Part shown: positions 1 through 64,000 of the stretch, in pieces
Layout of the letters: each line of letters begins with the position of its first letter
How positions within the stretch are numbered: the stretch's first letter is position 1
Position numbers and translations under genes: made by a program
Notes under the pieces: generated by a model
Database searches by the model: none
What the model saw: only the letters and a program-made list of their open reading frames with translations
What the model was told of the DNA's origin: nothing
Assembly: GCA_003599625.1 (NCBI GenBank)
Contig: QZIU01000008.1
Span: 1,690 to 65,689 of the forward strand
DNA: 64,000 nucleotides
Reading direction: 5' to 3'
Source of the DNA: Candidatus Parcubacteria bacterium
GTDB lineage: Bacteria > Patescibacteriota > Minisyncoccia > UBA9983

Positions 1-1656
1 GGAGAAAAAATGTTCGATGTCGGCGGCATAGGATATTCTTCGAAGGGACACATCGCCTTGGAGGGAAGCCAAGACGCGATCGACCCTCTTAACCACCCTG
101 AACTTCTCATTGCCGGCAAGATCGCCGCTTACTGCGCCAACGCAAAGGTTGTTTATTCCAAGGAGAAAAAAGATTGGGTCGCCAGCGGCGACCCGACAGA
201 AGCGGCCATATATGTTCTGGCGGAAAAGATCGGCTTCAACAAAAAGAATCTTGAAAAGGAATCTTTTTTGATATCCGAGATACCTTTTAATTTCGTTAAT
301 AAATATCACGCCACCCTTCATGTGGAGAAGGGGGGAGATGATTTTTTGACGGTTGTGGGGGCGCCGGAAGTTGTTTTAAAAAAGTCCGCCACTTTCTGGT
401 TCCGGGGAGATCATCTTTATCTGGATGAGAAAAAGAGACGCGAATTCGAAAAAATAATCGAGGATATGTCGATGCAAGGTTTGCGCGTCTTGGCTTTCGC
501 CACCAAAGAAAAGCCGGGGAGGGTCCTCAAAGAAAATAATATCGATAGCTTAAGTTTCGCGGGTTTTTTCGGCATGAAGGACGCCTTGCGACTGGAAGCT
601 TTTAGTTCCATAGAAGAAGCTGCCAAAGCGGGGATCAAAACCGTGATGATCACCGGCGACCATAAAGTGACGGCAAGAGCCATAGCAAAAGAAGCCGGGA
701 TCTTTAAAGAGGGAGATATTGTTTTGACCGGGCAGGAGATCGATGCCATGCCGGAAAAAGATTTCTTGGAAGCAATAGGAAGCACATCCGTCTTTGCCAG
801 AGTCACGCCGCATCATAAGTTGAAGATAGTCGAGGCTTACAAAAAAAGAGGGGAGATTGTCGCCATGACCGGAGACGGAGTTAACGACGCGCCCTCCCTT
901 GTGGCCGCGGACCTGGGTGTCGGGATGGGAAAGATCGGGACGGAGGTGGCGAAGGAGGCGGCCGATATCGTTTTGCTCGACGACAACCTGTCCAGCATCG
1001 TCCGGGCCATAGAAGAAGGCAGGAATATTTACAAAACCATTAAAAAAGTGATACTTTATCTTTTCTCCACCAGTCTTGGAGAAGTTCTGACCTTGGGCGG
1101 AGCGTTGTTCTTCGCCTCTCCTTTGCCAATATTGCCCGCCCAGATCATTTGGCTTAATTTTGTGACGGACGGATTCCTGAATGTCGCTCTGGCGCTGGAG
1201 CCAAGAGAGAAAGGACTGCTTGTCGAAAAATTCAAAAAGCCGGGAAGGTTCATTGTCGATTTTTTAATGATACAAAGAATGTTCACCATGGCCGCGCCCA
1301 TGATGCTTGGAACTTTGATTTTATTTCCGTTTTATGTTTCCGCCGATATGAGAAAAGCTTGGACGGTTTCTCTCACGGTCTTGGCTGTCTTTCAGTGGTT
1401 CAACGCATGGAATTGCCGGAGCGAGACGGAGTCACTCTTCAAATCGAAGTTTTTCGCCAATAAATACCTTGTGGCAGCCACCGGGATAGTGATCTTCCTC
1501 CAACTTCTTGCCGTTTATAACCCGTTTATGCAGAAAATTTTACGCACGGCGCCGCTTGAACTGAAAGATTGGCTGATTATCGTCCCTGTCGCCGCTTCAA
1601 TCATCCTCTTTGAGGAAATCAGAAAGATGTTGCATAGAAAAATGGCAAGAATATAG
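1..1656 (+). CDS. P-type cation-transporting ATPase, 5'-partial (C-terminal N/P domains and TM helices only)
   Basis: Frame is open to nt 1. P-type ATPase hinge motifs MITGDHKVTA and TGDGVNDAPSL(V/K) are present. The C-terminal hydrophobic helices are present. The DKTGT phosphorylation site and A-domain are absent, so the gene is truncated by the window edge. Confidence 0.85.
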   Translation, partial: GEKMFDVGGIGYSSKGHIALEGSQDAIDPLNHPELLIAGKIAAYCANAKVVYSKEKKDWVASGDPTEAAIYVLAEKIGFNKKNLEKESFLISEIPFNFVNKYHATLHVEKGGDDFLTVVGAPEVVLKKSATFWFRGDHLYLDEKKRREFEKIIEDMSMQGLRVLAFATKEKPGRVLKENNIDSLSFAGFFGMKDALRLEAFSSIEEAAKAGIKTVMITGDHKVTARAIAKEAGIFKEGDIVLTGQEIDAMPEKDFLEAIGSTSVFARVTPHHKLKIVEAYKKRGEIVAMTGDGVNDAPSLVAADLGVGMGKIGTEVAKEAADIVLLDDNLSSIVRAIEEGRNIYKTIKKVILYLFSTSLGEVLTLGGALFFASPLPILPAQIIWLNFVTDGFLNVALALEPREKGLLVEKFKKPGRFIVDFLMIQRMFTMAAPMMLGTLILFPFYVSADMRKAWTVSLTVLAVFQWFNAWNCRSETESLFKSKFFANKYLVAATGIVIFLQLLAVYNPFMQKILRTAPLELKDWLIIVPVAASIILFEEIRKMLHRKMARI

Positions 1657-1659
1657 AAA

Positions 1660-1687
1660 AATTTTCAATTTTCAATTTTCAATTTTC
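1660..1687. repeat. Perfect tandem heptamer (aattttc)x4, 28 nt, intergenic
   Basis: Direct reading of the sequence. The same 28-nt tract recurs at 27321-27348 and as a reverse complement at 25951-25978. Confidence 0.9.
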
Positions 1688-1722
1688 AATAAATTTTCAA
1701 TGAATCAATTTTATCGCCAATC

Positions 1723-2490
1723 GTGACAGCATTTATGAGCGAAATCATCAACATAATCTATCAAGACAACGACATCATAGCCGTCAACAAACCGGCGGGG
1801 ATGACAGTTCATAAAGTTCAAGGTTATAAGGTTCATAAAGAAGGAGAGGCCTTTTTAACAGACTTGCTTGTTGAAAATTTCCCCGAAGTGAAAGAGGTGG
1901 GCGATGAGCCCGAGCTGAGGCCGGGTATCGTCCATCGCTTGGACAAAGAAACTTCCGGAGTCCTTCTGATTGCCAGAAACCAAAAAGCTTTTGAATATCT
2001 TAAATCCCTTTTTCAGCAAAAAGAAATAATAAAAAAGTACGTTGTCTTGGTGGTAGGGGATTTAAAACAAGAAAAAGGAGTCATAGACCTGCCTATAGGG
2101 AGAAGCAGAAGCGATTTTCGCAAAAAATTGGCTTCCGCCGAGGCTAAAGGGGAATTAAGAGAAGCGGTCACCGAGTATCGCGTTATAGAAAGATTTTCCG
2201 GAAAAAATGAGTTTTCGGATAAAGTGAATCTTTACACCCTTGCCGAAGCTTATCCAAAAACCGGTCGAACCCATCAAATAAGAGCGCATTTCAAGGCCAT
2301 TGGCCATCCCGTCGTCTGCGATTTTTTATATGGCGGCAAAAAACCGATTTGTCCGTTCGGCTTGTCCAGGCACTTTTTACACGCTAATTTTTTAGAATTC
2401 ACAACACCCGGAGGGATCAGGCTTAAGTTGGAGGCCGATCTTCCCGAGGATTTAAGAAAAGCGCTGGAGGGATTGCGGAAAAATAAATAA
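1723..2490 (+). CDS. RluA-family pseudouridine synthase
   Basis: Catalytic-Asp motif HRLDKETSGVLLIARN and the RTHQIRAHF motif typical of the RluA/RluD family. Confidence 0.85.
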   Translation: MTAFMSEIINIIYQDNDIIAVNKPAGMTVHKVQGYKVHKEGEAFLTDLLVENFPEVKEVGDEPELRPGIVHRLDKETSGVLLIARNQKAFEYLKSLFQQKEIIKKYVVLVVGDLKQEKGVIDLPIGRSRSDFRKKLASAEAKGELREAVTEYRVIERFSGKNEFSDKVNLYTLAEAYPKTGRTHQIRAHFKAIGHPVVCDFLYGGKKPICPFGLSRHFLHANFLEFTTPGGIRLKLEADLPEDLRKALEGLRKNK

Positions 2491-2508
2491 TATGTTAGAT
2501 TCTTATCT

Positions 2509-2913
2509 ATGACAGTAAACATGGAACAGAGGAAAAAATGGGATGTTTCTCCCGGCAATACCGTCAAAGTCTGGCAAAAGATCAAAGAAGGAGACAAATT
2601 CAGATTGCAGGCTTTTGAGGGCCTTGTGATTGCCCATAAGCACGGCTTTGAACCGGGCGCCACTTTTACCGTAAGAAAGATCTCTAGCGGTATCGGCGTG
2701 GAAAGAATTTTCCCGGTATTTTCTCCAGCCATTGAAAAAATAGACGTAACGAAGACCGCCAAAACCAGGAAGTCCAAACTTTACTACGTAAGAACAAAAG
2801 CCGCTAAGGAAATAAGAAGGAAAATGAAAACGTTGAAGGTCGCCGCTAAAAAGGAATCTCCCGCGGCCGCGGAAGCGCCGAAGGAAACCGAGAAGGCGGA
2901 AGAGGGGAAGTAG
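2509..2913 (+). CDS. rplS: 50S ribosomal protein L19
   Basis: 134 aa. L19-like GDxV...KLYYVR core and a Lys/Ala-rich C-terminal extension. Confidence 0.8.
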   Translation: MTVNMEQRKKWDVSPGNTVKVWQKIKEGDKFRLQAFEGLVIAHKHGFEPGATFTVRKISSGIGVERIFPVFSPAIEKIDVTKTAKTRKSKLYYVRTKAAKEIRRKMKTLKVAAKKESPAAAEAPKETEKAEEGK

Positions 2914-2939
2914 AGAATTAAGAATCAAGAATTAAAATA

Positions 2940-2967
2940 CCCGGCAATACTTGCGGGTATTTTTAAA
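2940..2967 (+). terminator. Rho-independent terminator after rplS
   Basis: Hairpin acccgcaagtattgccgggt is followed by a T-run. Confidence 0.5.
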
Positions 2968-2990
2968 TTATAGCTGGCTACGCAATTGCG

Positions 2991-3030
2991 GAAAAGTTGT
3001 GGATAACTCAGCCAACCCGGCGGGTTGAAA
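2991..3030 (+). repeat. REP-like element copy 1 (TGTGGATAACTCAGCCAACCCGGCGGGTTG)
   Basis: Same ~45-nt family as 14609, 15096, 16702(rc) and 20725. Contains a perfect DnaA-box-like nonamer (rc TTATCCACA) and a 15-nt palindrome. Confidence 0.7.
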
Positions 3031-3094
3031 AGGGGTTAGAAGCGGCTTGAAAGCGAGAAAAAACTTAGGCATAATAAGAACGCACCACAAAATT

Positions 3095-3177
3095 GCGCGG
3101 GTGGCGAAATGGCAGACGCACTACCTTGAGGTGGTAGCGCCCTTACGGGCATGGAGGTTCAAGTCCTCTCCCGCGCA
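3095..3177 (+). tRNA. tRNA-Leu (anticodon GAG), long variable arm
   Basis: Manual cloverleaf: 7-bp acceptor stem gcgcggg/cccgcgc, anticodon stem ctacc/ggtag with loop ttGAGgt, long variable arm, T-arm ggagg-ttcaagt-cctct. Confidence 0.8.
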
Positions 3178-3191
3178 TTTCTTATTTTTAT

Positions 3192-3266
3192 GGTGGCTAT
3201 AGTTTAGTGGTAAAACTCCGCTCTGTGAAAGCGGTATCGAGAGTTCGATTCTCTCTAGCCACCCCA
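3192..3266 (+). tRNA. tRNA-His (anticodon GTG) with encoded G-1 and CCA
   Basis: Extra 5' G before the acceptor stem gtggcta/tagccac, anticodon loop ctGTGaa, and CCA encoded at 3264-3266. Confidence 0.8.
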
Positions 3267-3268
3267 TC

Positions 3269-3337
3269 GGGTTGTAGTACCAGCCTACCGGCAGGCAGGT
3301 ACCGGTAGTACGCACGTTTCGGGGTTCTCAATTTTCT
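3269..3337 (+). pseudogene. Degenerate partial copy of the tRNA-Pro 5' half, interrupted by an 18-nt GC palindrome
   Basis: gtagta...ggtagtacgcacgtttcgggg mirrors the D-arm/anticodon-arm sequence of the downstream tRNA-Pro but cannot fold as a tRNA. The palindrome cctaccggcaggcagg is inserted. Confidence 0.35.
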
Positions 3338-3408
3338 CGGGGTGTAGTATATCGGTAGTACGCACGCTTCGGGTGCGTGAAGGCCGAGTTCAATTCTCGG
3401 CACCCCGA
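3338..3408 (+). tRNA. tRNA-Pro (anticodon CGG)
   Basis: Acceptor stem cggggtg/caccccg, anticodon stem cacgc/gcgtg with loop ttCGGgt, T-arm ggccgagttcaattctcggc. Confidence 0.8.
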
Positions 3409-3439
3409 GAAAGTTGAGAACGGGAATGCCATACGGCAT

Positions 3440-3500
3440 TCCCCGGGAATCTTGATAAAAGATTCGTGTAGACCGGGTTCGATTCCCGGCAGCCCGACCA
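3440..3500 (+). other. tRNA-like 3' fragment (anticodon-like arm with a 9-nt loop containing GAT, canonical T-arm, acceptor 3' strand plus CCA) lacking a matching 5' acceptor strand
   Basis: T-arm ccggg-ttcgatt-cccgg followed by cagcccg-a-cca. No upstream cgggctg partner is present, and a 9-bp hairpin gggaatgcc/ggcattccc sits where a D-arm would be. Confidence 0.3.
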
Positions 3501-3571
3501 TTGACTTCTTAATCCGACCGTGTATTATATTCTCATAAGCCCGGGAAGGGGCTTTTTTAAGAAGCAAAAGA

Positions 3572-3754
3572 ATGTCAAAACTGACAAATTACATAAAAGA
3601 GACGAAAGTCGAACTCAAGTCCGTTAATTGGCCTACGAAAAAGCAGGCTTTAAACTATACTTTGTTGGTGATAGGCGCTTCCGTGGCCGTCGCCGCTTTC
3701 CTTGGCGTATTTGACATGCTATTTGCTTATTTATTGGGAAAATTCATAATATAA
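3572..3754 (+). CDS. secE: Preprotein translocase subunit SecE
   Basis: 60-aa single-TM protein immediately upstream of nusG. This conserved secE-nusG-rplK synteny plus the SecE-like C-terminal TM helix support the call. Confidence 0.75.
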   Translation: MSKLTNYIKETKVELKSVNWPTKKQALNYTLLVIGASVAVAAFLGVFDMLFAYLLGKFII

Positions 3755-3758
3755 AACC

Positions 3759-4304
3759 ATGTCGAAACAAAAAGTCCAAGCCGGAAGAAACTGGTATGCC
3801 GTCCATACTTATGCCGGCTATGAAGATGCCGTGGTTAGAAATCTCAAGCAAAGAATGGAATCCTTGGGAATGGAAGACGTTATCTTCAATGCCATAGTTC
3901 CGACAGAGAAAAAAATAAAGATACAAGGAGGGAAGCGAAAGGTTGTAGAAGAAAAAATATATCCGGGCTACGTGCTGGTGGACATGGTCGTTACGGACAA
4001 TTCCTGGTACGTCGTGCGGAATACTCCCAGGGTGACGGGATTCGTCGGCGCGGGCACCACGCCGGTGCCGCTGGAGAAAAAAGAAATCGACTTTCTTTTC
4101 GAGAGAATGGGCATGGCGGAGCCGAAGTATAAGATGGATATCAAGGCGGGGGATGTTGTGAAGATAAACGACGGACCGTTCAAGGATTTTGAGGGAAGCG
4201 TCAGCGAGATAGACGAAGAAAGAGGCAAGATCAAAATTTTGGTTTCAATGTTCGGTAGGGAAACGCCGGTAGAAATAGATTATTTGCAAGTCAAAAAGAT
4301 TTAG
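3759..4304 (+). CDS. nusG: Transcription termination/antitermination factor NusG
   Basis: NGN domain (WYAVHTYAGYE) plus a C-terminal KOW motif (GDVVKINDGPFKDFEGSV). Confidence 0.9.
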   Translation: MSKQKVQAGRNWYAVHTYAGYEDAVVRNLKQRMESLGMEDVIFNAIVPTEKKIKIQGGKRKVVEEKIYPGYVLVDMVVTDNSWYVVRNTPRVTGFVGAGTTPVPLEKKEIDFLFERMGMAEPKYKMDIKAGDVVKINDGPFKDFEGSVSEIDEERGKIKILVSMFGRETPVEIDYLQVKKI

Positions 4305-4383
4305 ATTAAAGTTGTAGGAATTAGGCGTAGTGCTTGATTTTAATTCCTAAGAAGCTAACTCCTAATTCCTAAAAAGCTAACAT

Positions 4384-4809
4384 ATGGCAAAAAAAATAAA
4401 AACAATAGTAAAATTGCAGATTCCGGCCGGTAAGGCGACCCCGGCTCCTCCGATCGGTCCGGCCTTGGGCCAACACGGAGTCAATATCGGTGAATTCGTC
4501 AGCAAGTTCAACGAAGCGACGAGAGAGAAAGGAACCGATGTTATTCCGGTTGAGATTTCAATTTACGATGATCGGACTTTTTCATTCAAAATGAAGACTC
4601 CTCCGGCTTCCGACCTGTTGAGAAAAGCCGTCGGTGTTGAGAAAGGTTCCGGCAAGAATGTGGCGAGCAAGGTTGGAAAGATCACAAGGGAAAAACTCAG
4701 AGAAATAGCGGAAAGAAAAATGGAAGACCTCAACGCGAACGATGTGGAAGCCGCGATGAATATAATAGCGGGTACGGCCAGAAGCATGGGAGTCGTGATT
4801 GAGAAATAA
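4384..4809 (+). CDS. rplK: 50S ribosomal protein L11
   Basis: [26 protein letters not shown] is the L11 signature. Confidence 0.9.
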
Positions 4810-4820
4810 AGAATTAATCA

Positions 4821-4858
4821 AAAGCCATCATTCGAAAGATTTGATGGCTTTTGTTGTG
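4821..4858 (+). terminator. Rho-independent terminator after rplK
   Basis: 9-bp stem aagccatca/tgatggctt followed by a T-rich tail. Confidence 0.55.
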
Positions 4859-5201
4859 TTTGAGAATAAAGTGCTTTATCATTAAAGCAAATAGGACCTT
4901 ATTTTATTTCTGTACTTTAAATGCGAAAGGGGAATATATGCGTTGGAATGAAGGATTTAAATTGAGTTCTTTTTATTGCATTGGCAAGGTAACTCATGAT
5001 GGCGCGGGAAAACCGGTTGGTGTAAACAAAAACACCGGACTGCCCAAAATGCCGAGAGGTTATCTGAAGGGGATCTCCGATTTTTTCAAGCGGAAACAGG
5101 GGATTGAAACCGAAAAAAACAAGTGCGGCATTGCGGAAGCCATAGAAAATTTAAGTATTCCGTCCACGAATCTCAACTCTTACGGCATACCCGTTAAATA
5201 G
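4851..5201 (+). CDS. Hypothetical protein (occupies the position where rplA is usually found)
   Basis: ORF only, no recognisable motif. The real start is probably the internal Met near 4938. Confidence 0.25.
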   Translation: MLCLRIKCFIIKANRTLFYFCTLNAKGEYMRWNEGFKLSSFYCIGKVTHDGAGKPVGVNKNTGLPKMPRGYLKGISDFFKRKQGIETEKNKCGIAEAIENLSIPSTNLNSYGIPVK

Positions 5202-5254
5202 TTATTTATTATTTTTTTGCTTCTTTATGATCGGCCACGGGAGGATGGCCGATT

Positions 5255-6280
5255 TTATTTTACTTGAATCGTCTCTTTCGCCGCCGCTTTTATCTTTTCT
5301 TCCAATTCTTGGATCAATTTGGGATTTTCTGCTAGGTGCGTTTTGGCGTTGTCGTATCCGCGGCCGAGACTTTGGCCGTCGTAGGAGTAGGAAGCGCCCG
5401 CTTTCTTTATGATCTCATATTTTTCGCCCAAGTTTAAAATATCGCCGGTATAAGAAATTCCCTCGTTAAAAATGATGTCAAACTCGGCGGTTCTGAAGGG
5501 GGCTGCCACTTTATTTTTCACAATCTTTACTTTTACGCGGTTGCCGATAACATCTTCTCCTTTCTTGATCTGCGCCGCTCTTCTGACCTCAATTCTTACC
5601 GAACAATAAAATTTAAGAGCTTTTCCTCCGGGGGTGGTTTCCGGATTACCGAACATAATGCCGATCTGCATTCTGATCTGATTGATGAAGATAACGACGG
5701 TTTTTGATTTGGCGGTAATTGCCGTCAGTTTTCTGAGGGCTTGGGACATCAGCCGGGCCTGCAATCCGACATGGGATTGGCCCATTTCTCCTTCGATCTC
5801 GGCTTTAGGGGTAAGCGCGGCCACCGAATCGATAACAACGACATCGATACTGCCGGAGCGAACAAGGCTTTCCGTGATCTCCAAAGCCTGTTCTCCCGTG
5901 TCAGGTTGTGAGACGAGCAGGTCGTCGATCTTGACGCCAAGTTTTTTGGCATACTCCGGATCTAGGGCGTGTTCAGCATCGATGAAGGCGCAGACCCCGC
6001 CTTTTTTCTGGGCCTGAGCTATAGCGGTCAAGGCCAAAGTTGTCTTGCCGGAAGATTCCGGACCGTAAACCTCAATGATCCTGCCTCGCGGCAAACCGCC
6101 GACTCCAAGCGCCATATCAAGACTTAGGGAGCCGGAAGGTATGACATCAACATCAACCTTGGGTGTTTCGCCAAGCTTCATTATGGATCCGTCGCCGAAT
6201 TTGCTCTTGATATCGCGAAGAGCATTCTCAATGCCTGTGTCCCTGCCCTTCGATTCTTTTGGTTCTTTTTTTGAAATCAT
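5255..6280 (-). CDS. recA: Recombinase RecA
   Basis: Walker [14 protein letters not shown]1/L2 loop regions, and overall RecA-like sequence across 341 aa. Confidence 0.95.
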
Positions 6281-6281
6281 G

Positions 6282-6632
6282 TTATTTATATACCAACTCC
6301 AGTATCTCCTTTACCTGTCTGCCGAATTTATCCATGCCTGACACCTCTATTATATTGTAGCCGGAGGCAAGGAGCAAATTTCCTTTAAAATTTCCGTCCT
6401 TGTCGGTAAAAATTTGTCGCCCGTTGAGAAACACGCTGGATACATTCAGCGCCTTTCCTGTAATTTCCGTGTATGATTTTTTTACTCCTTCGCCGCTCCT
6501 GGGGGATTCGATTATTATCTTCGGCCCCTCGAGAAAAGCCTTGGCTTTGTAAAGCCCGTAGGCGCCGAAAGAGAACAGCAAAAGAGCGATGATACCGGCG
6601 CTGGTTAAAATTTTTGTTTTTTGCAAAGTCAT
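6282..6632 (-). CDS. Hypothetical membrane-anchored protein, co-transcribed upstream of recA
   Basis: N-terminal signal-anchor helix. There is a 1-nt gap to the recA start. Confidence 0.4.
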
Positions 6633-6659
6633 TTTATTAAAGCTCTTTTTAAATTCTAA

Positions 6660-8891
6660 TTAAACTTGCTCTTCCTTTGACCCCGCTTCTCCCAGTAACT
6701 TATCCGCTTCCGCTTCCAGCGCGGCGCTTTCCGGATTCTCATTGCCAATAAGCACTTGTCTCGCTTTGGCGCCGTCTCCCTGGCTTATCACCCCGCGCTC
6801 CTCGAGCATGTCTATCAGCCGGGCGGCCCTGGCATAGCCGATCTTCAGCTTCCTTTGCAGGAATGACGTGGAAGCTTTGCCTGTCTCGATCACAGTTTCT
6901 CTCGCTTCCTCGTACATATCGTCGTCCATGTCATCTGCCGCTTCATCAAAGTTGATTTGGAGAGCTTGGGTCGAACCGTTGGCCGCCTGTTCGGTGGCCA
7001 GGCTTAGGTCTTCAAAGTCCACATTCTTGTACTTGTCGGCCAGATAGTTGACTACATTCTTGACTTCTTTCTCGGAAATATACGGGCCCTGGATCCTTCT
7101 CGGTTTGGCTGTATCTCCGGCCAGGAAGAGCATATCGCCGTGGCCGAGCAACTTTTCCGCCCCTGCCATATCGAGGATCGTCCTGGAGTCTATCTGAGAA
7201 GCCACCTGAAGAGCCACTCTGCTGGTGATGTTGGCTTTTATCAGACCGGTGATTACTTCAACGGACGGCCTTTGTGTTGAAAGAACAAGGTGAATGCCCA
7301 CCGCTCTCGACATTTGCGCAAGTCTTACTATGGAAGCCTCCACCTCCCTCGGGTAGGTGCTCATCAAGTCGGCCAACTCGTCGATTATGACCACAAGGTA
7401 AGGCATGGGCGGGTTGTTTTCCTTCTTTTCTTTGTGATATGAATGAATATCTCTGACGCCGGCCGTCATCAGGGTGTCATATCTTCTTTCCATTTCCTTT
7501 GTCAGCCATTTAAGCGTAAGAATCGCTTTTTTGGTGTCTATTATCGCGGGGGTTAGCATATGAGGAATACTATTGTATACGGTAAGCTCCACGCGTTTTG
7601 GATCTATCATGATGAACCTCAGATTTTCGGGAGAGTTACGATAGAGCAAACTCACAATAAAAGCATGAATATAAATGGACTTGCCGCTGCCCGTAGCTCC
7701 GGCCACGAGAAGGTGAGGCATCTTGGCGACATTGGAATATATCGGCTTGCCCGCCACATCCCGTCCAAGAGCCACAAGAAGCGGATCCGGTTTCTTGTAT
7801 CCTTCGTCGGCAAACAAGCTTGCCAACCCGATTATCGTCTTGGAGCTGTTTGGAATCTCAATGCCGACCAAAGATCTCCCGGGGATAGGGGCTTCTATTC
7901 TTAAGGGGTGAGCCGCAAGAGCAAGGGACAGATCGTTTTGCAAAGCAAGAATTCGGGAAAGTTTGATCCCTTCGGCGGGCTTCAGCGTGTATTGAGTAAC
8001 GGAAGGACCGATATTTATTTCCCCCAGTTCAACCTCGATGCCAAAGTTCTGAAGAGTTCTTTTGATTATGTTGGCATTGGCTTTGATGTCGCCGCTCGAA
8101 GGCTTGCCCTTGTCTCCCTCAAGAAGGCTCAATGGGGGCATCTCGAAATCCATTTTTTGTTTTCTGGCGCTTCCGACATAGGAATCGGTCTTCAGGTCGG
8201 GGAGCTCTTCCTCTTCCTTTTCGGCGGCCTTTTTCGGCAGAGCGTTTTTTATCTTTTCCGTCAGTTTTTCTTTTATGGACGACCCCGCCTTTTCTTTCTT
8301 CTCTTCCGCTTCGGCCGTTTCTTCGTCTGATTCTTCGATCTCATCCTCATCCTCGTTATCCCTGACGCTTCGCTTGAAACTCAACTTAAGCGGCATGTTG
8401 AGCATCACTAATATGGAAACGAGACAGATGCCTATAAGGATGATGAGACTCAGAGAGAGGTCGAAGAATTTGAGCAGAGGATAAGAAACAAAATAGCCGA
8501 CATAGCCGCCTCCGCTTATGCCCCATACGGAACCTATCGCGCCAAGCGAGCTGATCAGAAAAATCGAACCGCCGATGATGGTATGAGAAACAATGCTCGG
8601 GCGAAGCGAGTATATAAAGGACACTGCCGCAAAGAGCAAAACTATCGGCGCCAGAAATGACCCGTTTCCAAAAAGAGCGGTGAATATTTTATTTATGAAG
8701 TCTCCGGCCGGACCCGCTTTGTCCAGATAAGACAAAATAAAAACAGCCGCCGCGACAAGAGAAATGATCCCCAGGATCGAATGCTTGGTCTCTCGCTTCA
8801 ATTCCCCGAAGAGTTTATTGACGGGTTGTTCTTTTTTGTGGACAGCGGCCTTAGGCGTTTCCTTCTTTTTTTCTTTTCTAACTTTTTTCAC
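6660..8891 (-). CDS. ftsK: DNA translocase FtsK/SpoIIIE
   Basis: N-terminal TM helices, Walker A GATGSGKS, and a C-terminal gamma/winged-helix domain (QRKLKIGYARAARLIDMLEERGVI). Confidence 0.9.
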   Translation of the reverse strand: MKKVRKEKKKETPKAAVHKKEQPVNKLFGELKRETKHSILGIISLVAAAVFILSYLDKAGPAGDFINKIFTALFGNGSFLAPIVLLFAAVSFIYSLRPSIVSHTIIGGSIFLISSLGAIGSVWGISGGGYVGYFVSYPLLKFFDLSLSLIILIGICLVSILVMLNMPLKLSFKRSVRDNEDEDEIEESDEETAEAEEKKEKAGSSIKEKLTEKIKNALPKKAAEKEEEELPDLKTDSYVGSARKQKMDFEMPPLSLLEGDKGKPSSGDIKANANIIKRTLQNFGIEVELGEINIGPSVTQYTLKPAEGIKLSRILALQNDLSLALAAHPLRIEAPIPGRSLVGIEIPNSSKTIIGLASLFADEGYKKPDPLLVALGRDVAGKPIYSNVAKMPHLLVAGATGSGKSIYIHAFIVSLLYRNSPENLRFIMIDPKRVELTVYNSIPHMLTPAIIDTKKAILTLKWLTKEMERRYDTLMTAGVRDIHSYHKEKKENNPPMPYLVVIIDELADLMSTYPREVEASIVRLAQMSRAVGIHLVLSTQRPSVEVITGLIKANITSRVALQVASQIDSRTILDMAGAEKLLGHGDMLFLAGDTAKPRRIQGPYISEKEVKNVVNYLADKYKNVDFEDLSLATEQAANGSTQALQINFDEAADDMDDDMYEEARETVIETGKASTSFLQRKLKIGYARAARLIDMLEERGVISQGDGAKARQVLIGNENPESAALEAEADKLLGEAGSKEEQV

Positions 8892-8986
8892 AAGTTAATT
8901 ATACTTCCTATTTTCAGCAAACTCAAAAGGAAAAATCATTGAATTGATTTTTTTAGAATGTCCGTTAAAATGTCTCTAATGCAAAA

Positions 8987-9754
8987 ATGCCGAAGGAGCT
9001 TTTTAAAGGACAAAGCAAGATAAATATAATGGACAACATTAAAGACATATTCGATCACATTACGGACAGAACCCAAAAGCTAACAGCGGCTTTATATAGG
9101 GTTACTGACCTTTTGTCCGATAAAGAACCGTTGAAATGGACACTCAGGGACAAAGCGCTAGTAATTCATGATAATCTGGTGATCATTAGAAAGACAAAGG
9201 ACAAGAATGGTTTGATATTCGAATCCGTGGATTTGATATCCGCGGTAACGAGGTCTTTGGAACTTGCCGCTTATGGCGTTTGCGTCTCCAGCTTGAATTT
9301 CGAAATCTTGAAAAGAGAATATTCCAATTTAAAGAATTTCATAGAAGGGAAAAAAGAGGAGATCTCATACGATCCGGAACTTCTCTCGGGCATTTCCGCG
9401 TCGGAAAAAATCGAAGAAAAAAGCGTCAAAAATTTTACGGAAAAAAGGGAGAATTCAATACCGAAGGAAAGTCTCCGTCCGGCAGACCTATTCGCCAAAA
9501 GACCTGCTTTGACTCCCATTCAAATAGACCCCAAAAGCCGGAAGGGCAGGATATTGGATTTGCTTAAAGGCGGAGCGGGAAAAACTGTAAATGAAATAGC
9601 CTCCGTTTTCACGGGCGAGACTAGCGAAAAATCAATACAAAGGGATCTTTTGGATCTTGTTAAGCATAGGAAGGTTTTGGCGATCGGGGACAAAAGATGG
9701 CGCAAATACGAAATAATTAAAGAAAATACGAACCTCGAGGCGGCAAGCGTATGA
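8987..9754 (+). CDS. Hypothetical protein with a C-terminal winged-helix-like segment
   Basis: C-terminal GRILDLLKGGAGKTVNEIA...IQRDLLDLVKH resembles a wHTH. No other motif was found. Confidence 0.35.
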   Translation: MPKELFKGQSKINIMDNIKDIFDHITDRTQKLTAALYRVTDLLSDKEPLKWTLRDKALVIHDNLVIIRKTKDKNGLIFESVDLISAVTRSLELAAYGVCVSSLNFEILKREYSNLKNFIEGKKEEISYDPELLSGISASEKIEEKSVKNFTEKRENSIPKESLRPADLFAKRPALTPIQIDPKSRKGRILDLLKGGAGKTVNEIASVFTGETSEKSIQRDLLDLVKHRKVLAIGDKRWRKYEIIKENTNLEAASV

Positions 9755-9755
9755 T

Positions 9756-9784
9756 TTGACAAAAACTAAGCTTTGATGTATCAT
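9756..9784 (+). promoter_or_regulatory. Candidate sigma70-type promoter (TTGACA-17-TATCAT) at the head of a 480-bp leader upstream of the giant surface-protein gene
   Basis: Spacing and hexamers read directly. The long AT-rich leader 9785-10237 contains a gcggct...gccgc hairpin. Confidence 0.3.
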
Positions 9785-10237
9785 TTTAGGTCTGATTGAC
9801 CCTGTATTCCGTTTCTGCCATAATATGCCCTAGACTCTGATTTTATTAAGGAAACGCCCGGAACAATTCCGGAGTTATCCACAGTTATTATTTGCGCGAC
9901 TTTTTTTTGCGGTTTATAATAATATTTAATAATCAGAAAAATGAGAAACGGATAGGCAGCGATGATGGCCCGGAAGCGTGTCTGACCTTTGAAAATCAAA
10001 TAACGATGGATGCATTAAAGATCATGGAAAGAAATTGCTGAATTTCAGAATTGAAAACTTCAATTAGAATTCGATTGAACAGATTAATTAGATTATTGGA
10101 TAATTGCGCGAAATATTCGGTTTTGTCGAAATCGGATCAAATTCGCGCGAGAAGTAATTTCGCTTTCGGTCGCGGCTAATAAAAAGCCGCAACAAAGTTC
10201 ATGAAGGCGAAGTTATATTAAGAGATTAGAAAACATT

Positions 10238-13200
10238 ATGAATAATTTTAAGACAACTAAAGTTGGTAAAACAACTTCAGTTATCGTTGGCTTGGCAACA
10301 GCCGCCTGGTTGTCTGTCGGAGCTTTGGTAGCTCCTATGACGACTTTGGCCGCCACCACCGAAGAAACGATTGCTTCACTGTTGGCCCAGATCACGCAGT
10401 TGCAAGCCCAGCTCGCCTCGCTTCAGACCGGATCAACGGGAGGAAGCACCGCGACAAAGTGCTCATTCACACGATCATTGACCGTCGGGTCAAAGGGTGA
10501 GGATGTCACTTGTTTGCAAAAGTATTTGCAAACCACCGGTCATTACACCTTTTCAGGCGGAGCGACCGGATACTTCGGTTCTGTGACAAAGTCAGCCGTT
10601 GCCGCGTGGCAAGCCGCTAACGGAGTTTCTCCGGCAGCCGGTTACTTCGGTTCATTGTCGCAAGCCAAGTACAGCAGCTTGGTCTCGTCATCAAGCTCAT
10701 CTTCAGTTTCGTCAGTATCATCTTCTGTTTCATCCGGAGCTTCCTCATCGGCAAGCTCGGTCGCGACAGGCGAAGGATTGACGATATCAACCGCGACGCA
10801 ACCGGTTGCCACATTGGCAGTCGAGGGCGCGGCCAGACTTCCTTTCACCAAGGTCACTTTGACCGCCGGATCCCAGGATATCACAGTCACGGGAGTCACG
10901 GTTGAGAGGACCGGATTGGCCAATGATGCGGTTTTCGATGGAATCGTTCTCTTGGATGAGAACGGAGCCCAACTTGGAATCTCCAAGACATTGAATTCCG
11001 ATCACAAAGCTACAATAGGAGACACTGTTACTATAAAAGCCGGACAGTCAAAAACATTCACGGTAGCCGGAAACATGGATGATGACGGCAGCACCGCTAC
11101 CAATGCTTTGACTTCATACGCCGGTCAAGTCGCTTACCTTTCAGTGACCGGAGTTTCAACTTCAGCCACTGTTTCAGGAAGCCTTCCGATAACCGGAGCA
11201 GGACACACTATTAACTCCAGTTTGGCTATCGGCAGCGTCTCGAACGCTCGAGGATCTATTGATCCGGCCACCAGCCCGACAAAGCCTATCGGCACGACCG
11301 GTTACACTTTCTCGGCTGTTAAGTTCACCGCCGGTTCAGCTGAAAAGATCAAAGTCAAATCAATCAGGTGGAATCAGTCAGGTTCGGCCGCCACTTCAGA
11401 CTTGGCTAACGTCAAGACTTATATAGACGGCACAGCCTACGACACGACGGTTTCTTCAGACGGCAAATATTACACCGCCACATTCGGCGATGGCATAGTT
11501 GTCGACAAGGGAGGAAACATCGAGATCTCCGTTAAAGGAGACATTGTCGGAGGTTCAGGCAGAACGATAGACTTCGATATTTATAAGAATACCGATGTCT
11601 ATATAACGGGAGAGACTTATGGATATGGAATCACGGCTCCGAACGGAGGTTCAGATCCTGCAGATGATTCCAGTAATTTCAGCAGCACCAATCCTTGGTA
11701 CGATGCTTCACAGGTAGAAGTTTCAGCCGGAACGATTACCGTTACCAAAGCTACTTCAGTAGCCGCGCAAAATGTCGCGGAGAACGTAGCGAATCAGCCC
11801 TTGGGCGGATTCATCGTAGAAGTAAAGGGTGAGCCTATCTCGGCTAATAACTTGATCTTCAATTTCTTGATAACAGGAACAGGAGGTCAGGTAGCCGATA
11901 TAACAAATATTTCCCTTTATGACGAGAATGGCAGTGTAGTAGCCGGTCCGGCCGATGGCTCGGGGGCGGCCGCTTATGGAACAGTTACATTCTCTGATAC
12001 AGTTACTTTCCCAGTCGGAACAAAAACTTATACTTTGAAAGGAAAACTCGGAACAGACTTTGCTAACGATCAGACAGTAGTTGCTTCAACCACGCCTTCA
12101 TCCAACTGGTCAAACGTTACTGGTCAAACAACCGGTAACTCGATCACCGGAAGCTCGATTACTTCCTCGGTAGTAACGGGTAACACAATGACTCTGAAGA
12201 CCGCCGCTATGACGATCAGCGTCTCAAGCGACCCGGTCGCGCAGACAGTCGTTTCCGGAGCGCAAGGATTCACTTTCGCGAAATATGTCCTTGATGCCGC
12301 GGCCTCAGGAGAGGATGTAAAGTTCAGTTCGCTGCCTTTGGCTTATGAAATTTTCGGAGGTACAGCAACGAACGTTAACAACTGTATCCTTTACGACGGT
12401 TCAACGGCACTGAACACAGGTTCAAATGTGGTCAATCCTTCAGCCGCCGGTTCATCGACTTCATTCACCCTTGATTCAGCTTTCACTGTTTCAAAAGGAA
12501 CATCGAAGACTTTGACGCTCAAGTGCAACATTATTGCCGGAGCCACCGGGAATTATGCTTGGGGTTATGACAGCGGAGCTTCTCCGACAATCACTGGAGT
12601 TACTTCAGGCCAATCAGCCGGTTTAACTGAGAACGATTCAACCGGTCAAATGATGACCTTGACTGCAAATGGCACATTGACCGTTACCGCCAACACCTCG
12701 CTGAGCCCGGCCGCCAATGCGGTTGCCTCGGCTGGAACAAGCGGCGTTACCCTTGGAGTCATAGACTTCCACGCGGCTAATGAAGCTATCAATCTCACCA
12801 AACTTGGATTGACCCTTACCAACACGGCTTCAAGCTCGGCTTCCAACTTCACCACATCGGGAACGAACGGAGCCCACTTGACTTTGTGGGACGGTTCAAC
12901 CAAAGTCGGTTCTTTGACTCTTACCGGAGCCACTGGAACCTCGACTTTGACTTCAGACTTCATCATTCCTAAGGATGGAGACAAGACTTTGACCATCAAA
13001 GGAGATTTGTCTGACATCGGCACCAGCCAGGCTGGTACACAAGGAGCTTTGATCGCCGTCAATTATATTGGCGCGGGCAATGCTCAGGGTACAGGCCAGT
13101 CAAGCGGCGTGTCATTGACTTCAAGCTCAGGCGCGACATCATTGTCGTCAACCAGAGTCTTCAAGTCTTACCCGACAGTCGCCAGACTTTCAGGCATAGA

Positions 13201-13795
13201 GTCAACATTGGCGGGAACAACGGATGAAACAGTCATGGGCTTCAGTGTAACGGCCGACAGTAAAGGCAAGATTGCTTTGTACAAACTTGCTTTCAACGTC
13301 GCCACCACCGGAGTAACAGCCGATAGCTTGAATGTCTACGCTTACAACAGCTACAGCAGCGGCACATTCTCAAGCCCTGTTTCAGGAATCGGTTCAGGCG
13401 GAAAGATGTTGAATACGGATGCTGATTTGGAAACTCTCTGGGCGGCAGCTTCAACCGATATTGAGGTATATCCTCAAACAACGGCCGGAGCTTCAACGAC
13501 CATCGAGATAGCGGCTGGAGCCACGATGTACTTCAAAGTGGTTGCCACCATTACCGGGGTCGGTTCGGGAGATTCAATGACAGTGACCTTGAGAGGCGAC
13601 AACGCCTATCCTTCATTGGCCAATTTGATGGGTAACTATGTTAACATTGAAGCGGCTGGCACTGCTGCCAACAACTTCATCTGGTCTCCGAGAGCCACCA
13701 GCACGACAGTTTCGATCAACGATCTTGATTGGACGAACGGATACAATGTTGCATCGCTGCCTTCAAGCGGCATCTCATTCACCAAGTCCAAGTAA
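10238..13795 (+). CDS. Giant secreted/surface protein (1185 aa): signal/TM, coiled segment, peptidoglycan-binding-like domain, poly-Ser linker, long Thr/Ser/Gly-rich beta-rich repeat region
   Basis: Hydrophobic N-terminus. The PG_binding_1-like motif CLQKYLQ...GYFGSVTKSAVAAWQAANG is present. A 28-residue Ser-rich linker follows. Higher GC content and a repetitive T/S/G composition are typical of cell-surface/S-layer-like proteins. Confidence 0.8.
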   Translation: MNNFKTTKVGKTTSVIVGLATAAWLSVGALVAPMTTLAATTEETIASLLAQITQLQAQLASLQTGSTGGSTATKCSFTRSLTVGSKGEDVTCLQKYLQTTGHYTFSGGATGYFGSVTKSAVAAWQAANGVSPAAGYFGSLSQAKYSSLVSSSSSSSVSSVSSSVSSGASSSASSVATGEGLTISTATQPVATLAVEGAARLPFTKVTLTAGSQDITVTGVTVERTGLANDAVFDGIVLLDENGAQLGISKTLNSDHKATIGDTVTIKAGQSKTFTVAGNMDDDGSTATNALTSYAGQVAYLSVTGVSTSATVSGSLPITGAGHTINSSLAIGSVSNARGSIDPATSPTKPIGTTGYTFSAVKFTAGSAEKIKVKSIRWNQSGSAATSDLANVKTYIDGTAYDTTVSSDGKYYTATFGDGIVVDKGGNIEISVKGDIVGGSGRTIDFDIYKNTDVYITGETYGYGITAPNGGSDPADDSSNFSSTNPWYDASQVEVSAGTITVTKATSVAAQNVAENVANQPLGGFIVEVKGEPISANNLIFNFLITGTGGQVADITNISLYDENGSVVAGPADGSGAAAYGTVTFSDTVTFPVGTKTYTLKGKLGTDFANDQTVVASTTPSSNWSNVTGQTTGNSITGSSITSSVVTGNTMTLKTAAMTISVSSDPVAQTVVSGAQGFTFAKYVLDAAASGEDVKFSSLPLAYEIFGGTATNVNNCILYDGSTALNTGSNVVNPSAAGSSTSFTLDSAFTVSKGTSKTLTLKCNIIAGATGNYAWGYDSGASPTITGVTSGQSAGLTENDSTGQMMTLTANGTLTVTANTSLSPAANAVASAGTSGVTLGVIDFHAANEAINLTKLGLTLTNTASSSASNFTTSGTNGAHLTLWDGSTKVGSLTLTGATGTSTLTSDFIIPKDGDKTLTIKGDLSDIGTSQAGTQGALIAVNYIGAGNAQGTGQSSGVSLTSSSGATSLSSTRVFKSYPTVARLSGIESTLAGTTDETVMGFSVTADSKGKIALYKLAFNVATTGVTADSLNVYAYNSYSSGTFSSPVSGIGSGGKMLNTDADLETLWAAASTDIEVYPQTTAGASTTIEIAAGATMYFKVVATITGVGSGDSMTVTLRGDNAYPSLANLMGNYVNIEAAGTAANNFIWSPRATSTTVSINDLDWTNGYNVASLPSSGISFTKSK

Positions 13796-13810
13796 ACTAA
13801 CCATCTTGTG

Positions 13811-13874
13811 TCCCGCTTTTAGCGGGAGGTTAAGCGAAAACACCGCGCCCTATGGGCGCGGTGTTTGCTTTTGG
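13811..13874 (+). terminator. Tandem hairpin terminator after the surface-protein gene
   Basis: Hairpins tcccgcttttagcggga and aaacaccgcgccctatgggcgcggtgttt are followed by a T-run. Confidence 0.6.
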
Positions 13875-13907
13875 TCGCCTTTTTCCTTAAAATAAAACAA
13901 AAGCAAA

Positions 13908-14597
13908 ATGACCAAAAAAATTATTTTAATTACCTTATCAATTCTCCTGTTTGGATCGGTAGGCTTTTATATCAAAGAAAATATTAAAAACAGTAAGGAG
14001 GCAGCTCAAAAAAACGGCAACAAAACTCAGAATAATAATCCTGGCATAGTTGTTGAGGGAAACGGCAATTATGAGGTTAAAAAAATTGATTTGCCTAAAA
14101 ACTTCGAAAATATAGATAAAATTCCGATGCCTGATTTAGATAAGCCGATCATGGCTCTGCCTGGCGTTGATGATATAACTCTAAAATTCGCGACGGAAAA
14201 GATCAAAGAAGTAACAACCAGATTAAAAGCAAACAAATATTCTCTGGAAGATTGGTTGATCTTGGGAGTTCATCGCAAAACCATAGAAGATTACGAAGAA
14301 GCGAGGACAATATGGACATACGCCGGCCTTGCCTGGCCCCAAAATGAGAGATCTTTCCATAACCTCGGCGAGCTTTACGGATACTACTTGAAAGATTACA
14401 AAAAAGCCGAAGAAAATTACAAGAAAGCCTTAGAAAACAACCCTTCCGCCATTTATATTTACCGCAATTTTGCCGATTTCTACCGCTTTGTTATCAAAGA
14501 TAACACTAAAGCCAAAGCTATTCTTGAACAGGGCATTGCCGCCAACCCCGGCGAAGCTCCCCTCGACCTCCAAAATCTTCTCAAGGCCATAAAATAG
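13908..14597 (+). CDS. Membrane-anchored tetratricopeptide (TPR) repeat protein
   Basis: N-terminal TM helix followed by repeated W-LG-Y/A-F-P TPR-like 34-residue patterns. Confidence 0.65.
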   Translation: MTKKIILITLSILLFGSVGFYIKENIKNSKEAAQKNGNKTQNNNPGIVVEGNGNYEVKKIDLPKNFENIDKIPMPDLDKPIMALPGVDDITLKFATEKIKEVTTRLKANKYSLEDWLILGVHRKTIEDYEEARTIWTYAGLAWPQNERSFHNLGELYGYYLKDYKKAEENYKKALENNPSAIYIYRNFADFYRFVIKDNTKAKAILEQGIAANPGEAPLDLQNLLKAIK

Positions 14598-14608
14598 CTG
14601 TTCATAAT

Positions 14609-15146
14609 CTGTGTATAACTCATCCAACCCTGCCTACCGGCAGGCAGGCCGCCGGGTTGGAATTACCGATTTTCTAAGCTATAATCCCAGGCATGGGAAA
14701 TATTTACCATATCTTGAATCGGGGGGTTAATAAAGATCCGATTTTTCTCGGCACTAACGACTATTTGCGTTTTATCTACTGTCTTCATCGCTTCAACAAT
14801 CGCGGTCGCAGGCTTGGCGAAAGAGAAGATCCGAAGGAATACCTCAAAGACCCTCCTCCTCAAGACAAACTGGTCAATATTCTAAAGTGGAGCCTGATGC
14901 CGAATCATTATCATATTCTGGTTGAAGAAGTGGTCGAAGGAGGCGCGCTTAAATTCGTCCAGCGGGTTATCGCTGGTCTGATTATTTTTTAAGTGTTGGG
15001 AGCAGGGAGTTCCCGATGATAAGCGACAAAGAGGCCTTTTTTGAACTGTATGAAACCAACGAAGAAAAATATCTCGACAGCTTCCACGACTGGCTTGTGG
15101 AAAACCTGTGAACAACTCAGTCATGCCTGCCGGTAGGCAGGTTGGA
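14609..15146 (+). mobile_element. Minimal IS200/IS605-family-like element (~540 bp): Y1 HUH transposase gene bracketed by two REP-like subterminal hairpin sequences
   Basis: The left hairpin repeat lies at 14609-14662 and the right hairpin repeat at 15096-15146. Between them is a single tnpA-like ORF with a HUH motif. The size is typical of tnpA-only IS200 elements. Confidence 0.55.
14693..15111 (+). pseudogene. IS200/IS605-type Y1 (HUH) transposase, frameshifted near the T6 run at 14981-14990
   Basis: Frame 2 gives YHILNRGVNKDPIF...LMPNHYHILVEE (HUH motif). Frame 1 continues with DYFLSVGSRE...EEKYLDSFHDWLVENL, whose ~20-residue tail resembles the C-terminal end (…YIENQ-like) of this tnpA family. 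Whether a catalytic Tyr is retained was not verified. The two pieces are in different frames. Confidence 0.6.
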
Positions 15147-15266
15147 AAAGAGAATTTAACTTGTTTGGTTGTCAAAAATTCAAAATTTTGGCAAGTTGGG
15201 AAATAACCCTTTAGTAAAGGGTTATTTTTTTGTCAAAATTTTAGAAATATTTTATCTCGGTTTGGT

Positions 15267-15956
15267 ATGATAGAATTAATTAATCAAGTCTTATTCAAAA
15301 AAATGCTAAAGTTTATAAAATTAAATCTTACAAAAATAAAATACGCTGGCAATTCCGTTGGCCGTGATATTAGAGTAGAGATTGAAGCCTTTGGAAAATT
15401 TTTCCGAGTTGATAAAAGAATTAAAGCGGGAGAAGCAAAAAGTATTGATCAAGAAATCTTAAGATTAGAATCAGATCAGGATGTGTTGCAATCAGATCTT
15501 GCCATAGCAGTCATCGAAAAAGATTTATTGTTTAGCGATACCGGCGCGCTGAAAAGCAGCATTAAAATCGATGTTGCCTCGGAGAAGTCACAAATATTCA
15601 GGTTTAATGTGGAGGTAAAGGAAAGCCGTTCGCTGTTGAGCAAATTATTCTGGGGCGGCAGGAAAGCCGTTTTCGAACTTGAATTTGAAGCGATAATCGG
15701 AGATGTCGAGAGATATATCCCAAATACGAAGGATGGCTGGTTTTTGACATTGGATAATAAGGATGACAATGCGTCATTGCCGGAATATCTAAAGTTGATC
15801 TTAAGGTATGAAAAGGGTGGACGTGAATCTGGGTTGGTTTCTGCGGGCTGTATCTCTATTGCAGAAACTGAGCGGTGGATGGAAATATACCGCACTCTTA
15901 TCAAAGCGCGCAAAGGAGATAATAGAAGTGTCGGTGTTTTAAAGGTTGTTGATTGA
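15267..15956 (+). CDS. Hypothetical protein
   Basis: ORF only. Its start codon lies 121 nt downstream of the REP-like copy at 15096-15146 that ends the IS200-like element. Confidence 0.4.
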   Translation: MIELINQVLFKKMLKFIKLNLTKIKYAGNSVGRDIRVEIEAFGKFFRVDKRIKAGEAKSIDQEILRLESDQDVLQSDLAIAVIEKDLLFSDTGALKSSIKIDVASEKSQIFRFNVEVKESRSLLSKLFWGGRKAVFELEFEAIIGDVERYIPNTKDGWFLTLDNKDDNASLPEYLKLILRYEKGGRESGLVSAGCISIAETERWMEIYRTLIKARKGDNRSVGVLKVVD

Positions 15957-16749
15957 TATTTCTATGCCTGGAAAATCTTTTTCAAAAGCCATTGCAATGA
16001 TTTTTGGGATAATTATCGCAATTTCTTTTTTGGCATTTGCTCTGCGTTGGAATAAAAAAGAAGAGGTTTCTCAGGTGGCAAAGCAATTAAGTCTGCCAGT
16101 TATAAGCTGGAAAAAAATTACCATAGAGAAGGAACCAAAAAAGTTCTTAATAAGCTTAAGGGTTCCCGAGGTGGCTTTTTACACCAATGATTCCTTGGCC
16201 GAAAAAATTAACGAGGATGTTGATAGATATATCGGAGCATTGAAGGATACTTTTATTCGAGGTGTCATAACTGCCGCCGATGATAACGGGGAAGCAAGCA
16301 CTCTCAATATCGATACGGAAATATTGCTTATGTCACCGCGTTTGATTTCCCTGGCTTTTACATCATCAGACCATCTGTCTGGCGGCAAAGTCGGCGACCT
16401 CGAGCGAACATATCTTATTTTCGACCTTGAAAAGGGCGAAATGATGAGGGAGGGAAACGAACTGTTTCGCGATGATTTGGCTTGGGCGGAAGCGGTAAGA
16501 ATAATGAAGCCGCTGCTGCTTTCTAAATATGACGGAGAACCAAGCTGTGATCTGATGTTTGCCCCGAAACGGGAAGCTTTCTCGGCCTCTTGCATCGGAG
16601 TTGATTACAACAATGAAGATAAAGGTCCTTTTTCTATATTCGGAGATATCCCAATTTCCGCAATCCAAGAATTTGTCGCTCCATGGGCGTTAAAAGAGAT
16701 TTTCCAACCCGGCGGGTTGGATGAGTTATCCACAGGTTTTCCACAATAA
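15946..16749 (+). CDS. Hypothetical membrane-anchored protein (possibly DUF3298/RsiV-like extracytoplasmic domain)
   Basis: N-terminal TM helix. The last 12 codons are supplied by the inverted REP-like copy at 16702-16746. Confidence 0.35.
   Translation: MLIDISMPGKSFSKAIAMIFGIIIAISFLAFALRWNKKEEVSQVAKQLSLPVISWKKITIEKEPKKFLISLRVPEVAFYTNDSLAEKINEDVDRYIGALKDTFIRGVITAADDNGEASTLNIDTEILLMSPRLISLAFTSSDHLSGGKVGDLERTYLIFDLEKGEMMREGNELFRDDLAWAEAVRIMKPLLLSKYDGEPSCDLMFAPKREAFSASCIGVDYNNEDKGPFSIFGDIPISAIQEFVAPWALKEIFQPGGLDELSTGFPQ
16702..16746 (-). repeat. REP-like element copy in inverted orientation (contains TTATCCACA)
   Basis: The reverse complement matches ttgtggaaaacctgtggataactcatccaacccgccgggttgg. 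Confidence 0.7.
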
Positions 16750-16855
16750 GGGCTGCTTGCAAATTATGGACTTTAGAAAGATTTTATCTCGGTTTGGTAA
16801 GATGGAATCGTTTTTATTTTTACTTTTAAAATAACGACAAAAATGAGAAAATGAA

Positions 16856-17512
16856 TTGGAAGTCGAAATTAGAAAATTAAACAAATTTAAAATGAAACTT
16901 TTCAAAAAGATAATCATAAGAGCGGTATTGGTAATAGTCATTCTCTTTATTGGTCTGGTAATCTATCGCATTCCTCATGTGATAAAGAAAAGTAAAACAG
17001 AAGAATTGGTTGCAAAAATCCATAACACGAAACTCGTCATGGACGATGTGATGGGCAAGAATTTGCCGCCCGATCCGGGAATGGAAGCGGATAAGACGGT
17101 CCAAGGAATCGATGCAAACCAAAACGGCATCCGAGACGATGTGGAGTTGGCCATCTTCAAAGAATATCCGAATTCGGCCAAAACCAGGGCGGCGCTTTTG
17201 CAATATGCGTTGGCGTTGCAGATGGAGATGAGTCAGTCGTTTCTGAATACAGAAGTGGTGATTGCGGCGATACAGGAGGCAAGCAGAGCTAATATTTGTG
17301 TTGCCGATACTCTTGTACCAAGGAAAAGTCCTGAATCTGCGAGAGAATATTCCGACTTAGAGAAAATCGATAAATATATTGATTTTGTTGAAAAAAAGCA
17401 GCTTAACACGGATGAAAGAAAAAGATTTAGAAAAGAGTTTTATAAAAAAATTGGAAGTTATAACTCTTTGCCGCATGTTTGCGATATTGATTATTCGTTG
17501 CTAGTAAATTAG
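16856..17512 (+). CDS. Hypothetical membrane-anchored protein
   Basis: N-terminal TM helix. No conserved motif recognised. Confidence 0.4.
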   Translation: MEVEIRKLNKFKMKLFKKIIIRAVLVIVILFIGLVIYRIPHVIKKSKTEELVAKIHNTKLVMDDVMGKNLPPDPGMEADKTVQGIDANQNGIRDDVELAIFKEYPNSAKTRAALLQYALALQMEMSQSFLNTEVVIAAIQEASRANICVADTLVPRKSPESAREYSDLEKIDKYIDFVEKKQLNTDERKRFRKEFYKKIGSYNSLPHVCDIDYSLLVN

Positions 17513-17514
17513 GA

Positions 17515-20500
17515 ATGAATCGTTTAGGCTTTATGAAAATATTTTCGTTAATTTTTTTAGGATTTTTCCCTGTGTTTAATTTTGTTTCAGCAAGCGAGAT
17601 TAAGTGTTCTGCCACAGGCTATTCAATCTTTGCTATAAACGGGATTTTTGTTGATGAAGACGAAGCAGATGACAATAAAACCGCACTTGAAAAAATTCTA
17701 CCTCCTTCCTTCAACAATCAACCCATCACCGTCGACTATCTCCACAACCCTTCTCATCTCGCCGGTCTGGGGGACTTGGTAAAGGTTGTATATCAGAAGA
17801 TCTTCGAATACGAGACGGTGATGGACTATGATCTGGTGGAAATGATCAGAGACGCCAGCGAGAAGGTGAAGACGCAAAAAGTCCTTCTCGTGGCTCACTC
17901 CCAAGGAAATTTCTACGCCAACAGTTTCTACGGCAGCGTGGCCGGAAAAGAAGGGGGTGTCCCCAAAGAATCCATAGGCGTTTACGCCGTCGCCACTCCG
18001 GCCGCAAGAGTGGCCGGAGAAGGGGGTTGGCTTACCTCCGACACCGACAAGGTCATCGCCGGCCTGATGTCGAAATTCCCGTTCAAACAAATCATGCCGC
18101 CCAATGACAGCATTGTCTTGAAAGAAGGCGATGATGAAATGGGACACAATTTTTCCCTCGTGTATCTCAAGTATAGCGGCGGAAAAATTGTCTCCGATAT
18201 CCAATCCTCTTTAAGTAAACTAACCTCAAGCGATGTTCAAGAGGAAGAAGAGAATTGCATCGATCCTCCGAAGATAACTTTGGCGCATAAGACCACGGGG
18301 GCGCTATTGGGCGTCTCCGACTTTGCCGGAGAATCGGTTGTCGATGCCGCCAAGGTTGTGGGAGAAAAATCATATCAACTGGGTTCATTGGCCGTAAAGA
18401 CCACCGAGCAAGTGGCTTCGGCGATAATAAAGGCTCCGGCTTTGATTTTAGGAGGTGGCCAAACTGATAACTCGGCCGCCGTCGCGGGGAATCCGGGAAA
18501 TTCCCAACCTGAGCCTGCTGAAAACTCTGCGGGTGGGCTGGAGTCTGTTGAAAACTCTGCAGTCCTGCCTGGTCGTCTTCGACCTGCCCGCCAGCCACTC
18601 TTCGCTGGCGATAGCGGGCGGGGAAGGTCGGCAGAGTTTTCAACAGGTGAAGTTGCTTCTAGGACTGCGGAGTTTTCTGCGGGAGACTCTACTAGCGAGC
18701 TGTGGAAAACTTCGCTCACCTTGCAGGTTGAAGACAACCAGCCAGGAGAGCGAAGTTTTCCACAGCCCCTTCGATCAAGAGGTTCGAATTTTTCCTCAAT
18801 CGCCCAACTCCAAAATTCTTTGGATGAGATGAGAAGACAAGCCGAGGCTTTGATGGAAGCGGAGAAGGGTGCGAAAAATGATCAAGCGGCTGAAGCTGAA
18901 GCCGCGACTCGCCAAGCCTCCCGTCCAACCCTTCTCTTCCTCGGTCCTCTGTATCCCGGCTTTGGCGGTGGAGCAGCTCCGAGTCAAATATCTCTTGTCT
19001 CAGAATCGAATCAACAGGAAGAAGAGGAAGAAGAAGAACAAGAGCCGGACTCTCTTTCGGCCCCGAATCTTCTCGTCCCTCAATGCGATTACTCTTTGGC
19101 TACGGACGGCTGTCTCCTCGCCACAACCACCGTATCATTTTCCTGGCAAGCCGTTTCCGGAGCTAGTCATTACGCCGTAAGCAAAAATGGAGAATACGCC
19201 ACGACCACGGAATTAAATTTTGTCGCAAACATCCCCGATTTCTCCGATTACAATTTCTCCGTCTCGGCCTCGTCGGCCGCTATCAGCCCCGCTTCCAGCG
19301 GGACAAGCACTCAAACTGTCTCTGTCGCCACTATTCCAATTGCCATAAACGAGATCGCCTGGATGGGAACAACCGCCTCTTCCTACGACGAATGGCTGGA
19401 AATCAAAAACAATACAAGCCATACGATAGACTTGTCTCAATGGGCCATAGAATCCCAAGACGGCCTGCCATATATCGCTCTTTCCGACGCGATCGGTCCG
19501 AAAGAATACCTTATCCTTGAAAGAAGGCAAGACGCGATAATCGTAAATCAATCCATCATTACCTACGGCACCGGAGCTTCCCAATGGGCGATGAGCAACA
19601 GCGGCGAAGAGCTTATCCTTTCTCATTCCTCCACCACGCTGGACAGAACCCCATCCGTAGCAGGCGAATGGGCCGCCGGAGACAGCGCAACCAGAAAAAC
19701 GATGGAGCGCGTCAATCCCAAAGGATCAGGAACCGATCCTTCCAACTGGACCACTTGGGGGGCAAATATCGATTTCATCAAAAGCGGCGAAGACACCGAT
19801 AATAACTCAATCTCCGGCACGCCCGGCCAATGCAATTCCGCAAGCTTCATCAACATCAACAACGGCCAAAACATATATCAGGATCTCACCCTTGAAAAAG
19901 ATAATTGCTATTATGTTTCAGAGAATATCCAAGTCTCGGCCACATCAACTCTTGCAATCGAATCCGGCGTTCAAGTCAGTCTTTATCTGAATAATCTTGT
20001 CGTCAACGGTGTCCTTGATGCCGAGGGGGAAGAAAGCAATCCGATAGTTTTCGATTCTTTTTCCGAAAATCCGACAACAAACAGGATAAGGATAAATAAC
20101 GATAACGGAACCAGTACAATGACCAATGTCGTTATCTCAAACACGGGAGGAATCAGGTTGAACAACGGAGCCGATCTGGAGATAACCAACGCGGAATTTA
20201 TCAACAACAATGCCAGCATCGAACTAAACAACAACAGCTCGGCGGAAATTGAAAACGTGACTTTCGCCAGCACCACGAATGAGGCGATCGCGGCGTACAA
20301 TGGCAGCAGTGTTTCTGTCGCTTCTTCCACTATATCCAACACCATCAACGCCGACGCTATCGGAATATACGATTCCAATCTATCGATGTCTTCGACAACG
20401 ATAGACACCGTTCTTGGCGGCGACGGCATAGGCGTTTATGATTCGACAGTTTCCATAGCCAGCTCTACGATCAGCAATGTTTTAAACGGAGATGGCATCA

Positions 20501-20715
20501 CCGCGTATCATTCAACCGTATCAATATCGACTTCCACAATAAGCGACATATCGAGCGAGATGCCGGCAAGAGACGGCATTAGTCTTTATGATGAATCTGT
20601 CGCGACTGTCCTAGACGCGGTAATCGAAAATGTCTCCGGCGAAGGTATAATCGTTTCGGAAGACAGTAGTATCTCCGGCAACGCGATAATAGAGGGGGAG
20701 GAAGTGGAGTTCTAG
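17515..20715 (+). CDS. Secreted multidomain protein: N-terminal alpha/beta-hydrolase (lipase-like) domain, GC-rich linker carrying an inserted palindromic element, lamin-tail domain (LTD), C-terminal right-handed beta-helix repeats
   Basis: Signal peptide. Nucleophile-elbow-like VAHSQGN is present. The LTD signature INEIAWMGT...DEWLEIKN...GEELIL is present. There are ~10 repeats of the xxISNTxxxDGIxxYxS beta-helix type. Confidence 0.75.
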   Translation: MNRLGFMKIFSLIFLGFFPVFNFVSASEIKCSATGYSIFAINGIFVDEDEADDNKTALEKILPPSFNNQPITVDYLHNPSHLAGLGDLVKVVYQKIFEYETVMDYDLVEMIRDASEKVKTQKVLLVAHSQGNFYANSFYGSVAGKEGGVPKESIGVYAVATPAARVAGEGGWLTSDTDKVIAGLMSKFPFKQIMPPNDSIVLKEGDDEMGHNFSLVYLKYSGGKIVSDIQSSLSKLTSSDVQEEEENCIDPPKITLAHKTTGALLGVSDFAGESVVDAAKVVGEKSYQLGSLAVKTTEQVASAIIKAPALILGGGQTDNSAAVAGNPGNSQPEPAENSAGGLESVENSAVLPGRLRPARQPLFAGDSGRGRSAEFSTGEVASRTAEFSAGDSTSELWKTSLTLQVEDNQPGERSFPQPLRSRGSNFSSIAQLQNSLDEMRRQAEALMEAEKGAKNDQAAEAEAATRQASRPTLLFLGPLYPGFGGGAAPSQISLVSESNQQEEEEEEEQEPDSLSAPNLLVPQCDYSLATDGCLLATTTVSFSWQAVSGASHYAVSKNGEYATTTELNFVANIPDFSDYNFSVSASSAAISPASSGTSTQTVSVATIPIAINEIAWMGTTASSYDEWLEIKNNTSHTIDLSQWAIESQDGLPYIALSDAIGPKEYLILERRQDAIIVNQSIITYGTGASQWAMSNSGEELILSHSSTTLDRTPSVAGEWAAGDSATRKTMERVNPKGSGTDPSNWTTWGANIDFIKSGEDTDNNSISGTPGQCNSASFININNGQNIYQDLTLEKDNCYYVSENIQVSATSTLAIESGVQVSLYLNNLVVNGVLDAEGEESNPIVFDSFSENPTTNRIRINNDNGTSTMTNVVISNTGGIRLNNGADLEITNAEFINNNASIELNNNSSAEIENVTFASTTNEAIAAYNGSSVSVASSTISNTINADAIGIYDSNLSMSSTTIDTVLGGDGIGVYDSTVSIASSTISNVLNGDGITAYHSTVSISTSTISDISSEMPARDGISLYDESVATVLDAVIENVSGEGIIVSEDSSISGNAIIEGEEVEF
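18510..18775 (+). repeat. GC-rich palindromic MITE/RPE-like element(s) inserted in frame in a coding region (16-bp TIR ctgttgaaaactctgc at 18546/18631, core cgacctgcccgcc...ggcggggaaggtcg)
   Basis: Local GC content far exceeds the genome background. Nested inverted repeats are present. The core is shared with 21309-21429. Confidence 0.6.
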
Positions 20716-20724
20716 CCATGATTT

Positions 20725-20770
20725 CCTGTGGATAAACCTGTTGATAACTCAGCCAACATGCCGGGTTGGA
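20725..20770 (+). repeat. REP-like element copy between convergent genes (cctgtggataaacctgttgataactcagccaacatgccgggttgg)
   Basis: Family match. Overlaps the last codons of the minus-strand glycosyltransferase gene. Confidence 0.65.
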
Positions 20771-22089
20771 ATGAGGGAATATGCCGCGATGGTGTCGTCT
20801 AGCATTTTCTGGAGGGAGAATTTTGACAGGATTTTTTGGCGAAGATTGGCGGCGAATTGCTCGCGAAGATTTTTATCTTCCATCAGCTTTTTAATCGCTT
20901 CGGCTAGGGCTTCAGGATTTTTGGGTGGCGCCAAAATGCCTTCTTTTCCGTTATCTATGATCTCCGGTATGCCTCCGACGCTGGAAGCAATAACCGGCAA
21001 TCCGGCCAAGCCGGCTTCAAGTAACAGATAAGGCAGGCCTTCTTTGACGGAAGGCAAGACAAAAATATCAAGGGCTTTAAGATAATTGGCCGAGTTCGGA
21101 TCAGACAATTCGTTTTTACCGATTATAAAAAATTTATCTCCAATTTCGTAATTCTTGATTCTTGATTCATAATTCTTTTTTTCTTCCCCCCAGCCAATAA
21201 GGATAGTCGTCAAGCGATAGCCTCTAGCCGCTAGCGAATGGATCGCTTCGATCAAGTTTATGTGTCCTTTGTTTTTGGTAAACTCGCCAATGGTGCCGAT
21301 AAGGTGGTCTGATAAATTTGCCGACCTTCCCCGCCCGCTATCGCCAGCGAAGCGTGGCGGGCGGGCAGGTTGAAGACAACCAGCTTGCCCCGCCAAATAC
21401 GGCGGGGGCAGGACTTCAAATTTATCAGACTGCGATTTATAATTTGCCGCAAGCTCCTCTCTTGCCCTTTCTTTTTCCAAGAAATTATAATCCTCCTGTT
21501 TGATTCCGTTATGTATTACTGTCATTTTTCTTGCCGGAGCGATTTTGTTTTTTATCGCCTCTCTATAATCATTTTCCGAGACACAGATTATTTTGTCGTA
21601 AAAAAGACAAGTCAACCTACTGATCATTTTTATAAGTATGTTTTGCCAGCGGAGCCGGTCTTCGAGAAAGGCCCAACCGTGAACTGTAAACACAGTGGAA
21701 AGTTGAAAGTGGAAAGTTGAAAGTTTATAAACAAAACAAGCCAATCCCGCAGCTCCGCCTGCTTTGGAGCTGGACACATGAACAATGTCAGGCCTTGTTT
21801 TCAAAAGAAGAAAAAAAACTTCAACAGAAGAAAAAATATCTTTTAAGAAATTTACATTTCTTTGAAAATTTTTAATTTCAAAATAGGGCAAGTTGGCCCC
21901 TGTCAGCCTTTGGGCCATCAGGCCTCTTCCGCCTCCCGCGATAATCGGCTCAAATTGATCCTTTGGCAGATTTGTCGCCAGGTCGAAAACATATTTCTGA
22001 GCCCCGCCCCAGACCGACTTGGTTATGATATATAAAACCTTCTTTTTCGTTGATTTTTCGGGCATTTTATTATACCGTAAGGATACCAT
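20749..22089 (-). CDS. Glycosyltransferase family 1 (GT-B fold; GT4-like)
   Basis: C-terminal EGLPYLLLEAGLAGLPVIASSVGGIPEII motif. Carries two in-frame repeat insertions (21309-21429 and 21695-21726). The start (22089 or 22065) overlaps the divergent neighbour. Confidence 0.8.
   Translation of the reverse strand: MVSLRYNKMPEKSTKKKVLYIITKSVWGGAQKYVFDLATNLPKDQFEPIIAGGGRGLMAQRLTGANLPYFEIKNFQRNVNFLKDIFSSVEVFFLLLKTRPDIVHVSSSKAGGAAGLACFVYKLSTFHFQLSTVFTVHGWAFLEDRLRWQNILIKMISRLTCLFYDKIICVSENDYREAIKNKIAPARKMTVIHNGIKQEDYNFLEKERAREELAANYKSQSDKFEVLPPPYLAGQAGCLQPARPPRFAGDSGRGRSANLSDHLIGTIGEFTKNKGHINLIEAIHSLAARGYRLTTILIGWGEEKKNYESRIKNYEIGDKFFIIGKNELSDPNSANYLKALDIFVLPSVKEGLPYLLLEAGLAGLPVIASSVGGIPEIIDNGKEGILAPPKNPEALAEAIKKLMEDKNLREQFAANLRQKILSKFSLQKMLDDTIAAYSLIPTRHVG
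21309..21429. repeat. Second copy of the GC-rich palindromic element, with 12-13-bp TIRs (tctgataaatttg/caaatttatcaga)
   Basis: Core ccgaccttccccgcccgctatcgccagcgaagcgtggcgggcgggcaggttgaagacaaccagc is near-identical to the reverse complement of 18583-18634. Confidence 0.65.
21695..21726. repeat. Heptamer-periodic tract (gtggaaa gttgaaa)x2, 28 nt plus gttt, inside the GT gene
   Basis: Direct reading. Encodes STFHFQLSTV in frame. Confidence 0.8.
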
Positions 22090-22096
22090 ATTTATG

Positions 22097-23263
22097 GATC
22101 TTTCTGAAGAAAAACGAAAAAGAATCCTTATTTTTTCCCTGGCTTACGCGCCATTCGTGGGCGGGGCGGAGCTGGCAGTCAAGGAAATTACCGATAGGAT
22201 CGATAATGCCGATTTTGATCTAATCACCCTCCGTTTCGACCGGAAATGGCCTAGAAAAGAGCGACTCGGCAATGTAAATGTTTATCGGATCGGCGGAGGG
22301 AAGCTTTTCTTCCCCATTTTTGCTTTTTGTAAAGCGAACAGGCTTCATAAAAAAAACCCGTTTGATTTGGTCTGGTCTATCATGGCAAACCGGGCGGGGT
22401 TCGCTGCGTTGTTTTTTAAACTTCGGCATCCGGAAGTCAAATATTTGCTCACTTTGCAGGAGGGCGACCCAGTCGATCATCCGTTCAGGCAGATGGGGGT
22501 GCTCAGATATTTTTTGACCAGGCTTTACCGGAAAGTTTTCAGCAAGGCGGATTGCATGCAGGCGATAAGCAATTATCTGGCGGAATGGGGAAGGAACATG
22601 GGAGTAAGGGCGGAAGTGGAGGTGGTGCCGAATGGAGTGGATACGAAGTCCATAAAGTCGAAAGTTCATAAAGTTCATAAAGTTAAAGACAAAAATAAAA
22701 AAACAATAATTACGACCTCGAGATTGGTTCATAAAAACGGGATTGATACTTTGATCAGAGCGGTGAGTAAATTAAAGCTACAAGCTACAAGCTACAAGCT
22801 ACAAGCCCTTATTCTCGGCGCGGGGCCGGAGGAGCAAAAGCTGAAAAATCTGGCAAAAGAATTGCAGGTTGAAGATGTTGTCAGATTTCTCGGCCATGTC
22901 GGGCCAGAGAAAATTCCGGATTATTTGGGTCAGGCCGATATATTCGTGAGGCCTTCAAGGTCGGAAGGCTTGGGGAGTTCTTTCCTGGAAGCGATGGGGG
23001 CGGGGCTTCCCGTGATAGGCACAAGAACGGGCGGCATTGTTGATTTTATTAAAGATCCTGAAGATGTCGGCCCGAACGTTGCCACCGGAGTCTTTGCCAA
23101 AATAGACGATCCGGAAGACTTGGCCTACAAGATCCGCATGCTCTTCATTAACGACGAGTTGGCCGGCTTTATCTCGCGAAACGGCAAGTGGCTGGTGGAG
23201 AACAATTATTCCTGGGACAGCGTGGCCGTCAGAATGCGAGAAATTTTTAGTAAAGTTGCATAA
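22097..23263 (+). CDS. Glycosyltransferase family 1 (GT-B)
   Basis: GLGSSFLEAMGAGLPVIGTRTGG motif. Start taken at MDLSEEKRKRILIF because the longer ORF overlaps the divergent gene. Contains the (gctacaa)x4 tract and the aaagttcat repeats. Confidence 0.8.
   Translation, partial: DLSEEKRKRILIFSLAYAPFVGGAELAVKEITDRIDNADFDLITLRFDRKWPRKERLGNVNVYRIGGGKLFFPIFAFCKANRLHKKNPFDLVWSIMANRAGFAALFFKLRHPEVKYLLTLQEGDPVDHPFRQMGVLRYFLTRLYRKVFSKADCMQAISNYLAEWGRNMGVRAEVEVVPNGVDTKSIKSKVHKVHKVKDKNKKTIITTSRLVHKNGIDTLIRAVSKLKLQATSYKLQALILGAGPEEQKLKNLAKELQVEDVVRFLGHVGPEKIPDYLGQADIFVRPSRSEGLGSSFLEAMGAGLPVIGTRTGGIVDFIKDPEDVGPNVATGVFAKIDDPEDLAYKIRMLFINDELAGFISRNGKWLVENNYSWDSVAVRMREIFSKVA
22777..22804 (+). repeat. Perfect tandem heptamer (gctacaa)x4, 28 nt, in frame (encodes LQATSYKLQ)
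   Basis: An identical tract in the same reading frame occurs at 26212-26239 in a different GT gene. Confidence 0.9.
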
Positions 23264-23310
23264 AAAAGCGAGTGGAGTTATAATATTATGGACAGTTAAG
23301 TCCATAATAA

Positions 23311-23928
23311 ATGAACAAAATCATCAAAATTAAAGACAGAACATCAGCCGGTAATCGCATTGCTGAGATTGCTTCGCGGGGCGAGGTAGTTTTCCATTCC
23401 GGGGATCTGGCGAACTTATGGGGTATTCAAAACAAAAGTACTCTGAATAAAACTCTTCTCAGGTACGCCGCCAGAAAATTTATCTATCGAATTTATAAAG
23501 GGCTTTATGCGCTAAAAAAGATTGAGGATATAGATCCATTTTTTCTGGGGATAAAGGCCATACACGGTCCCGCGTATGTGTCTTGCGAGTCGGCGCTTTA
23601 CGAGTTCGGTATTCTAAATCAGCCCCCGAAAGAAATCACCTTGGTAAGTTCTTTTTCTAGACATTTTAAGGTTGACGGTTACAAGTATCGTTCCAGAAAA
23701 ATGAAGGATGACTTTCTTTATAATGATATCGGCATAGAAGTTAGAAACGGCATAAGGATTGCTTCCGTGGCGAGAGCCGTTGCTGACATGCTTTACTTTA
23801 ATCCGCGGAAATATTTTGACGCTTGGAATTCCGGTTTGATCGACCGCAAAGAAGTAAAAAATATTATCGATGCCATGGGTTATAAAATCAAACTTCCGAA
23901 ACATGAGTTCAATGATATTGCCGGATAA
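23311..23928 (+). CDS. AbiEi-like antitoxin/transcriptional regulator (type IV TA)
   Basis: ~200-aa protein with an N-terminal wHTH-like region. Its end overlaps a downstream AbiEii-family nucleotidyltransferase gene, the canonical AbiE operon arrangement. Confidence 0.5.
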   Translation: MNKIIKIKDRTSAGNRIAEIASRGEVVFHSGDLANLWGIQNKSTLNKTLLRYAARKFIYRIYKGLYALKKIEDIDPFFLGIKAIHGPAYVSCESALYEFGILNQPPKEITLVSSFSRHFKVDGYKYRSRKMKDDFLYNDIGIEVRNGIRIASVARAVADMLYFNPRKYFDAWNSGLIDRKEVKNIIDAMGYKIKLPKHEFNDIAG

Positions 23929-24646
23929 AAAAGACGCCATTCACAAAGCTTGGCTTTACAGGGTTCTGCAGTCACTCGCGGATGAGCCTTATCTTGCGGG
24001 TTGTTTATATTTTAAGGGCGGGACATGCGCTTCCATGCTTGGTTGGCTGGACAGATTTTCCGTTGATCTGGATTTTGATTACGCAGGGGAGGAGAAAGAT
24101 GTCAAAAAAACAAAAATCTTACTTGAGAAAATTTTTGCCGAATTGGGGTTGACTATTAAAGACGGCAGTAAAAACGGAATCCAATATTTTCTGAAATACG
24201 AGAATGACGGCCGGGGGAGAAGAATATTAAAACTGGATGCTTCGTTTCCACTCTTTCATGCCAGCAAGTATAAGCCGGAGAGATTTTTGGAGATAGACAG
24301 AATTCTGAACTGCCAAACCAAAGAAACGATGTTTGCTCATAAGCTCGTTGCTTTGAGGGACAGGTTCAACCGAACCGGGGGCATCGCGGGAAGAGATATA
24401 TACGACATTCACCATTTTTTCATGAATGGATGGAAATATGATACAGAGGTGATCATAGAAAGAACCGACAAAGAGCCGAAAGAGTTTCTAAAAGAACTCG
24501 TTGGATTTATAGAAACCAAGGTTTCCAAAAAACATATTGATGAAGACTTGAACCCGCTCCTTCCGGCGGGTAAATTCGCTTTGGCTCGTAAAGTTCTAAA
24601 GGGGGAAACAATTAGCCTTATAAAAGATGAAATAAGGAGGTTGTAG
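23903..24646 (+). CDS. AbiEii/AbiGii-family nucleotidyltransferase toxin (DUF1814)
   Basis: LYFKGGTCASMLGWLDRFSVDLDFDY matches the GGTAL...RFSEDIDF nucleotidyltransferase motif of AbiEii. Confidence 0.7.
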   Translation: MSSMILPDKKDAIHKAWLYRVLQSLADEPYLAGCLYFKGGTCASMLGWLDRFSVDLDFDYAGEEKDVKKTKILLEKIFAELGLTIKDGSKNGIQYFLKYENDGRGRRILKLDASFPLFHASKYKPERFLEIDRILNCQTKETMFAHKLVALRDRFNRTGGIAGRDIYDIHHFFMNGWKYDTEVIIERTDKEPKEFLKELVGFIETKVSKKHIDEDLNPLLPAGKFALARKVLKGETISLIKDEIRRL

Positions 24647-24686
24647 GCAGGAGAGTCTTGTATTTTTAACACTTCGCGTTAATTCT

Positions 24687-25703
24687 ATGATAACCGGCAA
24701 AAATATCTTAATCTGTACCGGAATTTATCCGCCGGATGTGGGCGGACCGGCAAAGTATGCCCTTAATCTTGAGCAAGAATTTTTAAGAATGGGGCACAGC
24801 GTCAAGGTGTTGGCTTATGGGGTAGAGAAAAAAATGCCAATAGGCATAAGACATGTTTGGTATTTTTTGAGAACGATTTTTGCCTTGGCGAAAGTCGATT
24901 TGATCATCGGTTTGGATATTTTTTCAACGGGTTTTCCGGCGGTTTTGGCGGGCAAGATTTTCGGCAAAAAAACTATTTTGCGCGTGGGCGGCGATTTCCT
25001 CTGGGAAACCTATGTCGAATCGACCGGCAATCTTATAAAGCTCAAAGATTTCTACGCAAATCAACCGCCGCTTTCTTTGAAATTCAAAATCATCGCGTTC
25101 CTCCAAAAATTCGCGCTAAAAAACGCGACGGTTTTGGCGTTTAATACAAAGTGGCATGCTGAGATTTTTGAAAAAGTGTATGAATTAAAAAAGGATGCAA
25201 TATTTATTGTAGAAAACTTTTATAAAAAAGAAAAAGAAACCAGTCCTTATTCTAGAAAGAATTATATTTTTGCGGGGCGTTTAATTAAACTTAAAAATAC
25301 AGAAGCTTTGTCTTCCGCTTTTGAAGAAGCAAAAAAAGAAAGAAAAGATATAGAATTAGAAGTGATTAGTGATATGCAGCAAAAAGAATTACTAGAGCAA
25401 ATTAAAAATTGCTACGCCGTTATACTTGTTTCAATTTCGGATGTAAATCCGAACATTATAGGCGATGCTGTAAGATTCGGCAAGCCTTTTATAGTTACCA
25501 AAGAAACTGGTTTGCCTGAAAAAGTAAAAAATATGGGACTCCTGGTAGACCCATTAGACCAGAAAGATATTAAAGAAAAAATAATAAAATTATTAAATAC
25601 TGATACTTATGAAGAATATCGTCAAAGAATTATCTCCTCGGATTTTGCGCATTCATGGAATGATATTGCAAAAGAGTTTCTGGAGATTTATAAAAATTTA
25701 TGA
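24687..25703 (+). CDS. Glycosyltransferase (GT-B-like)
   Basis: N-terminal GIYPPDVGGPAKYALNL motif and C-terminal ETGLPEK region typical of GT1/GT4 enzymes. Confidence 0.6.
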   Translation: MITGKNILICTGIYPPDVGGPAKYALNLEQEFLRMGHSVKVLAYGVEKKMPIGIRHVWYFLRTIFALAKVDLIIGLDIFSTGFPAVLAGKIFGKKTILRVGGDFLWETYVESTGNLIKLKDFYANQPPLSLKFKIIAFLQKFALKNATVLAFNTKWHAEIFEKVYELKKDAIFIVENFYKKEKETSPYSRKNYIFAGRLIKLKNTEALSSAFEEAKKERKDIELEVISDMQQKELLEQIKNCYAVILVSISDVNPNIIGDAVRFGKPFIVTKETGLPEKVKNMGLLVDPLDQKDIKEKIIKLLNTDTYEEYRQRIISSDFAHSWNDIAKEFLEIYKNL

Positions 25704-27910
25704 AAATTTTAAGTATAGGCACGGACAGAAAAATATTTGATGAGAATTCTGAAGTTAGAAAGAGAGTTATTGAATATGGCAAATTGGCGGAAGAATTACA
25801 CATCGTAATTTTAACTCAAAAGTCAAAAGTCAAAACTCAAAACGACAAATCAAAACTTAGTATATCAAATAATGCGTTTATTTATCTGACAAATTCAAGA
25901 AATAAATTATTTTATATTTTTGATGCAATAAAAATCGGCAAAAAAATAATTGAAAATTGGAAATTGAAAATTGAAAATTCAAGTGACAAGCCTCTTGTCA
26001 CTTGCCAGGATCCTTTTGAAACCGGCTTTATTGGTTGGAGAATTGCGAGAAAATTCAAATTGCCGTTGCAACTACAGGTTCATACCGATTTTTTAAGCCC
26101 ATATTTCTGGAAGGAATCTTTTTTAAATAAAATCCGAGTTTTGCTGGGGAAATTTTTAATCAAACGCGCGGATAGCATCAGGGTTGTGAGCGAAAGAATC
26201 AAACAATCTTTGCTACAAGCTACAAGCTACAAGCTACAAACTAAAGTAACCGTACTTCCGATTTTTGTAGATACGGAAAAAATAAAAAATACGCCGATCA
26301 AAACCGACCTCCATAAAAAATATCCCCAATTCGATTTCATTATTCTGATGGCCTCGCGCTTCAGCAAAGAGAAAAATATTGAGCTGGCGATCGGGGCATT
26401 CAGCGAAGTTGTTAAAATTCATCCAAAAGTCGGCTTAATCATCGTCGGTTCCGGCCAGGAAAAACAGAATTATGAACCTGCCTGCCGGCGAGGCAGGTCA
26501 AGAATAAAGAAAGAATTGCAGAAGAATATAATAATAGAGAATTGGACGGACGATCTAGCTTCTTATTACAAAACTACTGACCTGTTTTTGCTAACCTCCA
26601 ATTATGAAGGCTATGGCAGGACTTTGGTTGAAGCTGCCGCAGTTGGCTGCAAAATCATTTCCAGCGATGCCGGCGTCGCGCCGGAAATTTTGGAAAAAGA
26701 AAATATTTTCGCCGTAGGGGATAAAAATGGTTTAATCCAGAAACTTATTGCCGCTCTTTCTGGCAGTATTAAAGAAACTAAAACGATTCCAACAAAGACA
26801 AAAGAAGAATATTTAAAGGAGTATAAAGAAATTTGGGAATCTGCAGGAAAGAGAAAACCAAAAATTTTAATCGTTACCCAAAAAGTTGATATCAACGACG
26901 ATGTCCTGGGTTTTTTCCACGATTGGCTGAGCAAAATGGCAGAATCGGCCGATTTGGTTGTTGTTGCAAATTCTGTCGGAAGATATGAGTTGCCGGAAAA
27001 TGTAAAGATTTTCTCTTTGGGTAAGGAAAGGGGAGCGGGGAAGCTTGCAAAGTTTTTTAAATACCAGTTCTTGCTATTGAAATTCTTGCCAAAGTCAGAC
27101 GGCATATTTTACCACATGTGCCCGGAGTATGTATTTTCGGCGGGACTTTGGCCGAAAATATTCAGGAAAAAAACCTTGCTATGGTATACTCATAAGGCGG
27201 TTAACTGGAAACTCAAATTGGCGGAAAAATTGATTGACGGGGTATTTACCGCCTCAAAAGAGAGTTTCAGATTGCCTTCAAAAAAAGTCGAGATTACGGG
27301 GCATGGGATAGACCTCGAAAAATTTTCAATTTTCAATTTTCAATTTTCAAAAAAAGACAAAAAGACTAATGATAAATTTAGAATCATAAGTGTGGGGAGG
27401 ATCGCGCCGGTGAAGAATTATGATTTGTTGATAGATGCCGCGGAGATATTGAAAAATAAGAATTTTAGCGCGGGAAATTGGGAAATCAAAATTGCCGGAT
27501 CGCCGGCTTTAGAGAGCGACAAAATTTATTTTGAAAGACTGAAAGAAAAGATCCGAGAAAAAAAACTGGAAGATGAAATAATTTTTGTCGGCCCCATTCC
27601 AAACAAAGATATTGTGGATTTTTACCAAAAAGGCGATCTGTTTGTAAATTTTAGCGATACTGGCAGCTTGGATAAAGCGGTGCTTGAGGCCATGGCTTGC
27701 GGATTGAAGATTCTGACTTCGAATGAGGCGTTTGCAAGAATGATTCCTGAAGAAGATTTTACTAAGAATGACGCTGGTTCAATCGCCAATAAAATATTTA
27801 ACTTATCTCAAAAAGAAAATAATTCAGATCTGCAACTATTTGTTGTAGAAAAACATAACCTTGCTAATTTGATTAAAAATGTCGTGAATTTTTATAGAGA
27901 GACTATCTAG
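25700..27910 (+). CDS. Tandem two-module glycosyltransferase family 1 protein (two GT-B units)
   Basis: Two E-x7-E-type C-terminal GT1 motifs (EGYGRTLVEAAAVGCKIISS and GSLDKAVLEAMACGLKILTS). Carries four short-repeat insertions. Confidence 0.8.
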   Translation: MKILSIGTDRKIFDENSEVRKRVIEYGKLAEELHIVILTQKSKVKTQNDKSKLSISNNAFIYLTNSRNKLFYIFDAIKIGKKIIENWKLKIENSSDKPLVTCQDPFETGFIGWRIARKFKLPLQLQVHTDFLSPYFWKESFLNKIRVLLGKFLIKRADSIRVVSERIKQSLLQATSYKLQTKVTVLPIFVDTEKIKNTPIKTDLHKKYPQFDFIILMASRFSKEKNIELAIGAFSEVVKIHPKVGLIIVGSGQEKQNYEPACRRGRSRIKKELQKNIIIENWTDDLASYYKTTDLFLLTSNYEGYGRTLVEAAAVGCKIISSDAGVAPEILEKENIFAVGDKNGLIQKLIAALSGSIKETKTIPTKTKEEYLKEYKEIWESAGKRKPKILIVTQKVDINDDVLGFFHDWLSKMAESADLVVVANSVGRYELPENVKIFSLGKERGAGKLAKFFKYQFLLLKFLPKSDGIFYHMCPEYVFSAGLWPKIFRKKTLLWYTHKAVNWKLKLAEKLIDGVFTASKESFRLPSKKVEITGHGIDLEKFSIFNFQFSKKDKKTNDKFRIISVGRIAPVKNYDLLIDAAEILKNKNFSAGNWEIKIAGSPALESDKIYFERLKEKIREKKLEDEIIFVGPIPNKDIVDFYQKGDLFVNFSDTGSLDKAVLEAMACGLKILTSNEAFARMIPEEDFTKNDAGSIANKIFNLSQKENNSDLQLFVVEKHNLANLIKNVVNFYRETI
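25814..25856 (+). repeat. Heptamer-periodic tract (NNcaaaa)x6 inside the GT gene
   Basis: ctcaaaa gtcaaaa gtcaaaa ctcaaaa cgacaaa tcaaaac, in frame (QKSKVKTQNDKSKL). Confidence 0.75.
25951..25978 (+). repeat. (gaaaatt)x4, 28 nt, reverse complement of the aattttc tract, in frame
   Basis: Direct reading. Unit 2 is ggaaatt. Confidence 0.85.
26212..26239 (+). repeat. (gctacaa)x4, 28 nt, in frame (LQATSYKLQ)
   Basis: Identical to 22777-22804. Confidence 0.9.
27321..27348 (+). repeat. (aattttc)x4, 28 nt, in frame (FSIFNFQFS)
   Basis: Identical to the intergenic tract at 1660-1687. Confidence 0.9.
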
Positions 27911-28218
27911 CAGTATGGGACTGGTTCATTGTTCCGGTTTTCCATATGCCTAAGCTTTCCATTCTTTCATCAACCGGGGTCGTTATAATGATATTGTTTA
28001 TTAAAGGTGGGTGTCAGGAATTCCCCAAAGATTCATCTGCAAAGAATGAGTTATTAAAGAGAAATGTTAGCAGTATGATTAAATCGTTATTAATCCTTTC
28101 CATTGGCTGGATTGTTAAGTTCTTCATCTAAAAATAGTCTAACCAGGAACTTTCTGAGCCCAAGACGTTTGTCTTTGGGCTCTTTATTTTTTATAACAAT
28201 ACTGTTAAGATAAACACA

Positions 28219-29268
28219 ATGAAAAACAAGATACTTATCACGGGCGGGGCTGGATTTATCGGAGTTAATTCGGCCAGGCGTTTTTTAAAAAATGGCTGGG
28301 AGGTGCATATTTTAGACAATTTTTCCCGCAGGGGAACAGATCTGAATATCGAAAAGTTAAAGAACGAGTATTCAACATCCAAGCTAAAAATAATTAAAGC
28401 TGATATAGTAAAAGATTATTCTGTATTATGCGTCGCGGTCTCTGATGTTGACGTTGTTCTTCATTTGGCCGCGCAAGTTGCCGTAACTACTTCGGTGGCC
28501 AATCCCAGGCATGATTTTGAGACTAACGCCATAGGATCTTTCAATGTCCTTGAAGCTGTCAGGTTGTCTGACAATAAGCCCATCGTTCTATATTCTTCCA
28601 CAAACAAAGTTTACGGCTGCCTCGAACATCTGCCGGTCAAAGAATTTGATAAGCATTATCAATTCCACGATAAAGAAATACATAAATACGGAGTCCATGA
28701 GAACGTAAATTTGGATTATCATTCTCCTTATGGTTGCAGCAAAGGAATAGCTGACCAATATTTTATTGATTACAACAGAATATACGGACTTAAAACGGTT
28801 GTTTTCAGGCAATCGTGCATATACGGACCTCACCAGTTTGGAATAGAGGATCAAGGTTGGGTGGCTTGGTTTACCATTGCCAGTATGTTGGAAAGGGGTA
28901 TTAATATTTATGGAACGGGTAAACAGGTAAGGGATTTATTATTTGTGGACGATCTCTCACGGTTATATGAGTTGGCTATAGAAAAAATAAATAAAACTGC
29001 CGGGAAAGCTTATAATATCGGCGGCGGTCCTGAAAATAAGCTATCATTATTGCAATTCCTGGATAAACTCATGTCGCATATGGGCAGGGAAATCCCATTG
29101 GCGTATTCTGACATAAGATCCGGCGACCAGCCTATTTTTATCGCTGACACCAGAAAGGCTTTTAACGAAATCGGTTGGAAACCGGAATACGATTTTAATG
29201 AAGGCTTTGATGCAATGTCGGAGTGGGTTAAAGGGAATAGAGGAATATTTAATAGTTTCTTCAATTAA
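28219..29268 (+). CDS. NAD-dependent sugar-nucleotide epimerase, CDP-paratose 2-epimerase (Tyv/RfbE)-like SDR
   Basis: GGAGFIG Rossmann motif, YSSTNKVYG, and catalytic YGCSKGxADQY. Strong overall resemblance to the CDP-tyvelose epimerase family. Confidence 0.8.
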   Translation: MKNKILITGGAGFIGVNSARRFLKNGWEVHILDNFSRRGTDLNIEKLKNEYSTSKLKIIKADIVKDYSVLCVAVSDVDVVLHLAAQVAVTTSVANPRHDFETNAIGSFNVLEAVRLSDNKPIVLYSSTNKVYGCLEHLPVKEFDKHYQFHDKEIHKYGVHENVNLDYHSPYGCSKGIADQYFIDYNRIYGLKTVVFRQSCIYGPHQFGIEDQGWVAWFTIASMLERGINIYGTGKQVRDLLFVDDLSRLYELAIEKINKTAGKAYNIGGGPENKLSLLQFLDKLMSHMGREIPLAYSDIRSGDQPIFIADTRKAFNEIGWKPEYDFNEGFDAMSEWVKGNRGIFNSFFN

Positions 29269-29271
29269 AAG

Positions 29272-30369
29272 ATGAAAATAGGATTTGTCGCAGAACCTTA
29301 CGAAGAGAAAAACGCCTCCGGAATGGGTCATGTTGTTTTGGAACTAATAGATGCGTTCCTAAAAAAAGATTCTCAAAATGAATTTGTAGTATATTCATCC
29401 GCGACATTTGCTAAGAAAAGAATGTCAAGTAATGCAACGAATGTTTTGATTCCAAAAAATTTTTTTCATAAGATTTATTGGTTTTTTCGAAACCATTCCG
29501 AATGTGACGTTTTATTTTTTATAGTCCCGCTACTTCCTCTAATTCTCCCCAGAGAATCAAAGACAATTCTTATCTGTCAAGAGTTGGCGAGCCAAAAAAT
29601 CAAACCAGATAATCTTTTTGAATCAATAAAGGCTTTTTTGCGAGACAAGGTTTTGATGCCCATATCTTTAAAAAGAGGTTCATTGATTATTGCCGCCTCC
29701 AATGCCACGAAATTTGACCTTTTAAAATTTTACAACTTGAATGAAAGTAAAATCAAGGTAATTTATAATGGTTATCAAAAGTTTCAGGAACCGATCAAAT
29801 CATCTTGCAATCCGAATCAGCGACCTTATTTTTTCTTTGCCGGTAAAGTAAAGTACAGGAAAAATGTTCATGGCATAGTTGAGGCTTTTATTAAATTCAT
29901 AAGTAAGCATAATGTTGATTGCGATCTTAAAATAGCGGGCAGTTACGGAGGAGAATATTACGAAAACATTTTGGAAAATATTGGAAAAAATGGTTTAATA
30001 GACAAGGTGAAGTTTCTGGGGTATGCCGATAAAGATCAAATGTTTCATTTATATAAGAACTGCGTTGCGTGCTTATTCCCATCAATTAACGAAGGTTTTG
30101 GCATGCCAATAGTCGAGGCGATGAGTCTGGGGGCCCCGGTGGTAACTTCCAATATCTCTTCCATGTCTGAAGTTGCCGGCGAGGCCGGTATTTTAGTGGA
30201 TCCCTTCAATACTGATCAGCTTGCTAATGCAATGTGGAATATTTTTTCAGATAAAAATTTAAGAAACAATCTCATAAAAAAAGGAAAAGATAGGTCAAAG
30301 CTTTTTTCTTGGGACAAGGCCGCTAAAGAATATTTGGAAAATGCTTATTATTTGACTGACGCTAACTGA
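29272..30369 (+). CDS. Glycosyltransferase family 1
   Basis: FPSINEGFGMPIVEAMSLGAPVVTSN motif. Confidence 0.85.
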   Translation: MKIGFVAEPYEEKNASGMGHVVLELIDAFLKKDSQNEFVVYSSATFAKKRMSSNATNVLIPKNFFHKIYWFFRNHSECDVLFFIVPLLPLILPRESKTILICQELASQKIKPDNLFESIKAFLRDKVLMPISLKRGSLIIAASNATKFDLLKFYNLNESKIKVIYNGYQKFQEPIKSSCNPNQRPYFFFAGKVKYRKNVHGIVEAFIKFISKHNVDCDLKIAGSYGGEYYENILENIGKNGLIDKVKFLGYADKDQMFHLYKNCVACLFPSINEGFGMPIVEAMSLGAPVVTSNISSMSEVAGEAGILVDPFNTDQLANAMWNIFSDKNLRNNLIKKGKDRSKLFSWDKAAKEYLENAYYLTDAN

Positions 30370-30392
30370 AGCCAGCAATATACCTTACAATT

Positions 30393-31112
30393 ATGGCCGA
30401 AACTGAAATAAAAAAACTTTCAATAATAATACCCGCATATAACGAAATTAAGACTATTGAGGAATTGATAGAAAAAGTGGAGGCAGTAAAGCTGCCTTTG
30501 CTTAAAGAAATAATAGTTGTGGATGATTGCTCCACGGATGGCACTGCTGAGGTATTGGTTAAATTAGGCGGAAAAAAGGAAAATCTCAAAATTATTCTCA
30601 GTCGAAAGAACGGAGGGAAGGGCTCAGCTTTAAAATCAGGATTTTTTGCTGCCACGGGTGATATAATAATAATTCAGGATGCTGATCTGGAATATGATCC
30701 GGAAGAATATGGAATATTAATAGAGCCGATGTTGCTGGGAAAGGCGGACGTTGTTTACGGCTCTAGGTTCTTTACCGGAAAAGCAAAAAGGGTGCTTTAT
30801 TTTTGGCATATTTCTGCCAATCTTTTTTTAACCTTTCTTTCTAATTTATTAACCGGGCTTACCCTTACGGATATGGAGACGGGGTATAAAGCTTTTCGCA
30901 GAGAAGTGGTTGATTCGTTTAAAAGTGATATCAGGGCAAAAAGATTCGGTATTGAGCCGGAAATAACGGCAAAAATTGCGAAGGGAAAATGGAGGATTTA
31001 CGAGGTTGGCATTTCATACTATGGGAGGACGTATACTGAAGGAAAAAAAATAAGTTGGAAAGACGGTATTGCGGCAATTTGGCACATAGTTCGATTTAAT
31101 TTATTCAAGTGA
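30393..31112 (+). CDS. Glycosyltransferase family 2 (polyprenyl-phosphate glycosyltransferase, DPM1/GtrB-like, soluble)
   Basis: LSIIIPAYNE...VVDDCSTDGT and QDADLEYDPEE (DxD) motifs. Confidence 0.85.
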   Translation: MAETEIKKLSIIIPAYNEIKTIEELIEKVEAVKLPLLKEIIVVDDCSTDGTAEVLVKLGGKKENLKIILSRKNGGKGSALKSGFFAATGDIIIIQDADLEYDPEEYGILIEPMLLGKADVVYGSRFFTGKAKRVLYFWHISANLFLTFLSNLLTGLTLTDMETGYKAFRREVVDSFKSDIRAKRFGIEPEITAKIAKGKWRIYEVGISYYGRTYTEGKKISWKDGIAAIWHIVRFNLFK

Positions 31113-31123
31113 TGTAAAAAAAA

Positions 31124-32527
31124 ATGAAGGTAATGCTTTTAAAACCGTATTCGGCATCGGATGAGTTGATACCGCCATTCGGGTTGGGTTATTTGGCCAC
31201 GGCTATCAGGGATAAACACGAGGTGGAAGTTGTTGATGGCATTAAAGACAAAATAACACCGGATAAGTTCGAAAAAATTATAGAAGGAAAGAATTATGAT
31301 GTTATTGGCATCCAGATTTTCACTTTCCATATTCCGATAGCCAAAAAATACATACAAGCAATAAAAAAAATTTCTCCTTCAGCAAAAATAATACTCGGCG
31401 GTCCTCATCCCTCGTGCAGCCCGGCAAATATTTTTGGAATTTTCCCCGATATTGATTGGGCGTTTAAAGGGGAAGCAGAAATTGGCTTAGCCAAGCTTCT
31501 TGAGCTGATTTCTGGCGGTAAAACGAATGAGGAAAATCTTGCGATTGTACCTGGTTTAATATGGAAAAAAGGAGAAGTGGCAAATGTTAATAAACAGATA
31601 TTTGTTGATAACCTTGATGAGCTGGGTATGCCTAGCTGGGATTTGTTAAAACCGAATACTTACCCCCTTTCTCCTCATGGCGGCTTTTTCAAAAATTATC
31701 CGATTGCGCCAATAATTATAACCAGGGGATGTCCATTTTCATGCACTTATTGCGCCGGACATTTGGTTAGCGGGAAAAAGATAAGATTCCGCAGTATTGC
31801 CAAGGTTATAGAGGAAATAAAAGTTCTTTATCATGATTATGGGATAAGAGAAATCCACATAGAAGATGACAACTTTACCATGCGGCATGAATTGGTATAC
31901 AAGTTTTGCGATGAGTTGAAAAAAAATAATTTGAAAATAACATGGACTTGTCCAAATGGCGTTAGACTGGATACGTTAACCGAAGATCTGCTTTTTGCAA
32001 TGAAATCCGCGGGCTTATACAGCATATCCGTCGGCATAGAGTCTGGTTCGAAAAGAATACTCAAAGAAATGAAAAAAAGCATAACAAAAGAGAAGATAAA
32101 AGAAAAAATCAACCTTATAAAAAAATGCGGCCTTGAAGTGTCTGGATTTTTTATCATAGGTTACCCGTCTGAGACAAGAGATGATATTATGCAAACTATA
32201 AATTTCGCTCTCGAGTTGGATCTTAAAAGAGCCGGCTTTTCTCTTTTTAAACCTTTCCCGGGGACCGAAGCTGCCGATAATCTTATAAAAAGCGGGGATC
32301 TTGACGCGATGACCGACGAAGACTGGAGTAGATTTGTTTTGGCTGATACTGTTTATGCTCCGCCCGGTTTTACAAAGAAAGAAATGAGGCTGCTTCGCAG
32401 GAAGGCCTTGATAAGGTTTTATTTCCGGCCAAAAATATTCTTTAAGTTTGTAAAAGAAATTAGAAATTTTGATCATCTGAAGCTTGTAATTAAAAGAGCT
32501 TACAGTTGGCTTGTTGCCTCCAGGTAA
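31124..32527 (+). CDS. B12-binding radical SAM enzyme (class B radical SAM, probable C-methyltransferase)
   Basis: N-terminal cobalamin-binding-like domain plus a radical SAM CxxxCxxC motif (GCPFSCTYCAG). Confidence 0.85.
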   Translation: MKVMLLKPYSASDELIPPFGLGYLATAIRDKHEVEVVDGIKDKITPDKFEKIIEGKNYDVIGIQIFTFHIPIAKKYIQAIKKISPSAKIILGGPHPSCSPANIFGIFPDIDWAFKGEAEIGLAKLLELISGGKTNEENLAIVPGLIWKKGEVANVNKQIFVDNLDELGMPSWDLLKPNTYPLSPHGGFFKNYPIAPIIITRGCPFSCTYCAGHLVSGKKIRFRSIAKVIEEIKVLYHDYGIREIHIEDDNFTMRHELVYKFCDELKKNNLKITWTCPNGVRLDTLTEDLLFAMKSAGLYSISVGIESGSKRILKEMKKSITKEKIKEKINLIKKCGLEVSGFFIIGYPSETRDDIMQTINFALELDLKRAGFSLFKPFPGTEAADNLIKSGDLDAMTDEDWSRFVLADTVYAPPGFTKKEMRLLRRKALIRFYFRPKIFFKFVKEIRNFDHLKLVIKRAYSWLVASR

Positions 32528-33995
32528 AATGAAACAAATCTCAAAAATTCGCTTAATAATGATTTCTTTGTTATTAGCCTCAGCAGTTTTTCTGATCACT
32601 TTTCGGTTCGCTGAAACGCCTAAAGTCTGGATAGATGAAGGTATTTTTACGGAGACGGCAAAAAATTTAGCCGTAAAAGGCAATTCCGGCATTCAGATAA
32701 ACCCTCAAAAAATAATATCTTCAGCAGCCTGGTCAACCGCTGGGTATCCGCTTATATTTCCTGTTGCAGCAAGTTTTAAAATATTTGGCGTTGGGCTTAT
32801 GGAGGCGCGTTTGCCTATGCTTATCTATTTGATGGGATTAGTCGTTGCTTTTTATGTTTTCTCCTTTAGAGTCGCCGGTTTCTATGCCGGGGTTTCTTCG
32901 GTTCTGCTTCTTTTAAGTTTTTCTCCCTTTTACGGGAATGGCAGGCCTGTCCAAGGGGAAATACCTGGTCTGGTGTTCTTTATTTTTGCTTCAGTATTTC
33001 TTTTTAATTGGGAAAAAAGAGACTTCAAAAAAACAGCTCTTCTTTTTTGGTCGGGATTATTTTTTGGTTTGGCTGCTTCCTCTAAACCTCTATATTTAAT
33101 GCTAATCTTGCCGACATTGCTATTGATCTCAATTTTGATCAAGAAAAAAGGCGGTTATTTTAAAAATCTGATTTTTTTTGGAGGGGGCTTTATTATTCCC
33201 TTGGTGTTGTGGTTTTTTACCCAGTTTCCTAATTTTTCATTGTTCCAAAAAGCTCTCCGGATTTATTTTACGGCCAACCCTGACGCCTCGGTCTCTTCCA
33301 CCGATTCCATCTTAAGTAATATTCCAAAATTTTTTAGCGAATCAACGCCAATGCTATTTATGGCGATGCTTTTTCCAGCTGTTATTTTTTACTCTATAAA
33401 AGTAATAAAAAGAAAAAAATATACCATTGCTGAAGTTGCCATTTTGATTTTTATAATCTTGAACCTGTTTGCCTTTTTAAAGGGGCCGGGTTGGTATAGA
33501 CATTTTTTTCCGGGGCATATTTTGTTGTATTTAATAATACCTGTTATTTTAATTGAGTCGTATAAATTCTTTTTAGAAAAAAAACGTTTAAAAAATATAG
33601 CAATAGCGATCCCAATTATTTTTATTGTATTTACCGCGACGCAGTTTTATCACTTGTTGTTTTTGTCCCAAACTTCTTTTGTCGTAAAAAGAGAAAGGAA
33701 TAAGCAACTGGCGGAAGTTTTAGGTCAAATAAAGGCGAACAAAACGGTTTTTCTTTACAATGCCATAGAAGCTGCCATTTTTTTAAGGCATGATAATTAT
33801 TTTCAATATCTTAAACCTTCCGATTACTTGGAAGAAGGAGATAAAAATATTTTGAAAGAGCCATATACTGATTTCATTTTAATTCATGCCGATGAAGCGC
33901 AACAACAAGGCTTTGATCCTAAATGTTATCGGAAAAAGGAGATCGATCAATATTATTTATTTGAAAAAACACCAGATTGCTTAAAGGTATCATGA
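32511..33995 (+). CDS. GT-C fold membrane glycosyltransferase (ArnT/PMT family-like)
   Basis: ~11 TM helices with the N-terminal periplasmic-loop motif PKVWIDEG. Paralogous to 43999-45477. Confidence 0.7.
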   Translation: MLPPGKMKQISKIRLIMISLLLASAVFLITFRFAETPKVWIDEGIFTETAKNLAVKGNSGIQINPQKIISSAAWSTAGYPLIFPVAASFKIFGVGLMEARLPMLIYLMGLVVAFYVFSFRVAGFYAGVSSVLLLLSFSPFYGNGRPVQGEIPGLVFFIFASVFLFNWEKRDFKKTALLFWSGLFFGLAASSKPLYLMLILPTLLLISILIKKKGGYFKNLIFFGGGFIIPLVLWFFTQFPNFSLFQKALRIYFTANPDASVSSTDSILSNIPKFFSESTPMLFMAMLFPAVIFYSIKVIKRKKYTIAEVAILIFIILNLFAFLKGPGWYRHFFPGHILLYLIIPVILIESYKFFLEKKRLKNIAIAIPIIFIVFTATQFYHLLFLSQTSFVVKRERNKQLAEVLGQIKANKTVFLYNAIEAAIFLRHDNYFQYLKPSDYLEEGDKNILKEPYTDFILIHADEAQQQGFDPKCYRKKEIDQYYLFEKTPDCLKVS

Positions 33996-34786
33996 TTTCA
34001 TTTATAAAAAAAATCTTTTACTTACCCGAAGCGGCAGAATGGTTGATGAGAAAAGATAGTGCTGATAATTATATTATTCACAGAAGAATAATATCTAAAA
34101 AAAAGCTTTTACGGAAAATTTATTCATTTTACTTCTCTGAAGTGACAGGGCATTTTAGTTATTTGAAGGAAAAGAAGATAATTGAAATTGGCTCTGGGGC
34201 TTGGAGTATGTCATTGTATAATCCTAAAATTATTTCTTCCGATCTTATAAAAAACAAATTCGTAGAAATGTCTGTAGATGCCCAAAAAATGCCTTTTAAA
34301 GACAATGATCTTGACGGTATTGTCATGATTGATGTCTTGCATCATTTACCAGACCCTGAAAAATTTTTTCTTGAAAGTGTCAGAGTCTTGAAAAAAGGAG
34401 GGCGAGTCGCAATGATAGAACCATATCTTAGTCCTCTTGGGAAATTATATTATAATTATATCCACCATGAAGAATGCGATCATAAGTCCTTGTCATGGAG
34501 TCTGCCTCAGGCTTCCGGGCGCTTAAGCGGATCAAATTTAGCAACCCCTTTCAATATTTTCATAAGAGACAGGGAATTATTTAGAAATAAGTTCAAAGAT
34601 TTAAAGGTGCTAAAAATATCTCTTCATACGTGTTTTTCTTATTTTTTGTCCGGAGGTTTGTCTTTTCGGTCATTAGTTCCCAATTTTTTAGCTGGTTTTA
34701 TAATGTTTTTAGAAAGAAAGATATTTTTTTTATACCCCTATCTGGCAAGTCAGATGACTATTGTATTGGAAAAAAAAGATAATTGA
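33977..34786 (+). CDS. Class I SAM-dependent methyltransferase
   Basis: IEIGSGAWS (motif I) and VLKKGGRVAMIEP. Confidence 0.75.
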   Translation: MLKGIMISFIKKIFYLPEAAEWLMRKDSADNYIIHRRIISKKKLLRKIYSFYFSEVTGHFSYLKEKKIIEIGSGAWSMSLYNPKIISSDLIKNKFVEMSVDAQKMPFKDNDLDGIVMIDVLHHLPDPEKFFLESVRVLKKGGRVAMIEPYLSPLGKLYYNYIHHEECDHKSLSWSLPQASGRLSGSNLATPFNIFIRDRELFRNKFKDLKVLKISLHTCFSYFLSGGLSFRSLVPNFLAGFIMFLERKIFFLYPYLASQMTIVLEKKDN

Positions 34787-35427
34787 CATTTAAAATCATG
34801 AACCTAATTTTACCAAAAAAAGAAAAACTTATAATGACCAACGCGGAAGATCCCTTAAAATATTATTATTGGCCAATTGCCAGTTCTTTTTATAAGAAAA
34901 GGTTACTTGATGTAATCTCACTGTTGGGGAATAAAAGATATGAAAAGATTTTAGATATTGGATTCGGCAGTGGGATTCTATTTCCCGAGCTTAGAAAAAA
35001 GGCCGGAGAATTGTATGGATTGGAAACACATGATAAGGTCATGGATGTTCAAAGTGCCCTGGCGGACATGGGCGTCCGGACATTTTTGAGTAAAGGAAGT
35101 ATTTTGAACATGCCATATGAAGAAAATTTTTTTGATGCGATTGTTTCAGTTAGCACGCTGGAGCATGTAAAAGAACTAGAGGAAGCATCCAATGAAATAG
35201 TCAGAGTCCTAAAGCCCGGGGGTGTTGCGGTGCTTGGTTTTCCCGCGCGCAACTTCATTACGGACTTTATTTTTACAATTTTCGGAAATAATCCGAGAGA
35301 ACTGCACCCATCGAGCCACAAAGACATTCTTTCAGTCTTCGACAAAAAGATGTTAAGAGGAAGGGTTATAAAGTTTCCTCAATATTTTTTTAACTTATAC
35401 GTGTCGGTTCTTTTTATAAAGAAATAA
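34783..35427 (+). CDS. Class I SAM-dependent methyltransferase
   Basis: ILDIGFGSGIL motif I and VLKPGGVAVLGFP. Confidence 0.75.
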   Translation: MTFKIMNLILPKKEKLIMTNAEDPLKYYYWPIASSFYKKRLLDVISLLGNKRYEKILDIGFGSGILFPELRKKAGELYGLETHDKVMDVQSALADMGVRTFLSKGSILNMPYEENFFDAIVSVSTLEHVKELEEASNEIVRVLKPGGVAVLGFPARNFITDFIFTIFGNNPRELHPSSHKDILSVFDKKMLRGRVIKFPQYFFNLYVSVLFIKK

Positions 35428-35428
35428 T

Positions 35429-37303
35429 ATGTGCGGAATAGCCGGGTCAAATGATGAAAATTTTATATTAGGAAAAAACGATCTTAAGCATAGAGGACCG
35501 GATTCTTTTAACGCTTTTAAAGAAAGGGGAATGAATTTTTACCACTGGCGGCTGGCGATAATTGATCCGACTGAAAACGGCAATCAACCCATATTCAATG
35601 AAGATAAAACAATATCGGCTATCTTTAATGGAGAAATTTATAATTATCTGGAGCTTAGGGATAAATATCTCAAAAAACATCAATTTTATACTAATACCGA
35701 CACAGAAGTAATAGTCCACATGTATGAGGAATTCGGAGAGCGATTCGTGGATTATCTAAACGGGGACTTTGCCATATCGCTTTGGGACAATAAAACCAAT
35801 ACACTTTTTTTATATAGGGATCGCCTGGGTATAAAGCCTCTTTATTATACGTCAGAAAGAGGAAAGTTATATTTTGCTTCTGAAATAAAACCGCTCTTAA
35901 AAGCGGCTCATTTAAAGCAAGATAGGGAATTGGATTTCTGTTCCATTGATTCTTATCTGAGATATCGTTACATACTCAGCCCGGAGGATACTTTTTTTAA
36001 AAGAATAAAAAAACTTTTGCCCGGTCATTTTCTTGTGTGGAACACTTGCCAATTTGAGATAAAAAAATATTGGGATGTGAAATTTTTGCCAAATCCGGCA
36101 ATAAGAAAAGAGGAATATGTTGCCAAATTTGCCTCTTTATTTTCCGATTCTGTTCGTTTAAGGATGATATCGGATGTTCCCGTGGGCGCCTATTTAAGCG
36201 GCGGTATCGATTCCAACAGCGTAGTTGCGGAGATGAAGAAACATAACATGGCGGAATACCCGATAAGAACTTTTTCAATAGGTTTCAAGGGGAGTACAGA
36301 TGAAACATTTTTAGCCAGTAAATATGCCGCGTTTCATGGGACTAACCATCAAAGTTTTTATTTAAAACCAGATGATTATAAATGCTATAAGGAATTGGTT
36401 CATTATTTAGACGAACTCGTGGGAGATCCAATTATTTTACCTACCTACATTCTTTCCAAAATGGCTTCCGAAACCGTAAAGGTTGTGCTTACCGGCGAGG
36501 GTGCCGATGAAATCCTCGGAAGCTATATTCATCATTATGCCGTTTACTATGTCTCCAAATATTGGACAGTTTTGCCAAATATTTTTAAAAATATCTTCAT
36601 CGTTATAATGAAGTTAATACCGCACAATATCTTTAACAAAATTTTTCCTTATCCCGCCGATCTTGGAAAGAATGGGAAAGAAAAGGTAATTGCTTTTTTA
36701 AAAAACAGCAAGGGAAATCTGAAGATTGCCGACTTGATAGAACTTTTTAATGAAGACGAGAGGAAGAAATTGTTTAATATTGACCTAAATATTTTTCATT
36801 TTGACAGATCAAGGAATAATATAGATTCCCGATCCATTAATGACCTTCTGACCTTTGACTTGAAACATTGGCTTCCAAACTATACTTTACTAAAACAAGA
36901 CCGCCTGGCAATGGCGAACGGAATCGAAAGCAGAAGTCCTTTTCTCGACCATCGGCTTGTAGAACTAGTTTCTCAAATCCCGGATAATCTAAGGGTTAAA
37001 AATTTTAAAACTAAAGTTATTTTGCGGCAAGCTATGTCAAAAAAACTGACCAAAAAAATCACCAAAGCAAAGAAAAAGGCCTTTTATTTGCCGCTTACTG
37101 CTGTTTTTGACGAGAACTTCTGGTTGTTTGTTAAGGATATATTGTCCAAAAAAAATATTGAAAAAATAGGTATTTTAAACTACACTTATATAAACCAGCT
37201 ATTAGGAGAGGAAAAAAATTTATTAAATACAAAGAAAATTTTCAATATTTTCCTTCTCCAGCTTTGGTTTGATGAATTTATAGCTTCGGATAAAAAAATA
37301 TGA
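35429..37303 (+). CDS. asnB: Asparagine synthase (glutamine-hydrolysing)-family amidotransferase
   Basis: N-terminal MCGIAG Cys nucleophile and the PP-loop SGGIDSNSVVA. Confidence 0.9.
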   Translation: MCGIAGSNDENFILGKNDLKHRGPDSFNAFKERGMNFYHWRLAIIDPTENGNQPIFNEDKTISAIFNGEIYNYLELRDKYLKKHQFYTNTDTEVIVHMYEEFGERFVDYLNGDFAISLWDNKTNTLFLYRDRLGIKPLYYTSERGKLYFASEIKPLLKAAHLKQDRELDFCSIDSYLRYRYILSPEDTFFKRIKKLLPGHFLVWNTCQFEIKKYWDVKFLPNPAIRKEEYVAKFASLFSDSVRLRMISDVPVGAYLSGGIDSNSVVAEMKKHNMAEYPIRTFSIGFKGSTDETFLASKYAAFHGTNHQSFYLKPDDYKCYKELVHYLDELVGDPIILPTYILSKMASETVKVVLTGEGADEILGSYIHHYAVYYVSKYWTVLPNIFKNIFIVIMKLIPHNIFNKIFPYPADLGKNGKEKVIAFLKNSKGNLKIADLIELFNEDERKKLFNIDLNIFHFDRSRNNIDSRSINDLLTFDLKHWLPNYTLLKQDRLAMANGIESRSPFLDHRLVELVSQIPDNLRVKNFKTKVILRQAMSKKLTKKITKAKKKAFYLPLTAVFDENFWLFVKDILSKKNIEKIGILNYTYINQLLGEEKNLLNTKKIFNIFLLQLWFDEFIASDKKI

Positions 37304-38118
37304 AGACAGTGGAAGAAGTAAAAAATTACTGGAGCAGAAACCCATTGTTCAGCTTGGAGGTAAAAAACCCCGGATCTCCTGATTTTTTTAACGCAATCGA
37401 TGAAATAAAAAAAAGAGATGTGGAATCTTTCGCCATGAATTACTGGGATTTTAAAGGCTTTAACGGCAAGAAGGTATTGGATGCGGGATGCGGGCCTGGT
37501 TGGCTGACAGTAAGCTATGCGGTGGAAAAAGCCGAGGTTTATTCTGTTGATTTGACAAAGGCAGCGGTTGAACTGACTAGAAAGTTTTTGGATCATAAAA
37601 AAGCTTTTGCTTATGTGGAAGAAGGAAGCGTTGAAAAGCTAAAATTCGAAAATAACTTCTTTGATTTGGTTGTCAGTTCCGGAGTGATACATCATACTCC
37701 TGATCTTGGAAAGGGTTTTAGAGAATGTTTTAGGGTTTTAAAACCCGGAGGGGTTGCAAAGATTACTCTTTATCATAAGGGCATCTTGCACAACAAATTT
37801 GTTTTTCCAGTGATTAGGTTTGCTATGAAAATGATAAATTTCAATAGACCTGGAGCCAATCTGCCTTCTGCAAAAGACGCTGATGATTTTATAAGACAAT
37901 ACGATGGTCTAAATAACCCGGTTGGTATAGGAATGAACGCTTCCAGTTGGTCTGATGAGCTTAAAAAAGCCGGTTTTGTCATAGAAAATTTTGAACTGCA
38001 TTTTTTTCCTAAAAGATTTATCCCTTTTGGCCAGCTTATTCCTGTGTGGTTTCATTATTTGTTGGATCGTTATTTTGGGACAATGATCTACTTTAATTTG
38101 CGCAAACCCAATAACTAA
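37300..38118 (+). CDS. Class I SAM-dependent methyltransferase
   Basis: VLDAGCGPGWLT and VLKPGGVAKI. Confidence 0.8.
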   Translation: MKTVEEVKNYWSRNPLFSLEVKNPGSPDFFNAIDEIKKRDVESFAMNYWDFKGFNGKKVLDAGCGPGWLTVSYAVEKAEVYSVDLTKAAVELTRKFLDHKKAFAYVEEGSVEKLKFENNFFDLVVSSGVIHHTPDLGKGFRECFRVLKPGGVAKITLYHKGILHNKFVFPVIRFAMKMINFNRPGANLPSAKDADDFIRQYDGLNNPVGIGMNASSWSDELKKAGFVIENFELHFFPKRFIPFGQLIPVWFHYLLDRYFGTMIYFNLRKPNN

Positions 38119-38121
38119 GAC

Positions 38122-38997
38122 ATGCATGTATCCATAATATTGCCTGCCTATAACGAAGAAGAAGCTATCGGTAAAGTGATAGACGATGTTACATTTGCAA
38201 TGAATAATTCTTCGTACAAAGATGAGTATGAAATCTTGGTAATAGACGACGTGTCGCAAGATTCAACCGCAGAAATAGCCCAAACTAAAGCCGCAAGAGT
38301 AATAAAAAGAAAAGTTCGGGGAGGGTCGGGCGCCAGCAGAAAGACCGGAATTCTTGAGTCAAAGGGCGAAATAATAGTAATGCTTGATGCGGATGACACC
38401 TATACGGCTTCCGATATACCTAAAATGCTGGAATTTTTTCCAGAATACGACCAGGTTAACGGAGCGAGAGATTCCGAGAAAGGGACTATTAAATTTTTAC
38501 GAGTCCCCACTAAATGGGTTATACGAAAGATTGCTTCTTATTTAACCGGCGTAAACATACCGGATCTAAATACGGGATTTAAAGCTTTTAAAAAAGAATT
38601 AATGCTAAAGTACATGTGGGTCATACCCGATGGGTTTAGTTGCGTTACAACGATGACCCTGGCTTTTTTGTGCAATGGGCACAGCGTAAAATATTTGCCC
38701 ACAAATTACAAAAAAAGAAAGGGGTCTTCCAAATTTCATATCGTTAAAGATACTTCGAAATATCTGCAGACAGTTATCCGAATGATAATATACTTTAATC
38801 CGTTAAAGTTCTTTTTGCCGTTTTTTGTTGTCGTGTTTAGTATCGGCATTTTAAAGGTTTTAGTTGAGTTTATTTGGCTTAGCCATCGCGTTCAAGCTTC
38901 CAGTATCATAATCATATTGGCAAGCGTGAATATTTTCTTTTTCGGCGTGATTGCCGATCTTTTGGTCAGTCAACAGAAGGCCAGGAATAATGCCTAA
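38122..38997 (+). CDS. Glycosyltransferase family 2 with C-terminal TM helices (GtrB-like polyprenyl-phosphate glycosyltransferase)
   Basis: VSIILPAYNEE...VIDDVSQDST, DAD motif, two C-terminal TM segments. Confidence 0.85.
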   Translation: MHVSIILPAYNEEEAIGKVIDDVTFAMNNSSYKDEYEILVIDDVSQDSTAEIAQTKAARVIKRKVRGGSGASRKTGILESKGEIIVMLDADDTYTASDIPKMLEFFPEYDQVNGARDSEKGTIKFLRVPTKWVIRKIASYLTGVNIPDLNTGFKAFKKELMLKYMWVIPDGFSCVTTMTLAFLCNGHSVKYLPTNYKKRKGSSKFHIVKDTSKYLQTVIRMIIYFNPLKFFLPFFVVVFSIGILKVLVEFIWLSHRVQASSIIIILASVNIFFFGVIADLLVSQQKARNNA

Positions 38998-39002
38998 TTT
39001 TA

Positions 39003-40595
39003 ATGAGTATTGAAAATATTTTAATAAATTCGGTAAAAAAAACACTCTCTTGCCTTGATACAAACACATATTCGGAAACTTTTGGTTGTTTTGATAGAGA
39101 TTTTTGGCATTACAAAACCCTCAGGGATTTTCCCTCCGCAACCTATCAACAAAGCGTTTTAACATTGGCGCTCGTTTTTAAAAATGATTTTCCCGGGAAT
39201 ATCTTTTTTAAAAATCAAAGATGCTTGGAATTTATAACAGCCGGCATAAAATACTGGTCGAGAATACAGAACAAAGACGGGTCTTTTAATGAATGGTTCC
39301 CCAACGAACATAGTCATGTCGCGACCGCATTTACAACTTATGCGGTCACGGAAACGCTGTTGCTCTTGAAAGAAGATTTAGAAATTTCTAAAGGTGTCTT
39401 AGAGAGCATCAAAAAAGCCGCCGATTGGTTGTCCAATAATTCTGATTTTTTGGTTACAAATCATGCTGCCGGAGCTGCCGTTGCTTTGTATAATAGCTTC
39501 TTAATCACTCAAGAAAAAAAATATTTGGATTCATCAAGAAAAGAAATTGAAATAGTTTTAGGCAATCAGGACAAAGAGGGTTGGTATTTGGAATATGATG
39601 GTTGCGATCCAGGTTATTTGAGTGTAACGGTTGACTTCTTGGCAAGGTATTATCATAAGTCAGGCGATCAGCATGTTTTTGATTCCTTAGCCAGCGCGAT
39701 TAAATTCATGAAATATTTTCTTCATCCTGACGGATCTTACGGGGGAGAATACGGTTCAAGAAACACTAAATATATGTTTACCGGCGGTTTAACTTTTCTT
39801 TTTGAAAAACTTCCGGAAGCAAAAAAAATATTTAACGAATATTGGGAAAAAAGATGCTTCGATGTTGGATTTTCCTCTGATGATCGGTATTTATTTTTTT
39901 TCTTTCTGCCCAATTATCTCGAAACTTTTTTATTTGTTGAGAAAAATAGCAAGAATAAACCGGAAGAGAAAAAAGAGAATCAGGAATTTTTTGAAAAAAA
40001 CTTTCAAAGCGCGGGAATTTATGCCAAAAAGACCGAAAAATTCCATATCGTAATAAATTACAACAAAGGGGGAATCATAAAAATTTTTTCAAATGCAAAT
40101 GGAGAGATGATCTACAGCGACACGGGATATTTAATAAAAACAAATAAAGGCATATATCATTCGCAAGGCTCAAGGAAGTCGAATAATACTTTTCAAAAAA
40201 ATGTCGCCACAAAGAAATTTTCTATTCAGAATAATTTTGTTTTGCTTAAGAACAAACACCCCCTTAAGAAGAGTTTGATTTTTTTCAGATTGTTTAATTA
40301 TACATTTGGAAAAAACAACAAGATAATGAGCGCCTTCAACAAAGCTTTAAAAAAGAGGATGATTCTAAGGGAAAAAACGGCAAAGATCAAGCTGATCAGG
40401 AAAATTGAAATTCAAGCAAAATCTGTTAAGATAGAAGACGAGATTATAAATAATTCTAATTTGATCATAATAGAGAAAAAAAGGACAAGCGTTTTTTCTT
40501 CTCGACACGTTCCTTCTTCAAGAATTTTTAGAAGTAATGACTTTTTTTCTCCGGAGATAAGCGGGGCGGAAAAAATTTTAGAAATAAAATTTTAA
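39003..40595 (+). CDS. Hypothetical protein, possibly alpha/alpha-toroid repeat fold
   Basis: Repeated DGS(F/Y)xxW/E-like segments. No catalytic motif recognised. Confidence 0.3.
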   Translation: MSIENILINSVKKTLSCLDTNTYSETFGCFDRDFWHYKTLRDFPSATYQQSVLTLALVFKNDFPGNIFFKNQRCLEFITAGIKYWSRIQNKDGSFNEWFPNEHSHVATAFTTYAVTETLLLLKEDLEISKGVLESIKKAADWLSNNSDFLVTNHAAGAAVALYNSFLITQEKKYLDSSRKEIEIVLGNQDKEGWYLEYDGCDPGYLSVTVDFLARYYHKSGDQHVFDSLASAIKFMKYFLHPDGSYGGEYGSRNTKYMFTGGLTFLFEKLPEAKKIFNEYWEKRCFDVGFSSDDRYLFFFFLPNYLETFLFVEKNSKNKPEEKKENQEFFEKNFQSAGIYAKKTEKFHIVINYNKGGIIKIFSNANGEMIYSDTGYLIKTNKGIYHSQGSRKSNNTFQKNVATKKFSIQNNFVLLKNKHPLKKSLIFFRLFNYTFGKNNKIMSAFNKALKKRMILREKTAKIKLIRKIEIQAKSVKIEDEIINNSNLIIIEKKRTSVFSSRHVPSSRIFRSNDFFSPEISGAEKILEIKF

Positions 40596-40606
40596 ATAAT
40601 CAAAAG

Positions 40607-42064
40607 ATGACTAATCCAAAAACATTATTGCTTGTTCCTCCTTCAAAATTTAGCAAGAATGTTGCCAGGGATCTTGTCTATGGCTGCTGGTGCAAAGGGA
40701 AAAGGATAGCGGGGGTTACTTTCCCGCCGGTATCTTTGGCCATGATCGCAACCGTTCTAAGAAAAAACGGATTGGATGCGGACGTTCTCGATGCTGCCGG
40801 AGAAGGCTTGGGATTGGATGAAGTATTAAAAGAAACATCGCAATACGATTTTTGCATTATGTTGACTTCATCCATGACTCTTAATGAAGATGCCGAAATA
40901 CTTGATACTGTCAAAAGAAATAATCCAAGAATAATAACTGTTGTTTTTGGGGGACATGTAACTGCGGAGCCAAAGAGCACTCTCTCCAGAAAGGGTATTG
41001 ACATTGTCGTCAGGAGGGAGGCCGAGTTTATTATAAAGGACATTGTTTCATCCTTTAGGTCGGGCGATGATTGGCGGAAAATCATGGGCATCTCCCATAT
41101 GGATGACGGCAAGTATTACGAAAACCCGCCATACCCTTTGATCGAGAATCTTGATGATTTATCCGTTCCTGATCGGCAATTGCTTTCCGAAAAAATAGAT
41201 TACTTTAATCCATTGGTAAAAAGAATGCCTTATACCACCATGTTTACAAGCCGAGGTTGTCCCGGAGCCTGCACTTTTTGTTCTTCGCCGACTTTTTATG
41301 GCAGAAGTATCAGGTTTATGAGCGCAAATCGCGTGCTGGAAGAGATGAAGGAGTGCGCCAAGCTGGGGTATAGGGAAATTTTCTTTCGTGATGAAATTTT
41401 CACCGCTTCTAAGAGCAGGGTGATTGAAATTTGCGAAGGAATCAAAAAAGCGAAGCTGGATATTTCTTGGATATGCAGTTCTCGAATAAATACCATAGAT
41501 AAGGAGATGATGGTAAAAATGAAAGAAGCCGGTTGTCATATGATAAGATTCGGGGTTGAGTCCGGCTGTCAGGAGTTGCTCAATAATGTTAAAAAGGGAA
41601 TCAAAGTGGAAAAGATAAAAGAAGTTTTTAGGTGGGCGAGAGAGGTTAGGTTGGACACTCATGCCCATATGATGATTGGCATACCTGGAGAAAGCCATGA
41701 GACACTAAAAAGAACTTTAAGATTTTTAAAAGAAATTAAACCCACCACCGTAACTTTCGGAATATTGACGCCTTATGCCGGGACGGAACTTTTTGATAAA
41801 CTGAAGGAGTATCATCCGGAAATGGGCGATGGCACCACGATGGATGTTTCAAAGCTGCATACCCACGCTTATTATAATGAGTATTTTACCAAGCTGACCG
41901 CCACAGAACTGCAAAAGTACATAAGAAAGGTTTACAGGAATTTTTATCTTAATCCGCGATATATAATTAGAAGACTAGTCAGTATAAGAAATAAAGACGA
42001 GTTTAAGAGAACGGTTTTAGCCGGTCTTGATGTGTTTAATTTTGTTTTCGGCAAAGATGATTAA
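40607..42064 (+). CDS. B12-binding radical SAM enzyme
   Basis: SRGCPGACTFCSS radical SAM motif after a cobalamin-binding-like N-terminal domain. Confidence 0.85.
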   Translation: MTNPKTLLLVPPSKFSKNVARDLVYGCWCKGKRIAGVTFPPVSLAMIATVLRKNGLDADVLDAAGEGLGLDEVLKETSQYDFCIMLTSSMTLNEDAEILDTVKRNNPRIITVVFGGHVTAEPKSTLSRKGIDIVVRREAEFIIKDIVSSFRSGDDWRKIMGISHMDDGKYYENPPYPLIENLDDLSVPDRQLLSEKIDYFNPLVKRMPYTTMFTSRGCPGACTFCSSPTFYGRSIRFMSANRVLEEMKECAKLGYREIFFRDEIFTASKSRVIEICEGIKKAKLDISWICSSRINTIDKEMMVKMKEAGCHMIRFGVESGCQELLNNVKKGIKVEKIKEVFRWAREVRLDTHAHMMIGIPGESHETLKRTLRFLKEIKPTTVTFGILTPYAGTELFDKLKEYHPEMGDGTTMDVSKLHTHAYYNEYFTKLTATELQKYIRKVYRNFYLNPRYIIRRLVSIRNKDEFKRTVLAGLDVFNFVFGKDD

Positions 42065-43394
42065 AAGAGAAAAAAAAATAATAATATTGATCACAATCGC
42101 AATTTTTATTTTTTCACTGGCGATTTCTTTTACCCTCAGGATCCCGCCTGAAGTTGATGCCAGGGCTTACGATAGAATTGCGGTTAATCTTATAAACGGA
42201 AGCGGTTACATTGAGGATGCCGGAAAAAACCTTGCAGACGATTTTTCCATCGCGAGAGTCGGTCCTGGCTACGAATTCTTCCTTGCCGGAATTTATAAAA
42301 TATTTGGTCATCGATATTGGGTTGTTTGGTTTTTCCAGGCATTATTGCACGCCTTAACCGCATTTCTTGTCTACGAAATATCAAAGAGAATATTTAAAAG
42401 CCAATGGAGATCAACGGCTGGATATCTGGCGGCTTTGCTAGTTGGTTTTTCGCCAGACTTGCTCTTGGCAAGCTCAATGTTGTTGACGGAAACTTTGGGT
42501 ATTTTTCTTATGGTGTCGGCTGTATATTTATTTTTTAGATATTTTGATGATAACAGGCTTATAATTCTTGTTGCTTCGGCCATTTTTTTTGGAGTTGCCG
42601 TGCTTACCCGCTCCCAATTGGTTGTATTCTTGCCGATCTTCGCGGCTCCCTTGCTCTTTAAAAAAGAGTGGATGAGGGTGACTATTTTTATTCTGCTATT
42701 GGCTGCAATTTTTGCCCCATGGGTTGCAAGGAATTACAAAGTTTACAACGAGTTTATACCGTTTAACGCTTCCTTAGGCTACAACCTCTGGGGTGGAAAT
42801 CACATTGGGGCCAGCGGGGAAATGGAGACAAATTACGCGCCTTTGATAGAATACGCGGTAAATCATATGCCTATTGAGGTTAATGAAGAAGGAGTTTCCA
42901 AATTTAAAGAGTTTCTTATTGATCATCCTGTTGATTTTATAAAATTGATCGGGAAAAAGATTTCAATATTTTTCAGTTTCAGCAGGCCGACTGGTTTTTG
43001 GCCGACCCTATATCCTTTCCAGCAGGCAGCCATCGCCTTCTTTTCGCTGATTTATTCCGTCTTGATATTTGGCTTGGGGATTTCCGGGGGCGTATTGATG
43101 GTAAAAAAACTTAAAACGATGGATCAGTCGGAGAAGATCAAGACAATTTTCGCCCTTGCCATGGCAGTATTGATACCTCTTTCCGTTATTGTTATTTTAG
43201 TGGAAAGTCGGTACAGGTATCCGATATATCCTTTTATGGCGATTTTTGCCGGATATTTGGCATCACACAAGAATGAAGTTTTTAAAAATCTTAAATATCC
43301 CTTGATGGTTTTTGCTATATTGTTTTTAAATTCTTTTTTTGATTTTTTTGCGAATTTTGAAAGATTTTGGGATAAATTTAAAGAAATTCTTTAA
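42057..43394 (+). CDS. GT-C fold membrane glycosyltransferase (ArnT/GT39/GT83-like)
   Basis: Multi-TM protein. Start set at MIKREKK, overlapping the radical SAM stop by 8 nt. Confidence 0.65.
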   Translation: MIKREKKIIILITIAIFIFSLAISFTLRIPPEVDARAYDRIAVNLINGSGYIEDAGKNLADDFSIARVGPGYEFFLAGIYKIFGHRYWVVWFFQALLHALTAFLVYEISKRIFKSQWRSTAGYLAALLVGFSPDLLLASSMLLTETLGIFLMVSAVYLFFRYFDDNRLIILVASAIFFGVAVLTRSQLVVFLPIFAAPLLFKKEWMRVTIFILLLAAIFAPWVARNYKVYNEFIPFNASLGYNLWGGNHIGASGEMETNYAPLIEYAVNHMPIEVNEEGVSKFKEFLIDHPVDFIKLIGKKISIFFSFSRPTGFWPTLYPFQQAAIAFFSLIYSVLIFGLGISGGVLMVKKLKTMDQSEKIKTIFALAMAVLIPLSVIVILVESRYRYPIYPFMAIFAGYLASHKNEVFKNLKYPLMVFAILFLNSFFDFFANFERFWDKFKEIL

Positions 43395-43396
43395 TT

Positions 43397-44002
43397 ATGA
43401 CGCAAAACTACATCAAGCCCGGCTATATTACCAAGGATCGCTGGAATAATTATTGGTATCAAATCGATAGCTTGAAAAGATTTAGAAATGCCAAGACAGT
43501 TTTAGAGATTGGACCTGGTAATAAAGTCGTAAACGATATGTTGAAGAAGCTCGGTTTCTTGGCGAAATCTGTTGATGTAGACAAGTCGGTTTCTCCGGAT
43601 TACATAGCATCCGCGGAAAAAATTCCCGTGGATGATAAAAGTTATGATTTGGTTTTAGCCGCAGAGATAATAGAACATCTTCCTTTTGAAAAAGTTGACG
43701 AAGTTTTGGAAGAAATCAAGAGGATTGCCAAGACAGGGGCTGTAATTTCTCTCCCGCACTCCGGCTATACGCTTTCTTTGGGCTTTAAAGTTCCTCTTAT
43801 AAAGTGGAAATTCGGAATTTTAAAAATCCCGCACTTTTGGCGAAGAAAAACTTCCACAGAAGAGCACTTCTGGGAACTTGGATTAAGGAATTATCCGGTC
43901 AGGAAATTTAAAAAAATTCTTAAAAAGGCAGGTTTTAAAATAATTAATAATTTTATTGGGCACGATGACCCATCCCACATTTTCTTTGTCTTGGAACTAT
44001 GA
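43397..44002 (+). CDS. Class I SAM-dependent methyltransferase
   Basis: VLEIGPGNKVV motif I. Confidence 0.7.
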   Translation: MTQNYIKPGYITKDRWNNYWYQIDSLKRFRNAKTVLEIGPGNKVVNDMLKKLGFLAKSVDVDKSVSPDYIASAEKIPVDDKSYDLVLAAEIIEHLPFEKVDEVLEEIKRIAKTGAVISLPHSGYTLSLGFKVPLIKWKFGILKIPHFWRRKTSTEEHFWELGLRNYPVRKFKKILKKAGFKIINNFIGHDDPSHIFFVLEL

Positions 44003-45477
44003 CAAGTGTTCAAAAAAAGGACTTGTTTTTAATCGGGATTTTATTAGCCATAACTGGTTTTTTCTTTTTTAACGATTTTTTAACGGCTCCCAGGGTTGCC
44101 TGGGACGAGGGATTAAATCTTAACCTCGCCAAAAATCTGGCAGAATTTGGCAAGTGGCAGGTACAGGAATCGCCCGGCCAATTTTCCGGGCAAACTCATT
44201 TTTATTCAACCGGGTGGACAATCCTTTTTCCGTCCGCCGTTATTTTTAAAATTTTTGGCGTCAGTTTTATGGCGGGCAGATTGATGATGTTTGCTTACTT
44301 GACTGGGTTCTTGATATTATCTTTCTTTTTGGGAAAAATGTGGTTTGGAAGGAGCGCGGCTTTTCTTGGAGTCCTTTTAATAGCCGTATTTACTCCCGTT
44401 TATACTTACGGCAAGCCCCTTTTGGGAGAAATACCAAGCTTGTTCTGGCTGGTTCTTGGTATCTTGCTTTTTGAAAAATTAAAGCAAAAATGGCAATGGC
44501 AACATGCCGCATTGACCGGATTTTGCTTTGGAGCAGCAGCCGCTTCAAAGTTAACATATGTAATCTTATTTTCTCCCGTTGTTGCGATAATGGCTTTAAC
44601 ATACTTTGCCAGAAAGAAAGTCTCATTAATTTGGTTGCTATTTTTTACCCTTTCCTTTTTTGTGGCAATTGCTCCCGTCTTATGGTTTTCTTTCTCTTTT
44701 GCTGTCTTAAATTCCTCATTTGGCGAAGTAATTTCATTTTATTCAAACAATCATGCTTCCAGTTGCCTCTCCTGCGACGTGAAAAATAATTTCATAAAGT
44801 TTTTTACTTCCAAAAGTCTCCTTTATACCGGTGTATTGATGATGATTGCTATTTTGGGGGCGTTAAAAATCTTTATCAAAAACAAGACTTTGCATTACGC
44901 CGTTTGGGGAGCCGGTTTGTATGGACTGTTAACTCTGACTTACTTCTTTAAAAGTCCCGGGGTTGTCAGATATCTTTTGCCGATACAAATCATCGTAATT
45001 TTTGTCGCTCCGTTTTTAATTATTAGGCTGGCTGACAATTTATCAGAAGTTATTAAAAATAAAATTTTTTTAAAAAGGCTTGGTTGGGCGCTCATTGCTT
45101 TGCTTGTTTTATTCAATCTTTACTCAATTATAATCTCAGGTTATGCCACTTCATCATCAGCTCCCGTTGAGATGGAAAAGTATGTAAAGAATTATTTGCC
45201 CAAAGAAGGGATGGTGGGCGTTATTAATCTTCCCGCTTTAGCCGCGGTTATCCCTTCTCATAGATTGATAAACTACATAAGAATAGACAATCAAACAGAC
45301 AGAGCGGTGGGGATCAACCCCCTTGCATTTAACAAAGAAGAAATGCCAGAATTTTTGATTTTTGACGAGTCTAACGGAAAAACAGAAAAAGATCTCAGGC
45401 CATTCAATGACAAGCTGGAGAATTTATATGCAAAAATTTTTGAAGCTGAAAAGTATAAAATTTTTCAATTAAAATGA
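43999..45477 (+). CDS. GT-C fold membrane glycosyltransferase (paralog of 32511-33995)
   Basis: PRVAWDEG loop motif and the shared KIFGV motif. ~11 TM helices. Confidence 0.7.
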   Translation: MTSVQKKDLFLIGILLAITGFFFFNDFLTAPRVAWDEGLNLNLAKNLAEFGKWQVQESPGQFSGQTHFYSTGWTILFPSAVIFKIFGVSFMAGRLMMFAYLTGFLILSFFLGKMWFGRSAAFLGVLLIAVFTPVYTYGKPLLGEIPSLFWLVLGILLFEKLKQKWQWQHAALTGFCFGAAAASKLTYVILFSPVVAIMALTYFARKKVSLIWLLFFTLSFFVAIAPVLWFSFSFAVLNSSFGEVISFYSNNHASSCLSCDVKNNFIKFFTSKSLLYTGVLMMIAILGALKIFIKNKTLHYAVWGAGLYGLLTLTYFFKSPGVVRYLLPIQIIVIFVAPFLIIRLADNLSEVIKNKIFLKRLGWALIALLVLFNLYSIIISGYATSSSAPVEMEKYVKNYLPKEGMVGVINLPALAAVIPSHRLINYIRIDNQTDRAVGINPLAFNKEEMPEFLIFDESNGKTEKDLRPFNDKLENLYAKIFEAEKYKIFQLK

Positions 45478-46646
45478 GAAAGATTAATGTCATAATAAAT
45501 GCAAGGATACCGACGCAGAAAGCGCATGGTATACAGGTTATGAATTTGTGTAAAGAATTTGCAGAAGCCGGTTTTGATGTAACGATGATTATTCCTTTCA
45601 GGTTTAACAAAATCAAGGATGATCCATTTACTTACTACGACATAAAACCGATTTTTAAAATTAAAAAACTTCCTTCTTTGGATGTTATTCCGCTGTCCAC
45701 TTTTTTAGGGAAGTTTGGTTATCTGATACAATCTTTCAGCTTCGCCGCGAGTCTTCTTTTGTATTGCTTATTTTGCACGGAAGGAGACGACTTTTTCTAT
45801 TCCAGGGAAGAAATTTCATTATTCCCATTATTATTTGTTCGTTCAAATGTTTTTTATGAGATGCATGACTATCCCAGCGAACATAAAATTTATAGAATCT
45901 TTTTTAAAAAAATTATGGGTATTGTGGCGACAAACAAATGGAAAAAAGACAATGTGAAAGAGAGATTTAAAATAAATCCTGAGAAAATAATTGTTTATCC
46001 TAATGCGGTAAACATTGGAAGATTTGATATAACCCTCAGCAAAGAGGAGGCCAGGCGAACCTTAGGTATTCCGCCAGAAGATAAAGTTATTTTATACACA
46101 GGGCACTTATATGTATGGAAGGGTGTATATACACTAATGTCGTCAATTAAATATTTGAAGGATCAAACTATAAAGATATATTTCGTAGGTGGGATGGAGT
46201 CAGACAGGAAGAAGTTGTTAGAATTTGCCGAAGCTCAAGATATAGCTTCGGCAAGATTCAGCTTAATTGAGCATCAGCCACATGAAAAAATACCTTTTTT
46301 TCTAAAAGCTGCGGATGTTCTTGTTCTACCCAATACCGCCAAGGAAAAAATATCTCAGTTTTATATGGGCGGTCCCCTGAAACTAATGGAATACATGACC
46401 GCCTCCCGGCCAATCGTTGCCTCTGATTTGACAAGTGTTAGGGAAATAGTGGATGAATCCACTGCTTTGCTATTCAAACCGGATGATCCGGTATCTTTGG
46501 CTAATGCGTTGGATCAAATTACAATTGATGGAAATTTAGCTGAAAAAATAGCCATAAGAAGCAGGGAGAATGTTGAGAAATTTTCCTGGAAAAATCGCAT
46601 AAACGGAATAAAAGAGTTTATGTTGAAAGCAGTAGCTATTCATTAA
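45474..46646 (+). CDS. Glycosyltransferase family 1
   Basis: GT-B C-terminal domain with EGGPLKLMEYMTASRPIVASD. Confidence 0.8.
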   Translation: MRKINVIINARIPTQKAHGIQVMNLCKEFAEAGFDVTMIIPFRFNKIKDDPFTYYDIKPIFKIKKLPSLDVIPLSTFLGKFGYLIQSFSFAASLLLYCLFCTEGDDFFYSREEISLFPLLFVRSNVFYEMHDYPSEHKIYRIFFKKIMGIVATNKWKKDNVKERFKINPEKIIVYPNAVNIGRFDITLSKEEARRTLGIPPEDKVILYTGHLYVWKGVYTLMSSIKYLKDQTIKIYFVGGMESDRKKLLEFAEAQDIASARFSLIEHQPHEKIPFFLKAADVLVLPNTAKEKISQFYMGGPLKLMEYMTASRPIVASDLTSVREIVDESTALLFKPDDPVSLANALDQITIDGNLAEKIAIRSRENVEKFSWKNRINGIKEFMLKAVAIH

Positions 46647-46818
46647 TTTTGAAACAATATTCTCTGTCGGTGGAGCTTTTAAGCAGCTTTAAAATAGCTG
46701 TTATTTCAAACAAAACATTAAATCTTAATTATTGCAATATTGATATTGATCAATTTGTGATGTAATCTCTGGTAAAACATTTTATTTCTTTAACAACTAA
46801 AACAAAGGAGATAACAAT

Positions 46819-47748
46819 ATGAATGGAAAGATAGGAATTGTAGGAGTAGGAGTGGTTGGAGGATATAGAAAAACTTGGTTCGAAAGCGAAGGGTATAAAA
46901 GAGGCCGTTCACTCTTTCTTAGAGATTTCCGGAAAGGGTATTATGACAAGCTGACTGAACCTGATTTGATCTTCATATCAGTTTGTCCGCCGGCTAAAAA
47001 TCCCAGAAAATCAACTTTTCTTTTGGTAAGATCTGTAATAAAAAAACTTCCTTGTAGAAAGGTAATTGTTATTAACTCAACCCTGGGGATAGGTCATACT
47101 CTTAAGCTGCAGAATGAGTTTAAACATCACTCTCTGTTCTTTAATCCAGAATTTATATGGATGCCTGATGGGTTTAAAAATACCATTGAGCCAGAGAGAC
47201 AAATAATCGCGCCAGCCATTAAATCTGAGCAAACAAAAGAAATGGCAATGCAAATCCTGCGACTTTTGCCAAAGGCGATAAAATTTGAATCGCCATCGGA
47301 CGAAGTTTTTTTGTCTTCTACAGAGGCTGAAATAGTGAAATTATTCACTAACTTCTACATTTCTCAGCAAGTTGATTTTTCTAGTCTGCTTTACGAGGTG
47401 TGCCAAGATATGGAAACTTACAGAAAGATTATGGGAACTATGTTACACGATGATAGAATTTCCCCTTCCCACTTAATCAATCCAATTCATGGAGGGTATG
47501 TTGGCTGGGGAGGGCATTGTCTTATAAAAGATGCTTATCAGCTCAAGAATAGCCTGGAAGGCAAGGAGAAGAAGAGGGTAATCGCTTCACTGTCTTACAA
47601 TAAAGCAGTTTTGAAGGGCCAAGGAATAACGGAAAGCGAAGCGGCTCTTAAAAAAACTTCCAGACATAATGGAATAAAGCAGAAAGGAGGAATAAACAGT
47701 GAACAAGAAAGTGATTTTCGTAACAACTCCAGTCTTGGAGTTGGATGA
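46819..47748 (+). CDS. Hypothetical Rossmann-fold protein (possible truncated nucleotide-sugar dehydrogenase-like)
   Basis: GIVGVGVVGG dinucleotide-binding motif. Preceded by AAGGAG RBS. Confidence 0.35.
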   Translation: MNGKIGIVGVGVVGGYRKTWFESEGYKRGRSLFLRDFRKGYYDKLTEPDLIFISVCPPAKNPRKSTFLLVRSVIKKLPCRKVIVINSTLGIGHTLKLQNEFKHHSLFFNPEFIWMPDGFKNTIEPERQIIAPAIKSEQTKEMAMQILRLLPKAIKFESPSDEVFLSSTEAEIVKLFTNFYISQQVDFSSLLYEVCQDMETYRKIMGTMLHDDRISPSHLINPIHGGYVGWGGHCLIKDAYQLKNSLEGKEKKRVIASLSYNKAVLKGQGITESEAALKKTSRHNGIKQKGGINSEQESDFRNNSSLGVG

Positions 47749-48982
47749 TGATTGTCTTGAGCCGCCGTTGGGGATTCTTTACATGGCCACTATTTTAAGG
47801 CAAAGGGGCATTGAATGTTCCGTATGCGATTTATCCGGGCTGGGAGATGACAAAACTAAATGGCAGGCTGATTTAGAATTCGGAGAGATATATGCTTTTT
47901 CCACTTATTCTGTAACATACAGACGGACACTGGAAGTAAAAAAATTAATCCAAGAAAGAATTAATCCTGACGCGATTTTTATAGGAGGCGGCCATCATGT
48001 TACAGCGATGCCCGGCGATTGTATCAATGACTTTGATATTATAATCACCGGAGAAGCGGAAAAAACTTTTCCCGAGGTTGTAAGCAAAATTTTATCAGGA
48101 ACGGTTGTGAAGGGGGTTATTAAAGGCCAACCTGTAACGGAATTGGACACGATTCCTTTTCCGGATTTTAATTTAGTTGATCTCGGAAGGTATCACCGCA
48201 TAGTCGAAGGTAAGCCAAGTTTAAGCCTTGTATCCAGCAGAGGCTGTCCTTTTAAATGCGCGTTTTGCAATAGTAGAATATCAGACAGGGGAAGTTTAAG
48301 ATTTCGTTCCGCCGATAATGTTGTCACTGAGATATGCGAGCTGATTAAGAGTTATGGCATAAGACATTATCGCTTCAATGATGATTTGTTTACTTTTTCA
48401 AAAAAACGAGTATTTGAAATAGCAGAACTTCTTATCAAAAAGGCTGATATTATCTACAGAGTATTTGCCCAGGCAAGAACACTGACACCGGACATATGCA
48501 ATATTCTCTATGAGAGCGGATGCAGGCATGTTTCAATTGGTATTGAAAGCATGTCTGACAGGATGTTAAAGCTTTTGGAGAAAGGCAACACTGCCGAACA
48601 AAATTCGACAGCCCTTGATAATTGTAAAAAAGCCGGTCTTAAAGTAAGAATCTATCTTATGGTCGGCTTTCCTGGCGAAACGGAGGAAACGGTAAAAGAA
48701 TCATTGGAAAAACTAAAACAATGTCATTTTGATGAATTTGTCGTCTATTCTTTTATTCCGTATCCAGGCACTCCTGTCTGGCATAATCCCGCAAAATGGG
48801 GAATAAAAAATATGGATAAAGATTTTACCAAATATGTTCAGGTGGGAAAAAGAAGAAGTACCTGTTTTGTAGTTGAAACCAAAGATTTCACCTCGGCTGA
48901 CGTAGAAAGATGGCGAAGGGCAATGATAGATGAGTTGGAAAGAAGATTCTGTTGGGCGGGACAATCTCCTGACAATAAATGA
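47699..48982 (+). CDS. B12-binding radical SAM enzyme
   Basis: SRGCPFKCAFCNS motif with an N-terminal B12-like domain. Confidence 0.85.
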   Translation: MNKKVIFVTTPVLELDDDCLEPPLGILYMATILRQRGIECSVCDLSGLGDDKTKWQADLEFGEIYAFSTYSVTYRRTLEVKKLIQERINPDAIFIGGGHHVTAMPGDCINDFDIIITGEAEKTFPEVVSKILSGTVVKGVIKGQPVTELDTIPFPDFNLVDLGRYHRIVEGKPSLSLVSSRGCPFKCAFCNSRISDRGSLRFRSADNVVTEICELIKSYGIRHYRFNDDLFTFSKKRVFEIAELLIKKADIIYRVFAQARTLTPDICNILYESGCRHVSIGIESMSDRMLKLLEKGNTAEQNSTALDNCKKAGLKVRIYLMVGFPGETEETVKESLEKLKQCHFDEFVVYSFIPYPGTPVWHNPAKWGIKNMDKDFTKYVQVGKRRSTCFVVETKDFTSADVERWRRAMIDELERRFCWAGQSPDNK

Positions 48983-50415
48983 AATTTACTAAAAAGGGGC
49001 GACAAATCGCCCCTTTATTTTTTTGCGATTCCGTGTTACTTTATGGGAAAGAAATGGTTTCTGAAGGTCAATTTAGCGGAAGGGTAATAAAAGACAGCGC
49101 CATTGTAAGCATGGGGGCTTTTGCCACTAAACTGATCGGTTTTGGTTCGACTGTTATTGTTCTATATGTTCTCAGTCTAAGCGAATATGGTCTTTACAAA
49201 TTGGTTTTTGCGGCTTTTGGTATATTCGGAACATTCCTTTTCTCCGGACTTGATCAGATAATTCTTTCAGACTCTGCCAATGACTGGAGAGAGCAAAATA
49301 GAGGCAGAATTAAAAAGAGGTTTCTGGAATTTCTAGTCATGAAAATGGTTCTCGGAATAGTCCTTTGGTCTGTTGTTTTTTTGGGCTCAGAAGTTATAGA
49401 AAAATATTATGGGGAAAGTATCTCCAGTTTGCTCAAGATAATTTCCTTTCTTTATTTGTTGAATCCTTTAAAAGGAGTCCTGCTTTTTTGGTTTAATTTA
49501 AACATGAATTTCGTTTTTCTTTCCATTGCCTCAGCAATGGAGGAGGCGATGAAATTAATCTTCGTGGTAACGGGTTTTTTTGTTTTTGGAATGGGTGTTG
49601 AGGGGGTTATCCTTTCGCATGTGGCCGCAAGTTTTTTCGTTGTTGTTTTTCTTTTTTCTTTTGGGGGCGCCAGTATTATATCTCTCATTAAAGAAAAAGC
49701 AGAAAAAGGTTTCATTCTGCTTGACACATTAAAAAGTCATGGCAAATGGGGCATTCTGACAAATTACAACATAGATCTGCAAAGAAATATTCACCCTTGG
49801 TTTATAAAGTATTTTATCGGAACGGAAGCGGTGGCAATTGTGAGTATTGCCGAAAGCGCCGTTGGTCATATTACTTCTCTCTTTCCAATGGCCAAAATTT
49901 TAATGCCCGTTGTCCCCAGGGAGATTGGAGATAAAGAAAGAATCAAAAGAATTTTCTTCAGGGGGATAAAGTATGGAACTATGTCTTTTGCCGCTATGGG
50001 CATGATTTCTTTTTTTGCCATGCCTTATCTTATCGAAGTTGCCTTGCCCAAATACATCCCTTCTATCCCTGTTTTTCGTGTAATAATCATAAGTGTAGTC
50101 TTTACTGCCATGGCTAATATTTTGACCGGCTTTTTTTACGCATTAAAAATGCAGAAAGAATTTTTTTGGGCCTCGCTTGTGAGGTTTCCCGCAATGGTCT
50201 TCCTATCAGTCTTACTGTTTCCCTTTGTGGGAATTTTGGGCGTTGGAATTGAAGTTGTTGCCGTCTCGGCAATTTTTATAGGCGTTAGGTATTATTTTAT
50301 CGTAAAAAGAATTCCCGGCCTGTCTCTTGATTTAAACCAACTTTTTAAATTTGACAGTTACGATAAGGCTTTACTGGCAAGGTCCTGGAGCTTTTTTAAA
50401 AGTAAAGTTTTTTAA
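48979..50415 (+). CDS. Polytopic membrane protein, Wzx/MOP-type oligosaccharide flippase candidate
   Basis: ~12 predicted TM helices. ATGA overlap with the upstream gene. Confidence 0.5.
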   Translation: MKFTKKGRQIAPLFFCDSVLLYGKEMVSEGQFSGRVIKDSAIVSMGAFATKLIGFGSTVIVLYVLSLSEYGLYKLVFAAFGIFGTFLFSGLDQIILSDSANDWREQNRGRIKKRFLEFLVMKMVLGIVLWSVVFLGSEVIEKYYGESISSLLKIISFLYLLNPLKGVLLFWFNLNMNFVFLSIASAMEEAMKLIFVVTGFFVFGMGVEGVILSHVAASFFVVVFLFSFGGASIISLIKEKAEKGFILLDTLKSHGKWGILTNYNIDLQRNIHPWFIKYFIGTEAVAIVSIAESAVGHITSLFPMAKILMPVVPREIGDKERIKRIFFRGIKYGTMSFAAMGMISFFAMPYLIEVALPKYIPSIPVFRVIIISVVFTAMANILTGFFYALKMQKEFFWASLVRFPAMVFLSVLLFPFVGILGVGIEVVAVSAIFIGVRYYFIVKRIPGLSLDLNQLFKFDSYDKALLARSWSFFKSKVF

Positions 50416-51786
50416 ATGAAAAATCTGATTATAAATATTGCCGACAGTAATATAGCAAAAAATATTCTAAGAACAGGCGTATTGAATGAACTTAAAAAAA
50501 GTAAATTAAGACTTGTATTGCTGGTTCCGGCTTCCAAAAAAAGTAATTACCACGAAGAGTTTTCGGATGAAAACGTGATTGTAGACGCATGGCCTGACGT
50601 ATTGCCGTCAAAAATAGAACGCCTTTGTTTGTTTGCCGCAAAAAATAGCATCCCGACTCATGCCGTCAGGCAAATTCAGGAGGTTGGTTTTGATGGCCGA
50701 ACCATGAGGATGATCCCCTATGTTTTGGCCAGATTGTTTTGGGTTGTAGGTCACTTGCCCTTTTGGAGATCCATATTAGCGTTTATCGCCAGTCGCTTTT
50801 TTCAGGATCGTCTTTTTCAGGAGATATTTGATAGATACAAACCGGATATGGTATTTACGCACACCATTTATTCTACCAATGATCTAAGGCTCTTAAAGGG
50901 CGCAAAACGCAGCGGGGTAAGCTCAATCGGGATGATAAAGAGCTGGGATAATCTGACTAGCAAAGATCCTCTGCTTATCAAGCCGGATTGGCTTATAGTT
51001 CACAACGAAATAATCAAAAAAGAAGCAATAAAGTTTGGAAATTACCCAGAGGAGAAGATTTTTATTTCCGGGATTCCTCAGTTTGATTTCTACGCGGATA
51101 AGAATTTTTTGAAGCCTAGAGAAGAGTTTTTTTCTGAATTAGGCCTTGATCCCCAAAGAAAGCTCGTAACCTTTTTTGCGGTAGGGTCATGTCTTATGAT
51201 TCATGAAAAAGAAATGATAGAACTTATCGCAGAAATTATAAATAGCGGCGAGCTGAACCGTCCTTGTCAGCTTTTAGTCCGTCTGCACCCCGCCTTTACC
51301 AGTGATGAAGAAAAACTCAAGAGTCTGCAGAATGTGAGGATAGACCGCCCCGGTAAGATTGTTTCAAGTACCAAAGTCGCCCTTCGCGACGGTTGGGAAT
51401 TTGATTTTGAAGAAACAAAAAGGCTGGCCAATACTCTTAATTGGAGCGATGTGTCTATGAATTGCGGCTCGACCACTTTGGTTGAAGCCGCAATTTATGA
51501 TACGCCCGTAATAATGACAGGATTCGACGCTATAAAAGAAAAAAATTATTGGCGTTCGGCTGAAAGATTGCCCAAAAGAGAGCATATGTTGCCTGTTTTG
51601 TGCAGCGGAGGAACCCGTCTTGTTAAAAACAAATCGGAAATGGTAAAATGGTTAAACAATTATCTGGGAAATAAAAATCTTGATAAAGAGGGGAGGCAGA
51701 GGTTAGTAAATGAACAATGTTATAAGCAAGACGGCAGATCTGGGGAAAGAATTTGCTCATTTATCTTAAGTAAAATAAAATTATGA
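50416..51786 (+). CDS. Hypothetical protein, possibly CDP-glycerol glycerophosphotransferase (TagB/TagF)-like
   Basis: Weak resemblance to the GT-B-like TagF C-terminal region (RLHP...NCGSTTLVEAAIYDTPVIM). Confidence 0.3.
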   Translation: MKNLIINIADSNIAKNILRTGVLNELKKSKLRLVLLVPASKKSNYHEEFSDENVIVDAWPDVLPSKIERLCLFAAKNSIPTHAVRQIQEVGFDGRTMRMIPYVLARLFWVVGHLPFWRSILAFIASRFFQDRLFQEIFDRYKPDMVFTHTIYSTNDLRLLKGAKRSGVSSIGMIKSWDNLTSKDPLLIKPDWLIVHNEIIKKEAIKFGNYPEEKIFISGIPQFDFYADKNFLKPREEFFSELGLDPQRKLVTFFAVGSCLMIHEKEMIELIAEIINSGELNRPCQLLVRLHPAFTSDEEKLKSLQNVRIDRPGKIVSSTKVALRDGWEFDFEETKRLANTLNWSDVSMNCGSTTLVEAAIYDTPVIMTGFDAIKEKNYWRSAERLPKREHMLPVLCSGGTRLVKNKSEMVKWLNNYLGNKNLDKEGRQRLVNEQCYKQDGRSGERICSFILSKIKL

Positions 51787-53621
51787 AATCAACAAAAAAT
51801 TTAAATATTTTAGGGCTAAAAATTAAAGGACATAATACCGGCGCGTCTCTTATATATGGAGATAAAATTATGGCCATATCAGAAGAGCGTCTTGATAGAA
51901 TTAAGAATTCTCCGAATGTTTTTCCTTCTCTTTCTATAGAGTATTGCCTAAAAGGAGCAAATCTTTCCGCGGAAGATATTGATCTTGTCGTTATTGATCA
52001 GATTGACCGCAAAAATGTTTATGACATGGAAAATATTTTTACAGCTTTCTATGGCGATAAGTTTAAAAATTCAAAAATAAAAATAATAAATCATCATCTT
52101 GCTCACGCCGCTTCTGCTTTTTTTGCCTCCCCGTTTGATGAGGCCGCTATTATGGTAATAGACGGGTCTGGTGAAAAAATCAGCACTCATCTTGGCACCG
52201 ATGTTATGGAGACTGATACTTATTACAGAGGTATCGGCAATGAAATATGCGAGATACAAAAAACTGCGCACAAAAGAGACGGAAGTAATTTCCCCCTGAC
52301 CTTCGGTGTAGGCAAGCTGTACTCATTTTTGACAGAAACATATATAGATCTTGGTAGATATAATGAAGGTAAAATGATGGGACTTGCTTCTTATGGCAAA
52401 GGACTCCTGAAAGAAAAATTTCCTTTGGATTTATGGTATAAAGAGACAAGTGGAGGGCATTTTTTATGCAATGCAAAAATATTGTATCCAAAAATATCGA
52501 CACTAAATAAGATCAATAAAATTATTACCAACCCCGGGAAAATCCTGGTTTCGGGCAGAGTCTACCTAAAAGGCAAAATTAACAAACTCAAGAGGGGCAC
52601 CTTTTTCAGTCAATTCAAACAAAAAACAGAAAATGGAAAGATTTTTTTGCCAATTAATTTACAAAAACCTCCCAGGAGCAAAGAATATAAATTACCGGAT
52701 GATTATTATACCGAAATGGCATGGATAGGTCAAAAAGTTCTTGAGGAAATTTTTATAAAAGCGTCAAGAAGGCTTAATTTTATAACCGGTTCTGAAAATT
52801 TATGTCTTGCCGGAGGTGTTGCCTTAAACGGAGTTAGTAACAATAAGATACTAGAAGATGGAAAATTTAAAAAATTATTTATACAACCTGCTTCTTCTGA
52901 TACGGGGATTCCATTGGGATGCGCTTTATGGGGGTACCATTGTTTTTACAAAAAAGAGGGAAGACCTTTTGCAATGGGGCATGCTCATCTTGGTAAAAAA
53001 TATGCCGATAAAGAAATATTCGAATTAATTAAAAAAACCGCGGGAATTAATTTTTATAGATCAGAAGATATTGCAAAAGAAACCGCCAGACTGATTGATG
53101 GCGGAAATGTTGTTGGATGGTTTTTTAATTCTTCAGAATATGGACCGAGAGCGCTTGGCGCCCGGTCCATATTAGGCGATCCAAGAAACCCGCGCATGAA
53201 GGATATTTTAAACGCAAAAGTTAAACACAGAGAGTGGTGGCGGCCTTTTGCAGCCTCGGTTTTAGAAGATAAGGCTTCTGATTATTTTGAAATAAAGCAT
53301 GAAAGTCCGTTCATGTTATTTGTTCCTAAAATTAAAAAAGACAAACTTCCGCTTATCCCTTCTCTTGTTCATGTAGATGAAACTTGTAGAATTCAAACAG
53401 TCTCAGCGGAGCATAATGGATTATATTACAATTTAATTAATGAATTTTATAATCTGACTGGCGTTCCGCTGCTAATCAATACATCGTTTAACGACGCGGG
53501 AGAGCCGATAATAGAAACTCCCAATGACGCCATGAGGTGTTTTTTAGGAACAGAAATGGATTATCTTATTTTTGCTGAAAATGATGGTATCGGAGGGTAT
53601 GTTGTCAAGAAAAACGAATAA
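51783..53621 (+). CDS. NodU/CmcH-family carbamoyltransferase
   Basis: N-terminal Kae1/HypF-like ASKHxxY domain (KGHNTGASLIYGDKIMAISEERL) and a C-terminal carbamoyltransferase domain. Confidence 0.8.
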   Translation: MKSTKNLNILGLKIKGHNTGASLIYGDKIMAISEERLDRIKNSPNVFPSLSIEYCLKGANLSAEDIDLVVIDQIDRKNVYDMENIFTAFYGDKFKNSKIKIINHHLAHAASAFFASPFDEAAIMVIDGSGEKISTHLGTDVMETDTYYRGIGNEICEIQKTAHKRDGSNFPLTFGVGKLYSFLTETYIDLGRYNEGKMMGLASYGKGLLKEKFPLDLWYKETSGGHFLCNAKILYPKISTLNKINKIITNPGKILVSGRVYLKGKINKLKRGTFFSQFKQKTENGKIFLPINLQKPPRSKEYKLPDDYYTEMAWIGQKVLEEIFIKASRRLNFITGSENLCLAGGVALNGVSNNKILEDGKFKKLFIQPASSDTGIPLGCALWGYHCFYKKEGRPFAMGHAHLGKKYADKEIFELIKKTAGINFYRSEDIAKETARLIDGGNVVGWFFNSSEYGPRALGARSILGDPRNPRMKDILNAKVKHREWWRPFAASVLEDKASDYFEIKHESPFMLFVPKIKKDKLPLIPSLVHVDETCRIQTVSAEHNGLYYNLINEFYNLTGVPLLINTSFNDAGEPIIETPNDAMRCFLGTEMDYLIFAENDGIGGYVVKKNE

Positions 53622-53665
53622 TTAAGATTAAGTAATCGATATCGCAGCTTTTCTTTTTAAGTCTA

Positions 53666-54682
53666 TTGAATCCTAAATTTTCTATTATAATACCGCTTTA
53701 TAACAGCTCCTTGACCATAAAGGACTGTTTAGATGCTGTTCTGAATCTTGATTATAGCAAGGAAGATTATGATGTTACTGTGGTTGACGATGCTTCGACC
53801 GACAATTCTGCTGAAATAGCCTCCGGTTTTCCTTTCAGATTGATAAAATCAGGCAGTAATAATGGTCCCGCTGCGGCTAGAAATATCGGCGCCAAACAGG
53901 CCAAAGGAGACTTTCTGTTCTTTCTTGACGCTGATGTGGTTCTACCGAAAAATTGTTTGAAATTGGCTGAAGATTGCCTAAAGGAAAAAAACAGAAAAGT
54001 TTTTTTTGCCTCTTTTTCGCGGCAGATGCGATATCAAAACGCAAGCAGTCAGTATAAGAATCTTTATCTGTGTTATTATTATCTTAAACAAAAAGAAAGG
54101 ACTCATACTTTGGATACGTCTTTTGCTTTTGTTTCGAGAGACTTATTTGAAGAAGTTAAGGGATTTGACGTTATGCCGAAAAAATTCGGGGAAGATATTG
54201 ACCTGGGTATGAGGTTGACAAAGATGGGCCATCATATAGAAATAAACAAAGAAATAGAGGCTGAGCACTTAAAAAAGTATAATTTTAAAAAATTAATGAA
54301 GACCGATTATCGCAGGGGGAAGGAAATATCCCGCCTTTTTTTAAAAAACTTTTTTAAAAAAGAAAAAAAAGAAAAAAGTTTTTTTTCCATGAGACCATTA
54401 AATATTTATTTTAATATGCCGATTTCTTTTCTTATTTCGGCCTTAGCGATAGCAACAATTATCTCATATAAAATTTTTATTTTTCCTTTGGTTCTTGTTA
54501 TTTCCTTTTTTGTGGGGATAAATTGTGGCTTTTGGTTCTATTTGTTTAAAGCGAACGGCTTCTTTTTTCTGCTTAAGGCGCTTTTTATAACTTTTGCTGA
54601 TTCATTGGCAATGGGATTAGGCACGGCAGTTTCTCTCTTTGCTGTTTTAAAAGAAAAAGTTATAGTTAAAAGATATGAATGA
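53666..54682 (+). CDS. Glycosyltransferase family 2
   Basis: FSIIIPLYNS...VVDDASTDNS, DAD, C-terminal TM helices. Confidence 0.8.
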   Translation: MNPKFSIIIPLYNSSLTIKDCLDAVLNLDYSKEDYDVTVVDDASTDNSAEIASGFPFRLIKSGSNNGPAAARNIGAKQAKGDFLFFLDADVVLPKNCLKLAEDCLKEKNRKVFFASFSRQMRYQNASSQYKNLYLCYYYLKQKERTHTLDTSFAFVSRDLFEEVKGFDVMPKKFGEDIDLGMRLTKMGHHIEINKEIEAEHLKKYNFKKLMKTDYRRGKEISRLFLKNFFKKEKKEKSFFSMRPLNIYFNMPISFLISALAIATIISYKIFIFPLVLVISFFVGINCGFWFYLFKANGFFFLLKALFITFADSLAMGLGTAVSLFAVLKEKVIVKRYE

Positions 54683-55772
54683 ATATAAGTTTAACAATCT
54701 TGTCGGGTACATAAGGGGATTGAAATATTTGCGGAGAGCCGTGCTAAAAAAGAGTGGGACGCCGCTTTACTTGATTTTTTTCATAACGAGCAAATGCAAT
54801 TTGCGTTGTAAACATTGTTTTTATTGGAAAGAACTAAATAAAGAGGAAAAATTCCTGAGCCTTGAAGAAATTCAGAAAATATCATTAAGCATGGAAGATT
54901 TGCCTTACTTGCGTTTAACCGGCGGCGAACCAAGTTTAAGGCCAGACTTTCCTCAAATTGCCGAAATATTCTACAAAAATAACAACCTGATAAATTTAGG
55001 GATAAACACTAATGGTTTTTTTACAGAAAAAATAATTGCAGGAGTCCAACAAATATTGGAGAAATGCCCAGATCTTAACGTTGATGTTTGTGTAAGCCTG
55101 GATGATACCCGAAAAGGTCATGATAATAATAGAGGCGTGGCTGGGACATATGATAATGCCGTCAATACTTTGCTTAAACTTAATAAATTAAGAGAAATTT
55201 ATCCCAAAATGAAGACGGTAATCGGATTGGACTTAAACAAAAGCAACCAAGACCGTTTGGCCTTAATCTTTGAGGAAATAAAGGCTCTGGATGTAAGTTA
55301 TATTTGCGACACGGTAGTCCGGGGGGATCCCAAAGAACCAGCCATCAAAGATGTTAAGATGAGTAATTATAAAACGCTCAATGATTTAGTGGGTTCTTAC
55401 AATATAAAAAGACAACACCACGCCTACTTTAATATAAACGCTAAGGATAAGATGGTCGAAGAAGCGGTTTTAAAAGCCAGAGTGGAAAATAAATGGTGGG
55501 GTTTTAATTGCACGGCGGGTGTAAACGCCGGAGTAATTTACGCGGATGGCGCTGTTTTCCCATGCGAGGGGAGGAATGAAAAAATAGGCAACATAAGAGA
55601 TTATAATTATGATTTTAAAGAACTTTGGAACTCCGAAGAAAATCAAAAAATAAGGGAAACGATCAAAAAAGGCAGGTGTCATTGCACCCATGAAAACTTC
55701 ATAACAGCCAGTATTTTTTCAAGTCCTTACGCTTTAATAAAACTTTTGTTTAAGGCTTTTAGAGACAATTAA
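54675..55772 (+). CDS. Radical SAM enzyme with C-terminal SPASM/twitch-like Cys cluster
   Basis: SKCNLRCKHCFY radical SAM motif plus a C-terminal cysteine cluster CTAG...CEG...CHCTH. Confidence 0.75.
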   Translation: MNEYKFNNLVGYIRGLKYLRRAVLKKSGTPLYLIFFITSKCNLRCKHCFYWKELNKEEKFLSLEEIQKISLSMEDLPYLRLTGGEPSLRPDFPQIAEIFYKNNNLINLGINTNGFFTEKIIAGVQQILEKCPDLNVDVCVSLDDTRKGHDNNRGVAGTYDNAVNTLLKLNKLREIYPKMKTVIGLDLNKSNQDRLALIFEEIKALDVSYICDTVVRGDPKEPAIKDVKMSNYKTLNDLVGSYNIKRQHHAYFNINAKDKMVEEAVLKARVENKWWGFNCTAGVNAGVIYADGAVFPCEGRNEKIGNIRDYNYDFKELWNSEENQKIRETIKKGRCHCTHENFITASIFSSPYALIKLLFKAFRDN

Positions 55773-55870
55773 TCAAGTCCTGCGTATTGCTGGACAATCA
55801 TCGCTAATAATGCTAGAAAAGTCTAAGTAAGTGATTGACCTTTTAAAATTTAATAGGAGGAATTGATAGA

Positions 55871-56575
55871 ATGAAAGTTGTTATTTTAGCTGCTGGAGAA
55901 GGAAGAAGGATGCGTCCTATAACGCTTGAAAGACCAAAACCGCTCATTAAAATAAACAACAAGCCTATTCTCTCTCATATCCTTGAATCTCTTCCAAAGG
56001 AAGTAGAAGAAGTTGTGCTGGTTGTAAGGTATCTGGCTGAAAAAATTAAAAATTTTTTTGGCAGAGAATTCATGGATCGTAAAATAAGTTATGCTGCCGG
56101 TTCTCCTCTGGGGACCGCTCATAGTTTCCTGGCGGCAAGTAAATCCATCGGAAGAGAAGAAAGATTCTTGGCACTCTATGGTGACGAGTTGGTTTTAAAA
56201 GAGGATATAGAAAATTGCCTCAAAGAAAGATTTTCTGTAATAGTTTTTAAATCGGAAAAACCATGGGCGGGTGGAGTCGCGAAGATTGATCAAAGCGGCT
56301 ATCTGATAAATATTGAGGAGAAACCGGAGAATCCATCCTCTGATATGGTGGCAGGCGGAATAATGGTTATTGACGGAGGAATTTTTGAGTGTGAGGCTGC
56401 AAGGGGAGCAAAAGGGGAGTATTATCTATCAGCTTTGCTGGCTCAGTTTGCCAAAAAAAAGAAAGTAAAAGCTGTTATTTCAGAAGAATTTTTAGGGGAC
56501 ATAACAACCCCTGAAGATATTAAAAGAATAGAATTGAAGATGAAATTGAGAGAACTAAGAAAGGAGGAAGCATGA
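55871..56575 (+). CDS. Sugar-phosphate nucleotidyltransferase (HddC/GmhD-like heptose-1-phosphate guanylyl/nucleotidyltransferase)
   Basis: ILAAGEGRRMRPITLERPKPL NTP-transferase motif. Operon context with hddA/gmhA/gmhB. Confidence 0.7.
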   Translation: MKVVILAAGEGRRMRPITLERPKPLIKINNKPILSHILESLPKEVEEVVLVVRYLAEKIKNFFGREFMDRKISYAAGSPLGTAHSFLAASKSIGREERFLALYGDELVLKEDIENCLKERFSVIVFKSEKPWAGGVAKIDQSGYLINIEEKPENPSSDMVAGGIMVIDGGIFECEAARGAKGEYYLSALLAQFAKKKKVKAVISEEFLGDITTPEDIKRIELKMKLRELRKEEA

Positions 56576-57543
56576 TTATTACAAAAACGCCATTCCGTAT
56601 CTCTTTGGGAGGCGGGGGAACGGATCTACCTTCCTATTGCAGGAATTTCGGCGGGTTTATATTTGGCGTAGCCATCAATCTTTACTTTAAAGTTTTTGTC
56701 ACAAAACCTGTGATAGATGAGGATGTGCATGTTAGATATTCCCAATATGAGGCGGTGGCACATCATTGTGATCTTAAGCACAATATCAGCAGAGAGTCGC
56801 TAAAAATGCTAGGCGTTTCAGCCAATATAGACATTACTTTCCAAAGCGATACGCCGGCAGGGACCGGACTTGGCTCTTCTGGAAGTTGCGCCGTCGGTCT
56901 TTTAAATGCTCTTCATTGCTTTAAAGAAAGACCCGTCTCTCAGGAAAAATTGGCCCAAGAAGCTTTCAAGGTTACGCAGAATCTTGGTTGGCCTGACGGA
57001 GCTCAAGATCCTTATCTAGCTGCGTTAGGAGGCTTTGTTGTACTGGAGATCGATAAAAGTAATAATGTTACTTTCTATCACCCTGAGATTGCGGAAGAAA
57101 CGGTTAAAAGATTTCTGAATCAAACACTGCTTTTCTATACGGGGGTCAGGAGAAATAGCGCTGATGTCTTAGGGCAGCAGGACCGAAAAAAAGCCATCGA
57201 GGCAAAGCATATAACCAAAGAGATTGGTCTTGATATCTTAAAAAATTTCGAATTGGGAGATTTAGATCGATTTGGGGTTAATATGCGCAAACATTGGGCG
57301 CTTAAAAAGCAGATGTCAAGCAACATAAGCTCGGATTATTTTGACAGTATTTACGACCTGGCCATAAAAAATGGCGCTATGGGCGGAAAATTAATAGGAG
57401 CGGGCGGGGGAGGATATTTCCTTTTTTACTGCTCTGGAGAAAAGATTGGCGGAGTAAAAAAAATATTGTCTGAAAACGGGTTAAGACAGGTAGCTTTTGG
57501 GATTGATTATCAAGGCACGAGATTTTTGGACGTTGATTTTTGA
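56572..57543 (+). CDS. GHMP kinase, D-glycero-D-manno-heptose 7-phosphate kinase (HddA)-like
   Basis: GHMP motif PAGTGLGSSGSCAVG and the characteristic N-terminal ISLGGGGTDLP. Confidence 0.75.
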   Translation: MIITKTPFRISLGGGGTDLPSYCRNFGGFIFGVAINLYFKVFVTKPVIDEDVHVRYSQYEAVAHHCDLKHNISRESLKMLGVSANIDITFQSDTPAGTGLGSSGSCAVGLLNALHCFKERPVSQEKLAQEAFKVTQNLGWPDGAQDPYLAALGGFVVLEIDKSNNVTFYHPEIAEETVKRFLNQTLLFYTGVRRNSADVLGQQDRKKAIEAKHITKEIGLDILKNFELGDLDRFGVNMRKHWALKKQMSSNISSDYFDSIYDLAIKNGAMGGKLIGAGGGGYFLFYCSGEKIGGVKKILSENGLRQVAFGIDYQGTRFLDVDF

Positions 57544-57567
57544 AAATTACAGAAAGGAAGACGCAAT

Positions 57568-58176
57568 ATGACGAATAAATACATTCTAAAATACTGTTCT
57601 GAATCTGTCGCTTGTATTATGGACTTAAAAAAATGCGCCGCAAAAATTGACCAGATAGTTGAAAATCTTTCTGATGCGTGGAAAAAAAGAAGAAATGTTT
57701 TTGTCATAGGGAATGGAGGATCGGCTTCTACGGCAACTCATTTTGCGGCAGATTTGATGAAGACAACAACAGATTCACCTTCAGGTGCTGGCATAAAAGC
57801 TATTTCTTTGGACAATGTTCCTTTAAATAGCGCGATCATAAACGACTGGGGGAAAGAACAACTCTTTTTTTGTCAACTGAATGCGTTATTTAATCCGGAG
57901 GATTTACTTGTTGTTTTTAGCGTGCATGGCGGCGCGGGCAGTGACAAAGCTGGCTTGTGGTCTCAAAATCTTGTTCAAGCTATTAATTTTGCAAAAGATA
58001 AAAGAGGCTTGACGATCGGATTTTCCGGGTTTGACGGCGGAATAATGGCAAAGATTTGCGACATATCCTTGGTGGTTCCTGTTAATTCCACGCCATTGGT
58101 AGAATCTTTTCATCTTTGGTTGTCACACCTGATCACATTTCGTTTAAAGGAGCTTATGAATGAGAGACAAATGTAG
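57568..58176 (+). CDS. gmhA: Phosphoheptose isomerase (SIS domain)
   Basis: VFVIGNGGSASTATHFAADL SIS signature. Confidence 0.85.
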   Translation: MTNKYILKYCSESVACIMDLKKCAAKIDQIVENLSDAWKKRRNVFVIGNGGSASTATHFAADLMKTTTDSPSGAGIKAISLDNVPLNSAIINDWGKEQLFFCQLNALFNPEDLLVVFSVHGGAGSDKAGLWSQNLVQAINFAKDKRGLTIGFSGFDGGIMAKICDISLVVPVNSTPLVESFHLWLSHLITFRLKELMNERQM

Positions 58177-58750
58177 AAAGAGAGCTGTTTTTATTGATAG
58201 AGACGGTGTAATCAACAAACTTGTGCATAGGCCTGGAATTGATGTGTGCGGAAGACGAATTTGTTATTCGGCCCCATGGAGTTACAGAGAGCTTGAAATA
58301 TATCAGGAAACAAAGAGTTCCTTAGATGCCTTAGGAAGGTTAAATTTACTCAAATTTCTGGTAACTAATCAGCCTGACATAGGATACGGTTTACTGCCAC
58401 GGGAAGAGCATAATAAAATTATGGCGGACATCTTCGCTCTTGGTTTTGATGATATTTTTATTTGCTTCCACGGAAGGCATGAAAATTGCAATTGCAAAAA
58501 ACCAAAACCTGGAATGCTGATAGAAGCGGCTCGGAAATGGAATATAGACCTGGGGAATTCTTATATGGTTGGCGATTCTGTTTCTGACATGGAGGCCGGT
58601 AAGTCTGTCGGATGTAAGACTTTGCTCGTAAGCGATTCTTTGAAGACAATTTGCAATAAATATGATTTTGTTGCGAAAAATATTTTGGAGGTGGCAAGGA
58701 TTATAGAGAAGAACGAAAGGAGAAAGAGAAACGATGGAAATTTTTATTGA
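58160..58750 (+). CDS. gmhB: D,D-heptose 1,7-bisphosphate phosphatase (HAD-IIIA)
   Basis: DRDGVIN motif I plus the Zn-binding Cys cluster C...CxC. Confidence 0.8.
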   Translation: MRDKCRKRAVFIDRDGVINKLVHRPGIDVCGRRICYSAPWSYRELEIYQETKSSLDALGRLNLLKFLVTNQPDIGYGLLPREEHNKIMADIFALGFDDIFICFHGRHENCNCKKPKPGMLIEAARKWNIDLGNSYMVGDSVSDMEAGKSVGCKTLLVSDSLKTICNKYDFVAKNILEVARIIEKNERRKRNDGNFY

Positions 58751-59468
58751 TTCGGCCAATCTTGAAGAGATAGAAGAGGCTCTTAAGCGAGGGTTTATAA
58801 GAGGCATTACAACGAATCCTTCAATTGTCGCGAAAGAAGAAAAAACGGACTTTAATTCATTGTTAATTAAGATAGGAGAGCTGATTAAAAAATACAGGCC
58901 AAATACTCACTTGAGCATTGAAGTTTTTTCAAAAGTACCTGAAGAAATTGAGAGACAGGCTAAGGAGTTTCAAAAAATTCTTAATCTGCCGGAACTAAGC
59001 ATCAAAGTGCACATTGGTTGGGACGAACTTGAGATCATTAGAAAATTGGCAAAGGATGGTTTTAGTGTTAATTGCACGTGTTGCATGACAGTAACTCAGG
59101 CCATTATGGCCGCTGCCGCCGGATCAAAGTATGTTTCTCTTTTTTGGGGAAGGATACGGGATGGAGGTCAAGATGAAAACTTCAAAGAAGAGAGGGATAA
59201 AGTTATAAAAGAAAAAACTTTAAGAGAAGAAGATTTTGATCCTGCTCTCGTTGTGAAGAAAGTCAAAAAATTTCTAACGCAAAATTATTCAGAAACTAAA
59301 TTAATAATCGGAAGCATTCGCTCTGCCTCTGATATTATGGATGCGGGCTTTTGCGGAGCGGATATTGTCACGATTCCTCCGAAATTATTTCCGGGAATGA
59401 TTAATCACTTTAAAACAGATGAAGTGATTAATCAGTTTTTGACTGATTTTCAAGCCTGGTTAAAGTGA
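58734..59468 (+). CDS. Transaldolase / fructose-6-phosphate aldolase family
   Basis: MEIFIDSANLEEI...GITTNPS signature plus Schiff-base Lys region. Confidence 0.8.
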   Translation: MEIFIDSANLEEIEEALKRGFIRGITTNPSIVAKEEKTDFNSLLIKIGELIKKYRPNTHLSIEVFSKVPEEIERQAKEFQKILNLPELSIKVHIGWDELEIIRKLAKDGFSVNCTCCMTVTQAIMAAAAGSKYVSLFWGRIRDGGQDENFKEERDKVIKEKTLREEDFDPALVVKKVKKFLTQNYSETKLIIGSIRSASDIMDAGFCGADIVTIPPKLFPGMINHFKTDEVINQFLTDFQAWLK

Positions 59469-59521
59469 ACAAAAAGGCAGGATTTGTTGCAAATTCCTGC
59501 CTTTTGCTTTATCTTTAAACA

Positions 59522-60454
59522 ATGATATCCATTATTTTCCCCGCGTACAATGAAGAAGATAATGTCAATTTGCTTCATGCCAGAATAAAAGAAGCCATGG
59601 TCTCTGTTGGTATGGAATATGAAATCATAGCGGTTGACAACGGATCTACCGACGGCACGCTTCGGAAACTAAAAGAACTATCTCCTATAAAGATAATTGA
59701 AATAGCAAAAAATATAAATCAAACAACCGGAATAGATGCCGGAATTAAAAATGCCGAAGGTGATATAATTATATTGATAGATGGGGACAGGCAAAATGAT
59801 CCAGCTGATATTCCGAAACTTTTGAATAAGCTCAATGAAGGTTTTGACATAGTTTCGGGGTGGCGTCTTAAAAGAGAAGATATTTGGTTAAGAAGATTTG
59901 TTTCATTGTTGGCAAACTGGATTACATATAAAATGACCGGGCTTCGTTTGCATGATTATGGTTGCGCTTTAAAAGCTTACAGGAAAGATATTCTAAATAA
60001 TATATCATTGTATGGAGAAACTCACGCTTTTCTTCCGGCCATTCTCTTTATGAAAGGTGCGATGGTTGCAGAAATACCAGTAAATCATTTTCCAAGAATA
60101 AATGGGAAATCAAAAGTAAAATTTTCCGGATTATTTAAAAATATTGGGGATTTGCTGTCTGTTGTTTTTTTACAGAAACACATGAGGAGGCCGTTGGTTT
60201 TTTTCGGCACTTGGGGAATAACGAGCATCTTTTTAGGAATTATTGCCGCGATTGCCGCGATTGCCTTAAAAATTCTTCAAGTGAGAAATTTGGCCCAAAC
60301 TCCCTTGCCCGTAATAGCTTCACTTTTTTTTATTATGGGTTTCATATTTTTTATGTGGGGTTTTTTAGGGGAAATGATGGCAAAAATCTATTTTGAAGGG
60401 AAGGACAGGACCCCTTACCTTATAAGAAGAATAACAAAAATCAGCTCTTCTTAA
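59522..60454 (+). CDS. Glycosyltransferase family 2 with C-terminal TM helices (polyprenyl-phosphate glycosyltransferase-like)
   Basis: ISIIFPAYNEE...VDNGSTDGT, DGD motif, two C-terminal TM helices. Confidence 0.8.
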   Translation: MISIIFPAYNEEDNVNLLHARIKEAMVSVGMEYEIIAVDNGSTDGTLRKLKELSPIKIIEIAKNINQTTGIDAGIKNAEGDIIILIDGDRQNDPADIPKLLNKLNEGFDIVSGWRLKREDIWLRRFVSLLANWITYKMTGLRLHDYGCALKAYRKDILNNISLYGETHAFLPAILFMKGAMVAEIPVNHFPRINGKSKVKFSGLFKNIGDLLSVVFLQKHMRRPLVFFGTWGITSIFLGIIAAIAAIALKILQVRNLAQTPLPVIASLFFIMGFIFFMWGFLGEMMAKIYFEGKDRTPYLIRRITKISSS

Positions 60455-60467
60455 GAAGAGCTGATGG
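60439..60467. terminator. Bidirectional hairpin between convergent genes
   Basis: Perfect 13-bp inverted repeat atcagctcttctt/aagaagagctgat overlapping the stop codon. Confidence 0.55.
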
Positions 60468-60477
60468 GCTTAATAAC

Positions 60478-61479
60478 TTAGATTATTTTTCTTGAGAGAA
60501 TTGATTGTTTTGTTCTTAAGGCCATTTCAAGCACAGTTTTACCTTGTTCCAAATCCACCAGCTCCTCTGCCTTCCCTGAAAGTGCTTTAAGAAAATGCGA
60601 CATTATTTCAATGTACATCATATTTCTTTCATAGCCAGCTGGCTCATTAATAATTTCTTCATTGCCTTCCATTGGTATAATCTTAGCTTCCTTTTTGAAA
60701 TAATCCCAACGGATTCTCCCTTTTGCCCCTGTGATTTCTATGAATCTGCTCGGCGGTTTTTTGAAATAATCCACATGAAGGGAAGCGATGACGCCGTTTG
60801 GAAATTGCATAATGCTTTTTGCCATATCCTCAACTTCAATATCAAGATTGCTTAGTTTCCCTCCAGTCGCAAAAATCCATTCCGATTTGCCGAATAGAGA
60901 ATAAAGCATATCAAGTTCATGGCTTTGAGTCAGAACCACACCTCCGCCAAGATCTTCACGGCTAGCATATGACGCGCGGTAGTCTTCCCAGGGATGCCAA
61001 TCAGTTAATCTTTCCGCCATTTCCATGTGGACGCATAAGACTTTGCCAATCCTCTCCTCGTTTAACCATTTTTGGATTTGCTTAAACAGGGGATGAAAAC
61101 GTAGTTGATAAGCAACAAAAACTTTCAATCTCTTCCTTTCCGTAATTTTCTTTAGGTCGTCCACTTTTTCCAATGAATGCGATATTGGTTTTTCCAAAAA
61201 AATATGACATCCTGCTTGTGCCGCGGTTATGGCCATAGGAATGTGAAGAGAAGTGGGGTTTGTTATTATTGCCGCTGTCGGTTTTTCTTTTAATGCGTCA
61301 TCAATAGAGTAGAATACTGGATGTTTGCCGCCGTGTTCGGATAAAACTTTGTCTCCGAAGTTTTTTGTTCCCTTGCCGGTTCGGTAAATAAGAATGTCTT
61401 CACATTTTACACCCAGCTTTTCCAAGTTTTCCAAGTGCCTTTTTCCGATACTTCCCAGTCCGCAGATTAAAAATTTCAT
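60478..61479 (-). CDS. Gfo/Idh/MocA-family NAD(P)-dependent oxidoreductase
   Basis: N-terminal Rossmann MKFLICGLGSIGKRH and the family's EKP motif. Confidence 0.85.
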   Translation of the reverse strand: MKFLICGLGSIGKRHLENLEKLGVKCEDILIYRTGKGTKNFGDKVLSEHGGKHPVFYSIDDALKEKPTAAIITNPTSLHIPMAITAAQAGCHIFLEKPISHSLEKVDDLKKITERKRLKVFVAYQLRFHPLFKQIQKWLNEERIGKVLCVHMEMAERLTDWHPWEDYRASYASREDLGGGVVLTQSHELDMLYSLFGKSEWIFATGGKLSNLDIEVEDMAKSIMQFPNGVIASLHVDYFKKPPSRFIEITGAKGRIRWDYFKKEAKIIPMEGNEEIINEPAGYERNMMYIEIMSHFLKALSGKAEELVDLEQGKTVLEMALRTKQSILSRKII

Positions 61480-61506
61480 TTTTTTCTCCTTGAATTAATT
61501 TGTTTT

Positions 61507-62331
61507 TTACCAAACAGTTTGTCCGCCGTCTGCCGTTACAATACTGCCAGTGATAAAAGAGGAAGCATCTGAACAGAGGAAAAGAATCAATCCGTTGTAT
61601 TCATCCGGCTTTGCAGGCCGCCCTAACATGTTTCTTTGACCTAATTTGGCCAAAAATTCCGGTTCCATTGATCCGAAATTAACGGCTCCCAGGCATACGG
61701 AATTTACTCGCACATTTGGAGCAGTGGAAGCAAAATAAGCCGCCCAACTTCTCGTTAAACCCAACAATGCTGTTTTTACCACCGGGTAAGCAGCCGATTT
61801 AAATTTGCCTTTCTCATACTTCCGATGGTCTGGAGCTGTGATTGCCGAAGTGGAAGCAATGTTAAGTATAATCCCGCTGTTTTGTCTTATCATGTGGCGA
61901 GCTGAGGCTTGGGTGCAATACATTGCGCCGTTTAGACCGATATCAAATTCTTTAAGCCATAAACTTTGCGGGTAGTCTTCATGAGGAAGCCAACATTCGC
62001 TTCCTGTTGAATCAGCATCTTTGCCCACCTTTGGATTAAAAGCGGCATTATTAATAAGAATATCCACTGAACCGTATTTTTGTTCAACAATATCAGTGGC
62101 TCGGAAAACATCATCTTTTTTGGTAATGTCAACTTTTTCTTGTTGAATATTCTTACCCAAAGCGTTGTTTATGACCACATCAAAAGAAACGACATTAGCC
62201 CCTGCTTTTTTAAGGGCTGTGACATATTGAACACCTAGTCTTCCTGCCCCACCTGTTATGATGGCAGTCATACCTTGGAGAGAAAACAAATTTGCAATGA
62301 AATCCCTGTCCAATTTTTTATTTAATGCCAT
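61507..62331 (-). CDS. Short-chain dehydrogenase/reductase (SDR)
   Basis: TGGAGRLG cofactor motif, NNAAF, catalytic YxxxK. Confidence 0.85.
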   Translation of the reverse strand: MALNKKLDRDFIANLFSLQGMTAIITGGAGRLGVQYVTALKKAGANVVSFDVVINNALGKNIQQEKVDITKKDDVFRATDIVEQKYGSVDILINNAAFNPKVGKDADSTGSECWLPHEDYPQSLWLKEFDIGLNGAMYCTQASARHMIRQNSGIILNIASTSAITAPDHRKYEKGKFKSAAYPVVKTALLGLTRSWAAYFASTAPNVRVNSVCLGAVNFGSMEPEFLAKLGQRNMLGRPAKPDEYNGLILFLCSDASSFITGSIVTADGGQTVW

Positions 62332-62346
62332 TCTTAGTCTCCTTTC

Positions 62347-63150
62347 CTAAATTTGCGTCAGTATTGAATTAATGTAATTAAAGTATCTTGAATTTAAATC
62401 AAAGTCGTTTACTTTATTCTGTCTTGCCCCATGAATTATCATCGGGCCGCTAAATCTAATTTCCTTAAGAGCTTGTAAAGTTTTCTGGAAATCTACGCAC
62501 CCAGTGCCAATAGGCACTGTCTCTCCTTTGTTGGCCAATCTGTCTTTGATATGAATGCCAAAAATCATTTTGTTGATCTTAAGAATTTCCGCCGCCGTGT
62601 CCGCCCCTATGCTTGCCATATTGCCGATGTCGTAATAAGAACCCACGAAAGAGGAATCAAAGGAATTGATTATTTCCAATAGGTCATCTGCCATTAGTTC
62701 TGTTTCTATTCCTAATCTAACACCCGTTTTTTCACAGGTGTCCAAGCAAGAGCTTATCAAACGCGCCGCATCCTTTTTTACCGATAAATCGGTGAGAAGA
62801 TTGTTATGGAAAAAAGGGATAAGCACTGTTTTTGCGCCAATCATTGCTGCTTGCTTAATAAGGTGATTAAGAGTCTCAGGATAATCAGTTGATCTTAAAA
62901 AAAATCCGTGTACTGAATCAATCTCGATACCTGAGGCATCTGCTATGTCCTTAATTTTCGTTACTCCTTTTTGTTCCATGAATGGATTGTTTTTGATTGT
63001 ATGATCGTTCTTAATCAGTAACTCAACATGGCTAAAGCCGATCCCTTTGGCAAGTCTAAATTCATTTTGCCAATTATCTGTCGGAAAAAACTGTATTCCT
63101 CTGCCGTTTGACGGGGTCAATCTTCCTTGCAAAATTCCTATTTTTAACAT
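62347..63150 (-). CDS. Sugar phosphate isomerase/epimerase (xylose isomerase-like TIM barrel)
   Basis: Length and the pattern of conserved acidic/His residues. Operon with the SDR and the oxidoreductase. Confidence 0.6.
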   Translation of the reverse strand: MLKIGILQGRLTPSNGRGIQFFPTDNWQNEFRLAKGIGFSHVELLIKNDHTIKNNPFMEQKGVTKIKDIADASGIEIDSVHGFFLRSTDYPETLNHLIKQAAMIGAKTVLIPFFHNNLLTDLSVKKDAARLISSCLDTCEKTGVRLGIETELMADDLLEIINSFDSSFVGSYYDIGNMASIGADTAAEILKINKMIFGIHIKDRLANKGETVPIGTGCVDFQKTLQALKEIRFSGPMIIHGARQNKVNDFDLNSRYFNYINSILTQI

Positions 63151-63262
63151 TAAGATTACTCTCCTTTCTCTAAGAATTTATTATTAACTTGTTAAAATAC
63201 ATGATATAATACTGATACTTAATAACATTATTTCCTTAATCAGTCAAATTATAAAGAATCGC

Positions 63263-63982
63263 ATGGATTATAAAGATTTTAAGGTGGGATATACCGAAGA
63301 TAGTTTTTGGCTAAAAAGCAAGAAATTTCTGATCGAAAATCTAGCGCAAAAAGTTAGCCATGGTCAAACAAACTTAAGGATTTTAAATATCGGCGCGGGT
63401 ATGGGGGGCGACCTCGAAATTTTGGCAAAGTTTGGACGTAATTATGTTTTAGATGTGGAGGCGGGAGCTGTGGATTCGATTGATGACAATCTTTGCGAAG
63501 AGAAAAAAGTTGCTGATGCCTGCGATATTCCTTACGGAGATAATCTTTTTGATTTGGTCATTGCTTCGGATGTGTTGGAGCACATTAAGGATGACAAGAA
63601 AGCCGTATCTGAAGTCTATAGGGTTTTAAAACATGGAGGAACCTTTATTTTTATGGTGCCCGCCTTCCAGTTCCTTTTTAGCAGCCATGATAAGGCGCTT
63701 GGTCATTATAGGAGATACAGCAAAGAAACTGTAAAAAATTTAATCGGAAATTTCAGAAATCTGAAAATTTTTTATTGGAATTCATTACTTTTACCGCCCA
63801 CATTTATTTTAAGGCTTATGAAGAAAAAGTCGGAGCCCAAGATTGATTATATTGCAATGCCTAATTTCTTAAATTTTTGTTTATTTAAAATAATTTCGAT
63901 AGACAATTTCTTAATTAAAAAGGGAATATCGCCATTTATCGGAATGAGCCTGGTCGGTTACTGTCAGAAGAAACAGTCGTGA
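63263..63982 (+). CDS. Class I SAM-dependent methyltransferase
   Basis: ILNIGAGMGGDL motif I and LKHGGTFIF. Confidence 0.75.
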   Translation: MDYKDFKVGYTEDSFWLKSKKFLIENLAQKVSHGQTNLRILNIGAGMGGDLEILAKFGRNYVLDVEAGAVDSIDDNLCEEKKVADACDIPYGDNLFDLVIASDVLEHIKDDKKAVSEVYRVLKHGGTFIFMVPAFQFLFSSHDKALGHYRRYSKETVKNLIGNFRNLKIFYWNSLLLPPTFILRLMKKKSEPKIDYIAMPNFLNFCLFKIISIDNFLIKKGISPFIGMSLVGYCQKKQS

Positions 63983-64000
63983 ATGTTTTTCTTAAGATTT

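Follow-up and report, generated by a model that had tools for sequence, protein, structure and literature searches.

A probable decayed REPtron-like core with a truncated RAYT-like gene in a contig of Candidatus Parcubacteria

Positions 14597-15146 of a Parcubacteria contig are best explained as the decayed core of a REPtron-like element, and this reading is held with good though not full confidence: two palindromic repeats enclose a RAYT-like (TnpA_REP-class) Y1/HUH gene. The window, i.e. the whole stretch of DNA analysed, comprises 64,000 nucleotides of contig QZIU01000008.1 (assembly GCA_003599625.1). The locus itself would represent the ordinary decay of a domesticated transposase with persisting repeats, as known from E. 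coli. The following features were located in the window (strand in brackets).

14597..14664 (+): left flanking repeat unit, copy B; nhmmer 14597-14644, E 1e-11; boxes CTGTTCATAAT and CTGTGTATAAC, hairpin CCAACCC...GGGTTGG
14631-14650 (+): nested palindrome TGCCTACCGGCAGGCAGGCC, 20 nt, inserted in the hairpin loop of copy B
14657..14685 (+): promoter-like site TTGGAA-17 nt-TATAAT, 10/12 positions in a consensus scan, ending 8 nt before the ATG; a consensus match alone
14693..14992 (+): N-terminal remnant of the RAYT-like gene; profile positions 9-104, HxxNRG and HUH motifs, family HMM E 2e-32
14959..14976 (+): junction of deletion and frame change, placed at about 14965-14980; from the profile coordinates of both frames and the translations
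14965..15111 (+): C-terminal remnant in the +2 frame; profile positions 171-215 (WS.Y...FFELY....Y...F.DWL), family HMM E 1.7e-6
15094..15146 (+): right flanking repeat unit, copy C; nhmmer 15094-15142, E 2e-13; boxes TTGTGGAAAAC and CTGTGAACAAC
15124-15141: nested palindrome TGCCTGCCGGTAGGCAGG, inverted relative to that of copy B; replaces the left hairpin arm of copy C and is followed by TTGGAAAA
2985..3032 (+): solo copy A, 48 nt, upstream of a tRNA-Leu/His/Pro cluster; nhmmer E 1e-13
~3280-3299 (+): third nested palindrome AGCCTACCGGCAGGCAGG, inside a partial tRNA-Pro duplicate (3266-3336)
16701..16748 (-): solo copy D, inverted; nhmmer E 2e-15; ORF 15946-16749 takes its final 16 codons and its stop from it
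20724..20774 (+): solo copy E; nhmmer E 3e-13; located between two converging genes, 17515-20715 (+) and 20749-22089 (-)

Remnants of a RAYT-class gene

The open reading frame 14693-14992 on the forward strand has 99 codons (99 aa). It contains YHILNRGVNKDPIF and the HUH motif MPNHYHILV and stops within ATTATTTTTTAAG, at a T6 run, as an earlier note on this DNA had described. The translation reads MGNIYHILNRGVNKDPIF...WSLMPNHYHILVEE...VIAGLIIF-stop, and the protein is 100% identical to P0001, deposited at NCBI as 'hypothetical protein C4572_00860' of the source MAG. In the alignment, its HUH motif, MPNHYHIL at residues 69-76, falls on the N-H-x-H that is invariant in the family and on PEHMH of 4ER8. 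From 14953 on, the +2 frame is open; it translates into AGYRWSDYFLSVGSREFPMISDKEAFFELYETNEEKYLDSFHDWLVENL with the end ...GYRWSDYFLSVGSREFPMISDKEAFFELYETNEEKYLDSFHDWLVENL, and stops at 15109-15111. The earlier note had seen in this tail a likeness to the C-terminal end of the tnpA family; the family profile, which it matches at the positions given above, shows the two frames to be the ends of one Y1/HUH gene.

Profile positions 105-170, about 66 residues, are missing from the window gene according to both the family HMM and the alignment. They comprise the GYTxYFNxxxxRxGxLFQG strand region and the Tyr-x-x-x-Asn helix. The catalytic tyrosine on this helix after strand 4, invariant in the relatives (Y134 of P0003, equivalent to Y115 of 4ER8), is part of this missing segment. 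Translated in frame 1, the junction bases give RVIAG (profile ~100-104); in frame 2 they give GYRWS (profile ~171-175). They form a small palindrome, CCAGCGGGTTATCGCTGG (CCAGCG-GGTTAT-CGCTGG), which was listed by the terminator scan. A single -1/+1 frameshift, either inactivating or programmed, had been proposed to explain the two frames. Joining them yields 140 aa that lack profile positions 105-170 and the catalytic tyrosine, which a frameshift cannot restore; a programmed frameshift was rejected for the same reason. The T6 run is merely the first stop reached in the wrong frame. With about 66 codons gone, including those of the catalytic Tyr and the metal-ligand Asn, and the remaining ends out of frame, the window gene is dead as a nuclease. 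The loss was probably recent, since both remnants are still recognisable and free of stop codons. In an annotation, the two ORF fragments should appear as one pseudogene, and the flanking repeats should not be read as ends of an insertion sequence.

ORF 14693-14992 alone scored 16.5 bits against Pfam Y1_Tnp (PF01797; gathering score 23) and 14.6 bits against NCBIfam REP_Tyr_transpos (cut-off 80). As the ORF is below the gathering score, membership in the Y1/HUH superfamily was established via its relatives. A word-indexed protein search yielded four of them, three at full length (214-225 aa, 43-46% identity), and the nearest database proteins are 43-51% identical to the window ORF. An exhaustive phmmer search with P0003, one of these relatives, retrieved 7145 cluster representatives (50% identity clusters) at E<=1e-3, typically 210-250 aa long. 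Among 50 aligned relatives, 43 matched Pfam Y1_Tnp at E<=0.01 (best 3.7e-12). NCBIfam REP_Tyr_transpos was matched by 47 (best 2.6e-14) and transpos_IS200 by three; the scores of family members lie under the curated cut-off of the NCBIfam RAYT model. With a profile built from the 50 members, the search found 4ER8 (E. coli TnpA_REP) first among PDB sequences, followed by ISDra2 TnpA. The predicted fold matches 4ER8 and the transposases of IS608, ISDra2 and IS200. The Y1/HUH character recognised in the earlier note is thus upheld by profile matches and predicted fold.

The residues invariant in the family include the HUH histidines and Y134/N138 (P0003 numbering). The latter pair aligns with Y115 and N119 of 4ER8, the catalytic tyrosine and a metal ligand, respectively (PMC3479197). 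Intact relatives have 214-230 aa and stand nearer to TnpA_REP than to the TnpA of IS200, and the predicted structure contains about 75 confidently folded residues beyond the Tyr helix. The C-terminal 80 aa of the clade gave no match to Bac_DnaA_C or HTH. On the strength of the invariant residues and the profile matches, the clade is classified as a Y1/HUH family of the RAYT class, extended by about 75 C-terminal residues. Truncated or frameshifted copies recur in it. One example is P0005, a 99-aa fragment on locus L009 of another metagenome, which diverges from the 225-aa P0002 past the HUH motif.

Palindromic repeats in the window and at related loci

In the 48-nt repeat unit, a G+C-rich hairpin of 7-8 bp comes after two 11-nt boxes in tandem (TGTGGAWAAC). 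Its consensus is TTGTGGAAAAC-CTGTGGATAAC-TCAG-CCAACCCGGCGGGTTGG-AAAA. An nhmmer profile of the five copies found precisely these five and nothing further at E <0.1 in the 64 kb, and a 20-mer from the unit had 4 matches at <=3 mismatches, compared with 0.00 expected in shuffled sequences. The copies are 74-92% alike and all fall inside 18 kb. The two bracketing repeats of about 50 nt noticed earlier are real, but their boundaries had been drawn a few bases too narrow. The three solo copies noticed with them were all recovered. Copy B is placed after the stop of an upstream TPR gene, and copy C begins on the last codons of the gene (L-V-E-N-L-stop). The right hairpin arm of copy B is the -35 hexamer of the TTGGAA-17 nt-TATAAT site, by consensus match the best promoter-like site of the region.

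Folded as single-stranded DNA, the hairpin cores of copies B and D are clearly better than shuffles (z = -2.7 each; -13.3 kcal/mol for copy B), and copies A, C and E fold weakly. Units B and C are in direct orientation; the palindromes nested within them are mutually inverted. Close inverted pairs of the REPIN/BIME type are not present in the window, where the nearest inverted copies are C/D at 1.55 kb and D/E at 4 kb. A terminator-like structure is formed by one copy only, on the minus strand of D, where a T run follows the hairpin. The 1.55-kb C-D segment was considered as a tandem duplication and rejected, as neither of its two ORFs is a paralogue of the gene downstream. Rfam matched three tRNAs in the window and nothing else.

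The nested palindrome (TGCCTRCCGGYAGGCA) occurs in the loop of copy B, in copy C and in the partial tRNA-Pro duplicate. The palindromes appear to belong to two generations, with the nested one as the younger. A search for TGTKKATAACTCAKCCAAC in 185,579 species genomes, a set that does not include the source genome, gave 26 single matches in unrelated taxa, as produced by chance, and the longer repeat pattern had no match in the metagenome scan. In 83 related loci, no nhmmer match to the 48-nt unit was obtained at E<=0.01; judged by this search, the unit is specific to the source genome.

The flanking position of palindromes was compared among 80 metagenome loci with relatives and the contigs of the closest homologues, with 130 nt 5' of the start set against the stop region. 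Of 78 loci, 64 had a palindrome common to the 5' flank and the stop-codon region that outscored the 95th percentile in a control of mismatched loci, and the median score of the shared palindrome was 21 in loci and 8 in the control. The sequence of the flanking palindrome varies from locus to locus, and its orientation is mixed among the relatives. As a rule, 5-30 nt separate the left palindrome from the ATG; the right one overlaps or abuts the stop codon. The closest homologues display the flanking palindromes plainly, and the geometry in the window is identical. Flanking palindromes are a trait of the family. Further copies occurred elsewhere in 29 of the 64 loci, with a few kb available per locus. 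A third copy lies within the coding sequence, in a variable loop near residue 59, in a quarter to 40% of the loci. Among the 280 hairpin feet of 140 flanking hairpins, GTAG was found in none and CGTC in one.

The repeat unit also carries two DnaA-box-like 9-mers 11 nt apart, TGTGGAAAA and TGTGGATAA. The pattern TTWTNCACA occurs 14 times in the window (7.1 expected), about half of the occurrences being within repeats. Perfect DnaA-box 9-mers, TTATCCACA, cluster beside hairpins. At 9855-9885, a separate hairpin is followed by GTTATCCACAG. Near the related genes, DnaA boxes are enriched 16-fold relative to all other DNA and about 3.4-fold relative to other intergenic DNA. An origin of replication with a DnaA-box cluster was rejected for the window: no dnaA is among the genes identified in 1-23 kb, and the cumulative GC skew rises without a turning point.

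History of the locus and competing explanations

An intact gene at the orthologous position was found in three related metagenome contigs, with 228 aa in L101. The upstream genes for a large surface protein and a TPR protein are common to the window and L101, L104 and L088, and the downstream gene (homologue of 16856-17512) to the window, L101 and L108; each of these contigs has the family gene in intact form. The exact protein P0004 occurs on 18 contigs, always in one context. The family HMM detected no second family gene in the 64-kb window, and no close paralogue of the window protein was found among 5.8 billion clustered proteins. An insertion sequence would fit less well than a REPtron-like arrangement, single-copy and vertically inherited, since the intact gene holds the same syntenic position in three related contigs. 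The remnant is 39% identical to the L101 orthologue, whereas the neighbouring genes are 52-77% identical to theirs; a replacement by a different lineage at this locus may have occurred. The hairpin of the window, CCAACCCGGCGGGTTGG, shares its loop with those of L101, ATCAAGGCGGCGCCTTGAT, and L104, ATCAAGGTTCAACCTTGAT, and at 4 of 8 stem pairs both bases differ. The homology of these flanking hairpins is merely suggestive, because any two palindromes aligned at their centres show paired changes by construction.

Among the competing explanations, the one that fares best considers the 48-nt units as host modules (pairs of DnaA boxes beside a hairpin, terminators or promoter elements) unrelated to the Y1 gene; it is unlikely. 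It would account for the pair of DnaA-box-like 9-mers in the unit and the surplus of TTWTNCACA, for the separate hairpin with GTTATCCACAG at 9855-9885, for the -35 box supplied by the right arm of copy B, and for the perfect boxes, which are also raised in other intergenic DNA of the related loci (0.20 per kb). However, both flanking positions match those of the locus-specific palindromes in the relatives, and the hairpin is the putative counterpart of the L101/L104 flanking hairpins at the orthologous locus. A box lies near the gene in only 12-17 of about 80 related loci, only copy D is terminator-like, and the window has neither a dnaA gene nor a turn in GC skew.

Even less credit can be given to an artefact of assembly or binning, such as a repeat collapse or a minority variant, that would simulate the deletion and frame change in a gene still intact in the organism. 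In its favour, the contig comes from a MAG, the junction lies inside a small palindrome, and two stop-free remnants with good family-profile scores are expected if the loss is either very recent or unreal. Against this, the sequence bears no mark of a join (Ns, visible coverage break), and defective copies such as P0005 recur in the clade. The loss of tnpA_REP with retention of its flanking repeats is documented in E. coli (PMC3333891).

The least probable reading, to be given hardly any weight, is that of the earlier note, a minimal IS200/IS605 element whose tnpA carries one possibly programmed -1/+1 frameshift at T6, with left-end and right-end hairpins and PATE- or MITE-like solo copies: the direct orientation of the flanking units like LE and RE, the fold shared with IS608, ISDra2 and IS200 transposases and a right repeat that overlaps the stop codon, as ends of insertion sequences often do, are in its favour, but the joined frames lack the catalytic segment, intact relatives have 214-230 aa instead of 130-155 aa, the syntenic locus recurs in three other contigs, the gene is present in one copy in the window without a close paralogue among the clustered proteins, and the profiles prefer REP_Tyr_transpos (47/50) to transpos_IS200 (3/50).

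For the decayed REPtron-like core, a course of events can be proposed by analogy to E. coli TnpA_REP and IS608. The intact enzyme would have bound the folded hairpin on single-stranded DNA. Cutting and rejoining nearby could have seeded the solo copies at 2985, 16701 and 20724, and the same activity may also have seeded the younger nested palindrome at 14631, 15124 and ~3282. After the death of the gene, the repeats would have stayed as fossils. Some of these putative relics now appear to serve neighbouring genes: copy B gives a -35 box through the right arm of its hairpin, and copy D the final codons of ORF 15946-16749.

Beyond the single locus, the remnants point to a very large, little-described RAYT-class clade (7145 clusters at 50% identity) in bacteria of the Candidate Phyla Radiation (CPR). 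Nearly all that has been established on RAYT and REP biology comes from Proteobacteria. No paper linking CPR or Patescibacteria with REP or RAYT was found in the open-access literature searched. It is conceivable, albeit doubtful, that the clade comprises CPR-wide RAYT-like genes with a three-site hairpin layout, in which one locus-specific palindrome recurs 5' of the ATG, across the stop codon and within the gene. Provided that the intragenic site has a function, the gene would be a target of its own enzyme, by autoregulation or a self-limiting excision. If true, DnaA-box modules of the type TGTGGATAA beside the hairpins would link the elements with the replication initiator, or with a part of the enzyme that binds such boxes. 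With its peculiarities, i.e. the lack of a GTAG tag, the overlap with the stop codon, the intragenic cognate palindrome and the DnaA-box-like neighbours, the clade offers new test cases for hairpin recognition by Y1 enzymes and for their control by the host.

Comparison with known systems

The insertion sequences of the IS200/IS605 family (IS200, IS608, ISDra2) and their gene-less PATE derivatives share the catalytic superfamily and fold with the clade. In both, hairpins flank the gene and the chemistry presumably takes place on single-stranded DNA; in the window the outer units are direct, their nested palindromes are inverted, and across the relatives the orientation is mixed. In contrast to these multi-copy, horizontally mobile elements with transposases of 130-155 aa, the gene described here is single-copy and at a fixed syntenic position, and the profiles of its relatives prefer RAYT over IS200 (47 to 3 of 50 members). 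Ends defined by guide and cleavage tetranucleotides are a feature of those insertion sequences and are counted as a further difference.

Quentin et al. (2018, PMC6006769) describe subclass 2.1 of TnpA_Y1, or TIRYT: proteins of the RAYT class whose C-terminal domain is Bac_DnaA_C-like. A RAYT-class core with a conserved C-terminal extension is shared with the clade, and a thematic link to DnaA boxes is given here by TTATCCACA beside hairpins. Subclass 2.1 has terminal inverted repeats and neither REP hairpins nor DnaA boxes (PMC6006769), in which the clade differs. The C-terminal 80 aa of the clade, unlike those of subclass 2.1, match neither Bac_DnaA_C nor HTH.

The closest comparison is the REPtron. 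Its example in E. coli K-12, yafM (PDB 4ER8), is reportedly a tnpA_REP (RAYT) gene flanked by REP/BIME, as Nunvar is said to have described in 2010. The association of tnpA_REP with REP/BIME has been treated (Ton-Hoang, 2012, PMC3333891; Messing, 2012, PMC3479197), and a REPtron comprises one gene only, kept at a conserved locus with its repeats on either side (PMC3333891; PMC5581495). Several traits set the clade apart. The GTAG/CGTC tag at the hairpin foot is absent, the C-terminal extension amounts to about 75 aa of extra helices instead of about 25 aa, an overlap of the right palindrome with the stop codon is usual, and in many members the coding region contains a third palindrome copy. 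The host belongs to the CPR bacteria, and the clade scores under the NCBIfam RAYT cut-off. In the window, the flanking units are direct, not inverted. Five copies of the unit are known, from 64 kb, and a high genomic copy number is a defining trait of REPs. On the other side stand the HUH motif and the Y-x-x-x-N helix together with a C-terminal extension past the IS200 core. As in the REPtron, short G+C-rich palindromes bracket the gene and also occur solo; the analogy to REP/RAYT systems drawn in the earlier note fits in this respect. Finally, both are represented by a single gene at a conserved chromosomal locus, and in both the gene has been lost with the flanking repeats kept.

Palindrome copies in and around the RAYT-like genes

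Besides its two flanking copies, the locus-specific palindrome has a third one within the RAYT-like gene itself; this holds for at least 17 of the 64 related loci (drawn from L036-L115, metagenome loci encoding relatives), counting only scores that exceeded the maximum of a mismatched control. A looser criterion, an 18-mer with at most two mismatches, yielded an intragenic copy in 25-29 of the 64. The position is conserved at a median of residue 59, 506-545 nt upstream of the stop codon, and corresponds to a variable loop of low confidence in the structure model. The orientation relative to the flanking copies differs among the loci, and three of them carry an additional intragenic copy about 215 nt upstream of the stop. 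No intragenic copy is present in the window remnant (14693-15111). Examples of the intragenic palindrome are:

L101: 3124-3146
Further loci: L036, L059, L061, L064, L072, L080, L089

In the contigs of the closest homologues, L007 and L008, the stems of the flanking hairpins are direct, while the 5-nt loop is inverted (TCGCA versus TGCGA). It looks as if the loop had been flipped by itself, leaving the stems unchanged. The hairpin pairs are located at:

L007: 199-225 and 876-905
L008: 120-147 and 780-805

The 5′ flanks of many relatives in L036-L115 contain a TATAAT or TACAAT hexamer just 5-15 nt upstream of the ATG, and GTATAAT is among the top enriched 7-mers there. The window shows the same arrangement, with TATAAT ending 8 nt upstream of the ATG. 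This short distance suggests that transcripts of the RAYT-like genes are leaderless or near-leaderless in the relatives and the window.

DnaA-box 9-mers at the hairpins

A perfect DnaA-box 9-mer (TTATCCACA/TGTGGATAA) adjoins the hairpins or makes up their stems, in the window as well as in related loci:

Window: 2998, 9875, 16726, 20727
Related loci: L041, L044, L054, L062, L081, L083, L084, L094, L097, L099

Perfect boxes reach a density of 0.68 per kb within 150 nt of RAYT-like genes; intergenic DNA elsewhere has 0.20 per kb and coding DNA 0.025 per kb. TGTGGAT ranks second among the 7-mers enriched in the gene flanks. The repeat unit of the window holds two boxes spaced 11 nt apart. A DnaA-like domain was not found in the RAYT-like protein. 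A separate small hairpin, CCGGAACAATTCCGG, at 9855-9885 is followed immediately by GTTATCCACAG. It is intergenic, upstream of a large surface-protein gene, and its hairpin-plus-box arrangement matches the layout of the window repeats.

Other palindromic and repeat-bounded DNA of the window

The spacer between tRNA-His and tRNA-Pro (3266-3336) is a partial tRNA-Pro duplicate, whose would-be D-loop is interrupted by the 20-nt nested palindrome CCAGCCTACCGGCAGGCAGG. A 1.55-kb segment (15150-16850), missing at the syntenic loci L101 and L108, is bounded by repeat copy C (+) on one side and copy D (-) on the other. It is also bounded by a 37-nt direct repeat (15240-15276 and 16772-16808, 92% identical), which looks like a duplicated promoter. 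Its two ORFs, 15267-15956 and 15946-16749, gave no Pfam matches and showed no paralogy with the downstream gene.

Long G+C-rich palindromic elements lie in frame inside two ORFs:

18545-18766: in a 1066-aa LTD/beta-helix protein (17515-20715)
21307-21430: in the interdomain linker of a two-domain GT4 glycosyltransferase (20752-22089, minus strand)

The two elements share an inverted 74-nt stretch with 91% complementarity, and the CTGTGGAAAAC and CAGGTTGAAGACAACC motifs found in them resemble parts of the 48-nt unit.

The G+C content is 35-39% in the long same-strand gene cluster at 24000-60000. It amounts to 40-51% in the first ~23 kb (1-23000), and to 45-51% there outside 8-10 kb and 14-18 kb. 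All palindromic repeats of the window are confined to these first ~23 kb.

Follow-up and report, generated by a model that had tools for sequence, protein, structure and literature searches.

Candidate RPE-like coding palindromes in the linkers of two convergent cell-surface genes of a Parcubacteria genome

What is a GC-rich palindrome that is translated in frame within a gene of Candidatus Parcubacteria bacterium, and how could it have arisen there? 'Selfish' palindromes read in frame are a classic curiosity of Rickettsia and Wolbachia, and the tiny genomes of CPR bacteria contain few recognised mobile elements. The same behaviour in Parcubacteria (CPR) would untie the phenomenon from intracellular Alphaproteobacteria. 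The locus was picked out by a first-pass annotation of a 64-kb stretch of DNA (the window), which read it as a palindromic insertion resembling the Rickettsia elements and knew of no description for this kind of genome; a literature search likewise found none for CPR/Patescibacteria.

The host gene (17515-20715, + strand) encodes a 1066-aa protein (RJQ32442.1, C4572_00880) whose N-terminus appears signal-peptide-like by eye. The N-terminal domain (aa 1-~316) is conserved and precedes a variable linker (aa ~320-470), and Pfam places LTD (608-708) and a right-handed beta-helix (Beta_helix, 902-1057) on the C-terminal side. Matches to orthologues are interrupted at aa ~316-470. The AlphaFold model of this protein has a mean pLDDT of 49 and is low in the conserved N-terminal domain too, which leaves the linker uninterpretable from it. 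The gene had been described as AT-rich; at 49% GC it is not, and AT-richness belongs to the genome only (40.5% GC for the whole window).

The palindrome, c1, spans 102 nt (18545-18646, + strand), close to the 100 bp or so given by the first-pass annotation, and consists of a perfect 16-bp outer stem around a 70-nt core (18561-18630, +) of 69% GC (0.686). Its left arm CTGTTGAAAACTCTGC (18545-18560, +) encodes SVENSA and its right arm GCAGAGTTTTCAACAG (18631-18646, +) encodes AEFSTG, the latter lying within the inserted segment in both orthologue alignments described below. The perfect inverted repeat had thus been recognised correctly, with a left start (18546) one base off. The core comprises an imperfect stem P2 (18561-18569/18624-18630), a hairpin B (18571-18584, GGTCG-TCTT-CGACC) and a hairpin C (18586-18623). 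As had been noted, the 17515-20715 reading frame continues uninterrupted across the whole segment, giving ...AVLPGRLRPARQPLFAGDSGRGRSAEFSTGEV..., and the predicted peptides encoded at these loci include FAGDSGR and SAEFSTGEVASR. Four of the six frames are open across the core. A 158-aa antisense open reading frame (18167-18643, −) lies inside the conserved sense gene and consists of stop-poor GC-rich sequence; we therefore agree that it is an artefact.

Solitary arm-like copies on both sides of c1 had also been reported, and both are present. The outermost, imperfect arm a1 (CCTGCTGAAAACTCTGCGGG, 18514-18533, +) differs from the c1 arm by one mismatch in a 16-mer and pairs with 18664-18683 to make the outermost helix of the MFE fold. 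Its partner belongs to a reverse-complement copy (18661-18683, −; AGGACTGCGGAGTTTTCTGCGGG) that takes in the left arm of c1 and the 6 core nucleotides next to it. Within it, the 17 nt at 18661-18677 are 94% complementary to 18550-18566 and cross the boundary between arm and core.

Two further copies lie nearby. The second, c2, is a 124-nt palindrome (21307-21430, −) in a GT4-family glycosyltransferase gene (20749-22089, −) that is convergent with the first host gene. It is read in frame as linker residues 229-259, between the Glyco_transf_4 (27-197) and Glycos_transf_1 (260-418) domains, and carries an extra hairpin A (21388-21407) in addition to hairpins B (21368-21381, GGTTG/CAACC) and C (21329-21366). 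Its outer stem (GTCTGATAAATTTG/CAAATTTATCAGAC) is perfect and locus-specific. The core of c1 matches the opposite strand of 21310-21383 at 91-94% identity, so that 74 nt are common at 91% to two unrelated genes. The third copy, c3 (18699-18766, −), has lost hairpin C, as judged from modules aligned by hand. Its in-frame reading is ELWKTSLTLQVEDNQPGERSFPQP, its outer stem of 19 bp is perfect (GCTGTGGAAAACTTCGCTC/GAGCGAAGTTTTCCACAGC), and it shares 20 identical nt (18723-18742) with 21365-21384. The first-pass annotation had listed a palindromic element with extra arm-like copies at 18510-18775; the element is real, but 18699-18766 had gone unrecognised as a third, internally deleted copy.

Modules shared among the three copies are 85-100% identical and their flanks are unrelated. 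All three are intragenic, lie in inter-domain linkers and leave the reading frame intact, and they fall within 2.9 kb in alternating orientation (c2 −, c1 +, c3 −), a clustering that three random sites would show with a chance of 0.006 in a 64-kb window, the only part of the genome to which this figure applies. The copy count proposed at the outset thus gained c2 and c3, and similarity, GC-island and covariance-model searches detected no fourth copy in the other 61 kb.

Chance is excluded as the source of the palindromic structure. Fold prediction, also proposed at the outset, gave a z-score of -7.85 for 18500-18780, and the c2 stretch (21290-21450) reached -4.9. In a GC-island scan the c1 and c2 loci alone attained about -0.5 kcal/mol per nt, and a 51-nt core pattern was observed twice, against none in 100 shuffles.

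Alignment with orthologues free of the element bore out the proposed insertion as a clean, in-frame gap in an inter-domain linker. Both c1 and c3 were absent from 34 distinct host-protein orthologues of full length in two MAFFT alignments, which differ in the arm of each outer stem that they assign to the host. Likewise, c2 was absent from 22 glycosyltransferase orthologues, and three of these with short linkers (P0005, P0007 and P0009) are missing the segment entirely. The closest orthologue of the host protein has 57-61% protein identity; its locus (L056) contains no perfect inverted repeat of at least 11 bp, and the databases held no relative above 61% protein identity from which single events might be reconstructed. 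In the AlphaFold model of the glycosyltransferase (pLDDT 85) the only internal stretch with pLDDT below 50 is 226-259, the c2 insert, which the model thus predicts to be a disordered internal loop at a position tolerated by the fold.

If nothing had been inserted, the segments would represent an ancestral low-complexity linker or chimeras of assembly or amplification. The linkers of the host proteins are indeed highly variable and difficult to align, and some amplification methods are known to produce inverted chimeras. An ancestral linker is nevertheless at odds with the sequence common to two unrelated genes, and chimeras are at odds with reading frames that remain intact across every copy, with a repeat shorter than a sequencing read and with equivalent palindromes in nine independent assemblies from different projects. 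We consider this account scarcely credible.

How the copies spread can be judged first from their stems. The outer stems are perfect in every copy yet copy-specific, at 16 (c1), 14 (c2) and 19 bp (c3). Between CTGTTGAAAACTCTGC of c1 and CTGTGGAAAACTTCGC of c3, 13 of 16 positions are common and each change is mirrored on the opposite arm; about 9/16 positions are common to CTGTTGAAAACTCTGC and GTCTGATAAATTTG of c2. Hairpin B of c1 is related to that of c2 and c3 by a single compensatory exchange of C-G for T-A, and pairing throughout the three copies is almost purely Watson-Crick. The predicted folds of the sense and antisense strands are alike (c1, -58.7/-58.2; c2, -71.9/-71.8; c3, -48.0/-50.0 kcal/mol), as expected of a DNA palindrome and not of a strand-specific RNA structure.

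These features bear on the reading of the locus as a classical non-autonomous transposable element, MITE-like or RPE-like, that depends on a transposase supplied in trans from another part of the genome. The 16-bp repeats would then be terminal inverted repeats (TIRs), local hopping would account for the cluster, c3 would have arisen by deletion, and c2 would have diverged or become immobile. Such an element would account for a core that is 91-94% identical in two unrelated genes, for the similar ends of c1 and c3, for a core that is open in most frames as in RPEs, and for the motif TGTKGAAAAC, which occurs six times in the window against 0.46 expected. The self-complementary AAATTT that adjoins both ends of c2 can be read as a 6-bp target duplication, or equally as part of the stem. 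RPEs, too, have TIRs of ~12 bp and no established target duplication (PMC2229807). However, the ends of c2, although perfectly complementary to each other, are unlike those of c1 and c3, and the 16-bp repeat is accordingly not the conserved terminus that the first-pass annotation took it for. No direct repeat of at least 3 bp flanks c1 or c3, so the search for a target-site duplication failed there. The differing ends of c2, the lack of duplications at c1 and c3, the clustering, and a reverse-complement copy (18661-18677) that carries core bases beside the arm do not fit a cut-and-paste MITE.

Nor did wider searches favour a dispersed family. Exact scans with 20/21-mers, which detect identical copies only and were run on collections without the source contig, gave no match beyond chance in 596 Gb of genomes or in a metagenome collection. 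GCTGGCGATAGCGGGCGGGG matched 12 times among 185,579 species genomes, always in genomes of 58-72% GC and never extending past the seed, and the three matches of TTCGCTGGCGATAGCGGGCGG in JGI metagenomes lay in coding sequence for a Tat signal peptide and for a thiolase. Six-frame core peptides had no match among 5.8 billion proteins, a search that did not recover even the window's own proteins and so carries no weight here. A Pfam scan of 27 larger open reading frames, about half of the large ones in the window, revealed no transposase and no Y1-transposase domain. Taking these points together with the glycosyltransferase site, which was palindromic in all orthologues examined and hence before any such insertion, we regard transposition in trans as rather unlikely.

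A number of other identities were considered and rejected. No tRNA or tmRNA origin was found. An intron or intein is incompatible with a segment that is translated without stops and has no catalytic architecture, the repeat-spacer architecture of CRISPR is absent, and differences between copies are not adenine-specific as in a DGR. Thirty-seven matches in viral contigs were due to chance in GC-rich sequence; the degenerate pattern used fitted a variant at a Patescibacteria locus (L017) and not the window core. A 12-14-nt match at 22862-22875 belongs to normal coding sequence of a glycosyltransferase. The arms and gene-end repeats contain DnaA-box-like 9-mers, but these were not enriched overall (22 observed against 14.6 +/- 3.9 expected), giving no indication of a replication origin.

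The glycosyltransferase linker has a longer history as a palindrome. In all eight orthologues for which DNA was examined it is palindromic, with perfect stems of 13-25 bp; seven of the eight have CTTGGA...TCCAAG ends, stem sequences are otherwise not conserved, and the centres are variable. Two-unit forms consist of a unit followed by its reverse complement. Among five of these, both sides had changed in 9 of 22 pairs, while 98% of cells remained paired and only two were G-U.

A palindrome kept at the same linker position in 8/8 orthologues with strong covariation could also mark a cis-acting mRNA or DNA structure selected at domain boundaries, the peptide being a by-product. Possible roles would include a translational pause for separate domain folding, an RNase- or protein-binding site, or an element of mRNA stability. 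The placement of all three window copies between domains and their very stable predicted folds agree with such a function. Against it, the pairing is Watson-Crick only and strand-symmetric, and stems vary apart from CTTGGA/TCCAAG. Moreover, modules are freely gained and lost between copies, the three short-linker glycosyltransferases do not have the segment, and every host-protein orthologue lacks c1 and c3. In Rfam only tRNAs reached threshold in the window and no family matched the palindromes; at E up to 10, generic miRNA-hairpin models fell on c3 at 29 bits against a gathering score of 49. We consider a selected structure of this kind improbable.

A hairpin-C-like module was detected in another Patescibacteria genome, at a different site of a glycosyltransferase orthologue (L017, 5408-5452), with an alignment score of 34 against a null of 14.5 +/- 2.3. 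It scored 45.6 bits with a covariance model that its own sequence had helped to build. This suggests either some real mobility, a point in favour of transposition, or an old and widely inherited module. Applied to the window and nine Patescibacteria loci (133 kb), the hairpin C model returned its three training sequences and one weak candidate (L060, 3456-3498; E = 0.065).

Copy-specific perfect stems, covariation confined to Watson-Crick pairs, reverse-complement copies of nearby sequence and a glycosyltransferase linker kept palindromic together suggest a route without a transposase. Three relationships in the window are of the reverse-complement type: c3 to c1/c2, 18661-18677 to 18550-18566, and c1 to c2 across 2.7 kb. 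We infer that the process depends on hairpins. In our reading, to which we assign an even chance, the locus would be a protein-coding palindrome of RPE-like character, and a hairpin process acting on the DNA, with no dedicated transposase, would create it, keep it perfect and copy it locally. With equal confidence, the present arrangement may be described as protein-coding palindromes, some nested and some adjacent, stacked in the linkers of two convergent cell-surface genes. The unit would be a modular core of ~70 nt with an imperfect closing stem, a small hairpin B and a larger hairpin C, to which a hairpin A may be added.

Two processes could have generated it. Template switching during replication would produce reverse-complement copies of nearby sequence and homogenise stem arms; alternatively, breakage at a hairpin tip could be repaired by copying another palindrome. 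New modules would be inserted at the centre of an existing palindrome, whose arms would subsequently be extended or corrected by reverse-complement copying. Nesting at a hairpin centre also occurs elsewhere in the window: at 14606-14660 a palindrome, CCTGCCTACCGGCAGGCAGG, occupies the loop of a CCAACCC...GGGTTGG hairpin. In the likely order of events, the palindromic glycosyltransferase linker would have gained a GC-rich centre to become c2, a reverse-complement copy of c2 in the adjacent gene would have given c1, and a reverse-complement copy of c1 ~150 nt away, with loss of hairpin C, would have given c3. Template switching is known to make perfect hairpins and compensatory multi-base stem fixes, to even out and lengthen the arms of inverted repeats, and to change coding sequence (PMC8794818, PMC8604942, PMC13100816).

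Typical template-switch events are short-range, which counts against local copying for the 2.7-kb step from c2 to c1. That step would therefore need a longer-range switch or recombinational repair, and purely local copying is insufficient to explain the hairpin-C-like module in the second genome. Further points against it are that the two orthologue alignments disagree on the host-derived arm of each outer stem, and that the AAATTT at c2 admits a reading as a target duplication.

By analogy with Rickettsia palindromic elements, whose behaviour it resembles, the sequence would be neutral or selfish DNA that flexible parts of the protein can accommodate. More tentatively, Patescibacteria might carry self-perpetuating protein-coding palindromes that stay perfect over very long times, grow from the centre and spread to neighbours, transposase-free, through hairpin-templated synthesis or repair, and that act as a general source of new disordered linkers in cell-surface and glycosylation proteins. 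On that view, the window would have caught one such palindrome spreading from a glycosyltransferase linker to an adjacent secreted protein. To our knowledge, the origin of RPE-like elements has been open for 25 years. The anatomy described here suggests that such elements could originate and spread with no transposase, and makes the question testable on metagenome data. For annotation, such segments yield spurious antisense reading frames and apparent 'insertions' in CPR proteins.

Among known systems, what defines a MITE is a set of terminal inverted repeats common to the whole family, together with target-site duplications, often TA. Like bacterial MITEs (Correia/NEMIS, ERIC, RUP, BOX and cyanobacterial elements), the palindromes are small repeats of non-coding capacity with long hairpins; unlike them, they have termini that are not common to all copies and lack duplications of at least 3 bp at c1 and c3. 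Some bacterial MITEs do occasionally form in-frame fusions (PMC10969869). GC-rich short palindromes and nesting are shared with REP/BIME (RAYT) and with nested small dispersed repeats of cyanobacteria. REP/BIME sequences are extragenic and RAYT-associated, whereas the present copies are intragenic and no RAYT gene was present in the scanned reading frames.

Template-switch mutations at (quasi)palindromes, as treated in the Ripley model, in E. coli by the Lovett laboratory, by Monttinen and Loytynoja (2022) and by Abraham and Hazkani-Covo (2021), resemble the locus in copying nearby sequence as its reverse complement, in perfect Watson-Crick stems and in multi-base compensatory changes. They also homogenise and expand arms and change amino acids inside genes (PMC8794818, PMC8604942, PMC13100816, PMC7202029). 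In contrast to the described events, most of which are short-range and affect from a few up to tens of bases, a 70-nt module would here have moved 2.7 kb into another gene, and palindromes of up to 124 nt persist across deep divergence.

RPEs differ in several respects. The present host belongs to Patescibacteria/Parcubacteria, its palindromes are GC-rich in a 40%-GC genome and modular, with hairpins gained and lost, their outer stems are copy-specific instead of family-specific, and three clustered copies so far compare with dozens of dispersed RPE copies. Homology to RPE-1 to RPE-10 is not expected, given the different phylum and base composition. RPEs (Ogata et al. 2000, 2002) and the protein-coding repeats of Wolbachia are palindromes of ~100-150 bp with stable stem-loops and open frames, and c1 (102 nt) and c2 (124 nt), with the folding energies given above, are of this kind. 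The known repeats stand in frame in unrelated conserved genes at sites tolerated by the fold, are absent from orthologues, have no established target duplication and are not known to have a transposase (PMC2229807, PMC10969869). The likeness to Rickettsia palindromic elements first noted for this locus therefore holds: its segments are palindromic, in frame, absent from orthologues and located in inter-domain linkers.

The window belongs to a contig of 78 kb from a metagenome-assembled genome of Candidatus Parcubacteria (Patescibacteria/CPR). Its first host gene (17515..20715, + strand; RJQ32442.1, locus tag C4572_00880) encodes a protein of 1066 aa, in which a variable linker joins a conserved N-terminal domain to lamin-tail and right-handed beta-helix domains; judged by eye, the N-terminus is signal-peptide-like. 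The first copy of the element, c1, is bounded by a perfect 16-nt inverted repeat (18545-18560 and 18631-18646, + strand), as the first-pass annotation had described. The 70-nt core within these arms is 69% GC, as against 49% for the host gene and 40.5% for the window, so that the gene itself is not AT-rich, as had been stated; that description applies to the genome alone. The segment is translated through in frame with the host ORF, and additional arm-like copies flank it on both sides (18514-18533 and, as reverse complement, 18661-18683), bearing out two further claims. The predicted fold of 18500-18780 was much better than that of shuffled sequences (z = -7.85), and a scan for GC-rich islands singled out just two loci in the window, this one and one other, each at approximately -0.5 kcal/mol per nt. 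The antisense ORF at 18167..18643 (- strand) is an artefact, as suspected, since four of the core's six frames are free of stop codons.

Directly upstream, 18471-18500 is a further window-specific linker segment (LILGGGQTDNSAAVAGNPGNSQ), which holds a small palindrome (GGGAAT-CCGGGA-ATTCCC) and is also missing from most orthologues. The conserved N-terminal domain contains two inverted repeats, at 17996-18022 (ACTCCGGCC/GGCCGGAG) and 18136-18201 (a 21-nt, 86% pair). Since the residues there are conserved among orthologues, coincidence or small footprints of template switching are the probable explanation.

A 74-nt part of c1 (18569-18642) was 91% identical to the opposite strand at 21310-21383. 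This second copy, c2 (21307-21430, - strand), is a 124-nt palindrome located between the two Rossmann-type domains of a GT4 glycosyltransferase whose gene is convergent with the first (20749..22089, - strand), and the element is read in the identical frame in c2 (PARPPRFAGDSGRGRSA) and c1 (PARQPLFAGDSGRGRSA). A third copy, c3, is a hairpin in reverse orientation at 18699-18766; it has 20 bases identical to c2 and matches c1 module for module once the larger internal hairpin is removed. All three copies possess an outer stem P1 of copy-dependent sequence, an imperfect inner stem P2 and hairpin B (GGTYG-TCTT-CRACC). Hairpin C (GCCCGCC...GGCGGGG) occurs in c1 and c2, and hairpin A in c2 alone. 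Short-word BLASTN, GC-island and fold scanning and a covariance model of hairpin C detected no further copy or fragment in the other 61 kb.

We aligned the first host protein twice, with 18 and 16 orthologues (34 distinct full-length proteins, 38-60% identity). The 32 residues AVLPGR...STGEV (18558-18653, 96 nt) were missing from all 34, as were the residues encoded by c3. At the c1 position the closest orthologue locus, L056, reads ...ANNP followed directly by ASVISVFD..., and this locus has no perfect inverted repeat of at least 11 bp. Likewise, the 31 residues of c2 were absent in 22 glycosyltransferase orthologues, and in the AlphaFold model of the window glycosyltransferase (pLDDT 85) the sole internal low-confidence stretch, 226-259, is the c2 insert. 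The first host protein's own model was too poor for use. Taken together, the orthologues and the glycosyltransferase model uphold the proposed clean in-frame insertion into linkers. An artefact or an ancestral linker is very improbable indeed. Which arm would be of host origin depends on which of the two host-protein alignments is consulted.

The outer stems are perfect within every copy, and their sequence is not common to all copies. Those of c1 and c3 agree at 13 of their 16 positions, with every difference mirrored on the partner arm, and that of c2 differs (GTCTGATAAATTTG / CAAATTTATCAGAC). In hairpin B, a single compensatory exchange, C-G to T-A, distinguishes c1 from c2 and c3. Almost every pair is Watson-Crick and the two strands are equally foldable, which speaks for a palindrome of the DNA and against an RNA structure specific to one strand. 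At 18661-18677 the c1 left arm and the first six core bases recur as their reverse complement; at least one event of reverse-complement copying has therefore passed over the boundary between arm and core.

These stems fit poorly with the classical MITE with terminal inverted repeats that had been proposed. No direct repeat of at least 3 bp flanks c1 or c3, and at c2 a self-complementary AAATTT is ambiguous in this respect. The three copies alternate in orientation within 2.9 kb (P = 0.006 for three random sites in 64 kb), and no transposase domain was found among the 27 larger window ORFs scanned, which encode RecA, NusG, FtsK, a P-type ATPase and a long glycosylation cluster. A conventional MITE mobilised in trans and hopping locally is thus unlikely, if still a serious contender. 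The main evidence for some real mobility, or for very old inheritance, is a GC-rich insertion at aa ~115 of a glycosyltransferase orthologue (L017, 5385-5470; CCCGCCCGCC..CTTCGC..GGCGAT..CGGGCG.GG), whose likeness to hairpin C is significant (local score 34, as against 14.5 +/- 2.3 in shuffles). At least one further lineage of Patescibacteria therefore carries the hairpin C module, and does so at another site.

The region around aa 115 of this enzyme is a second hotspot, where palindromic insertions of two other kinds lie in frame in different genomes. The L017 insertion is one kind; the other, a family encoding …AKPF..GHSG.S.ET.LPIP…, forms a perfect stem of 25 bp in L016 (643-721), has decayed in L018 (about 1540-1620) and L059, and in L060 (2028-2082) has decayed in part, keeping a 13-bp perfect stem. 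Exact core 20/21-mers gave nothing but chance matches in genome and metagenome collections that did not include the source contig, a search that diverged copies escape. Rfam gave no match for the element, and our literature search turned up no description of such elements from CPR bacteria, in agreement with the earlier impression that they are undescribed there.

We also compared the glycosyltransferase linker DNA of eight orthologues from independent Patescibacteria assemblies. In all eight, a perfect palindrome with a 13-25-bp stem encodes the inter-domain linker (L016 977-1005; L017 5716-5759; L018 1872-1928; L057 10616-10646; L058 4016-4070; L059 3692-3736; L060 2341-2385; L061 2952-2996). 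In seven loci no other perfect inverted repeat is as long; L016 has a longer one at aa ~115 of the same gene. Seven share CTTGGA...TCCAAG ends around variable, perfectly covarying centres, and in five a unit is joined to its own reverse complement. Among these five, both partners had changed in 9 of 22 pairs and pairing extended to 98% of cells, with just two G-U cells; no shuffle reached this covariation, and slid controls collapsed. Peptide motifs such as ALGSS...LEAELPSG are the translated palindrome arms. Short-linker orthologues do without the palindromic segment, which is hence dispensable for the enzyme. We regard a selected structural role of the hairpins at domain boundaries as improbable. 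Given the eight orthologues, c2 occupies a site that was palindromic beforehand, with GC-rich modules in its centre, so the element probably originated in the glycosyltransferase and was received by the first host gene. Nesting at a hairpin centre also occurs elsewhere in the window (14606-14660).

Other repeats were observed. Perfect inverted repeats of at least 11 bp numbered 33 in nine loci (~2 expected from block shuffles). Long perfect intragenic palindromes lie in neighbouring genes of related loci (L018 474-561, L060 979-1066, L058 4749-4785); an 18-bp stem, (G/A)AAAAACATTGGCTTTTC, with a 52-nt loop occurs in a second glycosyltransferase on two contigs of one sample, and another 18-bp stem in an LTD/PKD protein. 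In the window, a dispersed gene-end repeat (TTGTGGAAAACCTGTGGATAACTCA) with a GC hairpin (CCAACCCGSCGGGTTGG) is found in both orientations, only in the first 21 kb (2985-3031, 14599-14660, 15095-15142, 16701-16747, 20727-20771 and 3279-3319). One copy has a palindrome (CCTGCCTACCGGCAGGCAGG) nested in its loop, and ORF 15946..16749 and the glycosyltransferase both take their final codons from the repeat. A 10-mer (TGTGGAAAAC) is common to the repeat and the c3 arms, and perfect DnaA-box 9-mers occur within the repeat; DnaA boxes overall are not enriched.

Composition breaks at 24 kb: most 1-kb bins of 1-24000 are 43-53% GC (38-39% at 15-17 kb), and all GC-rich repeats are confined there. An AbiEii toxin gene (23870..24646) lies close to the break, and 24000-64000 (30-42% GC) is a long cluster of co-directional glycosylation and methyltransferase genes. 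Heptanucleotide tandem repeats are numerous, with 3.9-4.6 units each (1660-1690, 21151-21177, 21694-21725, 22775-22806, 25813-25843, 25948-25979, 26212-26243 and 27321-27350), and include one 28-mer, (GCTACAA)4, that recurs in two distinct genes of glycosyltransferase type, as well as three AATTTTC tracts at separate sites; slipped-strand mispairing at these repeats may make surface-glycosylation genes phase-variable. A tRNA-Pro (3337-3409) sits between the arms of a 21-nt inverted repeat (3324-3344 / 3401-3421, 95% complementary), which lengthens the acceptor stem by ~12 bp of leader and trailer sequence.

Replication template switching at hairpins creates perfect stems, multi-base compensatory changes and homogenised and expanded arms (PMC8794818, PMC8604942, PMC13100816). 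Because the anatomy of the element corresponds to these documented products, we favour transposase-free, hairpin-dependent copying, with middling confidence. Copying would proceed by template switching, or by repair of hairpin-tip breaks from another palindrome, presumably in the order c2 to c1 to c3, and the arms would have been made or corrected through reverse-complement copying.

The likeness in behaviour to Rickettsia palindromic elements that had been suggested holds; the anatomy differs. In the way it behaves, the element is a protein-coding palindrome of the Rickettsia kind: like those, it is repeated, palindromic and open in most frames, lies in frame where the fold permits and is missing from orthologues (PMC2229807, PMC10969869). 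Unlike them, it has copy-specific perfect stems and strand-symmetric, Watson-Crick-only pairing, its hairpins are gained and lost as modules, its reverse-complement copies are local, and one of its targets was palindromic beforehand.

Follow-up and report, generated by a model that had tools for sequence, protein, structure and literature searches.

What does a surface-glycan island that joins glycosyltransferases and polytopic GT-C transferases with radical SAM enzymes make, and on which carrier? The question is raised by a region of about 40 kb (20749-63982) from a Parcubacteria (CPR) metagenome-assembled genome. The window, that is the whole 64 kb stretch of DNA analysed, is filled upstream of 9.7 kb by housekeeping genes: recA, ftsK, nusG, those of L11 and L19, and tRNAs. 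At about 24 kb the GC content drops from about 0.45 to about 0.37, and 33 genes from 24687 to 60454 lie on the same strand with only three gaps larger than 90 bp. All 39 ORFs of the region were scanned against Pfam and NCBIfam (Table 1). The initial annotation had described nearly every gene as glycan-related, and the scans support nearly every element of this description; however, the AbiE pair interrupts the array, inserted where the GC content drops and outside the glycan machinery. Membership of the genes at 60478-63982 in the island is uncertain.

Table 1. Features of the region, with window positions, strand and supporting matches.
Feature	Position	Strand	Evidence
GT4	20749-22089	-	Glycos_transf_1 133.9 bits; L164 orthologue 37% identical
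GT4	22019-23263	+	Glycos_transf_1 128.7 bits; L164 orthologue 43% identical
AbiEi-like antitoxin and AbiEii toxin	23311-24646	+	AbiEii 65.8 bits; AbiEi_4 weak, E=0.065
GT4	24687-25703	+	Weak match
GT4-GT4 fusion, 736 aa	25700-27910	+	Pfam scan
Extended SDR NDP-sugar epimerase/dehydratase	28219-29268	+	GDP_Man_Dehyd 158 bits; Epimerase 146 bits
GT4	29272-30369	+	Pfam scan
GT2b, 239 aa, no TM helices	30393-31112	+	Polyprenyl-phosphate glycosyltransferase type
RS1, B12-binding and Radical_SAM	31124-32527	+	Radical_SAM 99.9 bits; B12-binding 66.8 bits
GTC1, PMT_2, 9 TM helices	32511-33995	+	28.2 bits; start overlaps RS1 end
Two class I SAM methyltransferases	33977-35427 (starts 33977, 34783)	+	Pfam/NCBIfam scan
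AsnB-type glutamine amidotransferase	35429-37303	+	Asn_synthase 260 bits; TIGR01536 428.7 bits, above cutoff
Class I SAM methyltransferase	37300-38118	+	Pfam/NCBIfam scan
GT2a, two C-terminal TM helices	38122-38997	+	Dolichyl/polyprenyl-phosphate hexose transferase type
U530, soluble, 530 aa	39003-40595	+	No Pfam match
RS2, radical SAM with B12-like domain	40607-42064	+	Pfam/NCBIfam; PDB
GTC2, PMT_2/PMT, 8 TM helices	42027-43394	+	61.1 bits
Class I methyltransferase	43397-44002	+	Scan; L166 orthologue 46% identical
GTC3, PMT_2, 10 TM helices	43999-45477	+	30.3 bits
GT4	45474-46646	+	Pfam scan
Shortened nucleotide-sugar dehydrogenase-like protein	46819-47748	+	GxGxxG kept; C-terminal domain missing
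RS3, third B12-binding and Radical_SAM enzyme	47699-48982	+	Pfam/NCBIfam
Wzx-like flippase (Polysacc_synt/MOP), 9 TM helices	48979-50415	+	Pfam; TM prediction
GT-B-like transferase	50416-51786	+	Weak BFO_1060 / Glyphos_transf-like matches
NodU/CmcH-type carbamoyltransferase	51783-53621	+	Carbam_trans_C 218.5 bits
GT2d, 3 TM helices	53666-54682	+	GT2; overlaps SPASM radical SAM gene
SPASM radical SAM	54675-55772	+	Pfam/NCBIfam; overlapped by GT2d
Sugar-nucleotide supply operon: nucleotidyltransferase, HddA-like GHMP kinase, GmhA-like SIS isomerase, GmhB-like HAD-IIIA phosphatase	55871-58750	+	
Transaldolase/FSA-family enzyme, same supply operon	58734-59468	+	Pfam/NCBIfam scan
GT2c, ArnC/GtrB-like, C-terminal TM hairpin	59522-60454	+	Polyprenyl-phosphate glycosyltransferase type
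Gfo/Idh/MocA oxidoreductase, SDR, xylose-isomerase-like TIM protein	60478-63150	-	Generic sugar oxidoreductase/isomerase types
Class I methyltransferase	63263-63982	+	Pfam/NCBIfam scan

The scans gave six GT4, four GT2 and three PMT_2-type GT-C enzymes, in agreement with the at least 10 GT1/GT2 and three GT-C genes annotated initially. The three B12-binding radical SAM enzymes and the SPASM one were all matched, and the AsnB, carbamoyltransferase and Wzx-like assignments were also borne out. Five class I methyltransferases were counted instead of six, and the SDR, taken before for a CDP-paratose epimerase-like enzyme, is generic, with nothing specific to that enzyme: its best NCBIfam match is dTDP-glucose 4,6-dehydratase, under every equivalog cutoff. 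The genes at 55871-59468 together form a diverged NDP-heptose-type pathway. The gene set of the supply operon is of heptose type, as annotated, but the pathway had been called full and every heptose gene falls under its equivalog cutoff, with GmhB passing the HAD-IIIA subfamily cutoffs. No small flippase of the GtrA type was found in the window. The GT-C enzymes all exceed the PMT_2 gathering score of 26.1, and have an acidic loop-1 motif after TM1: WIDEG in GTC1, AWDEG in GTC3 and EVDARAYD in the remaining one. GTC3 and GTC1 align with 30% identity, and GTC2 shares 38% identity with the PMT_2 protein that immediately follows RS1 in locus L163.

Three of the GT2 enzymes have as named NCBIfam relatives AglJ, dolichyl-phosphate hexose transferase, ArnC, PgfS and PpgS, all matches being under equivalog cutoffs. 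GT2b, with an architecture like that of WpsA, GacI and PpgS, matches DPMS (PDB: 5mlz, 7e-22) best and then ArnC, and its NCBIfam scores are 110 bits for AglJ, 81 for ArnC and 65 for PpgS. GT2a matches DPMS 5mlz across residues 1-271, ArnC, and AglJ over its full length (139 bits). GT2c matches ArnC (PDB 3.9e-46; NCBIfam 167 bits) and GtrB (5e-30), and carries DGDRQ, an instance of the DxDxQ motif that is the hallmark of polyprenyl-phosphate GT2s (PMC10821137) and from which GT2a (DADDT) and GT2b (DADLE) depart. These similarities suggest that GT2a, GT2b and GT2c would use polyprenyl phosphate as acceptor.

The pairing of GT2 and radical SAM genes, missed by the initial annotation, is the main organising principle of the island. 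The co-clustering of B12-domain radical SAM and GT-C genes, which had been pointed out, is real and recurs in other loci; the new point is its modularity, in two conserved groupings: GT2b-RS1-GTC1 and GT2a-U530-RS2-GTC2. The RS1 family is found across many Patescibacteria with 60-74% identity, and their loci repeat the order GT2-radical SAM-PMT_2. A GT2 of about 230 residues directly adjoins the RS1 orthologue in six of seven contexts, among them L163 and L164, where it is a GT2b orthologue (64% identical), and three of the seven have a PMT_2 protein immediately downstream, as the window does. Radical SAM and GT-C genes abut or overlap each other in the window, L163, L167 and L168, and in L165 the RS1 orthologue stands alone among housekeeping genes.

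Orthologues of RS2 (39-66% identical, with 39-75% for the family) are spread over bacteria and archaea, and three extra cysteines (C27, C29 and C310) are invariant in the family. Neighbourhoods were studied in 79 loci from GTDB genomes of both domains, 50 of them with at least three genes per side, using crude ORF calling, BLAST labels against the window proteins and a hydropathy-based TM count. By these counts, a membrane-anchored GT2 is found within five genes of RS2 in 45 of the 50 loci, within two in 39 and directly adjacent in 27; U530 and a large polytopic membrane protein are each near RS2 in 27/50, and AsnB in 19/79. The 54 polytopic membrane proteins near RS2 include 20 PMT_2, four STT3, four YfhO and two DUF6541. 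GT2a is 58-59% identical to its counterparts in L001 and L002, from one Planctomycetota and one unclassified bacterial genome. In a pseudo-control set of distant B12-domain radical SAMs (28 loci, 27-47% identity), a GT2 lies within four genes in 11 loci and adjacent in five. According to its predicted fold, an (alpha/alpha)6 toroid plus a beta-sandwich, U530 resembles carbohydrate epimerases, lyases and hydrolases, and its structural neighbours (1fp3, GH88, YihS and YteR) are those predicted for AglQ (PMC3827465), a Haloferax isomerase required while the dolichol-phosphate-linked glycan is assembled (PMC3827465). Full-text literature searches found no publication describing a radical SAM/GT-C cassette, and the recurrence of these groupings in many uncultivated bacteria and archaea hints at an undescribed modification of surface sugars.

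The best named relatives of the radical SAM enzymes are HpnJ, BchE, PhpK and AprD4, all under cutoff, and not housekeeping enzymes of the HemN or LipA kind. AprD4 is the top PDB match of RS1, RS2 (1e-39) and RS3 alike, with MgmA also among the nearest to RS1. The evidence does not establish the C-methylation or epimerisation of GenK/Fom3 type proposed initially: RS1, RS2 and RS3 all have AprD4 as their nearest solved relative. To our knowledge, CPR bacteria are usually unable to make cobalamin. AprD4 is a diol dehydratase that binds no cobalamin according to a 2026 review (PMC12931638), so "B12" is here a domain assignment only.

The reading we favor, to which we give an even chance, is a cell-envelope glycan island with polyprenyl-monophosphate donors and outward-facing GT-C enzymes, whose radical SAM enzymes modify the carrier-linked sugar. 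NDP-sugars would come from the cytoplasmic enzymes: the NDP-heptose-type route with its transaldolase-family feed, the SDR and the dehydrogenase-like protein. GT2a, GT2b and GT2c, being DPMS/ArnC/AglJ-like, would each load a single sugar onto polyprenyl phosphate, and the GT4/GT2 enzymes may extend the carrier-linked sugars, to be decorated by the methyltransferases, AsnB and the carbamoyltransferase. RS1 and RS2 would modify the sugar loaded by their partner GT2 through radical C-H chemistry, be it methylation, deoxygenation or a rearrangement, before flipping and GT-C transfer; U530, with its AglQ-like epimerase/lyase fold, and AsnB may act on the sugar of the RS2 module, plausibly a uronic acid. 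The Wzx-like protein would then flip the lipid-linked units, and the three GT-C enzymes would pass them to an acceptor outside the membrane. ArnD and DprE1/2 are precedents for the editing of lipid-linked sugars. The successive action of HpnI, HpnK and the radical SAM enzyme HpnJ is another, as are the calditol synthase Cds (PMC13459092) and AglQ (PMC3827465). Since GT2s of polyprenyl-phosphate type are paired with radical SAMs, the locus is placed among the multi-component transmembrane glycosylation systems (PMC10821137), and may be likened to GacI/J/K/L, Wps and GtrB/GtrA/Gtr*. The finding of no initiating PGT in the 64 kb would fit assembly on a lipid monophosphate, as for the lactococcal PSP glycan (PMC10821137).

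Alternatively, in the same type of locus, the radical SAM enzymes could tailor NDP-sugars in the cytoplasm, with partner GT2s specific for the modified NDP-sugar, which we consider possible although rather unlikely. The substrates of GenK, Fom3, DesII and AprD4 are soluble, as are those of all the characterised sugar-modifying relatives found here, and a tight GT2-radical SAM linkage is equally expected where the GT2 uses what the radical SAM enzyme makes. However, across the 79 RS2 loci the pair has no conserved companion among NDP-sugar genes, nucleotidyltransferase genes included, and HpnJ, the nearest named NCBIfam family of both RS1 and RS2, works on a lipid-anchored sugar.

The initial annotation saw a dedicated O-glycosylation system for two large secreted S-layer- or pilin-like proteins encoded upstream, at 10238-13795 (1185 aa) and 17515-20715 (1066 aa). 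The PMT_2 family includes protein O-mannosyltransferases, and the 1185-aa protein carries a signal peptide and PG_binding_1 and consists of Ser and Thr to 28%. Furthermore, in four archaeal loci only a few genes at most separate the RS2 orthologue from AglB, an N-oligosaccharyltransferase with its WWDxG motif (in L030 and L034 AglB stands directly upstream of the GT2-RS2 pair), which links relatives of the module to protein glycosylation. On the other hand, PMT_2 also covers enzymes that act on lipids and polysaccharides, ArnT among them, the domain scan gave no S-layer or pilin match in either large protein, and proximity is their sole link to the island. The syntenic Parcubacteria locus L164 shares a conserved GT4 core that includes the gene at 20749-22089, and in L163 and L164 the two domains of the GT4-GT4 fusion are separate genes (48-50% identity). 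In L164, the homologue of the TPR gene 13908-14597 directly adjoins this core, and nothing corresponding to 15267-20715, where the 1066-aa protein is encoded, lies between the two; the upstream reach of L164 ends before any counterpart of the 1185-aa protein could show. The tie to the large proteins is at most putative, and we regard this explanation as improbable.

It is even harder to accept that the GT2-radical SAM(-U530) genes make a modified glycolipid or cyclitol-type head group by an HpnJ/Cds-like ring contraction, the GT-C genes being unrelated co-residents. HpnJ and Cds turn lipid-linked hexoses into carbocycles, and among named families RS2 scores highest against HpnJ (290.7 bits, full length), but this is only half of the HpnJ cutoff of 577.6. 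Likewise, a recognisable GT-C is found within five genes of RS2 in only about half of the loci, yet the GT-C gene touches the radical SAM gene in the window and three other loci. The cassette also occurs in both bacteria and archaea, whose membrane lipids differ, and polyprenyl-phosphate carriers, common to the two, would fit this distribution better.

An ordinary O-antigen, capsule or teichoic-acid cluster with the radical SAM genes as incidental passengers is hardly credible: it would account for the many GT4/GT2 genes, the Wzx-like flippase, the weakly Glyphos_transf-like protein and a GC content below that of the flanks, which many loci for surface polysaccharides show, but the scans of the 64 kb found no initiating transferase (Bac_transf or WecA-type PGT), Wzy, Wzz, TagGH/ABC exporter or LCP ligase, in line with the initial view that the cluster is not a conventional one, and the partnership of the radical SAM genes with specific GT2s is conserved across phyla and domains of life.

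The DNA had been annotated initially as carrying a 43-kb glycan tailoring island, and this observation was checked by Pfam and NCBIfam scans of the window ORFs. The first part of the window (1-9.7 kb) contains housekeeping genes, which encode a P-type ATPase, a pseudouridine synthase, L19, three tRNAs, NusG, L11, RecA and FtsK; Rfam and ARAGORN analysis of the window detected the three tRNAs and nothing else. Genes for secreted or membrane-anchored proteins are found between 10.2 and 20.7 kb, and beyond 20.7 kb a nearly unbroken array of carbohydrate genes runs up to the window edge. The claim that almost every gene of this region is glycan-related is right for a near-continuous array, although an AbiE toxin-antitoxin pair interrupts it. 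The pair is located inside the glycosyltransferase array and exactly where a composition scan shows that the GC content falls from around 0.45 to around 0.37, near 24 kb. The segment 24687-60454 contains 33 co-directional genes with only three gaps of more than 90 bp. A promoter/terminator scan of the AT-rich DNA between 20 and 40 kb was uninformative (77 promoter-like sites vs 54 expected).

Gene content mostly agrees with the initial annotation. The expected minimum of ten GT1/GT2 genes is reached with six GT4-type genes, one of them a double-domain fusion, and four GT2 genes; three B12-binding/Radical_SAM proteins, one SPASM radical SAM protein, AsnB, a NodU/CmcH-type carbamoyltransferase and a Wzx-like protein with a Polysacc_synt domain are also present. 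However, five methyltransferases are found instead of six, and the SDR described as CDP-paratose-epimerase-like is a generic one. Bac_transf, Glycos_transf_4, Wzy_C and Wzz show no match among window ORFs of at least 100 aa, nor did the 64 kb reveal an initiating phosphoglycosyl transferase (PGT), an ABC exporter or an LCP ligase, which argues against a conventional O-antigen or teichoic acid cluster. The GT4 fusion has 736 aa (25700-27910), and its two halves are encoded by separate genes of approximately 355-373 aa, with 48-50% identity, in the Patescibacteria loci L163 and L164.

Main features of the island and its upstream flank
Coordinates	Feature	Remarks
10238-13795	Secreted protein, 1185 aa	Signal peptide, PG_binding_1, 28% Ser+Thr
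17515-20715	Secreted protein, 1066 aa	Lamin-tail domain (LTD) and right-handed beta-helix
23311-24646	AbiEi-like/AbiEii pair	Type IV toxin-antitoxin
30393-31112	GT2b	Polyprenyl-phosphate (Pol-P)-type GT2
31124-32527	RS1	B12-domain radical SAM protein
32511-33995	GTC1	PMT_2-type GT-C transferase
38122-38997	GT2a	Pol-P-type GT2
39003-40595	U530	530-aa protein
40607-42064	RS2	B12-domain radical SAM protein
42027-43394	GTC2	PMT_2-type GT-C transferase
43999-45477	GTC3	PMT_2-type GT-C transferase
46819-47748	Nucleotide-sugar dehydrogenase-like protein, 309 aa	GxGxxG and central domain kept; C-terminal UDP-binding domain absent; gene end overlaps RS3 start by 50 nt
47699-48982	RS3	B12-domain radical SAM protein
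48979-50415	Wzx-like protein	
53666-55772	SPASM radical SAM protein and GT2d	GT2d with 3 TM helices; overlaps the SPASM gene start by 8 nt
55871-58750	Nucleotidyltransferase, GHMP kinase, SIS isomerase, HAD-IIIA phosphatase	Adjacent genes; candidates for the four enzyme types of the GDP-D-glycero-alpha-D-manno-heptose pathway
58734-59468	Transaldolase/fructose-6-phosphate-aldolase-family enzyme	Closes the heptose-type operon
59522-60454	GT2c	Pol-P-type GT2

Two modules with a common gene order are found in the island. The first one is the triad GT2b-RS1-GTC1, and the second one shows GT2a-U530-RS2-GTC2, followed by a methyltransferase and GTC3. The nearest proteins to GT2a, GT2b and GT2c are polyprenyl/dolichyl-phosphate monosaccharide synthases (P. 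furiosus DPMS, ArnC and GtrB in PDB), and their NCBIfam relatives are AglJ, dolichyl-phosphate hexose transferase, ArnC, PgfS and PpgS, all below equivalog cutoffs. GT2a matches DPMS along its full length (1e-13) and AglJ with 139 bits, GT2b matches DPMS (7e-22) and AglJ with 110 bits, and GT2c is clearly ArnC-like in the PDB comparison (ArnC 4e-46, GtrB 5e-30). Two C-terminal TM helices were predicted in GT2a and three hydrophobic segments in GT2c, two of them as a C-terminal hairpin; GT2b has none, like WpsA and GacI, and no GacJ/WpsB-like small partner was identified for it. The DxDxQ motif, metal/diphosphate-binding hallmark of polyisoprenyl-phosphate GT2s (PMC10821137), fits in GT2c (DGDRQ) and differs at the fifth residue in GT2b (DADLE) and GT2a (DADDT).

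As annotated, the island encodes three polytopic GT-C candidates, and all of them pass the PMT_2 gathering score of 26.1, with 28.2, 61.1 and 30.3 bits for GTC1, GTC2 and GTC3, respectively, two of the three being marginal. A crude hydropathy method gives 9, 8 and 10 hydrophobic segments for them, and reading by eye places an acidic motif straight after TM1 (WIDEG, EVDARAYD and AWDEG, respectively). GTC2 has no PDB match by sequence, and an AF2 model of GTC1 based on three aligned sequences has a pLDDT of 38 and is unusable as fold evidence. The Pol-P-type GT2s, the Wzx-like protein and the three GT-Cs belong to one co-directional array; no GtrA-type flippase is found in the window.

RS1, RS2 and RS3 show PF04055 (Radical_SAM) scores of 89.7-99.9 bits and an N-terminal B12-binding domain (PF02310) with 66.8, 50.7 and 51.5 bits, respectively (cutoff 32.1). 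The CxxxCxxC cysteines are invariant in 70 of 70 RS2 orthologues (C218/C222/C225) and across the RS1 family (C203/C207/C210). RS2 contains additional cysteines, C27 and C29 (YGCWCKGKR) in the 'B12-binding' domain and C310, which are kept in 69-70 of the 70 bacterial and archaeal orthologues and might coordinate an auxiliary Fe-S cluster or serve as catalytic thiols. HemN, LipA and MiaB housekeeping roles were rejected by the NCBIfam scan. BchE, PhpK-type enzymes and AprD4 are among the best named relatives, and the top named NCBIfam family is HpnJ, with 290.7 bits for RS2 and 191.9 bits for RS1 in front of an equivalog cutoff of 577.6, and RS3 reaches 135 bits with TIGR04013 (cutoff 251). None of the three proteins reaches the equivalog cutoff of a named B12-radical SAM family (HpnJ, BchE, PhpK, GenK/Fom3-type, MgmA or AprD4).

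Among solved structures, AprD4 is the nearest one to RS1, RS2 and RS3 (E = 1e-36, 1e-39 and 5e-16, respectively), with MgmA (9ccb) next. AprD4, the radical SAM diol dehydratase of apramycin C3'-deoxygenation, acts on a sugar and shares the N-terminal Rossmann-like domain with RS1-3; however, its substrate is a soluble pseudodisaccharide, it has the reductase AprD3 as partner, its identity to RS1-3 is low and it differs from RS2, which has three extra invariant cysteines. Despite its Rossmann-like domain, AprD4 does not bind cobalamin according to a 2026 review (PMC12931638), therefore the B12-dependent C-methylation initially proposed for RS1-3 is not established.

The overlap of GT2d with the SPASM radical SAM gene is a possible third pairing of a GT2 with a radical SAM enzyme. 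SPASM radical SAM proteins are also found near B12-domain ones in loci L166 and L048. Furthermore, the metagenome loci L099, L114 and L159 contain B12-domain radical SAM paralogues next to one another, three to five per array and often with GT2 genes, which suggests a combinatorial expansion of the clade in uncultivated organisms.

RS1, RS2 and U530 have counterparts with 100% identity at NCBI in a Candidatus Parcubacteria MAG, which places the host in the CPR/Patescibacteria. Full-length RS2 homologues with 52-75% identity were found in Parcubacteria, Falkowbacteria, Microgenomates, Omnitrophota, Planctomycetota, Brocadiia and Cyanobacteriota. A scan of GTDB species representatives, which exclude the source genome, gave 79 loci with 39-66% identity, the best match being 66%, and added Spirochaetes, Latescibacteria, Lindowbacteria, Desulfarculales and Clostridia, as well as archaeal loci in Woesearchaeota, Nanoarchaeota, Aenigmatarchaeota and Methanosarcinales. 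Neighborhoods were analyzed by crude ORF calling and BLAST against the window proteins, and counts were restricted to the 50 loci in which RS2 is flanked on both sides by three genes or more. A membrane-anchored GT2 is located within five genes of RS2 in 45 of these 50 loci, within two genes in 39 and directly adjacent in 27; a U530 homologue and a polytopic membrane protein (400 aa or more, with 7 or more TM helices) are each present in 27/50. AsnB and class I methyltransferases also recur, and GT2a shows 58-59% identity with its counterparts in L001 and L002. Pfam matches among the 54 large membrane proteins near RS2 are to PMT_2 in 20, PMT in 11, STT3 in four, YfhO in four and DUF6541 in two; those beside RS2 in L001 and L002 show no BLAST or phmmer link to the window GT-Cs, with a single sub-threshold PMT_2 match. 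In DPANN and Methanosarcinales, an AglB/STT3 protein with the WWDxG motif is encoded close to the RS2 orthologue in four loci (L030:6010-9021, L034:6034-9060, L049:5538-9020 and L067:4002-6926), which links the RS2 module to archaeal N-glycosylation; in L030 and L034 the STT3 gene immediately precedes the GT2-RS2 pair.

The RS1 family shows 60-74% identity among many Patescibacteria lineages. Of the seven RS1 contexts, six have a GT2 of about 230 aa immediately next to the radical SAM gene, and three have, like the window, a PMT_2 gene immediately downstream. Several RS1 loci contain three or four B12-domain radical SAM genes and several PMT_2 genes, and L164 is syntenic with the window (TPR gene, GT4 core and GT2b-RS1). 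An AbiEii gene is also present in the RS1 locus L165 (10200-10874), two genes from the radical SAM gene. A metagenome scan with the RS1 alignment, based on generic patterns, gave only distant B12-domain radical SAM proteins (27-47% identity), which were used as a rough control: 11 of 28 loci have a GT2 no more than four genes away, and 5/28 have it adjacent, which indicates that the association between GT2 and radical SAM genes is broad in the clade and much tighter in the orthologues.

U530 is a soluble protein without TM helices or Pfam matches, and approximately 738 of 1.84 billion cluster representatives match it at E<=1e-30. Its invariant residues include N153/N164, H241, Y198/Y205 and R253/R295. 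Its AF2 model (pLDDT 88.7, pTM 0.91) shows, according to Foldseek, similarity to two-domain polysaccharide lyases (PL8, PL33, alginate lyase and heparinase III) and to human dermatan-sulfate epimerase 1. The absence of TM helices and the (alpha/alpha)6 plus beta-sandwich fold led us to reject U530 as a GT-C-like partner. Haloferax AglQ (HVO_1523) is a soluble isomerase needed in the assembly of a uronic-acid-rich dolichol-phosphate-linked glycan (PMC3827465); U530 and AglQ, the latter by published prediction (PMC3827465), have 1fp3, GH88, YihS and YteR as common structural neighbors. From the recurrence of U530 together with AsnB, and from the dehydrogenase-like gene, a uronic acid is a reasonable guess for the sugar of the RS2 module, but no more than a guess.

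The full NDP-heptose pathway announced for the island is represented by four adjacent genes of the expected enzyme types, but their products are diverged and below equivalog cutoffs: HddC, HddA and GmhA score 89.6, 147.7 and 86.1 against cutoffs of 300, 600 and 209, respectively, and the GmhB-type protein only passes the HAD-IIIA and histidinol-phosphatase-domain cutoffs. The transaldolase/FSA-family enzyme could be a local source of sedoheptulose 7-phosphate. The last three minus-strand genes are of generic sugar oxidoreductase/isomerase types. The island predicts an elaborate heptose-containing surface glycan with methyl, carbamoyl and amide groups.

The known framework that best fits the island is the multi-component transmembrane glycosylation system, in which a GT2 makes a polyprenyl-monophosphate sugar that cytoplasmic glycosyltransferases may extend, flipping is of Wzx or GtrA type and a GT-C carries out transfer or polymerization, with no need of a PGT, as in GacI/J/K/L and lactococcal Wps (PMC10821137). 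All parts of such a system are present in the 64-kb window, and the PGT is absent. As in GtrA/GtrB/Gtr*, CsbB/GtcA/YfhO, GacI/J/K/L and WpsA/B-WpsG-WpsH/J, the island combines a Pol-P-type GT2, with or without TM helices, a flippase (here of Wzx type) and one or more GT-Cs predicted to act outside the membrane. In contrast to these systems, it belongs to a CPR bacterium, no small subunit of GtrA or GacJ/WpsB type is seen, and one module includes an epimerase/lyase-like protein. The new element is the conserved B12-domain radical SAM gene between GT2 and GT-C in both modules.

We infer all the functional steps of these modules. GT2a and GT2b would load a sugar on the carrier, RS1 and RS2 would edit the carrier-linked sugar, and the edited sugar would be flipped and delivered by a GT-C to a protein, peptidoglycan, a lipoglycan or a wall polymer as candidate acceptors. 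The main rival explanation is that RS1 and RS2 act on the NDP-sugar ahead of the GT2 step, which the sequence data fit as well. Editing on the carrier is the order of events in ArnC/ArnD/ArnT and in DprE1/DprE2 with Emb/Aft, where a sugar is loaded on polyprenyl phosphate, edited by ArnD or DprE1/2 as lipid-linked sugar and moved by a GT-C; the editing enzymes are a deformylase and an oxidoreductase pair, respectively, and no radical SAM enzyme is among them. AglQ is a further precedent of lipid-linked sugar editing (PMC3827465), as are HpnI/HpnK/HpnJ of the hopanoid cyclitol ether and Cds, in which a glycosyltransferase puts a hexose(amine) on a lipid and a radical SAM enzyme then remodels this lipid-linked sugar (PMC13459092). 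The island differs from Hpn in that it lacks hopanoid genes, the lipid would be polyprenyl phosphate, a GT-C follows, and the HpnJ scores are well below its equivalog cutoff. The Agl pathway of Haloferax volcanii (AglJ, AglQ, AglP, AglM, AglF, AglD/R/S and AglB) resembles the island in its methyltransferases, in GT2a, which matches AglJ best, and in the nucleotidyltransferase and dehydrogenase-like protein, which match AglF and, weakly, AglM, all below equivalog cutoffs; U530 shares the structural neighbors predicted for AglQ, and AglB is also found in archaeal RS2 loci. However, it has no radical SAM enzyme, and the bacterium of the window has PMT_2 enzymes instead of AglB.

We tentatively extend carrier-linked editing to a broader reading, which we consider possible rather than probable: RS1 and RS2 would be a new functional class that modifies monosaccharides on a polyprenyl/dolichyl-phosphate carrier, and its products, sugars that are C-methylated, deoxygenated or rearranged, would be brought to the surface by GT-Cs (PMT_2/YfhO in bacteria; AglB-linked in DPANN and methanogenic archaea). 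The cassette would then be of ancient origin and horizontally mobile, and would serve many uncultivated anaerobes as a 'radical editing' add-on to three-component glycosylation.

The cassette had been presented as undescribed, and a full-text literature search retrieved no paper on it or on B12-domain radical SAM enzymes tied to polyprenyl-phosphate, GT-C or CPR glycosylation; such an enzyme is also absent from the 2026 reviews on B12-radical SAM (PMC12931638) and lipid-modifying radical SAM enzymes (PMC13459092). The GT2-radical SAM(-U530)-GT-C modules are widespread in uncultivated bacteria and archaea and uncharacterized in the literature searched, with two tightly conserved pairs of a Pol-P-type GT2 and a B12-domain radical SAM protein across many phyla of both prokaryotic domains. 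If these enzymes act on carrier-linked sugars, they would represent a new reaction class in glycoconjugate biosynthesis, and a large set of class-B-like radical SAM enzymes that now lack annotation would gain a function. CPR/Patescibacteria and DPANN are host-attached cells whose surfaces are almost uncharacterized, and the modules offer a concrete lead into their surface biology as well as into new radical SAM glycochemistry.

The initial annotation also proposed that the island glycosylates the two large proteins encoded upstream, a tie suggested by proximity only. Small single-TM proteins are encoded between them, and no S-layer or pilin domain was matched in the 1185-aa, the 1066-aa or these intervening proteins. 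In addition, recA and ftsK flank a minus-strand gene (6282-6632) whose 116-aa product is membrane-anchored and carries a Glucodextranase_B domain.
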